A DNA stretch of 64,000 nucleotides from a virus. Both the position numbers and the translations under genes were made by a program. The notes under the pieces were generated by a model. The model was not told the origin of the DNA and did no database searches. It worked only from the letters and a program-made list of their open reading frames with translations. Below, piece by piece: positions 1 through 64,000 of the stretch. The stretch is from positions 1 to 64,000 of the IMG/VR virus record IMGVR_UViG_3300027779_000011; one strand, given 5' to 3'. Every line of letters starts with the position of its first letter. The first letter of the stretch is position 1.

Positions 1-1
1 A

Positions 2-244
2 AATGCAGTATTAGAAGGAGCGCTAGGAAGAAGTCATAGTTCATGGGATGATGCAATGAGTATAGCAAGAGGAGATGTAGATCTTCCTGATATAAAAGGA
101 TCCACACATTATTATTCTAAAAGTATCAATCCTCCATTCTGGGCAAAAGATACAGCAAATTGTTGGGAAAGACTATATGACGATAACTACCATGTGTTTG
201 GTAAAGATACCAGTGGACGATACGGTAACTGCCACCCAGAGTAA
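2..244 (+). CDS. Cell wall hydrolase (SleB/Hydrolase_2-like), C-terminal part; 5' end outside window
   Basis: Frame is open from position 2; GSTHYY..PFWA..HVF resembles the SleB C-terminus. Confidence 0.55.
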   Translation, partial: NAVLEGALGRSHSSWDDAMSIARGDVDLPDIKGSTHYYSKSINPPFWAKDTANCWERLYDDNYHVFGKDTSGRYGNCHPE

Positions 245-260
245 ATTAGGAGTAAGTTAT

Positions 261-902
261 ATGACTGATGAAGAAATAAAAATAATGCGCGATAGAATGG
301 ACGCAAACTATTTAGCGCATAGCCTCAGAAATAAAGAGGAAGAGTTTAGGCTGGCAGAGATGGGGATTGCGCCGTTTGTTCATCATATAACTGAAGCAGA
401 AAAAGTTCAGGTCTTAAGTGATTGGGCGGATAGATATGAGGAGATAGGCTTTTTCCTAGAGACTGGAACTAGAGAGGGAAATACGTTATTTGCAATGATG
501 GATAAATTTAAATATCTATATTCTGTTGAGCTAAATGAACGTTGGTATAATAAATCGATGAAAAAGTACAGAAAGAAAAAAAGCCCAAAGCATGTCAGAA
601 TAGAGCACGGAGATTGTTTATTATTTATTCCAAAGGTATTAGAGGAAACTAATGATAGGTGTTTTATTTGGCTAGATGCACATGGTAAACGTGGAACCCC
701 TATATTAGATGAGTTAAAGATTATATTTAATCATAGTATAAAAGATCATTTAATTGCTATAGACGACGCATATGAATTTAGCACGGGTCATTCAAATTAT
801 CCCAGTATATATCAGATTAGAGATTTAGCTCTAGAAAATGGATATAACTTTACAATGGAAAACGAAAGAGCCCCAGAGATTATGATTCTATATCCTCAGT
901 AA
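261..902 (+). CDS. Class I SAM-dependent methyltransferase-like protein
   Basis: FLETGT..GNT, YSVEL, HGD and FIWLDAH motifs; AGGAG upstream of ATG 261. Confidence 0.55.
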   Translation: MTDEEIKIMRDRMDANYLAHSLRNKEEEFRLAEMGIAPFVHHITEAEKVQVLSDWADRYEEIGFFLETGTREGNTLFAMMDKFKYLYSVELNERWYNKSMKKYRKKKSPKHVRIEHGDCLLFIPKVLEETNDRCFIWLDAHGKRGTPILDELKIIFNHSIKDHLIAIDDAYEFSTGHSNYPSIYQIRDLALENGYNFTMENERAPEIMILYPQ

Positions 903-942
903 ATTATATATATAAGAGACTTTTATATAGGATTATACATAA

Positions 943-970
943 GACCCAGCAAAACGCTGGGTTTTTTCTT
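943..970 (+). terminator. Intrinsic terminator
   Basis: CCCAGC-AAAAC-GCTGGG followed by T tract. Confidence 0.6.
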
Positions 971-1046
971 TATAAGGGTTATTTGTATATAGGGGGTAAG
1001 GATAACTGAGAAATAACGCGGAGACGGTGGGCGCAGCGCAGCGCGA

Positions 1047-1102
1047 GTGTGACGAACGTGTGACAATCATATAAGCATCAACCGTGTGACGATCCTGTGA
1101 CA
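1047..1102. repeat. Four TGTGAC direct repeats in two pairs spaced 11 bp
   Basis: TGTGAC at 1048, 1059, 1085, 1096. Confidence 0.7.
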
Positions 1103-1215
1103 TACAAACGTGAACACTTGACACAACAAAACATGATCGCTTTCGATATACTTTTATATAAGTTAGATATTTTTTTCTCCTGATATATACAGAGTTATCA
1201 AAAGGGAGAAACAAC

Positions 1216-2028
1216 ATGGGAAGCAAGAGCAAGCATCAGGTTCGTGGCGAGTCTCTACTGCGTGATCAGGGTTGCACTGATACCACTATCGGTGACCAAG
1301 TGGGTCTATTTGGTGACAAGGCTGGGGCGGCTTGCCATGTCAGCACCAAGCCAGCCCACTATCAGGCGGCTCAGAATGGCGGATCGATGGAAGGCCGTGG
1401 CCCCATCGTTGACTTTCGCTTGCCCGATGGTCGGTTTGCCGAGATCAAGTTTGGCAAGTCCAATACCTCCAGCGTTCCGTGGACTACCGGCACCGCCGAT
1501 CACCTCAACGCTGTGATCTGGGGCTGTGCCGCTGGCAATATCCTCACCGTCGTACTCACCGAGATCGGTGAGGGTCTGTGGCGGCGGGAGGTATACAACA
1601 CAAAGCCCCTTGCACTTGCGGCGATTGCTGCTTCTTCCGATGGTCAACCTCTCGTCGGTGAGTTCGATGTGGCAAGCGGCGGGAAAGGTAACGAGGGTTC
1701 GATCCCTTGGGCTGGTCAGTTCGGCAAGGGTCAAGGCCCGCTCCAGACTATCGGCTTCACTCGCCAGAAGTCAGGTCGCCGTCAGGCGGTGGATGCCAAT
1801 GGCAACCCTGTCACGGTCGAGGCCAAGGGCGCGAAGGCATACGTCAAGGGTCAGGGCTGGGTTCGCCCCACCGTTCAAAAGCCCGTGTGGGCGCGGAACG
1901 AAGATGGGTCGGTGGCCTACAAGTTTCGCCACTATGGAATGTGGCGGCACAACCTCTCCGCTCTGCGGAAAGCGGGTCTGGTCGAAACCACGGTTGTGCG
2001 CGAGGATGATCTCCTCACCGGGATCTGA
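1216..2028 (+). CDS. Hypothetical early protein, possible PD-(D/E)xK nuclease fold
   Basis: Motif B and GGGAGA SD upstream; VDF.....FAEIK motif. Confidence 0.5.
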   Translation: MGSKSKHQVRGESLLRDQGCTDTTIGDQVGLFGDKAGAACHVSTKPAHYQAAQNGGSMEGRGPIVDFRLPDGRFAEIKFGKSNTSSVPWTTGTADHLNAVIWGCAAGNILTVVLTEIGEGLWRREVYNTKPLALAAIAASSDGQPLVGEFDVASGGKGNEGSIPWAGQFGKGQGPLQTIGFTRQKSGRRQAVDANGNPVTVEAKGAKAYVKGQGWVRPTVQKPVWARNEDGSVAYKFRHYGMWRHNLSALRKAGLVETTVVREDDLLTGI

Positions 2029-2036
2029 TTCTGCCA

Positions 2037-2054
2037 GCCCCCCTTTCGGGGGGC
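2037..2054 (+). terminator. GC-rich hairpin ending the first unit
   Basis: GCCCCCC-TTTC-GGGGGGC directly before motif A. Confidence 0.55.
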
Positions 2055-2147
2055 CACCGGGAGAAAAGGTTTTCAAAAACCGAGCGACCTTGGAAAGTTA
2101 GATATTTTTTTTGATCCATATACACATGGATAAGAGAGGGAGGGACA

Positions 2148-2372
2148 ATGGCAAAGCGAAAGTCATCACAGCCGGTTCAAATAAAGAGGGTGATCAATCC
2201 CCTTTCCTTCACCGTCCAGGCTCCCAAGGGTCGCGATATTTTCATGCAAGCCTTGATCGCCCGCAAGGGTGCGGGTGCTGGCGCTCATCGGGCCAAGGCT
2301 TCTCGCGGGGATGGGTGTGGGAAGGGCAAGGCCGCCCGCCATCTAAAGCACAGGGGCCGCCGGGACTGGTAA
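2148..2372 (+). CDS. Small basic protein with weakly ArfA-like C-terminus
   Basis: Motif B and SD upstream; ends GKGKAARHLKHRGRRDW. Confidence 0.55.
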   Translation: MAKRKSSQPVQIKRVINPLSFTVQAPKGRDIFMQALIARKGAGAGAHRAKASRGDGCGKGKAARHLKHRGRRDW

Positions 2373-2430
2373 GAAGAACTCAGATATTTTTTATGATCGA
2401 TATATACACATGTATCAAAAGGGGATTCAA

Positions 2431-2847
2431 ATGACCTACACTACCGACGACATTCGCATGATTCTTGACACTAACCCTGACGCTGCCATGCGCGCGGTGT
2501 GTGCAATCTTCCGAAACCAGACGGGGTATGAGAAGTCCTGCCGTGCGACCGTGAACAAGAATGGGTACGGGTTCCGTGCGAATCACGCGAAGGCCGGATC
2601 GGATATGGCTCTCTGGATGACCCGTGGAAACCACGATGGTGTCATGCGCCGCCGAGTGGGTGGGACCGTGACTTACAACGGTCGGCAAGTTAGCCGCAAG
2701 TGGCTGGCCTATGAGATTGCAGGATGGTACAAGGAGCAGTTGGCGGTGGTTGCCAATCATGGATGCTTTGGTGACACGGGGCGAGAACGTGATCGTCGCT
2801 GGTGTGATGGCGCTTCGGATGTTCAGTGTGAAGAATACTATATCTAA
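2431..2847 (+). CDS. Hypothetical phage protein
   Basis: Motif B at 2377, AGGGG SD, ATG 2431. Confidence 0.7.
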   Translation: MTYTTDDIRMILDTNPDAAMRAVCAIFRNQTGYEKSCRATVNKNGYGFRANHAKAGSDMALWMTRGNHDGVMRRRVGGTVTYNGRQVSRKWLAYEIAGWYKEQLAVVANHGCFGDTGRERDRRWCDGASDVQCEEYYI

Positions 2848-2894
2848 GATATTTTTTTGAACGCAAATACATTAGACTACAATGGGGGCTAAAA

Positions 2895-3146
2895 ATGGAC
2901 GAGCGACAGGAGATTCAGAATACTCTCGACGAAGCATGGTTCGACCTGCTCTCGGAGGGGGCCGACTCCAAGGCTGTCAGGATTGACAGTGGCAGTCGAA
3001 AGTTTGGCGCGGGGCTGGCGACGATCAACACGAATGGAAGTGTGCAGGTTGGCAAGTGTACCTTTCGAGATTCGGTTCAGGCTGCGGATTTTGTGGTCAC
3101 CGGCCACGCATGTAACTTTCTCAAGAAGGAGGATGACCCAGAATGA
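2895..3146 (+). CDS. Hypothetical protein
   Basis: Motif B at 2843, SD. Confidence 0.65.
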   Translation: MDERQEIQNTLDEAWFDLLSEGADSKAVRIDSGSRKFGAGLATINTNGSVQVGKCTFRDSVQAADFVVTGHACNFLKKEDDPE

Positions 3147-3517
3147 GCAAACGTAAAGATTGGAAAGGGACCGAGCCGGTTGTCAGATCGCCGGATGGAC
3201 ACCGCCGCAAGCGGGAGTATGATGCCATGACCCCAGAGGAAAAAAAGGTTGTCCATCGGAGGCAGTTTGTTTCTTGGTTGAAAATGTTTCAGGGTTCCGA
3301 GGCGGTCATGCACATCGACGGAAAGGCCCAGACTCACAGCCCGATGACCAAAGAGGAGGCGGATTTGCACCTCGCAGTTTTCGATGGAGAGGTAGAGGTT
3401 ACCCCAGAGATTCGTTTGCGCTTCGCACAGTATGAGGCTCTGCGATTTCCTAACTCAAAAAAATGCACAGCAAAAATGTGGAAGGCTATGGAGGCTGTGA
3501 AAGATTCCGAGAAGTAG
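3143..3517 (+). CDS. Hypothetical protein
   Basis: ATGA overlap with the upstream gene; ends before motif A. Confidence 0.65.
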   Translation: MSKRKDWKGTEPVVRSPDGHRRKREYDAMTPEEKKVVHRRQFVSWLKMFQGSEAVMHIDGKAQTHSPMTKEEADLHLAVFDGEVEVTPEIRLRFAQYEALRFPNSKKCTAKMWKAMEAVKDSEK

Positions 3518-3559
3518 GCACGGGGCCACTCCCTTCGGGAGAAAAGGTTTACAAAAAAC

Positions 3560-3718
3560 AAAAAAAAGAAGGAAGGAGCGGCCCTAACCATCTCCCTTCC
3601 AGAAACTCTCGGGCCATTAGGGTGGTTCCAAGATGCCCCGCTGTTGTCCGAGTCGCCTACCGCGCACACCCTATGGGTATTGGGAGTTGCACCCACCGAT
3701 TTCCTCAACTGCCTCCTA
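3560..3718 (-). ncRNA. Candidate structured ncRNA of about 160 nt
   Basis: Own motif B promoter (- strand, 3727-3756), several stems, terminator-like end, no credible ORF. Confidence 0.45.
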
Positions 3719-3882
3719 TGATTCTTTATATTTTGAATAAAAAATATATCTCAGTTTTTCGGGCAGCCCGCCCCCGAGAGATTTCAAATCGGGAGAAAAA
3801 GTTTTCAAAAAAGGCCCGATTGAACAAAGGTTAGATATTTTTTATGATCGCAATATACATGGGTACCAAAGGGGGGAACCAA

Positions 3883-4761
3883 ATGAGTTCTTATAGCGAC
3901 AGTATCCGCGACGAGATTACCAGTCATTTTATCGCCGCTCTTGAGAAGGGCGATATTCCCTGGCACCGTCCGTGGAACGGGGTGAACACCCTTCCTCACA
4001 ACTGGACTACTGGTAGGCAGTACCGTGGTATGTTCAACCCCATCTGTCTTATGATGGTCGAGAACGCCCGTGGATTTGGCGACTCCCGCTGGGGTGGTAA
4101 GAGTCAAGTTCTCAAGGCTGGTGGTCGCATCCTTCGCGATGAGTTTAGCAAGCCCACCAAGATCCTTGCCCCAATCCTCAAGCCCACCGGAGAGGTGGGG
4201 CCGAACGGAAAGCCAAAGCTGGAGTGCCGTGGATGGCGCGTGGTCAAGGTTTGGAACGCTGCACAGTGTGAGGGCGTCCCGGTAGTGGAGGAAGCCGAAC
4301 CTGTCGATCCATCGGTTGGATTCGAGAAGGCTTCCGCTCTCTCTGTCGCCTCTGGCGCTGACATCAAGCATGGTGGAAATGTGGCTTGCTACCGTCCGAT
4401 CGATGATAACATCAGCCTTCCAAAGCCCGGTGCCTTCAAGTCTGTCAGCCACTACTGGTCTACGCACCTTCACGAGCTTGGCCATTGGACTGGCCACCAA
4501 TCTCGATTGAGCAGGAAGGGGATTACGGCAGGTGCCATGGGTAAGACCCGCGAAACCTATGCTTTTGAGGAGTTGGTTGCGGAAATGTCCTCCGCCATGA
4601 CTTGCCACACGCTCGGCATTGACGCGCCTGAGCTTATGGAGGGCCATGAGGCTTACATCAACAACTGGATTCGCACGCTCAAGAGTGATCCGAAGGCTCT
4701 CCAGCGGGCCGGATCTCAGGCTCAGAAGGCTATGGATTATCTTCTGAAAAATGTCAAGTAA
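3883..4761 (+). CDS. ardC: ArdC-family antirestriction / ssDNA-binding protein with zincin-like domain
   Basis: LEKGDIPWHRPW, N.TTGRQYRG.FN, HELGHWTGH.SRL.R, YAFEELVAEM. Confidence 0.88.
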   Translation: MSSYSDSIRDEITSHFIAALEKGDIPWHRPWNGVNTLPHNWTTGRQYRGMFNPICLMMVENARGFGDSRWGGKSQVLKAGGRILRDEFSKPTKILAPILKPTGEVGPNGKPKLECRGWRVVKVWNAAQCEGVPVVEEAEPVDPSVGFEKASALSVASGADIKHGGNVACYRPIDDNISLPKPGAFKSVSHYWSTHLHELGHWTGHQSRLSRKGITAGAMGKTRETYAFEELVAEMSSAMTCHTLGIDAPELMEGHEAYINNWIRTLKSDPKALQRAGSQAQKAMDYLLKNVK

Positions 4762-4767
4762 AAACCG

Positions 4768-4783
4768 AGGGGCTTCGGCCCCT
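4768..4783 (+). terminator. Hairpin with UUCG loop after ardC
   Basis: AGGGGC-TTCG-GCCCCT. Confidence 0.55.
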
Positions 4784-4902
4784 GGTATTTCGCAAACCTT
4801 TTCTCCCGATTAGAATACCGACTGGGCCATGTCCATGAGACGAAGATAAGTTAGATATTTTTTATAAATAAAGTATGTTTACGCATACACAGGAGTTTTC
4901 AA

Positions 4903-5346
4903 ATGTTTGGTAAAAAGTTTTTTGAGCGTGTTGTCTGTGCCGATGGCTTCTCTGTGAGCGTGCAAGCGAGCAGTTTCAACTACTGCTCTCCGCGAACGGA
5001 TGAAGGCCCGTGGGAGAGTGTGGAGTGTGGCTTCCCCACCAAAGAAGGGGGTCCGGCTTTGGAGAAATATGCAGAAGATCCCGGTGCTGGCACTACAAGG
5101 GTCGGCCCCCATGGTGAGGATATTGAGACTGGACAGGTCCAGACGGTTTACGGCTGGGTTCCAAGTCAGGTCGTTATGCAGATCATCGAGTCGCACGGCG
5201 GGATGGTCAGTGGCGAGTTGCCAGAAATGGTGCCGGAGGAATATTCCGATCCAGAACAGGATGGGATTGACGCAACCGAGGCTGCGAAAGAAATGATGGA
5301 TGCAGCCGGAGCCTTGTTCATCATGACTGGCGGCTGGGAGGGATAA
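4903..5346 (+). CDS. Hypothetical phage protein
   Basis: Motif B at 4848, AGGAG SD; CADGFSVSVQAS..YCSPR. Confidence 0.7.
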   Translation: MFGKKFFERVVCADGFSVSVQASSFNYCSPRTDEGPWESVECGFPTKEGGPALEKYAEDPGAGTTRVGPHGEDIETGQVQTVYGWVPSQVVMQIIESHGGMVSGELPEMVPEEYSDPEQDGIDATEAAKEMMDAAGALFIMTGGWEG

Positions 5347-5349
5347 AAA

Positions 5350-5484
5350 ATGTTTGAACTTATAGAACCCTTGCTGTGGATGGCTGCTTGCTGGGCTTGC
5401 GGCATCCTTACGGGCCTTGGACTTGGGACGGCCATTACCTTGCAGCGATTGGCTCGCAGCAAGGCCAACGAAGCCTCGATTTGA
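5350..5484 (+). CDS. Small membrane protein (44 aa, not in ORF track)
   Basis: GGAGG SD; MFELIEPLLWMAACWACGILTGLGLGTAITLQR. Confidence 0.55.
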   Translation: MFELIEPLLWMAACWACGILTGLGLGTAITLQRLARSKANEASI

Positions 5485-5595
5485 TTCGGGGCTTCGGCTC
5501 TTCCATTTTTGTAAACTTTTTCTCCCCATCGAGCGTATAATATAAAGTTGGATACTTTTTTATTCCGAAGTATAAAGGAATGAAGGGAGGATAAT

Positions 5596-6228
5596 ATGAA
5601 GATTCTACACTCATCGGACCTCCACAGCCACTACGAAGGGCTGTCCTCCTTCTCAGATTTTGATCTATGGATTGACACTGGAGATTTTTTCCCAAACAAA
5701 ACTCGCGGCGACCGAGAGGTGGAGGTAGGGTTTCAAAAGGAGTGGGCTGGATCGAACAATCTTGGAGAGCTTCTGGCAAAGTGGCTTGACGGTCGCCCAC
5801 TGGTTTCTATCGGTGGAAATCACGATTATACCTCGCTGGCCAATCTTGTTAGAGAATCTGGAGGGGAGGCGTTCGATCTTTCCGAAGGTCCGGTCGAGAT
5901 TGCTGGCATGACTTTTGCAGGGTTTAGAGAAATCCCTTGGATTTTTGGAGAATGGAATGGAGAAACCCACGATCTATCCAATCTGGTTCGTAATGCTATT
6001 GGGGCTGATCCTGATATACTTGTCACTCACGCTCCTCCCGCTGGGATCTTGGATACTCGACAATATCGAGGTGGTATCGAAGGCCTTACTATGGCTCTGA
6101 ACTATCAGCCCCATCGAATCAAGTACCATTTTTTCGGTCATATCCATGGAAATGGCGGGAAAGCTGTGGACGAAATGGGCATCAAGTTTGTCAATGGAGC
6201 AAACCACATTAGGCTTTGGGGCATTTAG
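5596..6228 (+). CDS. Calcineurin-like metallophosphoesterase
   Basis: SDLH, GD, GGNHD, THAPP and FGHIH motifs. Confidence 0.9.
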   Translation: MKILHSSDLHSHYEGLSSFSDFDLWIDTGDFFPNKTRGDREVEVGFQKEWAGSNNLGELLAKWLDGRPLVSIGGNHDYTSLANLVRESGGEAFDLSEGPVEIAGMTFAGFREIPWIFGEWNGETHDLSNLVRNAIGADPDILVTHAPPAGILDTRQYRGGIEGLTMALNYQPHRIKYHFFGHIHGNGGKAVDEMGIKFVNGANHIRLWGI

Positions 6229-6274
6229 CCCCGCCCTTTCGGGAGAAAAAGTTTGCAAAAAAAGCAAAGCAGAA

Positions 6275-6512
6275 AAACCCCTCCCCGTTTGGGGAGAGGG
6301 GCAGCGGGGAAACGATGAGTTCGGTTAGCGCAGCTTGTGTGCAAAACAGGATCGGAATAGATTGCTATTTGAGAAGTGAGTAGTTCGCGACCTACCAAAT
6401 CTCGTTACATCCCTCGGCCTCTTAGTTTGCCTTGCCATCTTACTTTCATCGTTTCCCCGCTGGGAGCTTTTCTTAGAAGCCTAACCAGCTGGGTTTGTTT
6501 CCTCCTTGCTCT
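6275..6512 (-). ncRNA. Candidate rod-shaped ncRNA (about 235-nt transcript, 161-nt domain closed by a 17-bp stem)
   Basis: Motif B at 6519-6551 (-); perfect inverted repeat 6302-6318/6446-6462; terminator 6273-6301; no sizeable ORF. Confidence 0.55.
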
Positions 6513-6682
6513 AACCCTATATACTTTAGTTATAAAAAATATCTTAGTTTTCACCAGGTCGCTGACGGCGACAGCCAGGCCCATCCAATCGGGAGAAAAG
6601 GTTTACAAAAAGAACTGAAGGTGAGAAAAGTTAGATATTTTTTATAATCACAATATAAAGAGGTATCAAAAGGAGAATCAGA

Positions 6683-7150
6683 ATGAACAATCTTTCCGCA
6701 ATCAACGCCCTCGCTCTTTCCATCGCTGGCAAGCAAGGTGCAAAGTCCAGTCGCCCCGATGCTGGTGATTATCACGTTGGCTTTGAAGTCAGTTTTGATG
6801 ATGGGCAGTTTCTTCGGGTCAATGGCCCCGTTCGTCAGGGCGAGGATTACGATCAGGCCGTTTGGCAGAGCGTCCCGTGGCAGATGATTGCCGCCGTGCT
6901 ATTCAGCAAGACCAATGGGGTTACGATGGAGGCTGTAATGCGCGAGTCTTTGGAGTTGGTGGCGGGGGGCAAGCTCCCCGGCTATGTTGCGAACCCCGAC
7001 GATATTGACGAGGAAACGAAGCGTCCCAAGGTGATGCGGATCAAGGATGCTGCTTCTTTGGCAGTCAAGGCACTGACCGAGCAGACCACCAAGCCCTTCA
7101 AGGGTAAGGCTACCAACGGGCTGGTCTACTCTGGTCCTCGGGAGGGATGA
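6683..7150 (+). CDS. Hypothetical protein
   Basis: Motifs A and B plus AGGAG SD. Confidence 0.75.
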   Translation: MNNLSAINALALSIAGKQGAKSSRPDAGDYHVGFEVSFDDGQFLRVNGPVRQGEDYDQAVWQSVPWQMIAAVLFSKTNGVTMEAVMRESLELVAGGKLPGYVANPDDIDEETKRPKVMRIKDAASLAVKALTEQTTKPFKGKATNGLVYSGPREG

Positions 7151-7257
7151 GGGATAAATCGCACCACGTGCGACCGATGACAGGCCGGGGGAAAAATAGC
7201 CTGTCACCCTACCCTTATTTCGCCAACCTTTTCTCCCCACCTATTTATGGAGTATCC

Positions 7258-7479
7258 ATGTATAAAGCATCTACACTGATCGGAACCAAAGCCAAGAATC
7301 ACGCTCGCACGCCAACTCAGTTGTGGGGTATGGGCCTTAGCCCCGAGGAGGTCGAGCGTGTGTTCATAGTTGAGGTGTGGGGTTCTGGCATTATGGATCC
7401 CGGTCCTGATTTTACTGAGCATCGTGCGCTCGACAACAGTGGCTCCATTATTGCCACTCACCAAATGGATGGGTATTGA
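7258..7479 (+). CDS. Hypothetical protein
   Basis: GGAG SD before ATG 7258. Confidence 0.6.
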   Translation: MYKASTLIGTKAKNHARTPTQLWGMGLSPEEVERVFIVEVWGSGIMDPGPDFTEHRALDNSGSIIATHQMDGY

Positions 7480-7547
7480 TTCTTGATTCGCCATGAAATA
7501 TTAGATATTTTTTTTGATTCAAATATGTATACGTACAAGAGGGATGA

Positions 7548-7754
7548 ATGGACGGAGATAGCCAACAACAGAAGATGACCGATCTTATCATTTTCATCGG
7601 AATGGGGCTTGCGATTGGGTTCGCGTGGTTCAAGGTATATGCCGAGCCGAGAGAACAGTTTATTGTGCAGGTTATGGACTGCATGGCTGAGAATGGCGAT
7701 ATTCACTCAGAACTTATGTATGAAAACTGCGCGAAAGAAGTGCGAGGCAAATGA
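7548..7754 (+). CDS. Small membrane protein
   Basis: Motif B at 7498; one hydrophobic segment. Confidence 0.6.
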   Translation: MDGDSQQQKMTDLIIFIGMGLAIGFAWFKVYAEPREQFIVQVMDCMAENGDIHSELMYENCAKEVRGK

Positions 7755-7884
7755 ATGTTTGGAATAAGATTCGGATATGCGTATGATCGATCAAGAACTC
7801 AAGATATTATTGAGAGAATGAAGAAAAGAAACAAAGATCAGCGAGAGCTTGAAAAGAATGAAAAGAAAGAAAAGCAACCAGTAA

Positions 7885-7961
7885 TGGGGTGAGGCGTCAC
7901 AGGCAGACGCACTCGGCTGTTACCCGAGATGTTGTTGGTTCGAGTCCAACCGCCCCAGCCA
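7885..7961 (+). tRNA. tRNA-Asn(GTT), atypical D-arm
   Basis: TGGGGTG/CGCCCCA acceptor stem, CTCGG-CTGTTAC-CCGAG anticodon arm, GTTCGAGT T-loop, encoded CCA. Confidence 0.8.
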
Positions 7962-8080
7962 TATAGGAGGTTTAGCATGACCTGGAACCGATTTTTGAAA
8001 ACGAAACTTGTGGAACGACAGTACACTAACAGGCAAGTGCTTGTGATTGCTTGTGTGGCACTGGCATTGGGAGCTATTTC

Positions 8081-8302
8081 ATGTTGAGAGGAACTGAACT
8101 ATATAGCAATACCGTTCGCTCTGTTGGGGAACTTATTGTGAGTGGATTCTGGTATAGTGATGCGTGTGAAGCCATGTGGGTCATTCTTGGACTGACAGGG
8201 GAATCAGCGCCAGATGTCTGGTGGGACTTGTTTGAGCTTGACGTAAACGCATATACAGATGGTAGAAAAGTATCTATCCCGAAATATAAGACTATCTTTT
8301 AG
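8081..8302 (+). CDS. Hypothetical protein
   Basis: GGAG SD; ends just before motif A at 8309. Confidence 0.55.
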   Translation: MLRGTELYSNTVRSVGELIVSGFWYSDACEAMWVILGLTGESAPDVWWDLFELDVNAYTDGRKVSIPKYKTIF

Positions 8303-8342
8303 TCTTACCGGGAGAAAAAGTTTACAAAACACATATGTGCGC

Positions 8343-8522
8343 TCATAAGTAAGCACCGTTTCTGCGATGCCACACTCTTTCTCGCTCACATTCCACTCGA
8401 CACTCTTTTGCGTCTTCATAGATTTCGGCCAAGCCTTTATCGCTGGGGTATGGGTTTTGAATCCCCTCAAATCCCGCATCCCATGCTTTTTCTTCTTCTT
8501 TGGTAACAATATAGAGCCTCAT
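8343..8522 (-). CDS. Hypothetical protein (59 aa, not in ORF track)
   Basis: ATGA-coupled to 8519-8731; MRLYIVTKEEEKAWDAGFEG. Confidence 0.6.
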   Translation of the reverse strand: MRLYIVTKEEEKAWDAGFEGIQNPYPSDKGLAEIYEDAKECRVECERERVWHRRNGAYL

Positions 8523-8731
8523 TTTAGGCGCCTACAAACCAACTCTTGATGAATAACCCCGTCAATAGCCCCCTTCATAACGGTCTGGAGATCACGAAGA
8601 TCGACGGGTCCATCCAGTTCTGCTTCTTTTATGGCAAATCGAACTACATCAGAAAATGAGTTACAAATAGCACTCGCATCATCAGTCCACTCTGAGTCGC
8701 CACTGGGCCGACGAATAAAAAGCTGAGTCAT
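8519..8731 (-). CDS. Hypothetical protein
   Basis: Reverse motif B at 8757, AAGGAGG SD. Confidence 0.7.
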   Translation of the reverse strand: MTQLFIRRPSGDSEWTDDASAICNSFSDVVRFAIKEAELDGPVDLRDLQTVMKGAIDGVIHQELVCRRLK

Positions 8732-8904
8732 ATAATCATCCCTCCTTACAAGTTCTTATATTACGATTATAAAAAATATCTCGCCTTTTGCTCCTGAGTC
8801 CGGGCGCCGCTGAACCGGGAGAAAAAGTTTGCAAAAAGGTCCATCATTTCAAAACTCAGATATTTTTTATAATCGCAATATAATGAGGTATAAGAAAGGA
8901 GAAT

Positions 8905-9123
8905 ATGATGAAAGATTCTGGATTTGCACTTAGGTTGATTGTTTCAACTTCACTTGGGGAAGTAGTAGAGGGCATCTTGATGCTCCAGTCAAAGAGGGAT
9001 TCCGGTCGGGCTTCGATGGCTGAAACATTTCAGTTACTTCAATGGGAAGATGATTTGGATTATGTAATGAACAATCTTGAGGGAGATGCCGTCCCCGATC
9101 CTCGATTGGTAGGGAGGGCGTAA
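8905..9123 (+). CDS. Hypothetical protein
   Basis: Motifs A and B plus AAGGAG SD. Confidence 0.65.
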   Translation: MMKDSGFALRLIVSTSLGEVVEGILMLQSKRDSGRASMAETFQLLQWEDDLDYVMNNLEGDAVPDPRLVGRA

Positions 9124-9311
9124 TGATTGAAAATCTCATAACTAAGCTACTTGATGATGATCATGGAATAAACGAAGATGCTTTTCTTGAGTTGGTGAAA
9201 TATCTTGAACATATTGGAGCAGCGAATATGATCGATAAGCTCAATAAGAAAGTCGAAGCCTCTGATGGGAGGTTCTATTACCCCTTGCCAAACTTTTTTG
9301 GAGATGAATAA
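9123..9311 (+). CDS. Hypothetical protein
   Basis: Translationally coupled operon. Confidence 0.6.
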   Translation: MIENLITKLLDDDHGINEDAFLELVKYLEHIGAANMIDKLNKKVEASDGRFYYPLPNFFGDE

Positions 9312-9568
9312 TGCAACGCCACCAAACCGAAAACTTTAGAGCCGATGGAGATAGCAAGCACCCCAATGGGCCGTACCTTGTGTTTGGCGACGGTTCAACC
9401 TACGCCGGAATAGAGGGGGCTGTTGTCTGCTATATTAGTGAAAATGGCGAGGAAGAACTTGATTCGATAAACGACTTCAAGGCCGTTAGTGAGGAAAGCG
9501 CGATGTACGTGTCCGTACACGAACTTCTAAACTGCTGGGCTATTGTGCATCAAGAGGGCAAAAGATGA
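9311..9568 (+). CDS. Hypothetical protein
   Basis: Translationally coupled operon. Confidence 0.6.
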   Translation: MQRHQTENFRADGDSKHPNGPYLVFGDGSTYAGIEGAVVCYISENGEEELDSINDFKAVSEESAMYVSVHELLNCWAIVHQEGKR

Positions 9569-9795
9569 ATAACCAAATATTTTCCTCACTTCCTCCGCGT
9601 GCATACAAGCGCTGCCCCAATAGTGATAAACATAAAAACTTTATCACAGGCGCTGCGGTATGCCAAGACTGGGTTGTTGACGGAACTGGAAACTTTATTG
9701 AGGTTTTTGACGAATGTACTCAAGTCCTTCATAAGCCTGATACTGAAAACGAATGGACATGCGCAGATTGTGGCGCGATATCTATATCTATATAA
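9565..9795 (+). CDS. Small zinc-ribbon-like protein
   Basis: CP....H and WTCADCG motifs. Confidence 0.55.
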   Translation: MNNQIFSSLPPRAYKRCPNSDKHKNFITGAAVCQDWVVDGTGNFIEVFDECTQVLHKPDTENEWTCADCGAISISI

Positions 9796-9817
9796 ATGAC
9801 AAATGGGAGGAGTGGTA

Positions 9818-10078
9818 ATGTTTCTATTCAAGTTGAGCCAAGATGTAAATAACGACTACGATACTTACAGCAGTTGTGTTGTTGTGGCGAAAGATCCAGA
9901 GAGTGCAAAGGCCATGGTTCCATATAATCCTGCGTTTGATGATGATGATGATGATGATTATTCATACAGGACGCAGGCGTGGGCGTACATCAAAGATGTG
10001 ACGGTTCAGTGTGTTGGACAGGCTGCCGATGGGCTAAGAGAGGGTGAGATTATTTGCGCCTCATTTCATGCCGGATAA
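9818..10078 (+). CDS. Hypothetical phage protein
   Basis: GGAGG SD; YDTYSSCVVVA..ICASFHAG. Confidence 0.65.
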   Translation: MFLFKLSQDVNNDYDTYSSCVVVAKDPESAKAMVPYNPAFDDDDDDDYSYRTQAWAYIKDVTVQCVGQAADGLREGEIICASFHAG

Positions 10079-10278
10079 TCTCCGGCGCCCTTTCGGGAGA
10101 AAAAGTTTGCAAAAAAAGGTGACCGAACAAAAGTTAGATATTTTTTATAATCACAATATATGGTGGTATCAGAGAGGCCGAGAGGCAGAAGGCAAAGGGT
10201 CGAAAAACTCTGATATTTTTTACACCCTAACTATAACACTGAAGACGGGATAAGCCGTCGAAACCAAAGGAACTAAAA

Positions 10279-10722
10279 ATGAGTAACATTTTTGAAAACG
10301 AAAAGAACGAGTCGGCAATCCAGACCATCAAAGAGACGATGAAGGTTTTTGCTGCCGATGACGGCACGCCAATGGTCAGTTTTGCCACTAATAAGGGCAA
10401 GGGTAGCGGCGCTCAGGTTATGAGTGTTGTGACATTTCGAGACTATGTTGAGGCTGTCTCGCATTATGCCGAAAATGGTATTGATGAGATTCCCACTCAG
10501 GATAACCTCTCTCCGGCAGAGACTGTTCACCAGACCATTTCTATGGATGACGATGGCATCGTATCGTTCCGAGTCCGAAGTGGAAAGGGTGCAAAGCCAG
10601 CCAAGATTCAGTCCCTCGATTTTCAAGATGTGGCGTCACTTCTTGAGTCCACAGTTAGTCCGGTTGAGGCGGCGGCGGAACGGCTGTCCCCTCAGACCAC
10701 CGATCTCGCCACAACTGAATAA
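10279..10722 (+). CDS. Hypothetical protein, paralog 1 of 3
   Basis: Highly similar to 12508-12918 and 17603-18046; two motif B copies upstream. Confidence 0.85.
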   Translation: MSNIFENEKNESAIQTIKETMKVFAADDGTPMVSFATNKGKGSGAQVMSVVTFRDYVEAVSHYAENGIDEIPTQDNLSPAETVHQTISMDDDGIVSFRVRSGKGAKPAKIQSLDFQDVASLLESTVSPVEAAAERLSPQTTDLATTE

Positions 10723-10784
10723 ATAAGTCCCCTGACCTTGGGTAAGTCAAAAAACTGCCCATTTTTTACACACAGGAGATTTGT

Positions 10785-10973
10785 ATGCGCAGACCTAACT
10801 CAACAGTCCGCTCCAAGATTGATCGCAAGGCAGCCGCCGATGCTATTGCGGAGGAGCGGACCAAGCGTTCTGATGCGGAACAGCTTGCGATTCTTGATCA
10901 CAGACTTGGAGGTGGGGTCGGAGCAGGGCGCGAACGTAAGCGTCTGCTCGGTCGAATCGTTCCAAAGGGTTAG
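10785..10973 (+). CDS. Small basic protein
   Basis: AGGAG SD. Confidence 0.6.
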   Translation: MRRPNSTVRSKIDRKAAADAIAEERTKRSDAEQLAILDHRLGGGVGAGRERKRLLGRIVPKG

Positions 10974-11059
10974 AGTGTGTGTACAGGCGCAGGGAGGCAC
11001 GGCCTTATAGGTGCCTCAACAGTTATAAGAAAGGGTCCGATACACTTTAGGGGTGATTA

Positions 11060-11332
11060 GTGAATGTAGGCGACTTAGTAAGGCTAACAGGCCATCGGTG
11101 TCATGGGATTCATGGAGGGAGCAAGACGGTGGAGGGTACGATTATTGATATCTCCCCTCATACCGAAACCTATGCATCTTCTGGATGCTTAGAGTATTTA
11201 GTTCTAACCCCCACCGGCCTGAAACACCGATGCTGGAAAGGTGACTTGATTGTTGTTAGAAAAGTCTCGGAACATGGAAGCTGGCATAAACTGTGCGGCA
11301 CTCCAGTGATGCATCCGCCCCAAAAAAATTAG
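11060..11332 (+). CDS. Hypothetical SH3/KOW-like small protein
   Basis: MNVGDLV N-terminus, beta-rich pattern. Confidence 0.5.
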   Translation: MNVGDLVRLTGHRCHGIHGGSKTVEGTIIDISPHTETYASSGCLEYLVLTPTGLKHRCWKGDLIVVRKVSEHGSWHKLCGTPVMHPPQKN

Positions 11333-11470
11333 TGGATTTTACTCGACATTCTTCAGCGGAGGGGGCAGGCGAAAGTCGCCCCCTCGGGAGAAAAAGCTTA
11401 CAAAACACAAGAAAGTAAAAGTTAGATATTTTTTATAACCAAAGTATATAGAGGTGTAAGGGGGCTTAGA

Positions 11471-11878
11471 ATGAAAGATTACTACTCTACCGAAGAACTC
11501 ATGCTCCGTACGATCATAGATATTTCGCGTGACAATGCCCTTCAGGAAGTAGATATTCTCGCTCTTGAAGAACGTGTGCGCACACTGACTGAGGCAGAAA
11601 GTTCAGATCATGTTCAGAATCTTGAGCGCAAACTAAGGGCCATTCAGCAGTCTTTTGAATCCATCCTGGTCAACCCTGATCGCAAGATCCCCATGATCAA
11701 GATGTATCGGGCTATTTTCAACTCTGGGCTAAAAGACTCCAAGCACGCTATCGAGAGGTCTGAGCTATGGAATAGGTGCAAGGTCGCTAAAATCAGCGTG
11801 GTGGGTGTGCAGAATAGTTCTCCACCCGAGGGCATCGCAGAGATATTGCCGTCGTGGTTCGATGGGGAGGAGACTTGA
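11471..11878 (+). CDS. Coiled-coil protein with ribosomal L7/L12 C-terminal-like domain
   Basis: KIPMIKMYRAIFNSGLKDSKHAIE resembles bL12 KIxVIKxVRxxTGLGLKEAKxxVE. Confidence 0.6.
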   Translation: MKDYYSTEELMLRTIIDISRDNALQEVDILALEERVRTLTEAESSDHVQNLERKLRAIQQSFESILVNPDRKIPMIKMYRAIFNSGLKDSKHAIERSELWNRCKVAKISVVGVQNSSPPEGIAEILPSWFDGEET

Positions 11879-12106
11879 TATGAAAGTATGTCCAAAGGAT
11901 GCAAGATGCGGCACTGAGGCGTCATAATAATATCGTTCCTGCCTTTGCCTTGGCGTCGACGGACAGAAGGGCATCGAATACTGGACGACCGCTGGCAGAG
12001 CGGGGGGAAAATACTCTGCCTTTCTTCCCCCCCGGGAGAAAAAGTTTGCAAAATTTGTGCACGCAAGGGCGCGACCTACCTTGGTTGGCGGGCCGCGCTC
12101 CTAATA

Positions 12107-12271
12107 CTATCTCCCGATACGGTCACGGATCTTCGCCCTAAGCCCACAAGCCTTGTCAGAATCGGTGGGCAAACGGTCCAGAAAGGCCATTAGCTCCGCG
12201 TCTCCCGCAGACTTGTTTCTTAGAGCAGACCGAACCTCAAGGAATAAGATTCTACGATCTTGACATTCCAT
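12107..12271 (-). CDS. Hypothetical protein (54 aa, not in ORF track)
   Basis: Reverse motif B at 12343, AGGAGG SD, MECQDRRILFLEVRSALR. Confidence 0.65.
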   Translation of the reverse strand: MECQDRRILFLEVRSALRNKSAGDAELMAFLDRLPTDSDKACGLRAKIRDRIGR

Positions 12272-12507
12272 TGGCACCTCCTGCTAAAAGTGTATCGAGA
12301 GGATGATTTGTGATAAGGAACCCTCATCACCTCTCGCCCTTTTATATTTTGATTCAAAAAAATATCTAAGTTTTGCCTTGCCTCTCCCGAGGATCTCAAA
12401 TCTTTCGATCTTTTGGGAGAAAAAGTTTACATAATATAATAAATATATTTCATTTGAAAATAGCAAGGGCAGTTTTCATCTCTTGCCCAGGAGCTTTCAT
12501 TATAGCT

Positions 12508-12918
12508 TTATGAAAGGGTTTCACCTGCCGCTTCAACTGAATCAACAGTGGCGGAAAGAAGGCTGGAAACCTCACCGAACTCATCGGCATTTAGCTTGGC
12601 GGGCTTGGAGCCTTTACCAGACTTGATTCTGAAGCTAATAACTTCGTCCTCAAGGGAGATGGTTTGATGAACCATTTGAGCGGGAGAAAGGTTCTCATCA
12701 GATGCAGTCTCACTGATACCGTTTTCGGCGTAATGAGATACAGCACTAACGTAATCAGCAAAATCGCTAACTGCCATTACTTGAGATCCTGTACCCTTCC
12801 CCTTATTGGTAGCAAAAGAAACCATCGGGATGCCGTCATCAGATAGAAAGACCTTCATGGTTTCCTTTACAATCTGAACAGCGGAGAGTTCAACTTCGTC
12901 ATTGAAGATGTTGGCCAT
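12508..12918 (-). CDS. Hypothetical protein, paralog 2 of 3
   Basis: MANIFNDE..VSFATNKGKG; AGGAG SD; reverse motif B at 12973. Confidence 0.85.
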   Translation of the reverse strand: MANIFNDEVELSAVQIVKETMKVFLSDDGIPMVSFATNKGKGTGSQVMAVSDFADYVSAVSHYAENGISETASDENLSPAQMVHQTISLEDEVISFRIKSGKGSKPAKLNADEFGEVSSLLSATVDSVEAAGETLS

Positions 12919-13163
12919 TTTATTAGCTCCTATCAATCTTGTCTTTCGGCACCATGCCTTCTGACATACACATATATATGCGTTATAAAAAATATCTAAG
13001 TTTTGCACTACTTGGATCTCGTGAGCATCTCCCGCCACTAATCGGGAGAAAAGGTTTATAAAGTTTATTATTGTGGCATTTGATACTATAATGATATTTT
13101 GTCTATGTATAGTATATAACGGTGTGAGAACGAGATACCAGCCTAATGACAGGGAGAGTACCA

Positions 13164-13427
13164 ATGATTGAAGTAGAGTATGAAGGTAACACTTATGGAT
13201 TTTGTAAAAGAACCAATGATACCTATTGGATTGGAATAAGAGGAAGTAGAAACGTCATGTTTCCCGGTCCCTATTGTGCCGTTCCATTGTCTTTTTATAA
13301 AGAACTTCATAGGAAGGCTTTGGAGGATGGACATGAGGAATCTATCTTTAGAAACCCGAAGAAGCAAAAGAAGGTTCGCTCTGCACGAGTTAGGGCTAAG
13401 AAAGAAGTTGGAATCAAAATTTTTTAA
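13164..13427 (+). CDS. Hypothetical protein, paralog of 53319-53558
   Basis: MIEV.Y.G.TY..AVP.S.Y..L..IKIF shared. Confidence 0.7.
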   Translation: MIEVEYEGNTYGFCKRTNDTYWIGIRGSRNVMFPGPYCAVPLSFYKELHRKALEDGHEESIFRNPKKQKKVRSARVRAKKEVGIKIF

Positions 13428-13440
13428 TCAGGAGTTTGTA

Positions 13441-13671
13441 ATGTCTATTGGCCGAAAAGAAATGAATGATGCAATCCAGAAGTTCATTAGTGAAGGTGGA
13501 GAGATCGTTCAGATGAAGTATGCTAACGAGAAGGTGCAAAACAAATCTCATCGTAAATCATATCATATTTTGAGACAGGATGATAACCCCCGATCTAAAG
13601 AATATCTTGAGCGAGAGGATAAGAAGGAATCTCAGCTTGTTTTCTCAAAAGATGATCGGATGCGTCAATAA
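13441..13671 (+). CDS. SutA RNAP-binding-domain-like protein
   Basis: AIQKFISEGGEIVQM resembles the SutA xxEEFLxRGGKVQxI motif; AGGAG SD. Confidence 0.5.
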   Translation: MSIGRKEMNDAIQKFISEGGEIVQMKYANEKVQNKSHRKSYHILRQDDNPRSKEYLEREDKKESQLVFSKDDRMRQ

Positions 13672-13929
13672 AAAAGATAGCTTTGCCCCCCCGCAGCGGG
13701 GGGGATGGAGTATGTGTGCGTACACATATAAGTTAAATATATTTTTTCTATTTGAATTATTCAATGCTAACAGAGTAAGATTATGATTGTTACATTGGTT
13801 GCGGGATTTCTTGCAGGAGTTGGAGTTTGCGATTTTTCAAGGAATAAGAAGTTTTCAGGAACGTGCATGTGTGTGCTTTCTGTCTTGCTTATTTTTTCAT
13901 CTATCGGAATTTTTTAATTAGGAAATAAA

Positions 13930-14118
13930 ATGGATACAGAAACTAAGAGTGATGTTACTATGCAAAGGTCTAATAGGCGATTTAACCCCTACAGGGTAAC
14001 CATTATGGTGACTAATAATCAAACTGGCGCTGTGTTCACGCACAGAGGCTTGACCAGACATGAGGCTGAGTGGATCGACCTCGATCCAAACCTAACTGTA
14101 GAGTATTTGAAACACTAA
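13930..14118 (+). CDS. Hypothetical protein
   Basis: ORF with AGGA SD. Confidence 0.55.
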   Translation: MDTETKSDVTMQRSNRRFNPYRVTIMVTNNQTGAVFTHRGLTRHEAEWIDLDPNLTVEYLKH

Positions 14119-14136
14119 GAACCTTTAGGAAAATGA

Positions 14137-14212
14137 GGGTCCATAGCTCAACTGGTAGAGCATCGGACTTTTAATCCGCAGGTTCTGGGTTCGAGTCCCA
14201 GTGGACCCACCA
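14137..14212 (+). tRNA. tRNA-Lys(TTT)
   Basis: Canonical cloverleaf, CTTTTAA loop, CCA. Confidence 0.93.
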
Positions 14213-14227
14213 TTTTCTCAACTTTGA

Positions 14228-14305
14228 AGGCCCATAGCTCAATCAGGTTAGAGCATCGCTCTCATAAAGCGCAGGTTCTCGGTTCAAGTCCGAGTGGGCC
14301 TACCA
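14228..14305 (+). tRNA. tRNA-Ile2(CAT) (lysidine type; elongator Met not excluded)
   Basis: AGGCCCA/TGGGCCT acceptor stem, GGTTAGAGC D-arm, CTCATAA loop, CCA. Confidence 0.8.
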
Positions 14306-14323
14306 TTTATTTAGGATTTAATT

Positions 14324-14524
14324 ATGGATAGTTCAGTGAAGAATTACTGGCCGAGTACACAGCTATGTATGGAGTGTGAGCATAGCATATCTGTAATGGG
14401 TGATGACGAGCCTACATACGTGTGTTCAGTTGGCGTAAAACTTGGACCTTGCGAATCCAAGTGCGAGGAGCAATCTGAAATTGTCGAGGAATCCCCATTG
14501 GGAGATGACCCTATTCACTGGTAA
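14324..14524 (+). CDS. Small Cys-rich protein
   Basis: CxxCxH and further Cys; ends before motif A. Confidence 0.55.
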   Translation: MDSSVKNYWPSTQLCMECEHSISVMGDDEPTYVCSVGVKLGPCESKCEEQSEIVEESPLGDDPIHW

Positions 14525-14635
14525 ACGCCCTCCCTTTCGGGAGAAAAAGTTTACAAAATATTTTGCAATCCATAGTTAAATTATTAGATATTTTTTTTAA
14601 TCAGAATATATCTTCGTATCAGGAGGTAGTCTGCT

Positions 14636-14920
14636 ATGAATAGAGTTAGGGCAATTAGAGAAGATGCTATTGTTGGTATCGGAAGCTGTTCATCTATTGA
14701 TGAGTGCTTAACAAATATTGAAGTTCGTGATCTTCTTGATGAAGATAACATCACAACTTCCTATGAAGCTGTGAAATGGGCAAGGGATAGAGAGCTTTTT
14801 TATCTTGAAAATGCTATGAACTATCGCCGGGGTGGTGATGATGATCCCCAGCTTAGCGATTACCATTCTTTTGAGAAGCTAATAAAAGAAAACCCAATCT
14901 CTTTAATTACAAAGCTCTAA
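14636..14920 (+). CDS. Hypothetical protein
   Basis: Motifs A and B plus AGGAGG SD. Confidence 0.7.
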   Translation: MNRVRAIREDAIVGIGSCSSIDECLTNIEVRDLLDEDNITTSYEAVKWARDRELFYLENAMNYRRGGDDDPQLSDYHSFEKLIKENPISLITKL

Positions 14921-15258
14921 AGGAATTAAGAACTATGGTCTGGACCGCTATCCTTTCTAATGGAATAAACACTACTTCAGAATATATCATGACGGATACC
15001 CCCTGTCATGAAAAGGCGGTAGCAGCCTTTTATAACGTCAGGGTTGAAAACGGTATGTTTCTTGTTGCGATAATTAAAGGACGACATGAAGTTTATGTTT
15101 AATCTTTTAAAGAATGAGTTTAAGTTTGTAAAGAATAGGATGTATATGCTTGGTCTAAACAAGTGGCATCTTCTCTCAATCTTATCTCTTGAAATCATTG
15201 GATGGACTCTTATTTTTATTCTTGGCTATAAAGCCTACAACTGTTGTTAGGAAATATC

Positions 15259-15549
15259 ATGACAAATAAAAATGTAATTAACGCTTGGGTAGATGGCCGT
15301 ATAGCCAGTAGTTGCAACGGCAACATGTCTACAAACGGTGTAGATCTCTATTCATATAATCTAAAGATTGCTTCAAGGCAGGACCATCAGTTCAGGATTT
15401 GGGACTATACAGCAAGCGGTCATTATTACTCTCAGACTACCTCATGTCATGTGAGTTTGGCGCTAAGAATGTTGGACGGAAGTTTCTTTCTTATGCAGCC
15501 AAACACTGACGGTTCTCCTGATGACTATTATAAAAATCTATCTGCTTGA
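15259..15549 (+). CDS. Hypothetical phage protein
   Basis: LYSY..YSQTTSCH motif; SD. Confidence 0.6.
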   Translation: MTNKNVINAWVDGRIASSCNGNMSTNGVDLYSYNLKIASRQDHQFRIWDYTASGHYYSQTTSCHVSLALRMLDGSFFLMQPNTDGSPDDYYKNLSA

Positions 15550-15577
15550 TATTCAATCTAAAAAAAGAGAGTAAAAG

Positions 15578-15913
15578 ATGCTCACTCGTAGACAATTCTT
15601 TGCACGTATGCGCAAATTAGGTTTCTCCAAATCACGTATGCAGATGACTCGCATTGGCTTAACATACGTGAGGGATGACGAAAATGGGCGTGTTACCGTG
15701 ACGGTTCCCAAGTATCATGAGTCAACCTTTACCATCTTGGGAGATACGCCAAATAGCGGCATCTTTGTTAAGGACATCGGAAAGGAAACTAACTGGGGAA
15801 TTCCCGTTAATCCTAATTCAATTGGCCTGAATAATATGCTGGAGGTATGCCTTGGGCTTTGCTCTGGTGATGTTCACATGACGGCTCCTGATTATGAACG
15901 ATATGAGGGGTAA
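15578..15913 (+). CDS. Hypothetical protein, weak HicA-like pattern
   Basis: LGF..VTVTVP.H pattern. Confidence 0.5.
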   Translation: MLTRRQFFARMRKLGFSKSRMQMTRIGLTYVRDDENGRVTVTVPKYHESTFTILGDTPNSGIFVKDIGKETNWGIPVNPNSIGLNNMLEVCLGLCSGDVHMTAPDYERYEG

Positions 15914-15917
15914 TGAC

Positions 15918-16190
15918 ATGTACCGAATCGGAAGCATCATCGAGTATCAAACATTCACAGGCGCTGCTCGCATTGTTCTTGTGGAGGAAAAGGATGATGA
16001 CATAAAGAATGGCCGGGCAGGTTTTGGCGGAATACTTGAGCCAAGCCATATGAAAAATGCCGAACTCCGCGCCGAACGACCGGGCATTTCTAAGCTGGAA
16101 AACCGCCCCCGAAAGTTCGAGAACGGAGTGGCGGAAGGGGCGGGAGTCTGGGGCTACGATAGTCAGATTACTAAAGTATTAAAGTACTAA
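15918..16190 (+). CDS. Hypothetical protein
   Basis: GAGGGG SD. Confidence 0.55.
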   Translation: MYRIGSIIEYQTFTGAARIVLVEEKDDDIKNGRAGFGGILEPSHMKNAELRAERPGISKLENRPRKFENGVAEGAGVWGYDSQITKVLKY

Positions 16191-16200
16191 AGAGGATTCT

Positions 16201-16455
16201 GTGAAAATAGCAATAACTGAATTTGCCGCTGGCCACCACTTTGGAAATCCAGATGGAAAGGGGATAGAATTGGAGTATGTACACTTGACACACGAACAAC
16301 TACACATTATACTAAGGGCGCTCGATATCTTTTCGACAGATATGCACAGTGCAGCCACCGTTACTGGCAGCGAAGAAGCTCTCAGGGAGGCTGAAATCGC
16401 AGACGCGCTCATGGATGAACTCGACTCATACCTTGAGGGGCCAGAAGATGAGTAA
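16201..16455 (+). CDS. Hypothetical protein
   Basis: GAGG SD, GTG start. Confidence 0.55.
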   Translation: MKIAITEFAAGHHFGNPDGKGIELEYVHLTHEQLHIILRALDIFSTDMHSAATVTGSEEALREAEIADALMDELDSYLEGPEDE

Positions 16456-16636
16456 TAAACTAAAGCTAAGGCTGACCCAGGATCAGGCAAATTTAATATT
16501 GCTTGGTCTTGATGAAATTATTTCAAAAGAAGAACACGGGTCAGAAAGAATTGAGGTTGCAGATAGCATACGGAACGCCCTTTGCAGAGAACAAGATGTG
16601 ATAATAAAAAAGATTCTTGATAAAATGAATTATTAA
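16448..16636 (+). CDS. Hypothetical protein
   Basis: Overlaps the upstream stop; L.LT..Q...IL..LD similar to the previous ORF. Confidence 0.55.
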   Translation: MSNKLKLRLTQDQANLILLGLDEIISKEEHGSERIEVADSIRNALCREQDVIIKKILDKMNY

Positions 16637-17024
16637 CGGTAAAATACCCCACTCGACTAACAGCCCGTGTACATATGTACATGGGTTATTTATTTATAAT
16701 TTAATTAAAAAGGATTAAAAAATGTTTGAAGCTATTATTTTTATTACCACTATTGGTTCACTCTGGACAGCCTGCTTTGTTGGCATGGTTGTCGCACTTT
16801 ATAATGACTAGGTATTTATAATGTACAAAAAGCGTAAAATGACCAAAGAGCCTATGGTAATTCACCTTGAGAACGCTCCAGATGATATAACTGGTGAAAT
16901 TGTAAAAACTCTGAAGGAACTAAAGGATGACTATGATCTTGAAACTGAAGAAGTTGAAAAGACTATGAATAAAAATTACTTTAAAAAGCTTATTGGTAGA
17001 TGCTTTAGGGAGTAATCAGGGATT

Positions 17025-17207
17025 ATGAAGAGAAAAAGTTTACAAAATTTAATGTGGCCTATAATTTGGATTACACTATTTATTTTAATAGGTTGTCCGA
17101 AACAGAACAAGCCAGAAGAACCTGTGCCAAGAACTTATGAGGGTTTGGATAATCTTAATGAGGAAGTCTTTCCAGAAGACAGTGGGTTTTTGGAAGATGG
17201 CTTATAA
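17025..17207 (+). CDS. Small putative lipoprotein
   Basis: Basic N-terminus, hydrophobic stretch, LIGC lipobox. Confidence 0.5.
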   Translation: MKRKSLQNLMWPIIWITLFILIGCPKQNKPEEPVPRTYEGLDNLNEEVFPEDSGFLEDGL

Positions 17208-17602
17208 TAACTAAAGCTCTTCAGAGTTCCGGTCCCTTGGTTTGTCCTCTCGTGGGAACTCTGGATCTAAAGAATTCCGAGTCCTTAGTCTTGATCTCCT
17301 GGGGACTGGGAACTCCTAAGACAATATACTTAGTGATATTATATATATCATAAGCCCTAACCCACCCAGGAGAAATGACATTGCAACCGCTGCGTATACT
17401 ATGTCTTTAATAGCAATTCCTTTCCACCATAACCAATGTTTTATTTTCTTTATTATCTTCATGGCTTAATGATACCAATGTTGTCTCTTAAAACCAAGAG
17501 ATGAGCTCCTTCATCTAATCCAATTGGGAGAAAAAGTTTACATAATTTTAATGAAAAAAGACTCCAAGGGGATTTCCCAAGGAGCCTTTCTTTAGTGGTT
17601 AA

Positions 17603-18046
17603 TTACTCGTCACTATCACCTTCATTAGATGTTCCAGTGAGTCGTTCACCCGCTGCTTCAACAGCATCTACAGTGGAGCCGAGAAGCTCTGCAACTTCGG
17701 CCAAGTCACCGTGACCTACCTTGGCTGGCTTCGCTCCCTTACCAGAGCGAACTCGGAAAGAAACAATGCCGTCATCATCCATAGAGATAGTCTGATGAAC
17801 AGTCTCGGCGGGAGAAAGATTATCCTGAGTAGGAATATCATCAATACCGTTCTTAGCGTAATGCGAGACAGCTTCGACATAATCACCGAACTGAACAACG
17901 CTCATAACTTGCGCTCCAGAACCCTTACCGCGATTAGTAGCGAAAGAAACCATGGCGGTTCCATCGTCAGCAGCAAAGACCTTCATGGTTTCCTTAATGG
18001 TTTGAATAGCAGACTCGTTCTTTTCGTTTTCAAAAATGTTAGCCAT
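17603..18046 (-). CDS. Hypothetical protein, paralog 3 of 3
   Basis: Near-identical to 10279-10722; reverse motif B at 18101. Confidence 0.85.
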   Translation of the reverse strand: MANIFENEKNESAIQTIKETMKVFAADDGTAMVSFATNRGKGSGAQVMSVVQFGDYVEAVSHYAKNGIDDIPTQDNLSPAETVHQTISMDDDGIVSFRVRSGKGAKPAKVGHGDLAEVAELLGSTVDAVEAAGERLTGTSNEGDSDE

Positions 18047-18415
18047 TTTTTATCTTCCTTTTTTGTGGTTAGTGTGGAGGCTCGCCGCCTCACACCTTAA
18101 TATATTTCGGTTATAAAAAATATCTGAGTTTTGCGTATAATAATGGCAGGGCGAACATCGGGAGAAAAAGTTTATACAAACGTCTTTCGCTCATTATTAT
18201 CTTATTAAATATATCATTAGATGAACCTTTATGTTTTATTTAATGTTTGTCTAAAACTAATTTAGAGTTTATTTAATAGTATCAAAAAGATAACATCTAT
18301 AATAGATAAACTATCTATAGTAACGTAAAGAAATCAATACATCGAACATTGTTAGGTCAATGTGAATTGTAATATTATTTTTTTCATCCAGTATAACATC
18401 GGAGGTAATCAAAGC

Positions 18416-18640
18416 ATGTTAGCAGTAAAGGCGGAACAGAAGTCAAAAGAAAAGGTTGAGAAAGAGATTCAGGAAGGAATTGAAACCTTCTTAAGTAATG
18501 GTGGGGAGATTGACTATATTAAATCCAGTAAGTCTCAGGCTAAGAGGGCCAAGAGGACCAAGGTAGTTGAGACTAAGAAGAAAGAAACAAACACTGCAAA
18601 GAGTTTATTAGACCAGATTATGAATGATAAAAGTTTATAA
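18416..18640 (+). CDS. SutA RNAP-binding-domain-like protein
   Basis: EGIETFLSNGGEIDYI; GGAGG SD. Confidence 0.5.
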   Translation: MLAVKAEQKSKEKVEKEIQEGIETFLSNGGEIDYIKSSKSQAKRAKRTKVVETKKKETNTAKSLLDQIMNDKSL

Positions 18641-18839
18641 CAATTTAATTCCAGAGGAATTACAGAACATAAAAAAGGTTACCCCGATTAAAAAGGTTGA
18701 GGGTGATCGTTCTTATTTGGATGATGTATTCACACATGAGTATTCGTCTGAAGAGGACGACAAAGAAATTCTTACCTATGACAGTAGAGGTAAGTTAGTT
18801 CATATTAAAATAAAAAATAAAATCAAGGAGAAAAGTTAA

Positions 18840-19094
18840 ATGAGCACACTACATTGTTTTATGAAAGGTACGCTTTCCAATCCCGTTGGCCCCGAGACTG
18901 AGGTGTGGATTAATGTTCTAAAGGTAAATTCTATTATGGCAGACTCAGACGGAGGCTCCCATGTTCTATTGGGAGATGGCACCACTAGCTTGCGTGTACA
19001 CGAGTCACCTACGGAACTAATGAATACAGCCGCCTACCTTACTCCAGCTACTGAAACCAATGCTCCAATCTACTTTGGAGGGGAAGAAAATTAG
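18840..19094 (+). CDS. Hypothetical protein
   Basis: AGGAG SD. Confidence 0.55.
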   Translation: MSTLHCFMKGTLSNPVGPETEVWINVLKVNSIMADSDGGSHVLLGDGTTSLRVHESPTELMNTAAYLTPATETNAPIYFGGEEN

Positions 19095-19104
19095 TTTTAT
19101 ATAT

Positions 19105-19300
19105 TAAAAAAGACTTTTTTCTATAATACGACCCTTTGTTTTTTTCAGATAGGCCAAAAGGCTTTTTTCTGAGAGGCAAAGGGTCTTTTTTTTGAAAAAG
19201 GGTTAATGTTTTTTCTGTGAAAAACGCTATATAGGATTTTCTGTACAAAGTCAAAGGCTTTTTTTGAAACGAAATAAGCGGCACAGCGTTGTTTCTAGCA
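19105..19300. repeat. About 8 degenerate T-tract repeats with roughly 24-bp period
   Basis: T tracts ending near 19120, 19145, 19168, 19193, 19214, 19240, 19265, 19294, often preceded by AAAGG. Confidence 0.55.
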
Positions 19301-19491
19301 CCAGTCATTTTTATACATATGTGTATAAGGATGGGAACGCGTGTGTGCGTACAAAACGTGGACCAAAAAAAATTCTGGTACTAATTTTTCTAAAGAAACG
19401 TATAAGCGTATGTGTGTAAATGAAAACTTAAAAAATTTACTACTAATTTTTTCTAAGTTTATGTATAACTATCAATACCAAGGAGGTAGCG

Positions 19492-19764
19492 GTGATCAAC
19501 GATCTAATTAGGCTTGCAACACACTTGGATGCCAAAGGGTATTCAAAAGAGTCAGACTATCTTGACAAGATGATTAACAAGATGGCCATGGAAGAAGGTG
19601 ATGAAGAGGACTCAGAAGGGGCTCCAGAGCCAAAGTCTTCTAAGTGGCACAGAATGAAGATGATAAGAGTTGTTGAAGAGATGGACAAGAATGACTTTAA
19701 CTCGCTAAGCTTTGAGCTAAATGGGTACTCCGTAAGAGTTACCAAGAAGCGGGATGATGATTAA
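19492..19764 (+). CDS. Protein with shared N-terminal LxxLAxHLDxxG motif
   Basis: DLIRLATHLDAKGYSKESDYLD; AGGAGG SD. Confidence 0.7.
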   Translation: MINDLIRLATHLDAKGYSKESDYLDKMINKMAMEEGDEEDSEGAPEPKSSKWHRMKMIRVVEEMDKNDFNSLSFELNGYSVRVTKKRDDD

Positions 19765-20575
19765 GGATCTGATAAAGTTGGCGAACCACCTTGACAAGCT
19801 GGGCCTTACTATGGAAGCCAATAGCGTTGACTACCTCATCAAGAGTGCTCAGGCTACGGGAAGAGTGTCTGCTCTAAAGCATCTTCTTCAAGATACACTA
19901 AGAGAGCACGGCTACAAGGTTGGAAAGCCCGAAGACCCCGAAAACATAGACGATTCAGGAAGTCCGAGGTATATAAATGTTCCTTTGGATGTAACAAGTA
20001 ATAGTTGGGGCAATACAGACCAGGCTTGGTTTGCTTTTGCAAACAATGTTCTTCGCATACCAGCTATCGCAACAGATTGGCAGACCGTAGCACCGACAAT
20101 AGGGCAGGGGTATAAAGGAACTTTGGCCGGAATGATGAACCTTCTAGAAGACTTTGCAGGTGGTGGTAGAGCGAGGGTTGGTGCCGATATGGGTCATCAA
20201 GGAACCGAAGAGTTAGCGGAGCAAACAGATGCTCTGCAAAGAGGAATTGAGGATAAAGTACCTATTTTAATGGCTCCAGATGCCGCACAGCGAGGCTTTG
20301 AGTTTGAAGAAAGAAGGGATGATCTTGAGAGAGAGGCTTATAGGGCTAACCCTCCGGCTCAACCTAAACCAGATGTTCCGGCATCGGGCCAGGTAGCAAG
20401 GCCGGAGCAGACTGGAGAGACAACGTGGGAATATGCCGGATGGACTCAGGTTAGAAATCCGAATGGAACCATAAAACATTATATAGATGATGGGGGCCGT
20501 ACATTACATAGCCCAATGGCCAATACCAGAATAAGTGGGTACTCCCTAAATGACGCTCCCTGGGTTCAACAATAA
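19754..20575 (+). CDS. Protein with shared N-terminal LxxLAxHLDxxG motif
   Basis: DLIKLANHLDKLGLTMEANSVD. Confidence 0.75.
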   Translation: MMIKDLIKLANHLDKLGLTMEANSVDYLIKSAQATGRVSALKHLLQDTLREHGYKVGKPEDPENIDDSGSPRYINVPLDVTSNSWGNTDQAWFAFANNVLRIPAIATDWQTVAPTIGQGYKGTLAGMMNLLEDFAGGGRARVGADMGHQGTEELAEQTDALQRGIEDKVPILMAPDAAQRGFEFEERRDDLEREAYRANPPAQPKPDVPASGQVARPEQTGETTWEYAGWTQVRNPNGTIKHYIDDGGRTLHSPMANTRISGYSLNDAPWVQQ

Positions 20576-20599
20576 TAGCAATAATAGAGTAGTATAAGG

Positions 20600-21181
20600 G
20601 TGATGATGAGTAGGGTGTTTAAAGAGTTAGATAAGTTATACGACTACTTAAGTTCGGCGGGATTAAAAAAAGAATCAAGCGAATTAAAAGCTGTAATAGC
20701 ACAGTCTCAAAGCCTAACATACGAACCGTTGCCGGAAGAACCAGCGGATACTTCATCCGTTACATGCTCTAAAGAAGCAAACGGAAGAAAAGTGGAAGTC
20801 ATAGACCGCACAGTATGGACCGATGATTTGGCCAATAGCGTTACTAGCAACTTTGTGGGAGCAGAGTGGGGGAAAAAACATTTTGCTTCTGGCATATGTC
20901 TCAGGCTGATGCCAATACTAACGATGGGAGAGTATGGGGATGCTATGACCATGGAATTAAATGAAGCGTGGAGAAGTCTGCAAGAACCAATTATAATGGC
21001 CTTTCACAAAGGGAACGATGGTCTTATGCCAGATACTTTAAATGAGGGACAGAGAAGCGAAATAGTGGGGAGAGCCGCAAACCTTTTTGCAGGTGGATTA
21101 GACATTGTTAATAATAGGCTTAGTTTAAATTTTGAAATAAAGTTTACAAAGATTTATAAAGAACCAGAAATGCAGGTATAG
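20600..21181 (+). CDS. Protein with related N-terminal motif
   Basis: ELDKLYDYLSSAGLKKES. Confidence 0.7.
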   Translation: MMMSRVFKELDKLYDYLSSAGLKKESSELKAVIAQSQSLTYEPLPEEPADTSSVTCSKEANGRKVEVIDRTVWTDDLANSVTSNFVGAEWGKKHFASGICLRLMPILTMGEYGDAMTMELNEAWRSLQEPIIMAFHKGNDGLMPDTLNEGQRSEIVGRAANLFAGGLDIVNNRLSLNFEIKFTKIYKEPEMQV

Positions 21182-21185
21182 TCTT

Positions 21186-22193
21186 ATGGGTACTAAGAAA
21201 AAATTAAATAATTTATATAGCTACCTAGTTAGTGCCTCACTGTTTAGAGAAGCGGATAACATTCTTAAGATCAGTAACGCCGCTTACGAGCCTTCCCCAG
21301 AGGTCGTAGAGAGAGAGCGACAAAGGGAAGAGGAACTGAAAGAAAAAAGGCAGGACGAGTCGGCTTCTATAATAGATGCTATAATGGAACACTCGCCCTC
21401 AATGTTCACATCAAAACCGGAGTATCTCACTTCTGGAACCGAAGCTCACATCTTTAGGTCGGGAGAAAAAATTCTAAAAATAACTAAATCCCACGCAGAA
21501 GCGGGTATTGCTTCTGCGGCCAAAAGCACCCCGTATAGAGGAATATATAATGTTTATGAGGTCTACAAGGTGGGGACTGAGTGGGCTATTGTGGTTGAGT
21601 TCCTAGGACCGCAAGATAGCGAGATGTACTCGGCGGGTTCTATAGTATGGGAAGCGGTGGACCCAAAGAGGGGAGCCACAACAAAATCAAGAGATTTTAT
21701 TTTTAATAGTGATCTAAAGTTTATAGATGCAATAGAGAGAGTTACATCTCTAGTGGAAGAGGCGGGAACACTAAGCTATACAAATAACTGGACCTCAACC
21801 CCAACAGTTATCTCCAACCTAGGAGAAGAGGAGTCCTATGCCCTTAGGATGGTAATGGGGGCAAACGAACATATATCTCCGGCCAAAGGGAAGCTAAGGG
21901 GAACGGAGGAAAAGACCAAGAAGGGCTACTCAGGTGGAAAGCAGGTCGATGTTTCTTATTTAGAAATGGGGTTCCTTGATTACCTTGACGCAATAAAGAT
22001 TACCACTCAGACTGGTCACCTACAGGATCTAAAAGAACATTTAAAATATATCTATGATACCTTTGGAGTGCAGCTAACAGATATATCAGGTGGCAACTAC
22101 GGCTCAAGGGACGGAAAGATAGTCCTACTTGATCTAGGTTATTCATCAGGCGTTACTGCTCAAGATTATATTGATTTATCTGATAAAATTTAA
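21186..22193 (+). CDS. Protein-kinase-like fold protein with related N-terminal motif
   Basis: SGT..I..KILKIT, VEFL, DISGGNYG..IVLLDLG. Confidence 0.6.
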   Translation: MGTKKKLNNLYSYLVSASLFREADNILKISNAAYEPSPEVVERERQREEELKEKRQDESASIIDAIMEHSPSMFTSKPEYLTSGTEAHIFRSGEKILKITKSHAEAGIASAAKSTPYRGIYNVYEVYKVGTEWAIVVEFLGPQDSEMYSAGSIVWEAVDPKRGATTKSRDFIFNSDLKFIDAIERVTSLVEEAGTLSYTNNWTSTPTVISNLGEEESYALRMVMGANEHISPAKGKLRGTEEKTKKGYSGGKQVDVSYLEMGFLDYLDAIKITTQTGHLQDLKEHLKYIYDTFGVQLTDISGGNYGSRDGKIVLLDLGYSSGVTAQDYIDLSDKI

Positions 22194-22296
22194 TTAAAAA
22201 TAAAGTCGCGGCAGCAATAAATAATTTAATTATATATTTTTATACTAAATTATATGCCACTGATAATGCCTTATGTGTATTATCAGGGATTTTATT

Positions 22297-22494
22297 ATGC
22301 AGAACGAATGGAAGATCATTGGCTCAAAGGGCGATGAGTATACAATTAAAAAGACAGGCGATCATTTCACCTGTGAATGTCTTGGGTATCATCATCAAGA
22401 GCGGTGTTATCATATTAAAATGGTAAAGACTCATTTGGATACTGGAGCGCCGCTTACATCCAGAAAAGAAACCAAACTGTTTCAAGGAGAATAG
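22297..22494 (+). CDS. SWIM zinc-finger protein
   Basis: GSKG..Y..CECLG..CYHI. Confidence 0.7.
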   Translation: MQNEWKIIGSKGDEYTIKKTGDHFTCECLGYHHQERCYHIKMVKTHLDTGAPLTSRKETKLFQGE

Positions 22495-22495
22495 T

Positions 22496-23119
22496 ATGCC
22501 TAATTGGTGTTCAAATACTTTAAATGTTACCGGCCCAAGAGAAGCCGTAGAAGCCTTCATAAGTGCAGCCAGAGGACCGGGAGCAACATACAATGAATTT
22601 CACGGAGAAGAATGGGAAGCATTTGAAGACACAAGGAAAAAAGTCTTGGCCTCAAACATTCCAGAGCCGGGTCCGGTTCAAGACCTATCATTCCACGCTC
22701 TGTATCCCGTTCCAGAGGACGTTAGGCGCTTTGGGTATGATGATGGTCAGGCAACAAGACTAAGAGCGTCTATGGATGACTCTGTGGTTGGTATCTATGG
22801 TAACGGTGCTAACTGTGGTGGCTATGGATGGGAAACTAATCACTGGGGAGTCAAGTGGGGGGCAAGCGACGTTAATCTGACTACACAGAGCGCCCAATCC
22901 GGCCATAACATCGGTGGCGCAACTATGGCAACATATGAGTTCGAAACACCTTGGGGTCCACCAGACGGTCTTCTTTATAAGGTTTCAAAAGATTTTCCGG
23001 GGATTACCTTTAGCCTTCAGTTCTTAGAGCCAGGAATGGGGTTCGAAGGTAGAATGGAGTGGAAAGATGGGGAGCAGACTGTCGATGAATCTTGGGATTA
23101 TCAAGAAGAAAATTGCTAA
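22496..23119 (+). CDS. DUF1281/YubB-like ferredoxin-fold protein
   Basis: MPNWCSN..HWGVKW..FETPWGPP..EPGMGF. Confidence 0.75.
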   Translation: MPNWCSNTLNVTGPREAVEAFISAARGPGATYNEFHGEEWEAFEDTRKKVLASNIPEPGPVQDLSFHALYPVPEDVRRFGYDDGQATRLRASMDDSVVGIYGNGANCGGYGWETNHWGVKWGASDVNLTTQSAQSGHNIGGATMATYEFETPWGPPDGLLYKVSKDFPGITFSLQFLEPGMGFEGRMEWKDGEQTVDESWDYQEENC

Positions 23120-23443
23120 GATGAACAGGGTTAATCACAATAGTTAGTTACTCAACAATGATAATCATAATTAAATTGATACTTTTTATAACTGCGGTAT
23201 GGTAATCTATGCAATTGCTAAATTGCTATTTTTTTACGCTTCTAAAAAGAATAGGGGATGGACGATGACAAGCAAGACAGGTTTTTATTCAATCGCAGCA
23301 GCATTAGCCATTTTTACTCTAATCGGCTCCTTCCTCGTCTCTGATTCATCAGAGACTCCGAAGGCGTTGATAGAGTTCGGACAGCCAACCATTAATAACC
23401 CCTCAGATGTTTCGGAATACCTGCTTCAAGCAAAGGAGGACTA

Positions 23444-23863
23444 GTGATGCAAAGACTAGTTCACGAGGATAAAAGGCCAGACAACTGTGCTACAAGAGGG
23501 CTTCATCCAAACCTGCTTCCAAACGGATGGAGAGAGGTTTCCCATGAGGAGTTTTCTCAAAGTGCCTTTTTTACTTATTCTCCAACACACATAGAATATC
23601 GTCAGATGTATAACGATGACACCTTTTCCTCCAAAATGATTTCAGCGAGACTGTTTCACTTTAGCGATGGAACTGGATTTGCTATGAGCAATGATTACTG
23701 GGATAAAAAGGTTAGCTACTTTCGCTTTGGATGCGAACATAATTATCGCGAACTTTCGCCGGAACAATCCGGCGAAAGAGGTGTGAAGCACTTTGGAAGC
23801 TGCTTTCATGTTTATGAGTGTAATGAGTGTAACCACATAATGTCGCAAGATTCTAGCGACTAG
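23444..23863 (+). CDS. Hypothetical protein with C-terminal zinc ribbon
   Basis: CEH..CNEC..DSSD. Confidence 0.65.
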   Translation: MMQRLVHEDKRPDNCATRGLHPNLLPNGWREVSHEEFSQSAFFTYSPTHIEYRQMYNDDTFSSKMISARLFHFSDGTGFAMSNDYWDKKVSYFRFGCEHNYRELSPEQSGERGVKHFGSCFHVYECNECNHIMSQDSSD

Positions 23864-23873
23864 GGAGTAAGTT

Positions 23874-24350
23874 ATGGGCGCAGATATGTTGCTTTATTGT
23901 TGTGAAGATCCAACGGACTATGCAAAGGCATGGCCCGTTATACAGTACAGAATTGATAATATGAACAACGATCATCTGGATGGTATCGCTGAAGAGAGCC
24001 TCTGGTATGAGGCTCAAGAGGCTTGGGAAGAGATTAGTGATATGGATATTAAAGAAGATGATCTTTATCATCTAAATGACCTCTATCCTATAAAGATGAG
24101 GGAGATGGTAAGAGAGAAACTAAAAGAGGCTGTGAGCCAACTTATTGGATCTCCAGAAAGTGATTTTGGGAATTGGCGACGTGACGTTGCAACTATGACT
24201 TTGAATGGCGCATCCTATATGTTTACAGGAGGAATGTCTTGGGGCGATTCCCCCTCAGAAGCCTGCGAATACATGAGTCTAATTGAGACCGCAGGAATCT
24301 TTGATGGCATGGGAAGTGCTGATTTTGATTATGAAAGTTTCAAGGTGTAA
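23874..24350 (+). CDS. Hypothetical phage protein
   Basis: MGAD..TGGMSWGDSP. Confidence 0.65.
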   Translation: MGADMLLYCCEDPTDYAKAWPVIQYRIDNMNNDHLDGIAEESLWYEAQEAWEEISDMDIKEDDLYHLNDLYPIKMREMVREKLKEAVSQLIGSPESDFGNWRRDVATMTLNGASYMFTGGMSWGDSPSEACEYMSLIETAGIFDGMGSADFDYESFKV

Positions 24351-24877
24351 TACAATATGAATTTATTTATTTTGATATTTTTATCACTTGTGGTCGGATT
24401 CAATACCGGGCTGGCATTTCACCTATCAAATAAAATCGAAGAACAAAGGAAGATTATAGATAGTATAATACAAAGCCTTTTGGACCAAAAAACAACCTTT
24501 GATCTTAGTAGTAAATTAACACTGGAATATCTATCTAGGCTGGAGAGAGACATCTCCTTCCTATCCAGTATTCCGCCTAGCACAACAATCAATTAGGATA
24601 TTAAAATGAACCGATTTGACACAGTAAAGTTGACAGATGGAACGATTGCAACAATCATTGGAATAGAGAGGTTGCTTGGTGAAGCAACCGGACATGCCCT
24701 AGTTTCGATCATTGACACAGAGGGGCCGATTATAGTGAGCCTGAATGATACAACACTAATTAAGAAGTATGCTACACCAGCACTATATCCCCATATTGAC
24801 GATCAGGCGGTGTGACTATCTACTACTATTTGATGTAGATTTGCGAGACATAATCTTTTAGATTTATTGGAGGGTTT

Positions 24878-25261
24878 GTGCCTAAATCTTGGAAATATGG
24901 ATTAATAAAAATAGAGCACCCATCTATTGATGAGGAAGAATACTGTGAACTTGTAGAGCTATACGCTTGCTTGAGTCAAGATGAATACAACTCCGGTTAT
25001 GCCGCAGAGGGAGATATAATATTTAATTCGTTTTGCAAAGCGAGAATTAATTCAATAGAAGAACTTTCTGCTGCGTATAATGATGCAATGAAAGACGGAG
25101 TTAATAATTGGTTTGCAGAAAATGGAACCTTTTCAATAGACGATGATGAGTTTTGGGATTGGCAGAGCAATAAGAAACATTTAGACCGTGCTTTGAATAG
25201 TGAGAACATAGATGCTTACGAAGAGGAAGTGGAACTTTATACAGTTTATGGCGGAGAATAA
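24878..25261 (+). CDS. Hypothetical protein, paralog of 60958-61353
   Basis: WKYGLIK..LVELY..SFC.AR..SIEE..DG.N.WF..NG.F. Confidence 0.7.
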   Translation: MPKSWKYGLIKIEHPSIDEEEYCELVELYACLSQDEYNSGYAAEGDIIFNSFCKARINSIEELSAAYNDAMKDGVNNWFAENGTFSIDDDEFWDWQSNKKHLDRALNSENIDAYEEEVELYTVYGGE

Positions 25262-25969
25262 CAAAACCACATACGAGTTCTCCATAACAATAATTGGTAA
25301 TGGAGAAAGCGTTGATGAGGCGTTTCAAAGCGCCTTAGATAATCTATCTAATGACCCATATAGCGTAATAACGAATGAAGTTATATATGTTATAGTAGGA
25401 GGAAACATTGCAGAAGAAGAAACAGAAGAGTCAACAGAAGAGTCCGGCGAACAAGAGGAATTCGAAAACTAAAAGTAAAAAGCGTAAGATCGGCTATAAT
25501 CCCGAAGACATTATGCTTTGTAAAAGTTTTGCAGGACCAGACATTTCAATGCGCGTACTATCTAAAGTTGATAGGCCATCCACTCTAAAGCAAGATATGG
25601 ATGACGGGATTCGCTTACAAGGATTTTGGGGCTGCTTAACGAGCAAGAAGGACCAGATGGCACTTATAGATAGCGGTGTTCCTTATGACAGAAAAGAGAA
25701 ACTAGGAGATTGCGAATCTTTCGTATTTGACTGGCAAATTATAAAGGTCTTAAAAAGAAATAAGAAGGGTGGCTGACAAAAAATGTATGTTTTAGAAAGA
25801 ACCGGTGTTAGCTGGGACGTTAGATTTTATTCTGGCGGTATCATGTCAAATCATCTGCAAACATTCGGCTCAATTGAATCTGCTAAAAAATTCGATAATC
25901 GTTCCGATGCAGAGGCAGAAAAAGATCGTTTAGATCTGGAGATTGGAATTTACACAATGGTGACAGGCG

Positions 25970-26923
25970 TTGATGACTTCAAACTATAAAATAAAACTTG
26001 GTTACGCATGTATCAATACGCAGCTTTCTGACGGACCCAAGCACTCTAGAGTTACTACAAACAGGAGTATGATTAGGAGAACCTTTGACCAAAAAGGGAT
26101 ACCTTATGTTTCTGAGATTGTTTTAAAAAATGTAACAGACTTAAATAAAATTTTAAAGTGGAATCTAGATAACAAGATATACTTCTATAGAATGTCATCA
26201 TCCTCATTCCCTTGGGCTTCGGAATATGCACTAGAGAGTCTACCCGAATATGAAGAGATTTGTTTTCAGTTAAAAAAAGCTGGAGACTTTGCCAAACAGA
26301 ATGATATTCGAATCACATACCATCCGGGTCCATTTAACAAGTTGTGCTCTCCAAAAGAAAATGTTGTTCTAAATACAATTAAAGATCTTAATCATCATGC
26401 CGAAGTTATGGATCTCATGGGGCTTTCACAAACTCCCTATAACAAGATCAATATCCATGTTGGTGCGGCATATGATGACAAAGTAGAAGCGGCAAAGACC
26501 TTCTGTAAAAACTTTAGTCGCCTATCTGAATCATGTCAGTCCAGACTGACAGTTGAAAACGATGACAAAGCGTCCTTATTTACCGTAAAAGATCTTTATC
26601 AAAACGTATATTCGAAAATACTTATTCCAATTGTATTTGACTATCATCACTACAGTCTTCATCCGGGAGATATGAACGAGAAGGACTCTCTTGAGTTATC
26701 ACTATCCACATGGGGTGGAATAAAGCCTGTAGTGCATTACTCTCAGTCCAGATCTGTAGAGCATGACAACCCTAAGATAAAGCCGCAGGCACACTCTGAT
26801 AGCTACTGGAAGGCTCCCAATACATATGACTACAGCTTTGACATGATGCTTGAATGTAAGCACAAAGAGCTTGGGCTATACAAAATTAGAGAGCTCATGA
26901 GAGATACTAATATTGTAAAATAA
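25970..26923 (+). CDS. uvsE: UV DNA damage endonuclease
   Basis: LGYACIN, RMSS, HPG, INIHVG, RLTVENDD, FDYHH, HYS, AHSD, MLECKHKE. Confidence 0.92.
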   Translation: MMTSNYKIKLGYACINTQLSDGPKHSRVTTNRSMIRRTFDQKGIPYVSEIVLKNVTDLNKILKWNLDNKIYFYRMSSSSFPWASEYALESLPEYEEICFQLKKAGDFAKQNDIRITYHPGPFNKLCSPKENVVLNTIKDLNHHAEVMDLMGLSQTPYNKINIHVGAAYDDKVEAAKTFCKNFSRLSESCQSRLTVENDDKASLFTVKDLYQNVYSKILIPIVFDYHHYSLHPGDMNEKDSLELSLSTWGGIKPVVHYSQSRSVEHDNPKIKPQAHSDSYWKAPNTYDYSFDMMLECKHKELGLYKIRELMRDTNIVK

Positions 26924-26929
26924 TATACA

Positions 26930-27703
26930 ATGAGAAATGTCTTTAAAAAATCATTTTATAAAATAGCAAAGCCTTCTGTTAACGAATTTATATACAAAAA
27001 TAAAAACACCTTATTTCCTAGAAACTCTATATTTTTCTCCGAAGGGTTTGCCTTTTGCGTTTTTTCAAAAATGTATAGCTGTGACGTTATCATAGAATCT
27101 GGAGTTCGATATGGCGGATCAACAAGGATGATTCTTAATTATTTTGACAACGATGTAACTATCCACTCTAATGATCTCTTGATTCAGCACAAAGAAGATG
27201 TAGAAAATACTATTGAGAATATCTCTTTAGAGTATCCAAGTAGAAGCTGGTCATTTCATCCCGGAAAAGGTGAAGAGGTTGTTTATGACTTGGCCAAAAG
27301 CTATCAGGGGACTGGAAAAAGAATAGCCATAATGATAGATGGGCCAAAGTATAAAAGCGCAGTAGACCTATCAAGAGTCTGTCTTCAGCTCGATGAAGTT
27401 AAGTTTGTATCTATACATGATATGGGACAAATACCTTACAAAAGGCTAAGGGGTCGAGAAGAAAGAAACTCTATTGAAGATATAAGGGGTATGGATAATC
27501 ACATATTTAATACAGACGCACTTTGGTATCGCAAAAAGTTTGCAGACCGAATAGATGATGAGATTTGCGGTGCAAATCCAAGCAAAGACTGGGGCATATG
27601 GAGAAAAAAATACCTTCATGGGTGTGGGCTATCTTTCTTGATTAATCCAAAAAATGAAAAAATATTTGCCAGCAACTCGGAAAATATTTTTTATAGTAAA
27701 TAA
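26930..27703 (+). CDS. Methyltransferase-like protein
   Basis: IIESGV.YGGST, IDGPK, IHD. Confidence 0.55.
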   Translation: MRNVFKKSFYKIAKPSVNEFIYKNKNTLFPRNSIFFSEGFAFCVFSKMYSCDVIIESGVRYGGSTRMILNYFDNDVTIHSNDLLIQHKEDVENTIENISLEYPSRSWSFHPGKGEEVVYDLAKSYQGTGKRIAIMIDGPKYKSAVDLSRVCLQLDEVKFVSIHDMGQIPYKRLRGREERNSIEDIRGMDNHIFNTDALWYRKKFADRIDDEICGANPSKDWGIWRKKYLHGCGLSFLINPKNEKIFASNSENIFYSK

Positions 27704-27706
27704 AAA

Positions 27707-28582
27707 ATGTCAATCTGTGTTTTAAATAAATTTAAGAAAGAAAACCTTTATCTTGATCCATATCCTCATATAGTGATAAGGGAGTGCTTAGATTGGGATA
27801 TCTACAGGGAGTTGGAACGCTCAATAGACGTAGATAGGATAAAGAATATATGTGGTGCTGACGGTGCTGGAGCATATAGATATAAACTTGGAAAATTCGA
27901 AGGTGACATAGTTAGTGGCAACAACTTGCTAACAGAATTTATGCAGTATCATACATCACCTGAGTTTGTTGATAAAGTTTTAAACATATTTGATAAACAA
28001 ATGAATGATTTATATTCTGATTTTTATAAATCATATAAAAAAGAACACGTTTTGTTGCGTGGGACAAGAAGCCCGCCCCACATTAGAAAGAAGGATACCA
28101 TACATTCAGACTGTCAAGTTGTTATTCATGATTCACTTCCGAGTGAAAGCACAACTAGGGCAACTCATATCGACTGCTTTCAAGAAATATATGCAGGACT
28201 CCTATATATAAAGCCGGATAGCGATAAATCTACGGGTGGTGACCTTGAGCTTTATAGTGCTTCTAAAAAGGCAATAAAGCGGTCAGAGCCATACAAAGTC
28301 CTTCATTACAGAGCAAGTGTTGAGTATGTATCAGACTCGCTATCTGAACACAACAAAAAGCTATACGCCGGATGGGGAGGCAAAGCTGACAGGGGCGTTG
28401 AAGAGATTAATCTAAAGAAAGAAAAGGTTGTGGAGTATTATAAAAATAACTTTGTTATGTTTTTAAATACAAAAAAATCTATCCACGGAGTTTCCCCTAG
28501 GGTTGGAGCAGAGGTGGAGCGAGTACATATCAATATAATATCAGACCGGCTAGGCAGAAAGTCAAATATGTTTAACCTGTAG
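27707..28582 (+). CDS. 2OG-Fe(II) oxygenase-like protein
   Basis: PYPH, H-x-D, GGDL, HGVSPR..R. Confidence 0.7.
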   Translation: MSICVLNKFKKENLYLDPYPHIVIRECLDWDIYRELERSIDVDRIKNICGADGAGAYRYKLGKFEGDIVSGNNLLTEFMQYHTSPEFVDKVLNIFDKQMNDLYSDFYKSYKKEHVLLRGTRSPPHIRKKDTIHSDCQVVIHDSLPSESTTRATHIDCFQEIYAGLLYIKPDSDKSTGGDLELYSASKKAIKRSEPYKVLHYRASVEYVSDSLSEHNKKLYAGWGGKADRGVEEINLKKEKVVEYYKNNFVMFLNTKKSIHGVSPRVGAEVERVHINIISDRLGRKSNMFNL

Positions 28583-28585
28583 ACC

Positions 28586-28807
28586 ATGCGTAATAAAAAA
28601 ACACAGAAAGAAATCGTTTCAAAGACTTTAATATGGAGATTTGTGGTGGCTATACCACTTGCTACGGCTATAGCGATGTTTTATGTAAAAGATATAGCCA
28701 CATCAATAGAAATATCTATAGCATCGAATATAGCGTCAACTATATTTTATTATATATATGAAACCATATGGGATAAGGTTTGGTCTTTTTTAAGTAATAA
28801 GATATAA
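28586..28807 (+). CDS. Small membrane protein (DUF2061-like)
   Basis: KTLIWR..YY.YE.IW. Confidence 0.55.
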   Translation: MRNKKTQKEIVSKTLIWRFVVAIPLATAIAMFYVKDIATSIEISIASNIASTIFYYIYETIWDKVWSFLSNKI

Positions 28808-30074
28808 TCATCAGTATAAATATTACATGGATATCTATAGGGCTTATGCAGAAGATCACACTAAAAGGTTTTTGTTTTATTTTTCCTATGAGCCAACGCC
28901 AAAAGAAATTATCCATATTCTGACTAGCGAACTAGGACGAGAACCATACATATATGATATATTTCCAGAGCCAAATATATCGAAAGAGAAGCTGAAGGAT
29001 ATTCTTTCCGTAAAGACTATTTGTGGCAAAGAAATTTTTATACCTTCAGGATTAGAAGTTACATTTATTGACCTATGCAGAATTTTATTTGGGAGTTCAG
29101 AAGATGAGTGATACGCATGATTTGTCCAGTAGAAAGTGGGGCTGTAATTATACTATAATTCAGATTTACAAGAGGGGCATGAACCTTGATCTTTGTGGAT
29201 GGCACAAGGGCGTTAAGAATGGAGATTATATAATTCTTAAAAATGGCACAGACACAACCCGATATAAAGTAGACTCGGTAAAGTATGAATCAGAACCTCG
29301 TGATATGTGGAACGCATCTGTATCATTCTCACCAAGAAGCGCATCAGAGGGTTGATTTACTATGCGACAAGGTAATTTAAACTCTAGAGAGCGGCTTTCG
29401 TTTTTTGACGCTGTTATCTCTTGGGCAAGCGAGATAAACAAGGAGCTTGACCCATCTGCGTCGTCAAGAGAGGTTATCGAGGCTTATAACTATTTAAGTG
29501 CAACTAATAACAGTTTTTTCAAAACAAAAGATGGCTCCTGGAATAGGTCTATAAAAGATGACGAAACGATGCTTTTAATGGGAAAGATTGTTTGGTTGAG
29601 AACTAGAGTAATAATGTAAGGAGGACTATGAAAACGTTTCTTAAATATTTATTTGTATCAATATCACTTTATCTAATGTTAAAGTTTGCGGTAGATAACC
29701 CGAAGAAGGTTTCGGATATAAAAGATTTTGTAGATCTAAACACAGATAAGGCGATTGATGCTACACAAAAGCTGTTTGAGCAAACAGCGAAATGAGGAGA
29801 TTACTACAATGTCAGATGAAATTATAAACTTCCTTGAGGAGAAAATTAAAAACCCAAGGGGTGACCTTGAAAAAAATTTGGATCAGGCTACTTTGAATCT
29901 TTATATAAACGGAAACATTGATGCAAAAATAGAAAACGGAGAACTTTTAGTCTCCATAACAGAGAAGGGACAGTCTTCTTTCTTGGCAAATTTCAGTCAT
30001 GGTATGAAACCCGCTGAAGCATAAGCTCTTTATTAAATTTAAATAAAACATTTCATTTCAGTATAATGTCTTAA

Positions 30075-30422
30075 ATGACTTTATCTAAATGGAAAAGAAG
30101 AAGAACCTCTAGGGAAATTGAGAGGACAAGGTTCGACAACAGGGTTAGAACAGTCATATCCTCAGATGACAAATCATTGCTTGGAAGGGAGGTGCTTGTA
30201 GAAAGAGATTTTTATTTAAATAAAAATCAAGTTTCAAAATGGCGATACTTCATTCCACTTCCCAAGAAGCATCCTGTTAAAAAAAAGACTCCATACGTGT
30301 CTTACACGATGCGTTGCGGAATTGAAAGCAAAGAACTAGCCATGATGCTTGCCGATATAGAGGCGGCTGACATGGGTTATCTTGTTACTAACGCCTTTGA
30401 GCTTCTCAATGATATTGAGTAA
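30075..30422 (+). CDS. Hypothetical protein, tandem paralog A
   Basis: M.LSKW..E.AM..AD..A..MGY shared with the next ORF. Confidence 0.65.
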   Translation: MTLSKWKRRRTSREIERTRFDNRVRTVISSDDKSLLGREVLVERDFYLNKNQVSKWRYFIPLPKKHPVKKKTPYVSYTMRCGIESKELAMMLADIEAADMGYLVTNAFELLNDIE

Positions 30423-30732
30423 GTGGGAAGAGGTTAAAATAAAGAACAATCAGGATAGTTATTCTATATTCAGAAGGTTTATATTTATCTCAAAATTTAA
30501 TTATAAATCTTCTGCCATTATAATTTACAAGGACTACATAAATTGGAACTATAAAATAAGATTTATCTCTAACTACAAAGAAGAGGATTTTGTCGTAAGA
30601 GATTTATCCGAATGTGATTCATGGTCCATTGGCTTAGCAGAAACAAGAGAGGTTGCAATGCTATATGCAGATCTAATGGCCATAGAGATGGGTTACGATA
30701 TAGAAAGCCCGCTAGTGGGACATGGAGCTTAG
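30409..30732 (+). CDS. Hypothetical protein, tandem paralog B
   Basis: MILSKW..EVAMLYADLMAIEMGY. Confidence 0.65.
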   Translation: MILSKWEEVKIKNNQDSYSIFRRFIFISKFNYKSSAIIIYKDYINWNYKIRFISNYKEEDFVVRDLSECDSWSIGLAETREVAMLYADLMAIEMGYDIESPLVGHGA

Positions 30733-30776
30733 TTTATATACTAATAAGTTATAATGAACTGAACTGTGGAGAACGG

Positions 30777-31022
30777 ATGATCAAAAAACTAATAGAGCTT
30801 GCTAACCTGTTAGATGGCGAAGGCTTTGTAAAGGAAGCTAATCATCTTGACGGCCTCATCAAAAGGCTTAGCGACCCCGATGATACAGGCATAGGGCTTG
30901 AAGAATCATATGCCAGCATAGTGTCTTCGTATGTCGAAAGTCATCCAAACGAACATGAGTTTGACTTAGGAAGCGCGGGATTGCCGAGCAAATATGAGGC
31001 GCTAGAGGAATCTAGCGAATAG
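30777..31022 (+). CDS. Protein with shared N-terminal LxxLAxxLDxxG motif
   Basis: KLIELANLLDGEGFVKEANHLD; GGAG SD. Confidence 0.7.
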   Translation: MIKKLIELANLLDGEGFVKEANHLDGLIKRLSDPDDTGIGLEESYASIVSSYVESHPNEHEFDLGSAGLPSKYEALEESSE

Positions 31023-31414
31023 TGTTATCACTCTAATGGAAGTAGTACTGATATCATTAGTTATTTTTTTTATATTTGCATCATTTATAATGGGTAAATA
31101 CTTTGGGGTTATGAAAGAGAGAAATGGTTATGGGGCCGACTACCTTAGGGTTCAGGCATCTGAAGTTTGTAGGGGTGCAATATATGATGGAATTGGGGAT
31201 GACCATGAGGCATTTACACAGTCTGACGAAAATGTTGTGACCATATATTTTTCAAAGGATGACTTTATAGATGATCTGATGTTGAACAGAGTTGTCTTTT
31301 CTATAGAAGAAAATAAATATATTAAAGTAAAAAAAGATGAGCAATGATGAGTAATATTACTATTAATATATCATATTATGATTGGAAAGATTATAAAAAT
31401 GATGGAGAAAATTA

Positions 31415-31993
31415 ATGGCTAGAACAATTTCTATATTTAAAACACTGAATAGTGCATCGACCGCACTTACATATGGCACAAATAGTGGTGGTGCTAGAAT
31501 ATTTGAAGGCTACTTTATAGAGCACCAATTGGATGCAAGAAACAATCCAATGTCAAGGTATCAAGCATGTGGGAAGATAGTTGGCCTTGCAGTAAAGGGT
31601 TCTTCAACGGTTGTTGCCGATACAATTCAAGTTTCAGTTAGGCAGGGGTCTGCTGCCGGTGCTGTAAATACTTTATGGGCGATGAGCGCAGGAGCGGCGT
31701 GTGGGCTTCATGGCGGAACTAGTGCTGGTGGGTGTGGAATAGTCATAAGAAGGGGTAAGCATGTAGATGGAACGGCAATAATGGGCCTTCCGACAGAGGG
31801 TGTTTCATTTGATGTAAATACCGACAATCAAGCCAGTAATCACAAAGATCTCTACGTATTTGTCAAGGCTAACAACGCAAGAGTTGGGAACTGCACAGTA
31901 AGGCTCGATATTGAACTAGACGATGGGCGCGGCACACTCAAGCCTCATAAGAGGGCTAGGTTCTTAGGAACATCTGCTGGCGCTCTGTATTGA
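31415..31993 (+). CDS. Gly/Ala-rich hypothetical protein, possibly structural
   Basis: GGAG SD; composition. Confidence 0.6.
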   Translation: MARTISIFKTLNSASTALTYGTNSGGARIFEGYFIEHQLDARNNPMSRYQACGKIVGLAVKGSSTVVADTIQVSVRQGSAAGAVNTLWAMSAGAACGLHGGTSAGGCGIVIRRGKHVDGTAIMGLPTEGVSFDVNTDNQASNHKDLYVFVKANNARVGNCTVRLDIELDDGRGTLKPHKRARFLGTSAGALY

Positions 31994-32291
31994 AATAACG
32001 CATATAATAAACAGGTTTAGGCCAAATGAATATGACTAACCTAGTTTTCATAAGCGATAGAAGCTATTATGGATTCGACTGGGAAGTATATCGGTGCAAA
32101 AAAACAAATGGATTCGTGGGCATATGCCACGGATTTTCTTCATTAAAGGAAGCTAAGAACATGGCCTTATTAAAAGAGGGGATGGTTAATGCATCAAGAG
32201 AAGAGAGAAGAAGAAAGAAGAAATCCAAACGATAAGCTATAAATATTTATATATTTTATAACCGATATATACTATATCAAATAGGATTGAA

Positions 32292-32603
32292 ATGAAACTA
32301 GACCATATAGCAATAAATGTCTATAGCATCTTTAATGGCGTATCTTATTATAAAGATACATATAACGCAGAAGTTATCTATGAAGACTCAAGCTGGGCTA
32401 TGTTAAAAATAGGAGATACCAAAATAGCATTAGTCTTGGAAGGGCAACACAAGCCTCACATTGCGCTTGAGTGTTTTTCTTTTGATGACTTTCCTGACGG
32501 ATGCGAGATAAATATGCACAGGGACGGATCTTTTTATACATACATTAGCGACCCATATGGGAACATAATAGAGAAAATTTATTATCCAAAAGAATCTGGT
32601 TGA
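32292..32603 (+). CDS. VOC/glyoxalase-family protein
   Basis: LDHIAI..HIA..DPYGNIIE. Confidence 0.8.
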   Translation: MKLDHIAINVYSIFNGVSYYKDTYNAEVIYEDSSWAMLKIGDTKIALVLEGQHKPHIALECFSFDDFPDGCEINMHRDGSFYTYISDPYGNIIEKIYYPKESG

Positions 32604-33526
32604 GAACTATGAAAGATAACACTATTAGCACCGCCAGTACTCCCAGCGTAAAAAATGGTGGGGAGGGACTCCACAGTCAAGAAGATAAGGTGGATCGGAC
32701 ATATGATGAATATGATGATGAATATGATAATGAATATGAAACAGAAAGGATTATAAAGAACTCCAGATATAATAAAAACCTTAGCAAAACTCCAAAAAGA
32801 AAGTACAAAGTTGATTGGTAAATCGGCAAGGATGGTATCAAAATGAAGACCGAAGGCGTATTTAAAATCAGAGGCTCCGTATATCTTATGACCTGGGAGC
32901 ATAAACATGGAACAGAGCACTCTGTTCATGCAACATTCGAAGGCGCTCAAAAAAACTGCTATGAGATCATAGAAGAGTGGAAGGAAGAAGTTATTGATGG
33001 CTCTGACACGGAGTTGTTGGGCAAAGACTCAGACTATCTTTTTGAAAATTGGACTGATATAACTCACGGGCAAGAATACTTTGGAGTCCATGAGATAGAA
33101 TTGCGAGACTGATAAAAAATGAAATGGATTAAAAGACTATTGGGTTTGAACACACCATTGGAAAAGAAGAAAAAAGAGCTTTCATCTTTACAACATGAGG
33201 CGTTCTACGCTACAAGAAATGGTGACTTGAGAAAAGCTAGTGAGCTTTCCAAAAAGGCCGAACTACTTGAAGATGAGATTGTGGAGATTATTAATGAAGG
33301 TCGTTGATTATAAAAGCATGTTAGATTTAGGCTATGAGGGCAGACACATTCAGCTATGGCCAGGAAACTCTGTAGACAAATGGGCTAAGATTGAGCATGT
33401 AACAGAGCAGGGTATGATGATTGAGTTTACTGAGATAAAAGCGAACGGATATAACCAGCATTATAATGTTGGCGATATTATGTTTTTGCCATGGAACTCG
33501 CTTAAGTTTATTTTTACGGAGGAACG

Positions 33527-34654
33527 ATGAACCTGCCTACATTATATGGGAAGTCAACCAATGGGAAGATTAAAGAATGGAGCATATCGGTTCTCCAGAT
33601 GGGCGATGGGGTCTGTTACATCGAAACTGAGCATGGCTATGAAGCGGGCAAGAAGCAGCTTGATCAGCGCCATGTTGGAGAGGGTAAGAATATCGGTAGA
33701 GCAAACGAAACTACTCCCTACCAACAGGCATGTTCTGAGGCTCAATCTGCACATAGCCGCAAGAAAGATTCAGGATATGTAGAGGATAAGTCAAACATTC
33801 CTTCCGAATCAGATGGAATGTTCCTCCCAATGCTTGCTCATAGACATGACAAGCATGGTGCAAAGATTAGTTATCCGTGCTGGGTTCAACCAAAATTAGA
33901 TGGCGTTCGTATGCTGGCCAGGAAAGATAATGGCGCGGTAACTATGTGGTCAAGAAAGGGAAAGGTTATTGACATTCCAGATAAGATTAATCAGCAGCTT
34001 TGCGAAATGCTTTCTGATGGGCAATCTGTAGATGGAGAGTTGTACGTTCATGGCTGGACTTTCCAACGAATCATATCTGCTGTAAAAAAGAAGCGGCCAG
34101 ATACAGATTTGCTTGAGTATCACATATATGATTCCCCTCACTCTACTCTTATGTTTGAAGATAGAATCCCTTTCAACGGGATAGGTTCTGTATCTTTCCC
34201 AAAGCACTGTCAGTCGTGGACTCTTATTGGAGAGAACGTCAAATTTGTTAAAACACTTTTGGCGGATAACGAAACCGACTTTAATCTTTTCGAACAGATG
34301 TTTGTTTCAGATAGCTATGAGGGCATGATGGTCCGTAATCAAAAAAGTCTGTATAAATATAAGAATCGCTCATACGACTTGCAAAAAGTAAAAAGGTTTG
34401 TCGATGATGAATACAAAATCATCGGGGGAAAGGACGGGTCTGGTCGAGAAGTTGGCCTTGTTATCTATAAGTGTATTACTGCTGATGGGCTTAAGTTTGA
34501 TGTGCGCCCAAGGGGAAGTCATGAGGAACGAGCGAAACAGTTTAAAGACCTAGATAATAAAATAGGAAAAATGCTTACGGTACGGTATCAGGAGCTTACG
34601 GATGATGGACTTCCAAGATTCCCGGTTGGTATTGCGGTTAGGGATTATGAATAA
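33527..34654 (+). CDS. lig: ATP-dependent DNA ligase
   Basis: PMLA, QPKLDGVR, DGELY, EGMMVR, LQKVK, PRFP. Confidence 0.93.
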   Translation: MNLPTLYGKSTNGKIKEWSISVLQMGDGVCYIETEHGYEAGKKQLDQRHVGEGKNIGRANETTPYQQACSEAQSAHSRKKDSGYVEDKSNIPSESDGMFLPMLAHRHDKHGAKISYPCWVQPKLDGVRMLARKDNGAVTMWSRKGKVIDIPDKINQQLCEMLSDGQSVDGELYVHGWTFQRIISAVKKKRPDTDLLEYHIYDSPHSTLMFEDRIPFNGIGSVSFPKHCQSWTLIGENVKFVKTLLADNETDFNLFEQMFVSDSYEGMMVRNQKSLYKYKNRSYDLQKVKRFVDDEYKIIGGKDGSGREVGLVIYKCITADGLKFDVRPRGSHEERAKQFKDLDNKIGKMLTVRYQELTDDGLPRFPVGIAVRDYE

Positions 34655-35021
34655 AATGAAAGTAAAAGTATATTTTAACCTGCATAAAAAGCTATTTTCC
34701 GTAGTAGCTCTAGAGGGTGATAGGAAAGGGCGCGTCATAAGGCATGTTAATAAAATAGACTTATCGAACTGTGCCTTTAGAGTTCAAAGGGCTGGTAGGG
34801 AGCGCGTGCTTAGAGAGAGTAGAAAAAACGTTCATGCTTATATATCTGGATATACTGATTCATTCAAAGACTCGGTTAATTTGGAAGAAAGAATTACATA
34901 CAATCCCTACAAATACTCTACATTTGTTGCGAAGCCAAGTGAAGCTCCGGTTGGAAACAGGAAACGCTGTAGACTTATAGCTAAAGATGGCAGAGCAGAG
35001 ATTTTGAGTACTCTTACATGA
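34647..35021 (+). CDS. Hypothetical phage protein
   Basis: VYFNLHK..KNVHA..YNPYK. Confidence 0.7.
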   Translation: MNKMKVKVYFNLHKKLFSVVALEGDRKGRVIRHVNKIDLSNCAFRVQRAGRERVLRESRKNVHAYISGYTDSFKDSVNLEERITYNPYKYSTFVAKPSEAPVGNRKRCRLIAKDGRAEILSTLT

Positions 35022-35952
35022 TTAAAAATGTTTATGAATTTATATTAGACAAACTTCCTGGGTCCGAACTAAGGAGATGTAAGAGCATTAGCCCCAAAGA
35101 TACTAGGTGTGTTAAACACTTGAATCATTGGTTTAGGCATGAAGATGCTTGGCTTTGCAAGTGGAAGCAAAACAGGAGATAGGAGCGGGATTTTTTGGCC
35201 CGAACTGTAATGAGTGTGGCCACCCATAATAAGAATACAAGAAGAGTGAAACAGTTTAGAACCCTAAAAACCAAATGGAGTAAACAACATGGAATTTCTT
35301 TTTTATATGATAGCGTGCATTGGGCTAATTCTCATTAGCGTTCCGCTTATATCTATTTCGAACAGCCTTCAAAGGCTTGCTAGCACGGTTGAAGAAGATG
35401 GCTCAAAGCCCGTATTGGCAAGAGTTAGGACAAAGTAAGCATCCTTTGGAGATTAAGTGAGGCTGTGTTTCGATGAAGAGTTGCTGGAGCTTTTAAGCGC
35501 AGAAGAGGTTGTCTACATATCTCTGCTTATAGAGGATCATGATTATTGTTTTTTAAACGGATTTATTGATTCTAGTGCATACTCAAAACTATATCAGTAT
35601 TATTGTGATGAAATGCCATATGGCGTAGCCAAGTTCAGAACTGGCGATGCTGATATTTGGATACTAAATAAACTCAGAGAAAGGTGCTTGCAGAGATGAA
35701 AGAAGAAGAAGAACATATATCACAAGAAGAGGCGGTAAGTCTGCTTAAAAAGAAAGCCGTAGACATTTGGGATGGCGCATTTCACGCACGACACAAGGGC
35801 GGTCACTTGGAGCTTGTAGTTGAGTTAGAAGATACGGGCGAAAATACTGGCCTTTGGAAACATTTCGATGGTCTAAGGTTTATGGGTCATGAGATTCACA
35901 TATTAAAAGTTCCAATCGGATACACAGAACTTTTAAAGAAGGAGAAGTAAAG

Positions 35953-36447
35953 GTGGGCGGCTACTCTTTAAAACTAATAACTCATGATATAGAATCTTGG
36001 TTCAATAAAGATCCAGTTAGGCCTGAACTTCCTCCTAGCTTTAGAACAAAGCCGGGAAGAGAAGTATACGGTTTGCTAGACGAAGATGGCAAGTTTAAAT
36101 CATTTTTATGTTTAGCGTATACAACACAGGTTCCGAGGGACATAGGCGAGTTGGCCAATCTTACGTCACATGACGGAAGGATAATTATTCCATATACTGT
36201 TTGGTCATATAAAAGAGGCGCTGGAAAAACGATTATAAACTTGTTAATCTCTATGACAAGAGATAACAACATGGCAGATAGAGTGGTTACACTTTCTCCT
36301 CAAACTGAAATGGCAAAAAAGTTCCATTTGAAAAATGGCGCAATTGAATTGCAACGAAATGACGACACGGTAAACTTTGAATACTCCCTAGCTTTGGGAC
36401 CCGTTTCGAGAGGAATCAAAAGAGTTTTCTCCAGTGGGGGTGGGTGA
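35953..36447 (+). CDS. Hypothetical GNAT-like phage protein
   Basis: DPVRP..YTVWSY..GAG..VTLSP.T.MA..FHL.NGA. Confidence 0.6.
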   Translation: MGGYSLKLITHDIESWFNKDPVRPELPPSFRTKPGREVYGLLDEDGKFKSFLCLAYTTQVPRDIGELANLTSHDGRIIIPYTVWSYKRGAGKTIINLLISMTRDNNMADRVVTLSPQTEMAKKFHLKNGAIELQRNDDTVNFEYSLALGPVSRGIKRVFSSGGG

Positions 36448-37025
36448 TTAGTAATCCAGAGTTTATTATCTTTACAGGCCCAATGTTTGGGGGAAAGACC
36501 ACAAGGCTTTTGGGCGAGGTGGAGAGGTATAGGTATCAGAAGAAATCTATACTAGCGTATAAGCCCAACATAGACAATAGATATGACGATGAAAGCATAG
36601 TAACTCATAATGGCTTTAAACTTAAGGCTAAAAAAATATCTGCTGCAAAAGAAATATTATCAGATATTAAAAGCTGGGAGGCGCTAAATCAAGACCGTCC
36701 CATAATAGTTGTCGATGAAACATTTATGATTCAGGGTAGCGGCTCTATATTGCCATATCTTTACAGGGCTGGCTATACCATCCTTACTTCTACATTACAA
36801 CTTTCTGCATCTTGTAACGCATTTGAGGAAGTAAAAGAAATGTTGCCTTGGGCAACAAGGATAGAAAAGTGTCCTGCGGTATGCACAGAATGTGGAAGGG
36901 ATGCCTTTTATACATACAGAAAAGTAGAGGATCTCAATGAGATAGTCATAGGTGGTTCTGAGTTATATGAGCCAAGGTGTTGGCAACATCATCCTAACTT
37001 TAGTAATATAGAAATAAAGATATAA
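36444..37025 (+). CDS. tdk: Thymidine kinase
   Basis: GPMFGGKTT, KP..DNRY, VDE, AVC..CG, IGG.E.YEPRC. Confidence 0.92.
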   Translation: MISNPEFIIFTGPMFGGKTTRLLGEVERYRYQKKSILAYKPNIDNRYDDESIVTHNGFKLKAKKISAAKEILSDIKSWEALNQDRPIIVVDETFMIQGSGSILPYLYRAGYTILTSTLQLSASCNAFEEVKEMLPWATRIEKCPAVCTECGRDAFYTYRKVEDLNEIVIGGSELYEPRCWQHHPNFSNIEIKI

Positions 37026-37028
37026 TAT

Positions 37029-37104
<76 letters not shown>

Positions 37105-37143
37105 TTTTCAACTACTATTTTATTTACTGTGAGGGACTCAGGT

Positions 37144-37968
37144 ATGAGTGATTTGGAAAGTCTTCAGTTGTGTAACTGTAAACCACGCGAACGAGCCAGT
37201 GGTAAATGTATATGCGAGCATTTAATTTCTACACAGAGTGTCGGCCTTACTGTAGAAGCTGTAAATGAAAAGAAGTATATTGAGCAATATGCTCAAAAAA
37301 AGTTAAGCTATACAAAGGAAATAGAAGGCATTATATCTTACAATACGCCAAATTTTGCGTCTATCGAAGCAACATATCAAGACACACTTGATGAGTATAA
37401 CTCATCATGGAAAAACATATTCTTTGACGGAATGAAGATTTGCAACATTGGGTGCGGTCATGGCTTTCTAGAGTTAATACTATATTATGAATTTCCAAAT
37501 TCAAAAATATGGAGCATTGATCGGAACGGCGAAAGTTGTGCGGCGAAGAAAAATGGAAAGTTCCACCATGATGTTGACGGCTTTTTGGTTCGCACTGATG
37601 TTAAAAATACTGAAGAGTTTGTGAAAATGAACTGCTATGATATGAGCAGGTTTAACTTTTTTGATTATGAAGATATAGATCAAATAAATACTAAGTTTGA
37701 TATTATAGTAAGCCAAGCATCATGGTGCTTTCATTATCCATATAGCGTATATGGCAAATGGGCAAAAGATCACTCTCATGACGAAACTAAGATTATATCT
37801 AATATAAGAAGCTCAGAAATTGAAAAAGTTAAATCTGATAATAAAAACTTCATTGTGCCACCATTTGGAAGCAGGAGTAAAAAAAGCGTACTGGCAGTAT
37901 TTGGCGATTATAATGATTCCACTTTTAACAAACATGTGCGTCGTATGGTGAAAAATTATGGAAAATAA
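37144..37968 (+). CDS. Class I SAM-dependent methyltransferase
   Basis: NIGCGHG, FDII.S..SWCFHYP. Confidence 0.7.
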   Translation: MSDLESLQLCNCKPRERASGKCICEHLISTQSVGLTVEAVNEKKYIEQYAQKKLSYTKEIEGIISYNTPNFASIEATYQDTLDEYNSSWKNIFFDGMKICNIGCGHGFLELILYYEFPNSKIWSIDRNGESCAAKKNGKFHHDVDGFLVRTDVKNTEEFVKMNCYDMSRFNFFDYEDIDQINTKFDIIVSQASWCFHYPYSVYGKWAKDHSHDETKIISNIRSSEIEKVKSDNKNFIVPPFGSRSKKSVLAVFGDYNDSTFNKHVRRMVKNYGK

Positions 37969-38677
37969 AACAAGTGATAAGATAGAGATACCAATAGAAT
38001 TACACACTGGTTTTGGACCATTTATTATGCAAATGTCCATAACCGAAGATATAAAGGAAGACTTCAATATAATTGTCGAACAGATTAATGACTTTGATAA
38101 GCAGGATCAGTTCAAGTTCATTAAAGAAGAAGACGATGCAATTCACCAGAGATTAATAATGCCCTTTGATGTGTTGAAGGGATATGTTGATTTCTTTCAG
38201 CAAACTATGTCAGCGTATTTATCTATGGCCAGAAACAATGGAGCAGAGGTTTCTAACAGCTGGACTGTTACGTTCGATGATGCGTATGTTGCAATATGCA
38301 AATCAGGTGACTTCATACACAGCAGGGCTGGTATTCAGAATCAAATTTCATGTTTTGCCATCTTGTCCACAACAGACGAGGAGTTACTTTCTGAGTGTGA
38401 AATCATGCTTTCCTTAGCGGGTAGTGGGTCGAAGTTCTATAAAAGCAGATTAAAAATATCTCCAAAGGTCGGTGATATGTATGTATTTCCATCATCTTTA
38501 AACATAAGCATGAAGCCAATCAAAGCAGGCCTTGTCTTTACCGACTCGGGCTTGGCCGATGAAAATTTTGAAATGCGCTTTTTCGAAGGCAGGTTGAGCA
38601 TATCTGAAAAGAAAACGGACGAAGGCTGGCCACTTCTTCACGATGGGGAGGCTGTACTCTTGGAAGAAGAACTATGA
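37958..38677 (+). CDS. Degenerate 2OG-Fe(II) oxygenase-fold protein
   Basis: PKVGDMYVFPSSL; metal-binding His residues not evident. Confidence 0.45.
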   Translation: MENKTSDKIEIPIELHTGFGPFIMQMSITEDIKEDFNIIVEQINDFDKQDQFKFIKEEDDAIHQRLIMPFDVLKGYVDFFQQTMSAYLSMARNNGAEVSNSWTVTFDDAYVAICKSGDFIHSRAGIQNQISCFAILSTTDEELLSECEIMLSLAGSGSKFYKSRLKISPKVGDMYVFPSSLNISMKPIKAGLVFTDSGLADENFEMRFFEGRLSISEKKTDEGWPLLHDGEAVLLEEEL

Positions 38678-39055
38678 ATGAAATAGAAGAAAAAATAAAC
38701 CTTATGTACTCTGAACTAAAAAATCCAAGAAATGATGGGTGGGTTCAGGAACTACATTTAAAAAAACTTATTGCGATTAAAAAGTTAATATCCTCATTAG
38801 ATCTAGATAAACAAACTCTTAGATTTAAAAATAATAATGAGTTTATTAAAAGTCATATAAACGATAATACTTAAGGGAAATTATATTTTTTAAAATATAA
38901 ATATAATTGAATATAGGCCGCTATGCAAAATAGAAAAAAAATAAAGTCTGTATTAAAAAATGCCACCAAAGTTGTGGACTATTCTATGATGGCGGTTGCA
39001 TATATTGGCTTTTTATCTTTAGTTTATTATAGAGCTTACCGAGGACAGTACAAAG

Positions 39056-39883
39056 ATGCCGAGTTTTTCAAAAACAAAAGAAACAAGTAGATTTCTAAAG
39101 ATCATTCAAAGCTCAATAAGCCCATCGAAAAGCAGATGGCAAGTTGAGTTTAGCGAGGATAAAATCACAAGCCATCTAGATCGCCTATCAGTCAGGCAGT
39201 TGGGAAAGCTTTTTAGCGATCCATATTGGGTCAATTACCCAACCTGGAGATACGCTGGTTCTAGCGGAATTACAAGAAGTACGGAGCCAACTGGAAGATG
39301 GTATGGAACCGTAATATCAAAAGTATGTAAAACCATATCTCTTGCAGACGGCATACCCTTTCAGGTATTGCAGAAAAAATCTGTTGGAGTGTGGGCTTTA
39401 TTCTGCATAGAATACACAAGCGGAAGGGATAGGATCTCAATCCTAAAAAGAGCTTATAAAAATAAAGATCCGAGGGTTAGGCTCAGGGCTGCAAAATACC
39501 TTCCTGTATCATATCTTCCAAAAATGTCAAAAGACACTAAGGCTTCGGTAAGAAACATGGTTATTAGGAGGCTTGGGATGGATAACTGCGCAGAAATGTT
39601 CTTACATGATAAGAATAGGTGGATTCACAGAAGTGCGCTTGAGGCTGCACCAATTGAGTCAATTGACTATAATGGAATAATTGAAAGATATAGGGTTTCG
39701 GCAGAAGTCCTAAAGAGATCGGGAGATAGGTATGCTTATGCGGATTTTGAACATTCTGTCACCGCTATATTGAGGAAGATTCCGAAAGAGCAGCTTCCCT
39801 ATTTTCTAGATCTTGCTGACCTCGCAAACAGTTCTTGGAATAAGACCGCAATGAAAGAGATTATTGAGGCCAGAATGTCTTAG
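39056..39883 (+). CDS. HEAT-like repeat protein
   Basis: D..VR..A repeats. Confidence 0.55.
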   Translation: MPSFSKTKETSRFLKIIQSSISPSKSRWQVEFSEDKITSHLDRLSVRQLGKLFSDPYWVNYPTWRYAGSSGITRSTEPTGRWYGTVISKVCKTISLADGIPFQVLQKKSVGVWALFCIEYTSGRDRISILKRAYKNKDPRVRLRAAKYLPVSYLPKMSKDTKASVRNMVIRRLGMDNCAEMFLHDKNRWIHRSALEAAPIESIDYNGIIERYRVSAEVLKRSGDRYAYADFEHSVTAILRKIPKEQLPYFLDLADLANSSWNKTAMKEIIEARMS

Positions 39884-40177
39884 TAATAATAAAAAAAATA
39901 TAGAATATTTAGCACTCCATAAGTATTATGAATAATACATTTGATAATGGAGTGCTAAAATGGAAGATAAGTTTAAGATTAATTGGTCGGAAACTAAAAG
40001 TGGATGCAACACTGTATCCGTAACAGGGTACTCCTACCAAGTAGAGGCTTGGCAGTCTGATCTTCTAAAGACATACCCTGAGTCTAAACTCAATACTAAA
40101 GTTGTTTCAAATATAGAGCATAGTAATGGATTAGTCACCATAGCGGTGTCTAGAAGGATAAAGAAAGAGTAAATTAT

Positions 40178-40320
40178 TGGGATTCTAACCAGCATATAAA
40201 CCATTAAGACCAAACTAAAATGAATCCCGTTTAACAAGGATGGATTCAGCAAATTAAAAAAATGAAAAACCACACAGGAAGGCACAGGTGGTTCAAATAA
40301 ATAGGTGTCTATCCATCCTG
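40178..40320 (+). ncRNA. Two tandem stem-closed RNA elements sharing CAGCA after the 5' strand
   Basis: GGGATTC/GAATCCC (40179-40228) and AGGATGGAT/ATCCATCCT (40237-40319). Confidence 0.45.
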
Positions 40321-40342
40321 ACCCCCCAATATGGAGAAAATA

Positions 40343-41830
40343 ATGTCAAGCTTTATCAGATCCCTTCAGTCATCTGATTCAAAAACTGAAAACAATTGTG
40401 TAACACACTCATCTAGCTCTAGTCATTGTGTTGATTTGTTTTTTCAAATTGGAGCCAGTCGATCCATGTCTGAATCTGAAAAGAAGACTATTTTTGACAA
40501 AGCCTTCTTTGAAAATAAATCTGATGCCATGAAGATTCTTTTTTATGCTAGAGATATTCGCGGCGGGCAAGGAGAGAGGGCTACTTTTAAAACCCTTATG
40601 AGTTACGCGGCAGTAAACTATACAGGCTATGTTCGCAACCTTGTTCCTAAGATTCCAATTTATGGCAGGTGGGATGATTTATTCTGCCTTCTTAATACGC
40701 CCCTTGAGAATGACGCTCTCAATCTGATCGGAAGAACCCTAAGTTTGAACGATGACCGCAATAGCAGTAGGGCTGAGGCAGGACTCTGTGCAAAGTGGAT
40801 GCCAAGAGAGAAGTCTTCGAAAAAGGCTATTGCTCTAAAGATTAGGAAGCATATGGGTCTTTCTAGTAAAGCCTATAGGAAGCTTCTAGTGGCGAAGACT
40901 TATGTCGTGGAAACAAAAATGTGTTCTAAAGAATGGGGTTCAATCAACTATGAGGCTGTTCCATCCTTGGCCATGAAGAACTACGGAAAAGCTTTTATAA
41001 AAAACGATGGAGAGCGGTTTAATTCTTACGTATCAGATGTTTCATCTGGCGTAAAGTCTATAAACGCATCAACGCTATATCCGCACGATCTAATTAAAAA
41101 TATTATTGATAAGTTTATCGCGGGTCATAATGATGTAGACAGCAACATCCTGTCTAAAGATGAAGCTGCAATAGTTCAGGCTCAATGGGATAATCTTCCA
41201 AACTATCTAATGAATAATCCAGAGAGAATACTGCCAGTTGTGGATACATCTGGGTCCATGTACTCTTGTGAGTCTGGGCCTTCCCCTATCTCCGTATCTA
41301 TTGCACTTGGCCTGTATATAGCAGAAAGAAACAATGGGCCATTTAAGAATCACTTTATTACATTCTCTGAAAGCCCAGAGCTTCAGAAGGTTTATGGTCA
41401 GACGATAGTTCAGAAGGCTGTCAATCTAGGCTCTGCAAGCTGGGGGTTCAGAACTGATATTCACAAGGTGTTTGATACAATTTTGAACAAGGCCGTGTCC
41501 GAGAGTGTCTTTGATTATGATATGCCATCCACAATTCTAATCTTGTCCGATATGCAGTTTGATATGGCTTGTCGGTCTAATGCAACTGCAATGCAATCTA
41601 TCGCAGAAAAGTATAACGAACATGGTTATAGTATTCCGAAGATTGTTTTCTGGAATCTTAACTCCTCCGGTAATAATTATCCAGTTAAGTTTGATGAAAA
41701 CAATACTGCCTTGATATCTGGATTTAATCCAAGTATAATGAAAGCGCTCCTATCATGCGGTGAGTTTACTCCAATTAGTATTATGAGAGAAACCATAGAC
41801 TCAAAGAGGTATTCGGAAATTATAGTATGA
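40343..41830 (+). CDS. DUF2828-type helical + vWA protein (Ro/TROVE-like architecture)
   Basis: RDIRGGQGER, YGRWDDL, AKWMPRE, DTSGSM MIDAS, SDMQFD, IVFWNL, LISGF. Confidence 0.85.
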   Translation: MSSFIRSLQSSDSKTENNCVTHSSSSSHCVDLFFQIGASRSMSESEKKTIFDKAFFENKSDAMKILFYARDIRGGQGERATFKTLMSYAAVNYTGYVRNLVPKIPIYGRWDDLFCLLNTPLENDALNLIGRTLSLNDDRNSSRAEAGLCAKWMPREKSSKKAIALKIRKHMGLSSKAYRKLLVAKTYVVETKMCSKEWGSINYEAVPSLAMKNYGKAFIKNDGERFNSYVSDVSSGVKSINASTLYPHDLIKNIIDKFIAGHNDVDSNILSKDEAAIVQAQWDNLPNYLMNNPERILPVVDTSGSMYSCESGPSPISVSIALGLYIAERNNGPFKNHFITFSESPELQKVYGQTIVQKAVNLGSASWGFRTDIHKVFDTILNKAVSESVFDYDMPSTILILSDMQFDMACRSNATAMQSIAEKYNEHGYSIPKIVFWNLNSSGNNYPVKFDENNTALISGFNPSIMKALLSCGEFTPISIMRETIDSKRYSEIIV

Positions 41831-42180
41831 GAAGTTTATTCATATTAACCTCATTAATATTATCTGCTTGCAGCGTTAAGCATGTTTCCTTTTACCCAAC
41901 GAGTAGCCCATGTGTTGACTCTATGTCTGCAAACTTTTCTTATGCTAAGTGTTCGTCAATTCATCAGAGGGTAGAGGTTTCATTAAGTGACCCGGCACAC
42001 CCACTTATGGAGCTATCTTGCGTAGAGCCAAGATTTGAAACAGAGTGGACAAAAAACGTATTCTACATTATGAGCACAGAAACACAGGGATATGTGGCAG
42101 ATGTATTGCTGCCAATCTGTATGGATACTAATTCCATGATTTTTGTAAAAATAAATACCGGGAAAAGCACCGAAGAATAA
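41827..42180 (+). CDS. Putative lipoprotein, paralog of 63012-63317
   Basis: LSAC lipobox; F.PT...C.D...AN..C..EW..N.F..PIC.D shared. Confidence 0.65.
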   Translation: MRSLFILTSLILSACSVKHVSFYPTSSPCVDSMSANFSYAKCSSIHQRVEVSLSDPAHPLMELSCVEPRFETEWTKNVFYIMSTETQGYVADVLLPICMDTNSMIFVKINTGKSTEE

Positions 42181-42185
42181 AGTTT

Positions 42186-42261
42186 TCCCCTGTAGCTCAG
42201 TTGGTAGAGCAGGTGACTGTTAATCACCGGGTCGTAGGTTCGAATCCTGCCGGGGGAGCCA
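42186..42261 (+). tRNA. tRNA-Asn(GTT)
   Basis: Canonical cloverleaf, CTGTTAA loop, CCA. Confidence 0.93.
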
Positions 42262-42270
42262 TTAATCATT

Positions 42271-42816
42271 ATGAACGAATATGTAGTATCAGTAAAAGAA
42301 ATACACTCGGCGCACTACTCTGTTCCTGCCAACAGTCAGCAAGAGGCTATTCAGAAAGTTTTAGACGGTGACACTTCCATAAAATATATAGATTTGGAAT
42401 TTGAAGATACGATGGGCGAAGAAACATGGGGTGTGAACATGGAAAGACCTATAGATGGTATTCCATCGGTAAAAAAAATTAACGACAAATCAATAGATAT
42501 ACAAGGAACATGCTTTCAGGGTGGCTTTGTTGCCACCTATGATAAAATAGTTAGCAAGATCGGACCACCGCATATCAGTTATGACGGATATAAGACAGAT
42601 GCAGAATGGGCCATAGAGTTTGAAGATGAAACTATTGCTACAATATATAACTGGAAGGATGGAAAAAACTACCGAGGAGAAGATGGCCTTGAGGTAGGGG
42701 ATATTACTGAGTGGCATATTGGCGGAGAAGTGGGGAATGTTGTAGAATGGGTTACTGATCTTATAAAAGATTCGTGGCCAGTTTTTGATGAAGTTAGGCG
42801 AAAAGCGAAGGCGTAA
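42271..42816 (+). CDS. Hypothetical phage protein
   Basis: GT..QG..KTDAEW..ATIYNWK..WHIGG. Confidence 0.7.
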   Translation: MNEYVVSVKEIHSAHYSVPANSQQEAIQKVLDGDTSIKYIDLEFEDTMGEETWGVNMERPIDGIPSVKKINDKSIDIQGTCFQGGFVATYDKIVSKIGPPHISYDGYKTDAEWAIEFEDETIATIYNWKDGKNYRGEDGLEVGDITEWHIGGEVGNVVEWVTDLIKDSWPVFDEVRRKAKA

Positions 42817-42870
42817 GATACTAATTAAAAGCGTTTGTGCAGATAGCCTATCACCATACTCGGGTCTTTA

Positions 42871-43620
42871 ATGATAAATTTTTTTAAAATATATGATAAT
42901 GCCATACCAGATGTATTTTGCGATGAGGCAATATCTTTCTTTGAAGAACATGGAAACCTAACTGAGGACGGCATTGTTGCTGGCTCTAAAGAGTCTTATA
43001 AAAAAATAAAAAAAGTAGCAAAGAACACTATAGAGCTAGACCTGAGTTCACTTCTTAATAACAGAGGTGCAGATGAATACCAAGATATAAAGAAACTTCA
43101 CGACATTTTTAATAAACACTCTATAGAGTATAGCTCTAAATATTTATATGATGACAACTATATAGAAGAAGGGGATCATTCAAATTGGAATGACATAGTG
43201 GAATATTTAAAATCAAGGGACAGTCTTTTCTCAAACAGAAATGTTAAGATTGGAAATTTTTTACCCGATGTGGAAAAAATAGTTACTTCTGGATATAGAA
43301 TAAAAAAATATAACAAAAACTCTGGATATTATAACTATCATTCAGATCCGGCATGGGCCGAGGTAAGCCTTGGAGAGAACAGGTGGAGAGTTGGAGAGGG
43401 GGAGTATCTATCGAACATAAGGTTTCTCTCTGTTATAATGTATCTCAACACTGTGGACGATGGTGGCGAAACCACATTTCCTTTAATACCAATAAAAATA
43501 AAGCCGGTAAAAGGAAGAGTCGCAGTATTTCCAACTCATTGGACATACCTACATAAAGCAGAACCTCCAATGTCTAGTGATAAATATAGCATGAATACAT
43601 TTGTTAGTATAGTGGTATAA
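42871..43620 (+). CDS. 2OG-Fe(II) oxygenase (prolyl hydroxylase-like)
   Basis: H-S-D, YLN...GGET.F, FP..WT..H, KY. Confidence 0.85.
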   Translation: MINFFKIYDNAIPDVFCDEAISFFEEHGNLTEDGIVAGSKESYKKIKKVAKNTIELDLSSLLNNRGADEYQDIKKLHDIFNKHSIEYSSKYLYDDNYIEEGDHSNWNDIVEYLKSRDSLFSNRNVKIGNFLPDVEKIVTSGYRIKKYNKNSGYYNYHSDPAWAEVSLGENRWRVGEGEYLSNIRFLSVIMYLNTVDDGGETTFPLIPIKIKPVKGRVAVFPTHWTYLHKAEPPMSSDKYSMNTFVSIVV

Positions 43621-43627
43621 TGTTTTT

Positions 43628-44488
43628 ATGGAGATTGACGTGTCACATGATGTAATAATTCCAATGGTATGTAGCGAAAACTACTTAGAAAAAGCCTTTT
43701 CGTTGATAAACTCAATTGAGGATAACTCTGGTCTTGACTACAAAATACACCTACATCTTGTAGGTATACCCCCTTCCGTAGTGGTGACTCTTTCTAATAA
43801 ATACAAAGTAAGTATGGATAAAGTTGAGTGCTTTTATGACTTTCCAGAAATAGTTGCTGCGAAAAAGAGACTCAGGGTTAACCCAGTCTTTGGTGGTAAC
43901 ATATACACAAGATTCTCCGCCTACTGTGCTAACTCAAGGGTGCTTGATTTCAAAAAGCTATTAGACAGAGGCGAGAAGAGAATATTATATATGGACGTTG
44001 ACTCTATAGTTCGCTCATCTTTAGAGGATTTATACTCAATAACAGATGACAATGACCTGTCAATGCATCTTAGAAACTGCCTGGACTTTCCCTTTAGATC
44101 TCATAATATGTTAAACCCAGGAGGCTGTGCTGCTGGAATAATAGGGATTAGGAACAGTCCAGAATCAGTTGACTTTGTAAACAAATGGGCGGGGCTTTTA
44201 ATGTCGGACGATCGGCTTTTGCACTGGTATTCTGAACAAAATACAGCTAATCATTTGATTGTAAATAATTTTTACAATATGAAAAAAGCTATAACCGCAG
44301 GAAAAAGAATCTTTGCGGGCAATAGAGGAAGCTTCAAAAGGGAGAACCCTGCTTTAAAAGTCTATGATTTGGAGAAAAAGTTTATAGACTGGGATTTTCA
44401 CAAAGATAGCCCGATTTGGGTTGGCAAGGGAAAGAAAAAAGGGTATGAGCAATACCAGATAGAAGAATTATCATATCTTCGTCAATAG
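43628..44488 (+). CDS. GT-A fold glycosyltransferase
   Basis: ILYMDVD DxD motif, AG.I, EQ, IWVGKG. Confidence 0.7.
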   Translation: MEIDVSHDVIIPMVCSENYLEKAFSLINSIEDNSGLDYKIHLHLVGIPPSVVVTLSNKYKVSMDKVECFYDFPEIVAAKKRLRVNPVFGGNIYTRFSAYCANSRVLDFKKLLDRGEKRILYMDVDSIVRSSLEDLYSITDDNDLSMHLRNCLDFPFRSHNMLNPGGCAAGIIGIRNSPESVDFVNKWAGLLMSDDRLLHWYSEQNTANHLIVNNFYNMKKAITAGKRIFAGNRGSFKRENPALKVYDLEKKFIDWDFHKDSPIWVGKGKKKGYEQYQIEELSYLRQ

Positions 44489-44493
44489 TATTC

Positions 44494-44570
44494 ACACCCT
44501 TAGCTCAGCTGGATAGAGCAACAGATTCCTAATCTGTAGGTCACAGGTTCGAATCCTGTAGGGTGTACCA
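44494..44570 (+). tRNA. tRNA-Arg(CCT)
   Basis: Canonical cloverleaf, TTCCTAA loop, CCA. Confidence 0.92.
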
Positions 44571-45291
44571 TTTAAATAGAATTATTTATTACTATAAAGT
44601 ATAATCAAAAAGGAGAATATAATAGTGAAAAAATATCAAAGTGGCAGTAAGTCTCAAAGGCAAAACCAACACACCAAAAAGCTTATTTCTAAGATAAAAA
44701 AGTTTAACTCTAAGGGAAAAAGCGTATCTGGTTTGGAAAAGGAGCTTGGGTATATGATGGGCGAAGAGAGGCCGAAATTTGCCACTGGACAAGGCGTGGG
44801 TGTGGGAAAAAAGAAATATGGAGAATAACCTTTTAAAAACACCAGATCTTAGAAAGATGGAGTCTCTTGAGAGGGCTGTAGATAATTGGGAAATTTTTGT
44901 TCAAACCTTTCGATCTTTTGTAGCTCTTTTGGTATTATGGACAATCGGAAGCTTTGTTGGCTGGATAATAAACTTAATATAAAAAATGGAGAATGAAATG
45001 GAAATTTATGTAACTATTAGAGCTGGAGAGGGAGTTGTGAATATTCTTTGCCAGGGGATTCAAAAGGATGAACTCGTAGAGGGTAATGTTGTACTTGTGG
45101 GGTGCAAAAGCTTTTCGTTAAATGTAGACGAAACATCTAGATTTGCAGCAGATCATGTTAGCCTTAGAAGTTCAGATATCGTATCCTACGTAACTGGCAC
45201 TCTTGAGTCAACGGATCAAGCACAGCATCAGGACATGGCCCAAGAAGAACCCGATTCTGAATAGTCTTTTAATAAAAAGTTTTAAATATAT

Positions 45292-45340
45292 ACCCCTTTC
45301 GGCAGAGGCAACCAACCCCTCTTCTCGGAAGGGGTTTTTT
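45292..45340 (+). terminator. Intrinsic terminator
   Basis: ACCCCTT..AAGGGG stem plus T6. Confidence 0.55.
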
Positions 45341-45379
45341 ATTCTGCTAATTTTATATCCTTTTTAAGGATGTTGCACA

Positions 45380-46537
45380 ATGAATATAGAAGATTATAAA
45401 AAAGTATATTCTGCTTTAAAATCAAAGGATGGTTTACTATCGTCAATTGATGATGTAATTGTAAAGCTTAATATAAAGTGTTACGATGCTGCCAAGCAAG
45501 CAATATTCGATGTAAGCCATAACAAGATGGTTATAAAGAAAGCAGAAGATGACTCAAAAAAATGCAGCTCCCTAAGGGAGTGCTTATCCTATGGCTCATA
45601 CATAGGTATAGTTCTTTCTTACCGTAAGCCGGATTTTTTAGATCTTTTCATAGAAGAGAATGAGGCTGTGCTTTCTAGGTTTCCAATTAAGAAATTCTTA
45701 GGCTCCGGTCAGGTTGGCGATGTATGGGAACTTGAAGATAATAAGATACTTAAAATATTTGATAACAGTGTTCAGAATGATATTGCCAAATATGAGCAAG
45801 CAAGGGAGGCGACAGGTGATCATGATGCTCCCAGTTATGATATATCTATATATGAATTAGGAAGGCTAAAGGTGCCTGATAAATACTTTGGAATAAAGAC
45901 ACCAAGCTTTTCTTATATAGGTCGCAATCCAGAAGATAAGCCGGAGTATGCGCCAGCATATGTTATACTCGAAAGGCTTACGACATATAGTGGGATAGTA
46001 AGGACATATACAAGAGGACTTGAAGGCTCATCTATTCTTCCAGAGCCTCTTGTTAAGTCTGGTCTGCCCAATGATAAATCATTTCAGGATGCAATACTTG
46101 GTAATGATAATCCGGATTTTATAGTAGATATATTTATGACATACATAGGGGATATTATAATACAGGGAAGTATCCGAGGCTGGTACGATAATACGACTAG
46201 TAACTATTCTGGAAGAGTCTATCCAATGGATCTCGACTCTATCCTATCTCAAAAATCTGGGTTACCATTCTTAGATAGACGGCAAAAGATATCCGCTTTG
46301 GCGAAAATGTATATGGAAGAGGTTTCCGCTGATCCATGGCAGCTTCCAGAACCTAAATTCTTTAATGCTTACATGTCAATATTGAAGTCAGCAAAGCCTG
46401 ACCTTCCAGATGACTGGCTATTTAGATTAGCAGAGTCTACTATATCAAAACTTGAGCTTGGTCATAAAGATGTTCATACTGGAAATGTAGGGATAAGAGC
46501 AGAGGGCGACTTAAGCTTTGTATATTACGACAGCTAA
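45380..46537 (+). CDS. Protein-kinase-like fold protein
   Basis: LGSGQVGDVW..ILKIF; HKDVHTGNVG..YYD. Confidence 0.65.
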   Translation: MNIEDYKKVYSALKSKDGLLSSIDDVIVKLNIKCYDAAKQAIFDVSHNKMVIKKAEDDSKKCSSLRECLSYGSYIGIVLSYRKPDFLDLFIEENEAVLSRFPIKKFLGSGQVGDVWELEDNKILKIFDNSVQNDIAKYEQAREATGDHDAPSYDISIYELGRLKVPDKYFGIKTPSFSYIGRNPEDKPEYAPAYVILERLTTYSGIVRTYTRGLEGSSILPEPLVKSGLPNDKSFQDAILGNDNPDFIVDIFMTYIGDIIIQGSIRGWYDNTTSNYSGRVYPMDLDSILSQKSGLPFLDRRQKISALAKMYMEEVSADPWQLPEPKFFNAYMSILKSAKPDLPDDWLFRLAESTISKLELGHKDVHTGNVGIRAEGDLSFVYYDS

Positions 46538-46538
46538 G

Positions 46539-47276
46539 TTATAAATTTCTTACTATTGTATCTATCTGCCTAAAGGGGCTTATTAATTCTCGCGGAAAGG
46601 GTGGCGATGATCGATGATGTGCAACTAAGTCCCCCCATAATTCATTAAAATGCCTTCTGATGCCTTCATAATTCTTTTTTGAAATCAGCCTAAGCATCTT
46701 GCCTACGGCGGGAGGCAGATCACCTTCTTCGTATGCAGAGATTAACTTGCCCGCTACCGAGTCAGGACGGCCAAGGAAGTCTGTGCCACCCGCGCCAGCC
46801 ATTAACCTGAAAATAGGATCTTCTTCTCCGCGCTGAACCATGTAGTAAATGGTCGCATCGACATACTCTTCAAAGTTTTTCTGCGACATTGGTTCAATTT
46901 CAGAATATTTATCTGTGGCAGCCTCTTCCTCAAAGCTTACCGGCTCTTGTAATGATAGGGCAGGCGTTTCTTCTTGCGATTGTTCGACACCCATTTGTTC
47001 TAAGTTTTCCTCTTCCTCATTTGTAATCCTGCGTTCCGGCGGCCTCTCCGGTTGTATAGATGGAGAGAGGTATGAGTCTAGGGGCGACCATAGCCTTCTC
47101 TCTGTACCCTCCTCTAAATTGTCCTCTGGGCGTGTTGACGGGGGAAGTATTAACCCACTATTAGGCCCACCTACGATTACTCCCGGTCCAACTGCCGCTA
47201 TCTTTTGAAGCTCTTTATAGTTTCTATATGAAGCTATTTTGAACATGTATCTCTTGCTTAGGGCTATTCTTTTCAT
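46539..47276 (-). CDS. Hypothetical protein
   Basis: 245-aa ORF, AGGA SD, TACTAAT upstream. Confidence 0.65.
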   Translation of the reverse strand: MKRIALSKRYMFKIASYRNYKELQKIAAVGPGVIVGGPNSGLILPPSTRPEDNLEEGTERRLWSPLDSYLSPSIQPERPPERRITNEEEENLEQMGVEQSQEETPALSLQEPVSFEEEAATDKYSEIEPMSQKNFEEYVDATIYYMVQRGEEDPIFRLMAGAGGTDFLGRPDSVAGKLISAYEEGDLPPAVGKMLRLISKKNYEGIRRHFNELWGDLVAHHRSSPPFPRELISPFRQIDTIVRNL

Positions 47277-47346
47277 TTTTCTATTCCTACATTTATTAAA
47301 TGAATATTAGTAAATTTATGACTTTTTGATCGGGAGAAAAAGCTCT

Positions 47347-48009
47347 TCAACTTTTACCCCTATGCTTCATAATATTATGCATATTATTCTTATTTACATC
47401 TAAGAACTCCTTTATGTGTATTTCCTTTTCTGAGTCATCAGAGTTGAACCATATCCATGGATATTTTGTCTTATAATCATCTATTTCTTTTTGGATGCTC
47501 GAAAGATTTATTTTAATTTTTGATATGCTTATATCACTCAACTCAGGAATATCAATTTTAAGTTCACTTGCTATTTTTATTATTTCTAAATAATCTGAAC
47601 TCGTTACAGCGTTTTGGGTTTTACTATATAATACCTTGTATGCTTCCTTAGTATCACCATCCTCTTTCATTATTTTATCTGGATGAATCTTTAAAACTAT
47701 TTTTTTATATATTTTCTTCATATCTTCGGATAAGCTGTTTTTACTTTTAGATATCTCTACGCTCTCACTCCGTTCTTCATCACCTTTATCACGCCCCACT
47801 GTGTCATTCTGTCTTGAATCTTCAGAGAAATCTTCTCTACACATACTAGGTTCGTCTTCTATAATATTATTTTCTTCAACGTATTTAAACACCTCTTCTA
47901 AAAAAGTATTTTCATATTTTTCGTATAATGTTATAGAGTCTTCTAACTCCATTCGAAGTATCTCGTACTCCAGCATTATCTTTTTAGTCTTTCTTAGTGA
48001 GTATTCCAT
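47347..48009 (-). CDS. J-domain-containing protein
   Basis: KKIYKKIVLKIHPDK (HPD motif). Confidence 0.7.
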   Translation of the reverse strand: MEYSLRKTKKIMLEYEILRMELEDSITLYEKYENTFLEEVFKYVEENNIIEDEPSMCREDFSEDSRQNDTVGRDKGDEERSESVEISKSKNSLSEDMKKIYKKIVLKIHPDKIMKEDGDTKEAYKVLYSKTQNAVTSSDYLEIIKIASELKIDIPELSDISISKIKINLSSIQKEIDDYKTKYPWIWFNSDDSEKEIHIKEFLDVNKNNMHNIMKHRGKS

Positions 48010-48915
48010 TTTTTACTTCCAGAATTATTAATGATTATATGTAATATAGTAATATTATAAACAAAGGAATCTAAAATGAAAGAAAAGAATAAAAAAAATA
48101 TATTATCAAGATCAGCTTCATGGCTGGCTATATTCGTTGACGAATCATTACCAAGGTTTTTCTCAAGACTATTTTGTGTAATGGGACATATCTTTTCGGC
48201 ATTACTAATAATGATTTTAATATTTTTATTTTGCTTTATGGCTATAGATTATATTCTAGGGTAGAGTCACTACACTTATTGCCCAGATTCTGATAATTTG
48301 GAGAAAAGGAAATATCTTCTTCTATATAAATATATTCCAATCTATCTGGCGATATTGGGATTATAACTTCTCCAATGTCAAAGCCTTCGTTGTTATAAAT
48401 ATAAAACACTAAAAACAATATTATTGATAAAGATATATGAAAAATTTTATTATTGAATCTCATAATGTTATTAACACCTACACATCATTACTTACTATTA
48501 TTGAGCAATATTCATAGAATGAATAATTCTATATTAAACTATACAGATAATGATAGGAGTAATGTTTCTTGGCTAACTTAACGATCACAACTCTACTGCT
48601 TTTCTTGAACTTGCTTTTTGTGGCAATACTAATCGCAAGAGGATTTCTTAAAAAAGAAATATTGCCAGAAAAGATAGATATGTTAAATGAAAGAATCCTG
48701 ATACTATCTTCAAAAATAGACCATCTTGATAAAAGAATCGACTCTCAGGATAAAAAAATAGAAAGTGTGGAGGGCATCATGGCGATTATGGCTAATTCCC
48801 AATACCTTCTATACCCTGATGATTATTCTAATTAGCTATTCTTGAAAAAAGGTTAATATATTTTTTCAATACCATATACCAGTGTCAAAGCAACCCAGGA
48901 GGGGCGTAATGCCAA

Positions 48916-49275
48916 GTGTACTACAAGGCTCGTAAAATTGCATTAAATAACAACCATGATTACCACCTAGCCGCATTTGCAAAAAAAGGTGGCGGGTTTG
49001 TGTTTGGGACAAATAGTGATAAGTGTTCTGCAAAATTCAGAAGAACTCATCCAGATGGAAGTGTCGGGTATCATATGCACGCAGAAATGGCTTTGATTAA
49101 TAAGTTTAGCACCGGCTCGCTTTATGAAATACATGTGGCAAGGTTCAAAAAAAATGGAGATATGACTATGGCAAGACCATGCCTGTATTGTCAAAGGTTT
49201 CTTAAGAAGCATGGGGTAAAGAGGGTTCACTATACAGATTGGAACGGAGAATGGACCTGTATGAGAATTAAATGA
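48916..49275 (+). CDS. Zinc-dependent cytidine-deaminase-fold protein
   Basis: HAE..ARPCLYC. Confidence 0.8.
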   Translation: MYYKARKIALNNNHDYHLAAFAKKGGGFVFGTNSDKCSAKFRRTHPDGSVGYHMHAEMALINKFSTGSLYEIHVARFKKNGDMTMARPCLYCQRFLKKHGVKRVHYTDWNGEWTCMRIK

Positions 49276-49611
49276 AAAATTTTTTCCTAATCACAAGGAT
49301 TTATTTATCAAACTCTTTTGATATATTGTTTAATACATTTTTTATCTTAGTAGCGAAACTCCTTGGCAATCTTGACTCATATAAAGACTTTTACTGTTCA
49401 GCTATAATAAATGGGTTTGATCATGATCTCATTCCGGAATTATTAGAAGACCAGAAGATAAACTTAGAAGAGTGCGAAGATATTATTTATATTGCCATTT
49501 TATATAACACTATTCCGTTAGTAATTTTTCCGTCAATTAGGAATGAGGTTTTCGACAAGTGTTCTGAATCAATGATAAGAAAGTTTAGATGGAAATATCT
49601 TTCCAGATAAA

Positions 49612-49687
49612 AACAATGTAGCTCAGTTGGCAGAGCGGCTGATTTGTAATCAGCAGGTCGTAGGTTCGACTCCTATCAATGGCTCCA
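49612..49687 (+). pseudogene. tRNA-Thr(TGT) with defective acceptor stem
   Basis: D, anticodon and T arms and CCA intact; 5' AACAATG pairs at only 4 of 7 positions with CAATGGC. Confidence 0.65.
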
Positions 49688-49725
49688 CAATGGAATAGAT
49701 TTGCAGAAGCAGTAATCAATATTTT

Positions 49726-49802
49726 GCACCCGTAGCTCAGCTGGATAGAGCATCGGCCTTCTAAGCCGAGGGTCATAGGTTCGAATCCTATCGGGTGTGC
49801 CA
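49726..49802 (+). tRNA. tRNA-Arg(TCT)
   Basis: Canonical cloverleaf, CTTCTAA loop, CCA. Confidence 0.93.
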
Positions 49803-50462
49803 TTTAAAAAAGGAATAGTTATGACAAATGAAATTGCATTAAATAAATGGTTAGAGTATAACAATGTTCAGCCAGAAGATTTAGATGAAGTTGTGCATGA
49901 TGCAGCAGCTTCAATGGCTTCAAACGCAAGTAATGAAGGATTGTCCGGACAGATTGATTTCTTGAAAATTATTGCCGGATGGAGTGATCAGGATATCAAA
50001 GAAGCAATTGATCCTTGACTTATAAAATTTAATCGGATACATACAAATGAGGCTATTGATCCTTCTACTACCACTATCTATAGGATGCTCTTCGGCAATC
50101 GCTTATGATGTTCCAGAGCAAAAAGGATGCGTAATCGACAGGTGTAATGACAAAATATGTTCTGTCGAAACACCAGAGGGATGGGTGGAAATCAGCAGAA
50201 AGCGTGACTACTATGAGGGTAAGAGAATTGCTTGCCCAACATGGCTGGTGGAACCTACATAAAAATTTATTGGGGGGCCGGAGAGTAATTAACTCTGGTA
50301 AAAATGTGATGGAAACAAAGAGTGTCATGTTTCTTTTAATTGCTGAAAAGTCAAACCGTACAGGCTGAGGGTGCTTCTTATAATAACAGCAAAGCCAATA
50401 AGCATCTGTAACAACCTCACTACCCCTCATATTTTTGATATACTTATATTGAAATATATAGT

Positions 50463-51296
50463 ATGTTTTATCTCATAAGCAACTCTAGTTTAATAACAGA
50501 AGAGATTATAAATAAAGTTAATTTTAAAAAAAATGATAAAATATTTTTATTTAATAGAAAACATGATAATCTTTTTAAGATACTATTAAAAAACTTTGAA
50601 AATAAATATAGTTTTAAACCAGACATTTATATGTGCCAAAGAGAAACTCTAATGAAGGATGAAACCGATTACTTCTATCGTGGTTCGTCCAGTCCCTTTA
50701 TAGGTAATGAGAATATAAACACATTCTACCTTATAGCGGGCGGAGCTTCAAAGAAAGTTGGATATGACTTCGATTATGATAAAAAAATCATAAGAAGACA
50801 GACTAAAATAGATTATAATAAATACAAAAGGCATCTGTTAAGTTTCGACTCTACAAGAAAAATACAATTCGTCAATTATAAAACAATGCTCCCCCCATAT
50901 GGAATGGGGCATAGTATATTTGATATAAAGTATTATGAGCCATATACTGGATTTATAATGCTTCTTTATATAGATAATAAATTTCCAAATGAAGACAAGA
51001 CTCTCATTGGGTTCACATGTTACTCAAGTCATACTAAAAAAAGACCAAAGGATATTCCTACCCACAGGCCAAAGCTTGAATGGGAGTTGTTTTTAAGCTA
51101 TTGCAAAAGCAGAAGTGTGAGCCTTCTTTACTCGAAAGAAGAAGATGGGGTTCTTATAGATTATGATGTTATCGCAGACTTTGATCCTCTGTTTGTAATT
51201 GACGGAACAATTAATGTGGAAGATAGGTACTTGATATCACCAGATAATATAAAAAAATCTGATGATTATTATGAAAGAACTAGCAATCTATTTTGA
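50463..51296 (+). CDS. Possible GT29/sialyltransferase-like protein
   Basis: FN, PYTG, LIGF and H....E resemble sialylmotifs S and VS. Confidence 0.4.
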   Translation: MFYLISNSSLITEEIINKVNFKKNDKIFLFNRKHDNLFKILLKNFENKYSFKPDIYMCQRETLMKDETDYFYRGSSSPFIGNENINTFYLIAGGASKKVGYDFDYDKKIIRRQTKIDYNKYKRHLLSFDSTRKIQFVNYKTMLPPYGMGHSIFDIKYYEPYTGFIMLLYIDNKFPNEDKTLIGFTCYSSHTKKRPKDIPTHRPKLEWELFLSYCKSRSVSLLYSKEEDGVLIDYDVIADFDPLFVIDGTINVEDRYLISPDNIKKSDDYYERTSNLF

Positions 51297-51324
51297 AATA
51301 AGATAATACTATATTTGAATTACA

Positions 51325-51609
51325 ATGACTTACGAAAATTTTGAAATTTACAAAACATTTTCTGCATCCACAGCACACATTGAAGAGTCTGATTTTGATG
51401 TTTTATACAGCAATAGATTTTGCTCATATCCTTCGGACTATGGTATTAAATTCTACTTGCATGATGAAATACTAAAAGATGTTGAAGATATAAATTGTAG
51501 CGAAGGGCTTTCTTTGCTGATTATATTTGCCATATCAAAAGGGTGTCATTATATTGATTTAGATTCTGACGGCCCCATCTATGATGGTTTTCCATCATAT
51601 GATTGGTAA
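51325..51609 (+). CDS. Hypothetical phage protein
   Basis: STAHI..GC.YI.LD.DG..YDW. Confidence 0.65.
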   Translation: MTYENFEIYKTFSASTAHIEESDFDVLYSNRFCSYPSDYGIKFYLHDEILKDVEDINCSEGLSLLIIFAISKGCHYIDLDSDGPIYDGFPSYDW

Positions 51610-52007
51610 CTATGTACATAAAGAAATAGAGAGGAGTATGGCTTTGAAAGGTGATAATCAAAACAAGTTCTGGAGGATTACACTAAAGAACAAAGGTACG
51701 TTTTTTAAAAAGTCAAACTCTTTTTTAATTGAGGCTGATGGGTATTCTGAATCTGATATACGAAAAATACTAAATGAAACTCATCCAGAGTGGGAAATAG
51801 GGGAAGTGAGTTCTAAACCTAACGACACCCCGAATGAGTCTGTGTCTTCAGCCATATAAAGACTTTATAAAGTGTATATAGTGTCTAGGAATAAAAATAA
51901 TTTAAGTATAAATATACTGTATATAAAATAGTTTATAACATACTTATCCATATAAATAATATTTTTTATAATTGGAATATATAGCTCTGAAAATATATCA
52001 AACATAT

Positions 52008-52085
52008 AGGGCTATAGCTCAATTTGGTTAGAGCGGCTGTCTCATAAACAGCAGGTTCCCGGTTCAAGTCCGGGTAGCCCTACCA
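52008..52085 (+). tRNA. tRNA-Ile2(CAT)
   Basis: Cloverleaf with CTCATAA loop and CCA; about 200 bp upstream of tilS. Confidence 0.85.
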
Positions 52086-52278
52086 TTAACAAGAGGCGAG
52101 AACAGTGAGTCAAGAAGAAAGCACAATGGTCCAATACTTAAAGGGACTGGAGAGAAGGATTAAGTTCCTTGAGGATACGATAGTAACCCTCTTAGTTGCA
52201 CTAAAAGAAGGTGGGGTAATAGTTGATTCTGATGAAGAACTAGACAATAAACAATATCAATTTGATTTCGAATAAAGC

Positions 52279-52911
52279 ATGTTTAAGCTAACACATAAAA
52301 TTCCAGATTCGATCTTAATCGCCGTATCTGGTGGCGCAGATTCTATGGCAGCACTAGACTTTCTAAAACAGGGAAGGTCCGTAGGGGTTCTTCATTTTAA
52401 CCACGGAACAATCCATGCGGCTGAAGCACAAAAGTGTGTTGAGGATTACTGCACAGAAAATAATTTAGAACTCAAGGTTGGATATATAAATAAAGATGTC
52501 CCAAAGGGAGTCTCAAGAGAAGACTTCTGGAGAAGAGAAAGGTACAATTTTCTTGACTTCTCATCAAAAGCATTTTGGGGCGGTCTATATACAGAACATG
52601 CCTCTCCGGTTGTAACATGCCACCATCTAGATGATGCCGTAGAGACTTGGCTATTTACGTCTATGCACGGAGAGGGAAGGCTCATTCCATCTAAAAGGGA
52701 TAATTATATCAGGCCGTTTCTAGTAACCAGAAAGGCTGTTTTTGAAGACTGGTGTGATAGAAAAGATGTGCCATATGTAGTCGATCCAAGTAATCTGGAT
52801 ACTTCATTTATGAGAAACTATATTCGGCACGAACTGATGCCACACGCCCTAAGAGTTAACCCTGGAATTCACAAGGTTATTAGAAAAAAAATTATCAACT
52901 CACTTGGTTGA
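52279..52911 (+). CDS. tilS: tRNA(Ile)-lysidine synthetase (short form)
   Basis: AVSGGADS PP-loop, HFNHG, R..RY, HHLDD..ET, IRP, DPSN, RN.IR. Confidence 0.92.
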   Translation: MFKLTHKIPDSILIAVSGGADSMAALDFLKQGRSVGVLHFNHGTIHAAEAQKCVEDYCTENNLELKVGYINKDVPKGVSREDFWRRERYNFLDFSSKAFWGGLYTEHASPVVTCHHLDDAVETWLFTSMHGEGRLIPSKRDNYIRPFLVTRKAVFEDWCDRKDVPYVVDPSNLDTSFMRNYIRHELMPHALRVNPGIHKVIRKKIINSLG

Positions 52912-52918
52912 TGATTAT

Positions 52919-53004
52919 GGCTGAGTGGTGGAACGGTATACACAGGAGACTTAAAATCTCCCGCCCCATTGGGCTTGCGGGTTCGAATCCCGCCTCAGCT
53001 ACCA
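52919..53004 (+). tRNA. tRNA-Leu(TAA)
   Basis: Long variable arm, CTTAAAA loop, CCA. Confidence 0.92.
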
Positions 53005-53318
53005 CTTCTTATTGGAGGATAATATGGAGAAAATTAGTAAATTGAACGAAAGAGAATATAATAAAAACCCATTTGACGCATATAGGTGTTTCCACATTGG
53101 AGACTTTAGAGTTTCAGATGATATTATGGTTATGAAAAACGGAAAGAGAGTCTCCGGAACTGTTACCGCAGTAGACTTAAAAAACGTAGTAATTTCATAC
53201 GAAACAAAAGATGGTTCTGCGCATAATGCCGGAATCAACGATATAGTGTTTCTTGGCGATTCTCGACCGATGGGAACACAGAATGTTGGGCAGGGTAACA
53301 AGGGGAGAGGTGGTGCAT

Positions 53319-53558
53319 ATGATAGAGGTTGATTATAATGGGTACACATATAAATATGATAAAAACCTGGGAAATCGTCCCTGGGTTAATTCACAAACAA
53401 ATGTCGCCGTACCAGTTAGCTTATACTCTAAGCTGAGACAGGTGGCAATTTCTGGTGGTGTTGATGCGACAGCATTTACCACTTCTGTAGCTAGTAACGA
53501 TATGAAGAATAGTACAAAAAAGGCCACAAAGAAGAGTGGTTTTATTAAAATCTTTTAA
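53319..53558 (+). CDS. Hypothetical protein, paralog of 13164-13427
   Basis: GAGGTGG SD; MIEVDYNGYTY..AVPVSLY..IKIF. Confidence 0.65.
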   Translation: MIEVDYNGYTYKYDKNLGNRPWVNSQTNVAVPVSLYSKLRQVAISGGVDATAFTTSVASNDMKNSTKKATKKSGFIKIF

Positions 53559-54530
53559 AGGAGGATTAAAATGAAGGTAGAGAGTCATAACACAAATAAC
53601 GTACAGATGAAGATTAGCAACGGTGACCCCGGAAAGCGTGCTGGAGGAAACAACTTGAAGCTCACAGTATCTTCAGAGTCATGGCGTGTTCCAGACCAGA
53701 CGGTTAAGATGACAATACGCGAAGCACAAGCCCTACGCAGCTTTCTAAATAAGCATTTGCGATAAAGGCGACTAATGGCATGGTGGAGCAAAACTCTGCT
53801 ATGCCATTTTTTTTTCATATAATAGTTGAAAAATTTTAACCCCTCGGTATATTATTCTAACAAGGGTGATAAGTATTTAGTGGAGGTACTATGGATTTGA
53901 ATTCCTTTTTAAAAACGAATAAGGCTAATATTCTTTATTCTTATTCTGAAAATATACTAGCTAATGGCTCAAAGGAGTTCGGATGGGAGGTCGGGGATAA
54001 CATCCCTGATGAGGATATCTTCGTTTTATCTACCCCTTCTAGGTCTAAGAAGTTTAGTGAGTCAGATTTGGAACGATCAAAACAGCATGGGAGCAATCTG
54101 ACCACCCTTTCTGATTACAGAAAGTTCTTTAGCTCGTTTACCGGCCACTCTCCGGAGGATTTTATTGGCAAGTATTCTTCTGACGAGGCTCTCTTAGTAT
54201 CTGACTGGGACGGTATCAGTAAAAATATAGTTAGAGATGATGAGGCTAAGTTTTATTTGAACCTGGCCAAGCTGATTACTGAGGAGAAAAAGTTCTCTAT
54301 GTATGGAAGAATCTTTAAAATTTACAGCACAGGTACTTGAAAAAAACAGGTTTTATGTTAGGAAAAGATAAGAAGAATGCCACACATGAGATATGTTAGA
54401 ATAGCGTATCATACTATGATGATGCTACTATTATCTTGCTCTATATAAGTCTACTATACTTTGGGCGCAATAGCTCAAAACTATTAATCTAACTCTATGA
54501 ATATGAATACCTTTTGGAGGATTTAACAGT

Positions 54531-55991
54531 ATGTCAAAGGATAAATATTCTGAAGATCATTTTATAGAGGTAGCTGGTTCTGCTGGCAACAGTACTCTAT
54601 ACGTTTCAAACAATATTAATGTGCTCCACGAAGTGTCCTCTCGAAGTCTCGAAACAACCTTAATAACTACTAATGATCTGATCGTCGAGGATGACGCATC
54701 GTTTGGTACGGATACAGATAGTGGGAAGTTTACTGTTAGTAATTCTGATATTGACCTCTCTGGATGCGAGTTCGTGGGCTCTATTGATTTTGATTCGAAC
54801 CTTAAAAGCTTCGACTTTATGTCTAGGGGCTTTACCAGCACAGAGTCGATTGATATAAAAATGGTAGGCTCAACAGGAACTTATCTGGCTCTATTCTCAG
54901 AAGGTGATGCTCACATATTTGCAGAAAGCTCAATGAAGATCTCGGCTGGGATGGAATCTGGGACTCTAAATTTGGTTTCTCAAGCTACTAGGGACTGGAC
55001 TATTTCCGATACCACCGAATATGCAGACGATGGGATGGGTGATAAAGATCTATTTCTACAGGCTGGTGAGAATGTAGTTATTCATTCCGAAGATAACATT
55101 GTTTTAAAATCTAAAGGAACCTCTACATCATCTCATGACATTAGAATAGTAAACTCAGCTGGTGGAACGTCTATACCATATGGGGCATCTTTGGGTGGCG
55201 GGTACTATGGAGCAATATCACCTATTCCAACGGAGTACAAGTATTCTAAATATAGAGATTGGACAAATGACACAGACGCCACCGGGTCAAGCAAGGTTAG
55301 AAATGACCATGCTAATAAGTATAAGACGTGGCCTTCATACTCTGGGAGATATCCAGATGGCTGGGTTACTCCAAAGCTAGAGGTCGGGTACACATGCTGG
55401 TCTGGTTTCGCCAAAGCAAGGGACTCCGGTGGATTGTGGACTGACAAGTGGAGTGATACCAAAAGTTGGATGATTGGTATTCCGCTACCTACTCTTTGGG
55501 ATGATGACGTTATTATAATGGGGATTAACTACACAGTTAAGAGGCTGAAGAATGTCTATAACAAATCAGATAACAGAAACTTAACCGGACTCGACTATGA
55601 TGGTTCAACTGGCACGCTTGAGTTCATAGGTGGCTTTATGCTTCCTGATTATAGGTATGTCAATTCTTTTGGTGATAGTGTTGAGGCGGGTGGCATACCC
55701 GACGAATCTGGTCGTCTTTCTCATGGTATGGGTGCTTATATCTCTAGGGAAGATCGGCCATCGGGCAGTCATAGTCGAGGAAACCATCTTATTATTCGAA
55801 TGGCAGCAGGTGGTGGGGATCATGAGTTTAATAGAGACTACGGAATAGACCCAGAAGGCGGCGGCACCACAACGTTAACTATCCCCATACTTGATGATGA
55901 CGGAAGCGACTCAGGAGCGACACATAGCATGGGAAATGTCATGGGGGTACAAGTAAAGGTTTTGATATTTTACACTAGAAAGGATTTGTAG
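54531..55991 (+). CDS. Probable virion (tail/baseplate-type) protein
   Basis: 486 aa, Ser/Gly/Asp/Thr-rich with repetitive beta-like segments; GGAGG SD. Confidence 0.45.
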   Translation: MSKDKYSEDHFIEVAGSAGNSTLYVSNNINVLHEVSSRSLETTLITTNDLIVEDDASFGTDTDSGKFTVSNSDIDLSGCEFVGSIDFDSNLKSFDFMSRGFTSTESIDIKMVGSTGTYLALFSEGDAHIFAESSMKISAGMESGTLNLVSQATRDWTISDTTEYADDGMGDKDLFLQAGENVVIHSEDNIVLKSKGTSTSSHDIRIVNSAGGTSIPYGASLGGGYYGAISPIPTEYKYSKYRDWTNDTDATGSSKVRNDHANKYKTWPSYSGRYPDGWVTPKLEVGYTCWSGFAKARDSGGLWTDKWSDTKSWMIGIPLPTLWDDDVIIMGINYTVKRLKNVYNKSDNRNLTGLDYDGSTGTLEFIGGFMLPDYRYVNSFGDSVEAGGIPDESGRLSHGMGAYISREDRPSGSHSRGNHLIIRMAAGGGDHEFNRDYGIDPEGGGTTTLTIPILDDDGSDSGATHSMGNVMGVQVKVLIFYTRKDL

Positions 55992-56116
55992 CATGGTAAG
56001 GAGTTATGAGACGGCTATATCAAGAAAGACAATTGTTATAGAACTGCTAATAATTTATGAAAAATCTAATAATTATCGTACCTATCTAATAGAGAAGTAG
56101 TTATTGGATTTATATA

Positions 56117-57076
56117 ATGGATTATCATTTAAATAAGCTGAATTCGCTTTACTTGCACCTTATTAGTAACGGATATATATATGGTGCTAATAGAGTATTG
56201 AGCTTTGCTATGGATTACATATCCACAAAGCCTATGGTTAAAACCTCAGTAAGAAAGAATAAGCTTCTTCACCTGCTTGGTCCGTCAGGAGGTAGGTCTG
56301 TTGGGATAGTATCTCCGTATAAATCACTTAATTCTAGAAAAGAAAATAAAAATAAATACCAAGAGCTGGTCAGGGATATTCAAACCATGGGTCTTGATAC
56401 TCTTGGTAACTTTTGGCATGGTTCATGGGAAGAGGATGTTGTTATAGATGATGATGGCGAATCTACAGACAGAAGGAGTCGGGTACAACCAATAGTTGAC
56501 AGAATCTTTCGAGGAACATCTGATAGAGCTTTGGCGGAATTAAGCGATTTTTCAGATGTAAGCGAGTCTGAAGAGGATGAGTTAAAGTCTCTTTCTGATG
56601 ACTATGAGGAGAGTGATGGTGAACTAATTAGTTTAAAAATTAGGCAGTCGAAGATACCAGCATGGTATGAGAAAAAATATGAGGGTCCGATATTCGAAAA
56701 CAAAGAGGGTAATAAATATATAAAGATACCAGCTTCTGAGCGTAGTGTTATAATAAAAGATATTTCTTTTGAACAAATCAAAAGCCTTTCTCAAAAGTAC
56801 GAACAGGATGCTTTTATATATAGAAGCTTAGACGGCGTAACCGGAATGTACTGGACTGGAGGGGAAAATGCAGGGCATGTTGAGTTAGCAACCCTTCCAG
56901 AAGAGGACTCTTCGGAGCTAAACACTGGGCTTAGTATAGACACTGGAAGATTATACACCAAGCAAAGGAGTAGGGGGAATCTCCCTTCTTTTGAATATAA
57001 CTTCTGGCAAAGAGATATGATTCCTTATGATGGTGAAATCACAAAGGATAATATAGATGCTTCACTGCTAAGATGA
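56117..57076 (+). CDS. Hypothetical protein with related N-terminal motif
   Basis: KLNSLYLHLISNG; later E.S..I and KYEQDAF. Confidence 0.65.
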   Translation: MDYHLNKLNSLYLHLISNGYIYGANRVLSFAMDYISTKPMVKTSVRKNKLLHLLGPSGGRSVGIVSPYKSLNSRKENKNKYQELVRDIQTMGLDTLGNFWHGSWEEDVVIDDDGESTDRRSRVQPIVDRIFRGTSDRALAELSDFSDVSESEEDELKSLSDDYEESDGELISLKIRQSKIPAWYEKKYEGPIFENKEGNKYIKIPASERSVIIKDISFEQIKSLSQKYEQDAFIYRSLDGVTGMYWTGGENAGHVELATLPEEDSSELNTGLSIDTGRLYTKQRSRGNLPSFEYNFWQRDMIPYDGEITKDNIDASLLR

Positions 57077-57107
57077 GTTTTATAGCACGATACATTCAGG
57101 AGCCCAG

Positions 57108-57512
57108 GTGAGCATTAAAAATCCTAGTGCTGCGCTGCTGGATACGATTGAGCCATCAATCATTAGGGCGAAGAAAATTGCCTTACTTAGGTGCAAAGAA
57201 GAAAACAATATGGCGTTTTTATATAGGCATGAAAGTAAGTTCAGAATAGTATGGATGAAGCCTCCATCCGTTGAAGTGCCAGACAACATATCTAGAAAGT
57301 TTGTGAGAATTAACTTTTCAGGTTCAATGGATGTTTCGGAAATACTATTCAATATAGGAAGATATGATAGATCATATGACACAGATTTGTTTAGTTCAGA
57401 CGAACCAAGCACCATTTTGTATATGTATGGAAGTCACTGGAATCATATCTGTGAAGAAGTATTGGCCGGCTCTATAGCATTAGTCAGCGTAAAGGATATA
57501 TTTAAAAATTAG
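57108..57512 (+). CDS. Hypothetical protein
   Basis: AGGAG SD, GTG start. Confidence 0.55.
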   Translation: MSIKNPSAALLDTIEPSIIRAKKIALLRCKEENNMAFLYRHESKFRIVWMKPPSVEVPDNISRKFVRINFSGSMDVSEILFNIGRYDRSYDTDLFSSDEPSTILYMYGSHWNHICEEVLAGSIALVSVKDIFKN

Positions 57513-57521
57513 GAGTATATA

Positions 57522-58721
57522 ATGTCGAATGAAAGTTATTTGTGGACCAGCGAATGTGTTGGTGCAGGGCATCCAGATAAGGTTGCAGACCAGATATCAG
57601 ATGCTGTTTTGGATTCATATTTATCGGAAGATAAAAATTCAAAAGTTGCTTGCGAGACAATGATTGCACCAGGGCTTATAGTTGTAGCTGGAGAGGTAAA
57701 TTCCAAGCTGAGACACCTTGATGTTAATGGTTTAGCAAAACAGGTTGTTTCTGATATTGGATATAATTCTAGAAATGGTTTTGATATAGACTCATGCAAG
57801 GTTATAAACGCAATTGGCTCTCAGTCAAATCAGATAAATAACGCAGTTGAAACAGAGGGTGTTGACTCCGGAGCGGGTGATCAGGGGATGATGTTTGGTT
57901 ACGCTACAAATGAAACGGATTCTTTCATGCCAACATCAATTGAGATTTCTAGGAAGATAACGAACTTCTTTGATCTGGCCAGAACTCAGGAGGGTGTAAC
58001 TATGCTTGAGCCTGACTTCAAAACACAGGTTACCCTAAGGTGTTCTGATGATGGCTCTCCAATCGCTGTCGATGCAGTTGTTATATCTTCGCAGCACAAG
58101 GCAGGGTACCAGCTGATAGAGGTAAGGGAAATGCTTAGGTCTTTAGTTAGAAATTGCGTTTCCGGTATGCCTAAAAAGCTATCAAGTCTTTTTACGAATG
58201 ATACAAGGTACTTGCTAAACCCATCTGGATTATGGACCCTTGGTGGTCCAGCCGCAGATACGGGTCTTACTGGAAGAAAGATTGTTGTTGATAACTATGG
58301 CTCTGATTGCCAAATCGGAGGTGGTGCGTTCTCAGGAAAAGATCCATCTAAGGTAGATAGGTCTGCTGCTTACGCGGCTAGATATGTAGCCAAGAACATT
58401 GTTGCTTCTGGAATATCAGATAAAGTAAAGATTCAGCTTTCATATGCCATTGGAGTTTCAGAAGCTGTTTCTTTCAGGGTAGACACGATGGGGACTTCGA
58501 ATGTTAAATACGCTGATCACGAAATAGAAAGTATGGTATCCGAGGTATTTAAAACAACTCCTTCTAATATAATTGAAAAGCTACAGCTCAGAAACCCCAT
58601 ATATAGGAGCACGGCATCCAATGGTCATTTTGGAATTTCTCCTTATAGACATGATAATATTTCGTATTATACATGGGAGGAGCTTTCTGAGGTTGATGGC
58701 TTGAAGTTAATGTTCTTTTAA
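57522..58721 (+). CDS. metK: S-adenosylmethionine synthetase
   Basis: GHPDKVADQISD, GAGDQG.MFGYA, DTGLTGRKI, GGGAFSGKD, VDRSAAY. Confidence 0.96.
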   Translation: MSNESYLWTSECVGAGHPDKVADQISDAVLDSYLSEDKNSKVACETMIAPGLIVVAGEVNSKLRHLDVNGLAKQVVSDIGYNSRNGFDIDSCKVINAIGSQSNQINNAVETEGVDSGAGDQGMMFGYATNETDSFMPTSIEISRKITNFFDLARTQEGVTMLEPDFKTQVTLRCSDDGSPIAVDAVVISSQHKAGYQLIEVREMLRSLVRNCVSGMPKKLSSLFTNDTRYLLNPSGLWTLGGPAADTGLTGRKIVVDNYGSDCQIGGGAFSGKDPSKVDRSAAYAARYVAKNIVASGISDKVKIQLSYAIGVSEAVSFRVDTMGTSNVKYADHEIESMVSEVFKTTPSNIIEKLQLRNPIYRSTASNGHFGISPYRHDNISYYTWEELSEVDGLKLMFF

Positions 58722-58727
58722 AATAAT

Positions 58728-59122
58728 GGGGGCGTACTGGTTTCGACAGGGTAATAAGGTCGGATAGTGCAGGCGGTCTACGGTAACAGATGACCTAAAA
58801 ATTGTTACAAAAAACTATAATTGCCAATAACAATTATTATTACAGCAACGTCGCTTTAGCGGCTTAGTTGTCTGGGCCTCTAACGGCCTCGTCACCCAAT
58901 GTTAGATAACAGGTAGAGATCCTGCGAAATAAAAAAATCAAGATGGATACCTCATTTGTATCGGTGAAAGTCCGACTGTAGGGATGAGTGGACTTCTGAG
59001 GCTACATAGGAAGAGGGTTTTTGTGGCTACCTTGCTGATTTGGGAATACATCAGATAAGCTTGTGAATGACTTGAAGGAAGAGTTACTCTGGACGCGGAT
59101 TCGATTTCCGCCGCCTCCACCA
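58728..59122 (+). ncRNA. ssrA: tmRNA; tag ANNNYYYSNVALAA at 58823-58867
   Basis: 5' GGGGGCG..TTCGAC, 3' T arm and CGCCTCCACCA, G3.U70 pair, tag ending ALAA. Confidence 0.93.
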
Positions 59123-59133
59123 TCTATTCTCCG

Positions 59134-59188
59134 CGCCTCCACTGTTTTTGTTACTAATTTAGTACAATAGACAGTGGAGGTTCAGAGT
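59134..59188 (+). repeat. Direct repeat copy 1 (about 55 bp), containing an SD-sequestering hairpin
   Basis: Matches 61884-61938. Confidence 0.8.
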
Positions 59189-59747
59189 GAGAAAGAATAA
59201 AGCAAAGAAGATAATATTAACGTGCAATATTTGTGACACATCATTTGAGAAGCTATCGGGGGAGTACAAGAGGCAGACTAATAAAAATCCCGATAGATTA
59301 TGGTACTGCTCCTTATCGTGCGCCGGAATAAAAAATAAAAATAGCTTAGGTAAACACCTTGGAGTAGGAAACCCTAAGAGCTTAGTTTCGAATAATCGAA
59401 GAACTAAGCTTACAGAATTCAAGTGGTTTATGAAGGTTATAAGGCAAAGGTCTAAAGCTTTCAATATAGATGAGGCATATCTTAAGACTTTATGGGAAGG
59501 TCAGGGCGGCAAGTGTCCGCTTACCGGATGGGATCTGACCCTTCCTAAACACAGCTGCGATTGGTATAGTGATGATAATAAACATGTTCGCGCTTCCCTT
59601 GATCGGATTGATAGCTCTAAAGGCTATATTAAAGATAACGTAAGATTTATAGCGGTTATAGCAAATTATTGCAAAAATTCTTTTTCAGATGATGAAGTTA
59701 AGTTATTCTGTAAAGCTGTTGTTGAAAATAATAATTTAGCAAAATAA
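59187..59747 (+). CDS. HNH-type (His-Me finger) endonuclease
   Basis: CxxC..YCS..C N-terminus; Q.G.CPLTG, SLDRIDSSKGY..DNV. Confidence 0.75.
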   Translation: MRKNKAKKIILTCNICDTSFEKLSGEYKRQTNKNPDRLWYCSLSCAGIKNKNSLGKHLGVGNPKSLVSNNRRTKLTEFKWFMKVIRQRSKAFNIDEAYLKTLWEGQGGKCPLTGWDLTLPKHSCDWYSDDNKHVRASLDRIDSSKGYIKDNVRFIAVIANYCKNSFSDDEVKLFCKAVVENNNLAK

Positions 59748-59775
59748 CTTTTAGAACATGAATAAGGAGCAAGTA

Positions 59776-60393
59776 ATGAAAGAAGAACTAGATAAAAAAC
59801 TAGTTAAGACATTTCCCCTCCTCTATGGTGATAGATATGCTTCGATGCAATCAACCTGTATGTGCTGGGGATTCCCCGGTGATGGTTGGTTTGATATCAT
59901 TTGGGATTTGTCCTCAAAACTTGAACCTCTTATTCAGAAGTTCATTGACGATAATCCTAATGCGCCTTGTTACGGATGTGGTTGCGCCAAGGAGCGTCAC
60001 TATGGATGGAAGAGTCAGAGCCCCGGCAAGTGCCTAGCAATCCACGTTGACCCAGATTCAGAAGAAGAACCACCTGGAAATTACAGAGCATGTTTCTGTG
60101 ATGGGTACAGCTCATCCAACCCTAAGGCTTCACAGGTGAAAGAGAAGTACGGGGGACTTAGGTTTTATATGACTTGTGACACTGACGAAATCTTTAGTCT
60201 GATTGAAGAGGCCGAGGCATTATCATACAAGACTTGTGAGGCATGTGGAGAACCGGGAGAAAAGAGGGGCGGCGGCTGGATTCATACCCTTTGCGATGAC
60301 TGCCATGAGAACTGGGATAAGATTCGATCAAAGAGATGGGAGAGAGAAGAGGAATGGAGTTACCAGATAAAGAAGAGCAAATGGCAAACTTAA
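59776..60393 (+). CDS. Phage protein with QVKEK(Y/F)GGLRFY motif, paralog of 62315-62890
   Basis: GWF..QVKEKYGGLRFY..TCE.CG.PG..W..TLC. Confidence 0.8.
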   Translation: MKEELDKKLVKTFPLLYGDRYASMQSTCMCWGFPGDGWFDIIWDLSSKLEPLIQKFIDDNPNAPCYGCGCAKERHYGWKSQSPGKCLAIHVDPDSEEEPPGNYRACFCDGYSSSNPKASQVKEKYGGLRFYMTCDTDEIFSLIEEAEALSYKTCEACGEPGEKRGGGWIHTLCDDCHENWDKIRSKRWEREEEWSYQIKKSKWQT

Positions 60394-60418
60394 ATCGGAA
60401 CTTGCGAGAGACAAGCAA

Positions 60419-60955
60419 ATGACTTATTTGACAAAACTCTGGTATTGGTTGCGAGGACAGTATTATATCCTCGCGAGCCCAGAGCACAGAATTAAAACCT
60501 ACTATACTTGCGGAACAAACTTCCAACATGACCAACAACTAAAAGCTTATAGCTCAGTTGAACTCTTAAAGAAAGACAGAGACTGCTACGGTGAATGTGG
60601 AATTGTTAAACTAAAGCTGGTTAACCTCAAGTGGGTTGAGGAACAATATATTCCGTGGAGTTGCGATGCCTGTGGTGCTCCTTGCAAAAAGAGTTTAGGT
60701 CCAGAAGGATATTGCGATACTTGTCGCCCTATTATGCTCAACGGCGGCAACACACCAGAAAGAGTTCAAGAGCAGACTAAGTGGCTGGAAAAGGTTATTA
60801 CATGGAGAGAAGAGGACGTCCTCGACGACGAAGATGAGCAATTGTACGACAGGCTCATCAAAGAGATCACCGCCGAGTGTCATAGCGAGACTCTCGACTG
60901 GGATGAGGATAGAATGAGAGCGAGACTCCGAAAAGTATTAGAAACTAGAGGTTAA
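60419..60955 (+). CDS. Hypothetical protein with zinc ribbon
   Basis: CDACG..CDTC. Confidence 0.6.
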   Translation: MTYLTKLWYWLRGQYYILASPEHRIKTYYTCGTNFQHDQQLKAYSSVELLKKDRDCYGECGIVKLKLVNLKWVEEQYIPWSCDACGAPCKKSLGPEGYCDTCRPIMLNGGNTPERVQEQTKWLEKVITWREEDVLDDEDEQLYDRLIKEITAECHSETLDWDEDRMRARLRKVLETRG

Positions 60956-60957
60956 TA

Positions 60958-61353
60958 ATGTCAAGTGGCTGGAAGTACGGTTTAATCAAAGTCGCAATTG
61001 AAGATGAAGGTGCCGACTATGAAACGCAGATTAATCTACTTGTCGAACTGTATCCCTTGGGCGACAACGGAGAGTATGACTCGTTTTGTATAGCAAGACT
61101 TCAATCAATCGAAGAAATTCAGAATGCCCAGAAAGACATCGAGCACGACGGTATTAACGAATGGTTTTACGATAACGGAGTGTTTGAGTGGAAGGTTTGT
61201 AATAACTGTACCCAAGGCGATTGGGATTGGATTCGATCAAAAAGAATGGAAGAAAAAGAAAAACACTCACCAGATTGCAAATGGCATAAAGATTGGCACG
61301 CTTGCAATTGTGGAGTGTTTGATAACGCTGGCGAAGGAAAAAATGAAACCTGA
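60958..61353 (+). CDS. Hypothetical protein, paralog of 24878-25261
   Basis: Shared WKYGLIK..LVELY. Confidence 0.7.
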   Translation: MSSGWKYGLIKVAIEDEGADYETQINLLVELYPLGDNGEYDSFCIARLQSIEEIQNAQKDIEHDGINEWFYDNGVFEWKVCNNCTQGDWDWIRSKRMEEKEKHSPDCKWHKDWHACNCGVFDNAGEGKNET

Positions 61354-61645
61354 AATTGAAGACACAGACATTATCATCAGACGAGCAGCAAACGGCTGGA
61401 TCGTTTTCTCTGGCTCAGAGCATGAGGAAAGTTGCTTCATAACAACAGTGTATGAGGAAGGAGATACAGAGTGGGCTGAGGCTGATACGCTGATACATCT
61501 TTTCCATGATCATTTCCCTGGATACACTCAGTCAAAAAAGCTGGGTGGTATAAAACTAGAAGTGCGAGAGCAGGGATATGCGTTTGAACGAGAGCAGGGA
61601 TATGCGTTTGAAGAGGATAAGGAACAAAATAATGACCAAGGATGA
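61343..61645 (+). CDS. Hypothetical protein
   Basis: IIRRAANGWIV; in-frame 24-bp duplication. Confidence 0.6.
   Translation: MKPEIEDTDIIIRRAANGWIVFSGSEHEESCFITTVYEEGDTEWAEADTLIHLFHDHFPGYTQSKKLGGIKLEVREQGYAFEREQGYAFEEDKEQNNDQG
61565..61612 (+). repeat. Perfect 24-bp tandem duplication
   Basis: CGAGAGCAGGGATATGCGTTTGAA x2. Confidence 0.9.
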
Positions 61646-61865
61646 CATCAGTAAACAAAATAATGACTGCTATGTCACAAAAGTCCAAGAGCTGCCTAAC
61701 GGCGAACTGTTTGTTGAACTGCCTCAAAAACTAATAGACCAACTTGGTTGGGAGGTTGGCGATGAAGTTAAGTGGGAAGAGTCAGAGATCTGTGAAGATT
61801 GGGGTGAGCACAAGGGATTTACACTGAGTAATAAATCCAAGCTGGTTCGGGATGATTTAGAATAA
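61632..61865 (+). CDS. AbrB/MazE-like DNA-binding protein
   Basis: ELFVELP....QLGW..GD.V.W. Confidence 0.65.
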   Translation: MTKDDISKQNNDCYVTKVQELPNGELFVELPQKLIDQLGWEVGDEVKWEESEICEDWGEHKGFTLSNKSKLVRDDLE

Positions 61866-61870
61866 TTTTA

Positions 61871-61938
61871 ATTCGATTCCCATCGCCTCCACTGTTTTTA
61901 TTATCTACTTAGTATAATAGACAGTTGAGGTTCAGAGT
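61871..61938 (+). repeat. Direct repeat copy 2 fused to a tmRNA 3'-end-like remnant
   Basis: ATTCGATTCCCATCGCCTCCAC versus tmRNA ATTCGATTTCCGCCGCCTCCAC. Confidence 0.75.
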
Positions 61939-62314
61939 TGAAAATAACAAAGAAAAGAATATAATGCTAACACAGGGAGCTATAATGTTTGATCCTGGCA
62001 GCTTAGTCGGCAAAGAGGTCCGATCTTTAAGCGACGAAGAATACGGACACCGCGTTTTAACTTATAATTCAGATACCCAGAGGTATATTGTTGAGACTAT
62101 TTACTGGAATAACAGAGAGATAGTGAATCCAGATTATCTTGGAAGCACAATTAGTAAGGATGGCCTATACCGCAAATATGATGTAAGATTTGCGGGGGAA
62201 TAAGGTTATCGTCAACAGGTATTTGTTGTAATTATATGTAGAACTGCCCATGATTACTTCTGCAAACATACAGATGGATACTTAATTCTTCCGTCTTAAT
62301 TTCTGGAGCTTAAA

Positions 62315-62890
62315 ATGAAGGAAGAGCTAGATAAAAAACTTGTTAAGGCGTTCCCACTTCTCTATGGAGATAGGCATGGTCCAATACGGTCAACAGCTAT
62401 GTGCTGGGGCTTCGCATGTTCAGACGGGTGGTTTGATATAGTTTGGGATTTGTCCTCAAAACTTGAACCGCTTATTCAGAAGTTTATTGACGACAACCCC
62501 AACATGTCCTGTTGGGATTGTGGCTGTGACAAGAACCGGCACTACGGATGGAAACATATTCCCGGTAAGTGTCTGGTAATACACGTCGATATAGATTCAG
62601 AAGAAGAGCCACCAAACAACTACCTCGCCTGTCATTGCGAAAAGTATATGGCATCTCACCCAAGAGCCGCTCAGGTAAAAGAGAAGTTTGGAGGGCTTAG
62701 GTTCTACATGACATGCGCCAACGACGAAATCTTCAATCTGATCGAAAAGGCAGAAACGCTATCCTACAAAACTTGCGAGGAATGTGGAAAGCCGGGAGAA
62801 GAGAGGAACGTCGGCTGGATTCATACCCTTTGCGATTATTGTCATGAGAAATGGGATAAGATTCGATCAAGAAGATGGGAAGAAGAATGA
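62315..62890 (+). CDS. Paralog of 59776-60393
   Basis: MKEELDKKLVK..; high identity. Confidence 0.8.
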   Translation: MKEELDKKLVKAFPLLYGDRHGPIRSTAMCWGFACSDGWFDIVWDLSSKLEPLIQKFIDDNPNMSCWDCGCDKNRHYGWKHIPGKCLVIHVDIDSEEEPPNNYLACHCEKYMASHPRAAQVKEKFGGLRFYMTCANDEIFNLIEKAETLSYKTCEECGKPGEERNVGWIHTLCDYCHEKWDKIRSRRWEEE

Positions 62891-63011
62891 AACCTGAAAT
62901 TGAAGACACGATATGACAAATAAACATTCTACATTAACTAAATAATATTAATCCTAAGCAAAATGAAAAATATGGTGCGTTATTATAAAATTAATTTGGT
63001 ATCATAACTAT

Positions 63012-63317
63012 ATGATATTCTTATTTTTAATTAGCTGCATGGCCTCCAAATCAGCTATAGACTTCAACCCAACTAATAGTATGTGTCTTGACGCAACAGT
63101 TGCTAATATGAATCTGGCCGGTTGTGATGTAGTATCTGTTGAGAAAACTATTTATGGTATAACTAAGGTTTATTGCTATGAGGCAGATGGCGCAATGGAT
63201 TCAGAGTGGATTAATAATGAATTTTTTGGAATTTCGTTTGGAATGAAAATTCCAGAAGATGTAAAGCCAATATGCACAGACCCATTTCTAATTATGACTG
63301 TAGCTGAAAAAGATTAG
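63012..63317 (+). CDS. Putative lipoprotein, paralog of 41827-42180
   Basis: LISC; conserved Cys pattern. Confidence 0.6.
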   Translation: MIFLFLISCMASKSAIDFNPTNSMCLDATVANMNLAGCDVVSVEKTIYGITKVYCYEADGAMDSEWINNEFFGISFGMKIPEDVKPICTDPFLIMTVAEKD

Positions 63318-63363
63318 AATATTAAATTGCCCTTTGGGTAGAATATCAAACCTGGAGGAAATT

Positions 63364-63585
63364 ATGAGTTTGTTTAATAAATTATTTGGTATGTTTTCTG
63401 GTGCAAATCTTTCTGGTAAGAAGCACGCTGTTATCGCACATACAAAGTCTTCTCTTGGGAGTAACACTTTGTCTACAATGAAAGTTTCGGAGCTTAGAGT
63501 AATGGCTAGGACTATGGGATTGAGCGGATACTCTTCAATGAGAAAGGCAGATCTTGTTAGCTACATTGAGCAGAACCAAGCATAG
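63364..63585 (+). CDS. Protein with Rho N-terminal-like domain
   Basis: LSTMKVSELRVMA..GL.GYS.MRKADLV; GGAGG SD. Confidence 0.7.
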   Translation: MSLFNKLFGMFSGANLSGKKHAVIAHTKSSLGSNTLSTMKVSELRVMARTMGLSGYSSMRKADLVSYIEQNQA

Positions 63586-63589
63586 CTGC

Positions 63590-64000
<411 letters not shown>

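Follow-up and report, generated by a model that had tools for sequence, protein, structure and literature searches.

A one-directional intergenic word at the early-unit boundaries of an uncultured marine jumbo phage: a seam for unit exchange and a putative protein-binding site

Motif A, (a)TCGGGAGAAAARGTTTDCAAAA, is a non-palindromic, one-directional word of 22-23 bp and the one sequence common to almost all boundaries between the early transcription units of an uncultured marine jumbo phage, where it serves as a seam for unit exchange between related phages. We tentatively read it as an asymmetric protein-binding boundary or upstream site tied to early promoters, doubling as a homology seam in a variant of the PeSL arrangement; this reading is quite possible, though short of probable. 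The analysis centres on a 64,000-nucleotide stretch (the window) of a viral record of 158,716 bp. Phages keep fast-evolving host-takeover and anti-defence genes in hyperplastic early regions, and the shuffling of such genes is documented mainly for T4-type phages. Here a different type of seam is used by an unrelated, uncultured marine jumbo-phage clade: a single high-information word, neither promoter nor terminator, that holds one polarity and is phased with promoters. The reader of motif A, once found, would provide a handle on the early-gene control of this clade and a defined engineering site, and would test whether one element couples regulation and modular exchange.

Distribution of motif A

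A window scan allowing up to three mismatches returned 20 matches, with coordinates exactly as first given, against a chance expectation of ~0.02 from shuffles. All 19 copies listed in a first-pass annotation (16 plus, 3 minus) are among them: 18 are solid and intergenic within 2058-18179, 15 on the plus strand and three inverted (4788, 5507, 7218), and the copy at 17027 is degenerate (Table 1). A motif A-like match at 21460, with three mismatches and inside ORF 21186-22193, probably reflects chance. The annotation had left genome-wide occurrence to be settled. Within the record, motif A is confined to the island but for one copy in the other 140 kb, a good match at genome position 90580 (+) that also stands 5' of a B-like site. 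Our genome-wide statements are limited to this record, a fragment that CheckV puts at ~47% completeness; the phage itself measures at least 288 kb. A 288-kb scaffold of the same phage supplies the 8.8 kb that precede the window, and these contain neither motif A nor promoter B. Exact motif A is absent from IMG/VR, and the phage collection gave no nucleotide match. A genome-collection scan found only single scattered matches in unrelated taxa, and thus no sign of a host using the motif.

The island (1163-18179, ~17 kb) consists of small genes, nearly all without a Pfam or PHROG match, whose content varies among relatives; it is here that this uncultured marine jumbo phage keeps small orphan genes for host takeover. 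The units that comprise only an ncRNA matched no Rfam family, and a fold search with the conserved neighbour 13164-13427 gave no usable match. It had been proposed that motif A is a polar site for the entry, translocation or protection of first-injected DNA. This idea draws solely on constant polarity and confinement to the early island, but the island is internal both in the 288-kb scaffold and in the 223-316-kb contigs of relatives, which leaves the proposal without support; moreover, promoters point both ways and motif A is phased with them. We regard it as highly improbable.

Table 1. Copies of motif A and motif-B promoters in the window
Feature	Position	Strand	Context
Motif A	2058..2078	+	After hairpin that follows gene 1216-2028; 19 bp upstream of B(+) 2098; tandem junction
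Motif A	3536..3556	+	Convergent junction: ends of 3143-3517 and minus-strand ncRNA unit; no B nearby
Motif A	3790..3810	+	Between divergent B(-) 3753 and B(+) 3831 (gap 20)
Motif A, inverted	4788..4808	-	After ardC terminator hairpin; 42 bp upstream of B(+) 4851; unit-swap crossover point in L065
Motif A, inverted	5507..5527	-	20 bp upstream of B(+) variant 5548
Motif A	6240..6260	+	Convergent junction: ends of phosphoesterase gene and minus-strand ncRNA unit; no B nearby
Motif A	6590..6610	+	Between divergent B(-) 6546 (gap 43) and B(+) 6631 (gap 20)
Motif A, inverted, more degenerate	7218..7238	-	After hairpin of gene 6683-7150; homology with relatives stops here
Motif A	8309..8329	+	Convergent junction: ends of 8081-8302 and minus-strand genes 8343-8731; no B nearby
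Motif A	8816..8836	+	Between divergent B(-) 8783 (gap 32) and B(+) 8856 (gap 19)
Motif A	10094..10114	+	Tandem junction; 19 bp upstream of B(+) 10134; two copies 36 bp apart in relatives
Motif A	11385..11405	+	Tandem junction; after GNRA hairpin; 16 bp upstream of B(+) 11422
Motif A	12033..12053	+	Convergent junction, before minus-strand ncRNA unit; no B nearby
Motif A variant (TGGGAG...CATAA)	12414..12434	+	Between two minus-strand units; 44 bp upstream of B(-) 12369
Motif A	13043..13063	+	Divergent; 43 bp upstream of B(-) 12999; adjoins different promoter-like site for 13164-13671
Motif A	14538..14558	+	Tandem junction; 25 bp upstream of B(+) 14584
Motif A-like, degenerate (3 mismatches)	17027..17047	+	Overlaps start of ORF 17025-17207; kept in relatives
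Motif A variant	17525..17545	+	After terminator of minus-strand paralog gene 17603-18046; no B nearby
Motif A, last copy	18159..18179	+	31 bp upstream of B(-) 18127; island right edge
Motif-B promoters, ~21 (TTAGATATTTTTTAT..TATAnn)	span 1163..18127	both	
Motif-B promoters	1163, 2098, 2380, 2845, 3831, 4851, 5548, 6631	+	
Motif-B promoters	7501, 8856, 10134, 10209, 11422, 13733, 14584	+	
Motif-B promoters	3753, 6546, 8783, 12369, 12999, 18127	-	

Boundaries and polarity

By our count, 18 of ~25 unit boundaries bear one motif A, including all five divergent and four of the five convergent junctions. The classes of context recognised earlier hold: copies lie between tandem units (2058, 10094, 11385, 14538), between divergent promoters (3790, 6590, 8816, 13043) and at unit 3' ends with no motif B nearby (3536, 6240, 8309, 12033, 17525). 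The earlier statement that polarity does not follow local transcription was also borne out, and across the clade. All six minus-strand units are flanked by plus-oriented copies, each of the three inverted copies lies between plus-strand units, and polarity is independent of transcription direction in L119 and L133 as well.

Every minus-strand unit and most plus-strand units have motif A at their 3' end, as would suit a stoperator-type roadblock, insulator or terminator at which a bound protein halts read-through. Asymmetric, dispersed sites of a monomeric repressor with two DNA-binding domains are known from Cluster A mycobacteriophages (L5 gp71 type; PMC9283540), and these stoperators resemble motif A in being short, asymmetric and present in many copies in promoters and short intergenic spaces. 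They are, however, 13 bp long, spread over the whole genome of a temperate phage and oriented with transcription (PMC9283540), whereas motif A is 22 bp long, occupies one island and would be met by a polymerase from either end about equally (9 versus 8 junctions, our count). Most units, moreover, already have a hairpin before motif A. The early proteins, with hardly any family matches, offered no candidate for a cognate monomeric two-domain repressor. A roadblock role seems quite unlikely.

Hairpins frequently precede the motif, at distances of 0 to 35 nt. This variability, together with the half of the copies that face the wrong way, led us to reject motif A as a terminator U-tract. A hairpin formed with GGGAG itself seems no general feature, being present at a minority of copies only: an upstream CTCCC with which GGGAG could pair is seen in 18 of 90 contexts (4.9 expected), and most copies lack it.

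Conservation and the sister motif

Across 90 non-redundant contexts, 17 positions of motif A approach 2 bits and the flanks fall to near 0. The motif carries more than 30 bits in total, with GGGAG and the C of TTTACA invariant; the 60 nt downstream hold ~0 information, and no -10 is conserved at any fixed distance. Direct reading reveals no self-complementarity, dyad or folded-hairpin character, confirming the motif as non-palindromic, and the flanks hold no conserved partner.

Among 22 related metagenome contigs, motif A retains its place, strand and sequence. Overall identity between orthologous copies is 87% (17-20 of 20 positions where the alignment is clean); it is 68-77% in the flanking 50 nt and 82% farther out, where the sequence is mostly coding. 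Their differences fall almost only at the tolerated positions 10 and 15-17, so the copies are not simply homogenised. Copies at convergent junctions are as conserved as the remainder, and in L016 motif A is unchanged next to a diverged promoter B. This pattern points to purifying selection on motif A that is specific to its own sequence.

A sister motif, GGGCAA-N4-TT(T/G)ACA, is present clade-wide in distant relatives, in dozens of copies whose polarity matches that of motif A and is kept around minus-strand units too. Immediately upstream of promoters it builds tandem arrays of ~34 bp in which the spacers are unrelated. Between clades the left half-site changes (GGGAG or GGGCAA), and the hexamer TTGACA or TTTACA is found in all of them. 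A sigma-54 reading was discarded: among forms of the sister motif, the TTTGCA variants alone match GG-N10-GC, motif A of the window is one base longer, and TGGCAC-N5-TTGC sites show no enrichment in the window (8 versus 4.2 expected).

Spacing to promoter B

Seven of 19 motif A copies form an A+B composite, and only the composite contains promoter B; six B promoters lack motif A. Co-oriented pairs are separated by 19-21 bp in 25 of 34 cases, and inverted pairs fall into gap classes of 12, 20-22, 31-33 and 41-44 bp, with orthologous sites switching between classes. The distances have a periodicity peak at 10.5 bp (R 0.65, p ~3e-4; p ~0.03 on unique values), a statistic that includes partly non-independent orthologous sites and one site (3790) that is off-phase. 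The first-pass annotation had held motif A to be separable from the promoter. This is correct in that copies without B exist, but the two are not independent, their distances being fixed or helically stepped. Its view that motif A is not simply an upstream promoter element stands: the motif is no constant part of the promoter, and B is missing at five copies. These five, at unit ends and convergent junctions with no promoter within 70 nt, are equally conserved, and a purely promoter-directed role therefore leaves them unexplained.

UP elements, phased A-tracts and class I activator sites lie upstream of sigma-70 promoters and depend on helical phase. Motif A shares their upstream location, A-tract content and phase dependence, and might be an UP-like or curved-DNA element read by the alpha or sigma subunit of host RNA polymerase with no dedicated factor: two phased A-tracts plus a -35-like TTTACA, conserved since early promoters must be very strong. 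Its 3' half, AAAAAGTTTACAAAA, is A/T-rich with A-tracts ~10.5 nt apart on direct reading, the hexamer recurs in all clades, and the distances to B are phased largely independently of orientation. Nevertheless, the information content is far above that of known UP elements, with invariant G/C positions; the left half-site changes between clades; and some motif A copies have no nearby promoter and six B promoters have no motif A. We consider such an element rather unlikely. As to position, a fixed upstream gap of 19-21 bp is confined to co-oriented pairs, other copies being stepped by ~10.5 bp or lacking a promoter.

Candidate readers

Under the preferred reading of a bound boundary site, a sequence-specific factor would recognise two half-sites, GGGAG and TTTACA, separated by roughly one turn of the helix. 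The left half-site is not the same in all phage clades, which favours a factor encoded by the phage. From an upstream position in helical phase, such a factor would act on the sigma-70-type early promoters on either side, and it may also insulate adjacent units from one another.

No T7-like or multisubunit phage RNA polymerase that might read motif A was found in the record. A sigma factor is encoded at genome 105310-106137 and was rejected as the reader, as motif A lacks promoter-like geometry. The IHF consensus, compared by eye, fits motif A poorly; an HU/IHF-family gene is present, but proteins of this family rarely read sites of such information content.

The island also encodes three paralogs, possibly PUR/Whirly-like, that could bind the purine-rich single strand of motif A (GGGAGAAAAAG), which would explain the strand polarity. 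Their predicted structure (model pLDDT 78.7) has two beta-beta-beta-alpha repeats and acidic tails, with Pur-alpha repeat I-II as top fold match in two independent searches (Foldseek E 8.6e-3; VIA Z 6.8, rmsd 3.6 over 112 residues), and Pur-alpha is known to bind single strands rich in purines and to unwind duplex DNA (bioRxiv 10.1101/2023.03.30.534946). These fold scores are below the safe level, however, and a shared arrangement alone could produce them; the paralogs have no Pfam or PDB sequence match. The family occurs together with an A-family motif in 11 of 11 related contigs retrieved via the protein. This co-occurrence is tied to relatedness, and conservation extends to other early genes as well. 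The sister motif, in addition, has a C within the purine run. Binding by these paralogs is, in our estimate, of low probability.

Unit exchange

In T4-type phages, PeSL (promoter-early stem-loop) cassettes are bounded by a repeat made of a promoter plus a stem-loop that follows gene direction, and homologous recombination has been proposed for their exchange between relatives (PMC2839356, PMC4122927). The stem-loop acts as a terminator or attenuator, and mini-circles that form through recombination between the repeats are a further trait of PeSLs. The island resembles them in its repeated intergenic regulatory motifs, its hyperplastic set of small orphan early genes and the indels and replacements between relatives that are bounded by repeats (junctions in A(-), B or the composite). 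It differs in that the most conserved repeat, motif A, is neither promoter nor hairpin, contains by itself no sigma-70-like early promoter, and holds a single polarity along the chromosome irrespective of gene direction. Nor is the phage T4-like, its terminase being ~25% identical to siphophage terminases.

Comparison with relatives shows exchange at motif A. In L065 and L032 the ardC unit and the 6683 unit have exchanged positions, with one junction exactly inside A(-), and two independent gene replacements end 9 nt upstream of the copy at 14538. Ends of homology blocks fall within 15 nt of motif A in 14 of 63 clusters, compared with 4.6% of random positions (~5-fold enrichment) and 4 of 101 gene boundaries. 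The remaining 49 of 63 lie away from the motif. Further junctions of exchange were located in B or within the B(-)-A-B(+) composite, many replaced segments have a single end at motif A, and several gene gains or losses occurred inside operons that lack it. Six contigs that are 99.9-100% identical are collinear, so no recent cassette event was caught. The proposal of a crossover site for cassette shuffling thus survives in part: A-bounded units are exchangeable and breaks do fall in motif A, but they also fall in B and within operons, and a dedicated crossover site is not upheld. Nor did the rest of the record supply the enzyme that such a system would use, as searches with PF00589 and PF00239 found no tyrosine or serine recombinase, and no integrase or resolvase was found, in the 158.7 kb of this ~47% complete record; RecA is encoded there.

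In integrons, IntI acts on attC sites, imperfect palindromes that recombine in the form of folded single strands; the cassettes mostly lack promoters of their own and are expressed from a common one. As in attC arrays, each unit here has one polar site and cargo functions are unrelated. Motif A could be the core site of a dedicated integron-like system whose recombinase moves circles of A plus cargo at a fixed position. One motif per boundary, clade-wide polarity that is constant whatever the cargo orientation, the exact junction inside A(-) and the conservation of promoter-less copies would all fit, and a recombinase could lie in the other part of the genome. In contrast to integrons, motif A has no dyad, the 158.7 kb yielded no integrase, and units carry their own B promoters on either strand. 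Many events have one end at motif A or ends in B, the sister motif's tandem arrays, in which spacers are unrelated, are more in keeping with binding than with crossover, and A-B phasing is left unexplained. We find such a system decidedly improbable.

A bolder synthesis would see in this marine jumbo-phage clade a cassette platform that works without an integrase and has the A family (GGGAG/GGGCAA ... TTTACA) as its polar address. Recognition of one strand, for instance by the three PUR/Whirly-like proteins, would both insulate early units and direct the insertion and excision of promoter-bearing cassettes in a single orientation. We hold this to be unlikely.

In our preferred reading of a bound site that doubles as a homology seam, units would be exchanged by ordinary homologous recombination with the phage's own RecA and no dedicated recombinase, and constant polarity would be a by-product of units entering and leaving via direct A repeats. 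In the modular theory of phage evolution of Susskind and Botstein, short conserved linkers between modules provide the homology needed for exchange; unlike these, motif A is a single defined word at ~18 boundaries, and selection acts on its sequence specifically. Consistent with a seam, the cargo that follows gene 3143 differs among the window, L011 and L016.

Motif A within the early island

The pattern proposed in the first-pass annotation, a polar word repeated at the boundaries of transcription units, is real: a scan of the window for motif A at up to three mismatches returned 20 places against 0.02 expected. Eighteen are solid intergenic copies spanning 2058 to 18179, three of them inverted (4788, 5507, and 7218), accompanied by one degenerate copy; the match at 21460 is probably due to chance. 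The contexts described for the copies hold on reading the sequence and mapping motif B, the sigma-70-type early promoter, with exactly one A at about 18 of 25 unit boundaries (divergent junctions, 5/5; convergent junctions, 4/5).

The 158,716-bp IMG/VR record, whose first 64 kb form the window, has a CheckV completeness of 47%, and the same phage (99.9–100% identity) is contained within a 288-kb scaffold. No close cultured relative of this jumbo phage was found. In that scaffold, both A and B are absent from the 8.8 kb that precede the window on its left, and the rest of the record holds a single further A, at genome position 90580, with a B-like site beginning six bases after it; the two motifs thus mark a bounded island of ~17 kb. 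The island has raised G+C, and its genes are small orphans except for an ArdC-like anti-restriction gene and a metallophosphoesterase. For the three A-bounded units that lack a convincing ORF (table), no Rfam family matched even at E values up to 1.

Coordinates of features in the island (window positions)
Feature	Position	Strand	Remark
Paralog of acidic 136–147-residue protein	10279–10722	+	62–80% identical among the three
Paralog of acidic 136–147-residue protein	12508–12918	-	62–80% identical among the three
Paralog of acidic 136–147-residue protein	17603–18046	-	62–80% identical among the three
Degenerate A copy	17027		start of an ORF
A-bounded unit, own B promoter and terminator	3560–3750	-	no convincing ORF
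A-bounded unit, own B promoter and terminator	6275–6512	-	no convincing ORF
A-bounded unit, own B promoter and terminator	12060–12340	-	no convincing ORF

The only A outside the island (L108, part of the same record, 6579–6640; genome 90579–90640), with its B-like TAGATATGTTTATTATGG 6 nt on, precedes a 400-bp AT-rich gap, after which genes resume; a gene of the HU/IHF family is found 1.8 kb downstream (L108 8414–8701). Assembly breaks fall in or beside the island in several assemblies, both of this phage and of the records behind the related contigs L114/L116, L115, L119, and L122. Window 16198–16223 is the common end point of two contigs and one scaffold gap, which points to micro-diversity or repeats at this site. 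One Phycisphaerae MAG was deposited with a 69-kb contig from the clade in it (L133, NZAS01000011.1); either the contig was mis-binned or the MAG hints at the host.

Conservation of A in close relatives

A metagenome contig scan found many marine contigs with 2–10 copies of A each, 22 of which are 70–88% identical to the island, and gene and motif maps of the close relatives show the boundaries and strand of A unchanged. Across 90 non-redundant contexts, the element reads (a)TC GGGAGAAAARGTTTDCAAAA and has sharp limits: GAGAAAA is invariant (90/90), and the flanks carry ~0 bits. Orthologous copies are 87% identical overall, with 17–20 of 20 positions shared where they align cleanly, and their 50-nt flanks are less identical (68% and 77%), rising to 82% further out. 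Where orthologs differ, it is nearly always at positions 10 and 15–17, which tolerate variation, a pattern that points to purifying selection acting on the individual copies and not to homogenisation among them. Copies without an adjacent promoter show the same pattern equally. In L016, one of the related contigs, a diverged B (AAGATATACTTTCT...) stands with an unchanged A (1150–2260), and an additional small gene separates A from the homolog of the 6683 unit.

Spacing between A and promoter B

Of 34 distinct contexts with co-oriented pairs, 25 have a gap of 19–21 bp between A and B. When the two are oppositely oriented, the gaps group at 12, 20–22, 31–33, and 41–44 bp, and orthologous sites switch between the 31–33 and 41–44 bp classes among relatives. 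The distances have a periodicity peak at 10.5 bp (R 0.65, p ~3e-4; p ~0.03 with unique values only), a statistic in which sites are partly non-independent and one site (3790) is off-phase. A is therefore no fixed part of B, in line with the earlier view that it is not simply an upstream promoter element, but it keeps a constant helix face relative to B. An upstream activator, an operator, or a bend would behave in this way.

Sister motif and clade-wide polarity

With the triplicated island protein as query, we recovered IMG/VR contigs, the longest 316 kb, whose proteins are 52–65% identical to it. These distant relatives lack A and carry instead dozens of copies of a sister motif, GGGCAA-N4-TT(T/G)ACA, placed singly at boundaries, in ~34-bp tandem arrays with unrelated spacers, or as inverted pairs. 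Its strand bias is conserved (14:2, 20:6, 33:12, 19:9, 12:1, and 7:0), and minus-strand genes are flanked by plus-oriented copies, as for A in the window. The polarity seen at first reading is thus a clade-wide property untied to local transcription.

In the distant contig L120, a TTGATC-N17-TATATG promoter lies 7 nt downstream of the last sister-motif copy. The same contig has, upstream of a single promoter, five tandem copies at 33–35 bp whose spacers are unrelated (3785–3941), and elsewhere an 18-bp perfect stem formed by two inverted copies (9394–9442). In another distant relative, L114, near-perfect sigma-54-type sequences (TTGGCACG-N4-TTGCA; 3058–5330 and 13035–13200) lie downstream of sister-motif copies at a distance of a few tens of bases; the window itself shows no enrichment of these sites.

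Unit exchange and breakpoints

In the related contigs L065 and L032, the ardC and 6683 units have swapped positions. One junction lies exactly within an inverted A, where homology to window 7150–7237 stops and homology from 4794 onward starts; the remaining junctions lie inside B and inside a 155-bp composite of A between divergent promoters. What follows gene 3143 varies: an ncRNA unit in the window, nothing in L011, and in L016 an unrelated unit with a minus-strand ORF. Upstream of 14538, two independent replacements both end 9 nt before A. The expectation that breakpoints in relatives would fall at A is borne out in part: of 63 clusters of homology-block ends, 14 fall no more than 15 nt from A, against 4.6% for random positions and 4/101 for gene boundaries, while the other 49 clusters lie elsewhere.

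The suggestion that A is the crossover site of a dedicated shuffling system is not supported. Several gains and losses occurred inside operons without A (9565, 15918, and 4903 in L064), and many of the replaced segments meet A at one end alone, with the second end, for example, at a tRNA gene. Together with the clusters away from A, these events fit homologous exchange that takes any available conserved sequence as its anchor, and they do not fit a dedicated site-specific system. The search beyond the window found neither a tyrosine or serine recombinase nor a phage RNA polymerase in the 158,716-bp record (47% complete by CheckV), which encodes RecA, an SbcC-like subunit, a sigma factor, and an HU-family protein. 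A also lacks the defining features of attC sites.

The nearest known system is PeSL, the promoter-early stem-loop cassettes of T4-type phages, which A resembles in its module-shuffling role. Unlike PeSL, A stands apart from both promoter and hairpin and is polar along the chromosome, making it a different kind of element. Stoperators are likewise asymmetric, dispersed sites, but A lacks their defining link to transcription direction.

Proposed role and candidate reader

We propose that A is a binding site, with a sequence-specific factor reading two half-sites one turn apart. Bound there, the factor would mark early-unit boundaries and act on adjacent promoters, possibly as an activator or insulator. 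Secondarily, A may supply RecA-type exchange with a portable stretch of homology; units entering and leaving by recombination between direct A repeats could account for its constant polarity. Rival readings, each less likely, take A for a roadblock, a DNA-entry site, a strand-specific element, an integron-like site of recombination, or an UP-like or curved element that needs no factor.

The three paralogs are a tentative candidate for the reader. Each contains two internal repeats and ends in an acidic C-terminal tail, and the fold model (pLDDT 78.7) found Pur-alpha repeat I-II as its best match in two independent searches, with Whirly-like proteins ranking lower, at scores insufficient to establish the fold. 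Marine metagenomes hold at least 860 members of the family, none annotated and none with a Pfam domain.

Two T-variant copies of A (TTGGGAG...CATAA; 12413–12440 and 17524–17552) create promoter-like sites, TTGGGA-N16-TATAAT / TTTAAT, directed antisense into paralog genes. Small basic proteins are encoded at 13441–13671 and 18362–18640, the former with a weak match, below the cut-off, to the SutA RNA-polymerase-binding domain (E 0.0014). The gene pair 13164–13427 / 13441–13671 adjoins a divergent paralog gene and a copy of A, an arrangement kept in distant relatives.

Follow-up and report, generated by a model that had tools for sequence, protein, structure and literature searches.

A probable stand-alone structured RNA gene in the early-type region of an uncultured large marine phage

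To our knowledge, stand-alone structured RNAs are numerous in large phages, and a job is known for almost none of them. The locus studied here raises the question of whether a short cassette next to a phage metallophosphatase gene specifies a genuine RNA of this sort and what such an RNA might do. It is located in the window, which is the stretch of DNA analyzed throughout and comprises positions 1 to 64,000 of an IMG/VR virus record of 158.7 kb with a CheckV completeness estimate of 47%. An identical stretch is contained in a 288-kb marine metagenome scaffold. The initial annotation read the cassette as carrying a rod-shaped non-coding RNA, possibly a decoy similar to 6S RNA. Our results indicate that a real structured non-coding RNA gene is very probably present, as judged from gene anatomy, conservation, compensatory pairing, strand and the lack of a coding frame. 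The source appears to be an uncultured large marine phage, and the RNA gene appears to be confined to a narrow clade of such phages. A nucleotide search against cultured phages gave no match, and tblastn with two neighboring proteins returned distant matches only, all below 40% identity, and so gave no host assignment.

The predicted unit is framed on the minus strand by a promoter and a terminator (Table 1). Motif B is a sigma70-like promoter motif, with TTAGAT, a T-rich 17-nt spacer and a TATAAT-like element. In the window it was matched 16 times where 0.57 matches would be expected, always within the first 21 kb, and the reversed copy that had been annotated upstream of the unit is one of these. 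Its minus-strand match at 6529-6546 has 2 mismatches to the early-promoter consensus. Promoter geometry places the transcript start near A6512, and the promoter appears to be of the same type as that of the neighboring early protein cassettes. An SD and an ATG gene follow each of the other four reversed copies of motif B in the window, but not the copy upstream of the RNA. At the other end, the annotated terminator, a minus-strand hairpin at 6277-6302 trailed by a T run, was recovered as the top-ranked terminator-like site in positions 1-20000, and it begins 2 nt past the closing helix P1. From these ends, the unit would be a stand-alone minus-strand gene running from ~6512 to ~6270 with an RNA of ~240 nt. 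The roughly 240 nt between promoter and terminator contain no conserved ORF, in agreement with the proposal that a non-coding RNA is the sole cargo of the cassette. Promoter type and genome position are the grounds on which its transcription may be called early.

Table 1. Predicted features of the RNA cassette and its neighbors (window coordinates).
Feature	Position	Strand	Description
Early-type promoter (reversed motif B)	6518..6546	-	-35 TAAGAT 6541-6546; 17-nt T-rich spacer; -10 TATATA 6518-6523
5' domain	6463..6512	-	50 nt; single-stranded purine tract, then hairpins H1 6483-6495 and H2 6465-6481
P1 closing helix, 5' arm	6446..6462	-	perfect 17 bp with 6302-6318
Rod interior	6319..6445	-	10 x 9-nt internal loop at P1, short helices, small invariant side hairpin, apical hairpin
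P1 closing helix, 3' arm	6302..6318	-	exact complement of 6446-6462
Intrinsic terminator	6268..6299	-	9-bp G+C-rich hairpin 6278-6299, AAAC loop; U tract 6268-6277
Motif A copy	6590..6611	+	exact match to 22-nt consensus; upstream cassette boundary
Motif A copy	6240..6261	+	other cassette boundary, downstream of RNA unit
Metallophosphatase gene	5596-6228		neighbor of RNA unit
155-aa gene	6683-7150		divergent from RNA unit; conserved neighbor

The cassette, driven by its early-type promoter, is bounded on both sides by motif A. The window contains 15 copies of this 22-nt boundary motif, whereas 0 would be expected, and both borders are kept at the same positions in the homologs. The upstream copy separates the promoter of the RNA from that of the 155-aa gene, which is divergent. 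In all homologs the RNA cassette is divergent from the 155-aa gene, and the opposite neighbor varies: it is the metallophosphatase in the clade of the window, and the related contigs L027, L032, and L042 have there a small gene on the minus strand that is served by a promoter of its own. The metallophosphatase cassette occurs in L032 and is missing in L042, and the same RNA is found in both. More generally, the early region (2058-18180 in the window, and its counterparts in L027, L032, L042, and L045) consists of motif A-bordered cassettes whose order differs among relatives. In L045, a 124-aa gene is followed by the homolog of the 155-aa gene, without the ArdC, metallophosphatase and RNA block between them. 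The 155-aa protein itself had no family match, and its structure prediction was unusable (pLDDT 51). Two cassettes from the RNA, positions 3844-4761 code for an ArdC-like anti-restriction protein with an ArdcN and a zincin-like metallopeptidase domain. The proximity of this gene suggests that the region serves takeover or counter-defense.

Eight distinct versions of the RNA were found in marine metagenome contigs (Tara Oceans, polar, and other marine). They were located through the neighbors, the metallophosphatase and the 155-aa gene, in syntenic contigs, and others were added by searching metagenome contigs for a 19-nt block of the RNA. The first three versions were used to build a covariance model, which recovered the RNA in every version on the same strand, with 186-300 bits. 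Nucleotide identity of the RNA among versions was 77-89%, whereas the flanking genes showed 63-83% when these pairs were compared. The model found no paralog in the rest of the 158.7-kb record and no copy in two more distant related phage records. In L045/L046 and L052/L053, the 155-aa gene is present in another arrangement and the RNA is absent. An exact scan of viral contigs with the 17-mer of P1 and two conserved blocks gave no further copy of the RNA; single arms of the 17-mer occurred in three contigs and were taken as chance. One exact block of the RNA was also compared with 185,579 prokaryote genomes. This search gave a single match, in an Amylibacter MAG, which is no homolog and was taken as chance because the covariance model fails to recognize it. 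A distant relative with a complete 173-kb genome (L008), whose metallophosphatase is 53% identical, has a non-homologous element of ~110 nt at the same position (4636-4760, plus strand). This element has an 11-bp G-rich/C-rich closing helix and a z-score of -3.8, and it may represent an alternative RNA carried at this site downstream of the metallophosphatase.

The two arms of P1 are exact complements, as the initial annotation stated, and they occur nowhere else in the 158.7-kb record. No other inverted repeat with separated arms in the 64-kb window is 100% complementary, and the chance of such a pair is below 1e-3 by our own estimate. The whole unit folds better than all 200 of 200 shuffles (z -3.07), as does the 161-nt rod alone (z -4.16, 200/200). 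The inverted repeat, the promoter, the terminator and the fold relative to shuffles thus argue for a real observation and against a chance pattern. The 161-nt rod appears to be irregular and closed by a helix of 16-17 bp, with pairing rather than sequence conserved and with invariant loops. Nested stems converging on an apical GTAG/CTAC hairpin had been described. The hairpin was recovered in the consensus fold of the homologs (6380-6395), but the plain rod was not, the predicted interior being irregular, with a side hairpin and a three-way junction. The 8-nt apical loop GUCGCGAA is invariant and holds the palindrome UCGCGA, and the stem beneath it covaries; several further internal blocks of the rod are also invariant among the eight sequences. 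The unpaired region noted beside the closing stem corresponds to the 10 x 9-nt internal loop of the consensus fold. Its sequence is free to vary while the surrounding pairing is kept. In this loop AGUA (7/8) stands opposite GAA (8/8), a signature that suggests a candidate loop E/sarcin-ricin motif. In L032 and L027, P1 contains a mid-helix 2x2 internal loop, and the inner half of the L027 helix has been re-paired by two double substitutions.

Covariation was assessed in a model-guided alignment of eight related sequences from one narrow clade, with 67 predicted pairs. In agreement with the structure first proposed, the fold is kept across the homologs through compensatory changes. Double-sided changes with pairing kept were found in 9 of the 67 pairs, compared with 3.3 +/- 1.2 in column shuffles, and 95.8% of the alignment cells were paired, counts that lean to the model structure because the alignment was fitted to it. 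None of 500 shuffles reached nine compensatory pairs and slid-partner controls gave 0-3, and many unrelated column pairs among the eight sequences covary too through shared ancestry. Four of the compensatory pairs are in the closing helix (of 16 modeled), two in the apical arm and three in the terminator (of 9). One change can be followed stepwise: columns 67:198 are G-C in four versions including that of the window, A.C in L026 and L036, and A-U in L039. In addition, the alignment contains 38 G-U cells versus 6 A-C cells. This imbalance indicates that the pairing works on the minus-strand RNA, which agrees with the promoter and the terminator.

The first 50 nt of the predicted transcript (6463-6512) had been treated merely as flank. 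They lie outside the rod, but they are the best-conserved part of the transcript, being 96-98% identical in the three closest versions, compared with ~85% for the rod, and showing only scattered changes across all eight versions. The promoter architecture is kept in the homologs. The promoter and spacer upstream of the predicted start are much less conserved than the RNA, and strong conservation begins at AGAGC, which coincides with this start. Within the domain, an AAGGAGG tract at 6501-6507, located 5 nt from the predicted start, is invariant, and no start codon follows it. H1 holds CCAGCUGG, and the loop length of H2 differs among homologs. The H1 loop CAGCU is a candidate partner of AAGCUG at 6329-6334 in the rod, a pairing that would create a pseudoknot. 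The fold of the domain is no better than that of shuffles (z 0.16). Structure alone therefore cannot account for the conservation, and the sequence itself seems to be selected. The small helices are invariant among the eight sequences, hence they give no covariation signal. Since its sequence occurs only once in the genome, the domain is no repeated module. The promoter, leader and SD of the RNA mirror the same module in the divergent protein cassette, and the SD tract therefore probably came from the generic cassette and was later retained.

Two further ideas about the 5' domain were considered and rejected. Pairing of the purine tract with the 3' tail as a general helix was no better than in shuffles in seven of eight homologs. 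The exception was L027, the most diverged homolog, in which the terminator tail UUUUCCUCCU (1107-1130, minus strand) could pair perfectly with the 5'-end AGGAGGAAA. This pairing of the L027 tail (CCUCCU) with the 5' end was matched by 1 of 300 shuffles, and the other homologs do not have it. A tRNA-like reading was also discarded, since ARAGORN and a tRNA model found nothing and loop length varies among homologs. As a separate observation, positions 6463-6495 resemble two regions of the tRNA-Arg genes of the phage at 44494-44570 and 49726-49802, namely the D arm (CAGCUGGnUAG) and, in part, the anticodon arm (GGCnUUCUAAG). This likeness may reflect derivation from a tRNA fragment, or it may be due to chance.

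The coding potential of the unit was examined in the same eight versions. The 14-codon ORF reported earlier is present in this phage, and the earlier view that it is not the product agrees with our comparison, in which its ATG, stop and frame are not conserved. The ATG is replaced by ATA in three of the eight versions (L026, L036, and L039) and is also missing in L027, and of the eight only the window and L032 retain the stop. No ATG, GTG or TTG is found 5-12 nt past AAGGAGG, and 1-nt indels part this SD-like tract from every downstream frame. There is no conserved reading frame on either strand in the eight versions. A conserved protein product is thus refuted by these comparisons.

The RNA would most likely act in trans. 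The reading that we prefer, with a probability of roughly 40%, is a trans-acting RNA that binds and sequesters or scaffolds a host or phage protein. The odds given to the possible functions follow from the size of the RNA, its conserved fold, its invariant loops and its position in a takeover region near the ArdC-like gene. Protein binding is preferred over simple base pairing for two reasons: the unit is long, with a kept rod fold, invariant blocks and an invariant apical loop, and no complementary target beyond chance was found in the phage genome. According to this proposal, the RNA would be transcribed from its sigma70-like early promoter and would stop at the strong intrinsic terminator, giving two modules, a near-invariant and mostly single-stranded 5' domain and the irregular 161-nt rod. 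Contacts with the protein would be made through the invariant loops and the 5' domain, while the rod and terminator would supply stability. In addition, the RNA might be protected by a 30S subunit held on the purine tract at its 5' end, by analogy with SD-like 5' stabilizers. Such elements, found in Gram-positive and phage mRNA leaders, include the STAB-SD of cryIIIA and the polypurine stabilizer of phage SP82 early RNA. They likewise have a strong SD-like tract near the 5' end that is not followed by a start codon, and SP82 offers a parallel to a predicted early phage RNA; however, they are leaders of mRNAs, whereas the tract described here heads a non-coding RNA. What appears to stand against protein binding is that the best-conserved part is a single-stranded 5' segment, which is also the hallmark of a base-pairing seed.

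A base-pairing regulatory sRNA is accordingly the first alternative to be weighed, and we regard it as possible, if on balance unlikely. The 5' purine tract AGAGCAAGGAGGAAACAA would be the seed for pyrimidine-rich targets, and the rod and terminator would serve as stabilizer or chaperone handle. Such targets might be mRNAs of the host, the 16S rRNA 3' end or, with the RNA acting as a sponge, host sRNAs through their anti-SD-like seeds. The high conservation of the 5' domain relative to the rod and the apparent selection on its sequence rather than its structure favor this alternative. Like trans-acting phage and bacterial sRNAs, the RNA has its own promoter, a conserved single-stranded 5' end that could act as a seed, and an intrinsic terminator that ends in a U tail. 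Trans-acting sRNAs encoded by phages are a known kind, an example being given by a preprint (10.1101/2024.10.31.621285). However, the longest complementarity in the phage genome was 12-13 nt, as expected for the search space. In addition, the conserved 161-nt rod far exceeds the usual load of an sRNA, the whole RNA is longer by a factor of two to three, and its tract is purine-rich (SD-like) and not pyrimidine-rich. The record also contains no Hfq gene, but this counts for little, as Hfq would normally come from the host.

A second alternative, which we consider improbable, is an early decoy for a core host machine. The RNA could be a functional analog of 6S RNA that titrates sigma70 RNA polymerase, or it could capture 30S subunits through its start-codon-less SD tract placed before a stable rod. 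As a variant, it could self-associate through the palindromic UCGCGA apical loop, forming kissing-loop dimers.

More doubtful still is a 6S-like decoy in the strict sense, in which a helix-trimmed rod would mimic an open promoter through its internal loop and shut off host and early transcription. The rod has some of the appearance of 6S RNA (RF00013 and related), with a similar size, a long closing helix of 16-17 bp, a 10 x 9-nt internal loop whose sequence is free while the flanking pairing is kept, and a long irregular upper arm. On this reading, abundance and action in trans would also be shared with 6S RNA. The early promoters are sigma70-like, and a decoy would presumably be useful if the phage later switches away from such promoters. 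However, the Rfam search gave no support to the identity suggested by the initial annotation, as no 6S model matched the locus or five homologous loci even with E values of up to 10. In the primary transcript the closing helix is an internal element, with 50 nt on its 5' side and the terminator on its 3' side, the internal loop adjoins this helix instead of being central, and the upper arm is branched with a side hairpin. The invariant 5' domain, which 6S RNA does not have, is left unexplained, and the RNA is encoded by a phage. In the models, the resemblance to 6S RNA appears limited to gross shape.

Comparison with other known families gave similar results. Rfam at the gathering score, run over the window, had no match at the RNA locus, and at E up to 10 nothing was found in 6100-6700 or in five homologous loci, with 6S, Y RNA, SRP RNA and phi29 pRNA included. 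For Y RNA/YrlA there was thus no Rfam match, and no Ro60 (TROVE) gene is adjacent; the only Ro60-like candidate in the window is a 499-aa DUF2828/DUF7788 protein (40331-41830), ~34 kb from the RNA. No model of phi29-type packaging RNA matched the locus or the five homologous loci. In the 158.7-kb record, itself a fragment (CheckV 47%), no RVT_1 reverse transcriptase of a retron msr-msd was found, and no RNase III, RtcB or Hfq is encoded. A likeness to SRP RNA seen by eye was abandoned, as there was no Rfam SRP match. The idea of a CsrA sponge was also dropped, since the approximately four GGA motifs are, by our own count, about what composition predicts.

The general kind of the RNA is already known, namely the orphan stand-alone structured RNAs of large uncultured phages. 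Fremin et al. (2023; PMC10690425) report 10,006 published candidate structured RNAs of IMG/VR, and the large ornate phage RNAs GOLLD and ROOL are further examples (PMC12286853). Like these, the RNA described here appears to be a stand-alone structured RNA gene of an uncultured phage with covariation support, and its self-complementary loops might permit RNA-RNA contacts, as in GOLLD/ROOL-type RNAs. Unlike GOLLD or ROOL, it is much smaller, and it has no Rfam match to either. By comparison with Rfam, it appears to represent a new orphan phage RNA family. The RNA is small enough for synthesis and has clean predicted ends, and it combines an invariant SD-like 5' domain with a covarying rod. If it binds RNA polymerase, ribosomes or a defense protein, it would be an RNA-based takeover or counter-defense tool; otherwise, it would be one more orphan RNA family to catalog. 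Of such RNA-based tools we know very few.

The remaining alternatives do not involve a functional RNA. A DNA-level element, such as a miniature inverted-repeat transposon, a cruciform, a protein-binding site or an origin, is very improbable. The perfect 17-bp inverted repeat around 127 bp and two invariant palindromes, CAGCTG at 6486 and TCGCGA at 6385, would suit such an element. However, a single copy with covarying arms was found in the 158.7-kb record instead of the several copies with conserved terminal repeats typical of a MITE, and two related phage records have none. Unlike transposon ends, the arms change by compensatory substitutions and tolerate internal loops. In addition, the 38 to 6 ratio of G-U to A-C cells points to one transcribed strand, and the promoter and terminator frame the unit exactly. 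Least probable of all is a small-protein gene, coding for the 14-codon basic peptide or for a longer frame from the strong SD, to which the perfect AAGGAGG and the ORF in this phage lend some appearance but which is contradicted by the loss of the ATG in four homologs and of the stop outside the window and L032, by the lack of a usable start after the SD, by the frame-breaking indels, and by comparable peptide stretches that differ mostly non-conservatively. The rest of the odds, after protein binding and its rivals, falls to something else.

Other RNA genes were also observed in the window. Nine tRNA genes are located between 7885 and 53004, including two each of tRNA-Asn, tRNA-Met, and tRNA-Arg, and the phage encodes a one-piece tmRNA (58728-59122, 122 bits) with the tag ANNNYYYSNVALAA. 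In addition, the minus strand at 3556-3724 contains another cassette with RNA as its only cargo, which likewise has a reversed motif B and a terminator of its own. Its RNA has no Rfam match. The cassette is conserved in L020 and L045, and 10 of 48 predicted pairs change on both sides, a count based on three sequences only. A 5' purine tract of this RNA pairs with a CCUUCUU tract at its 3' end, and it contains a hairpin that resembles the T arm of a tRNA (GGGUUCGACCCC in L020).
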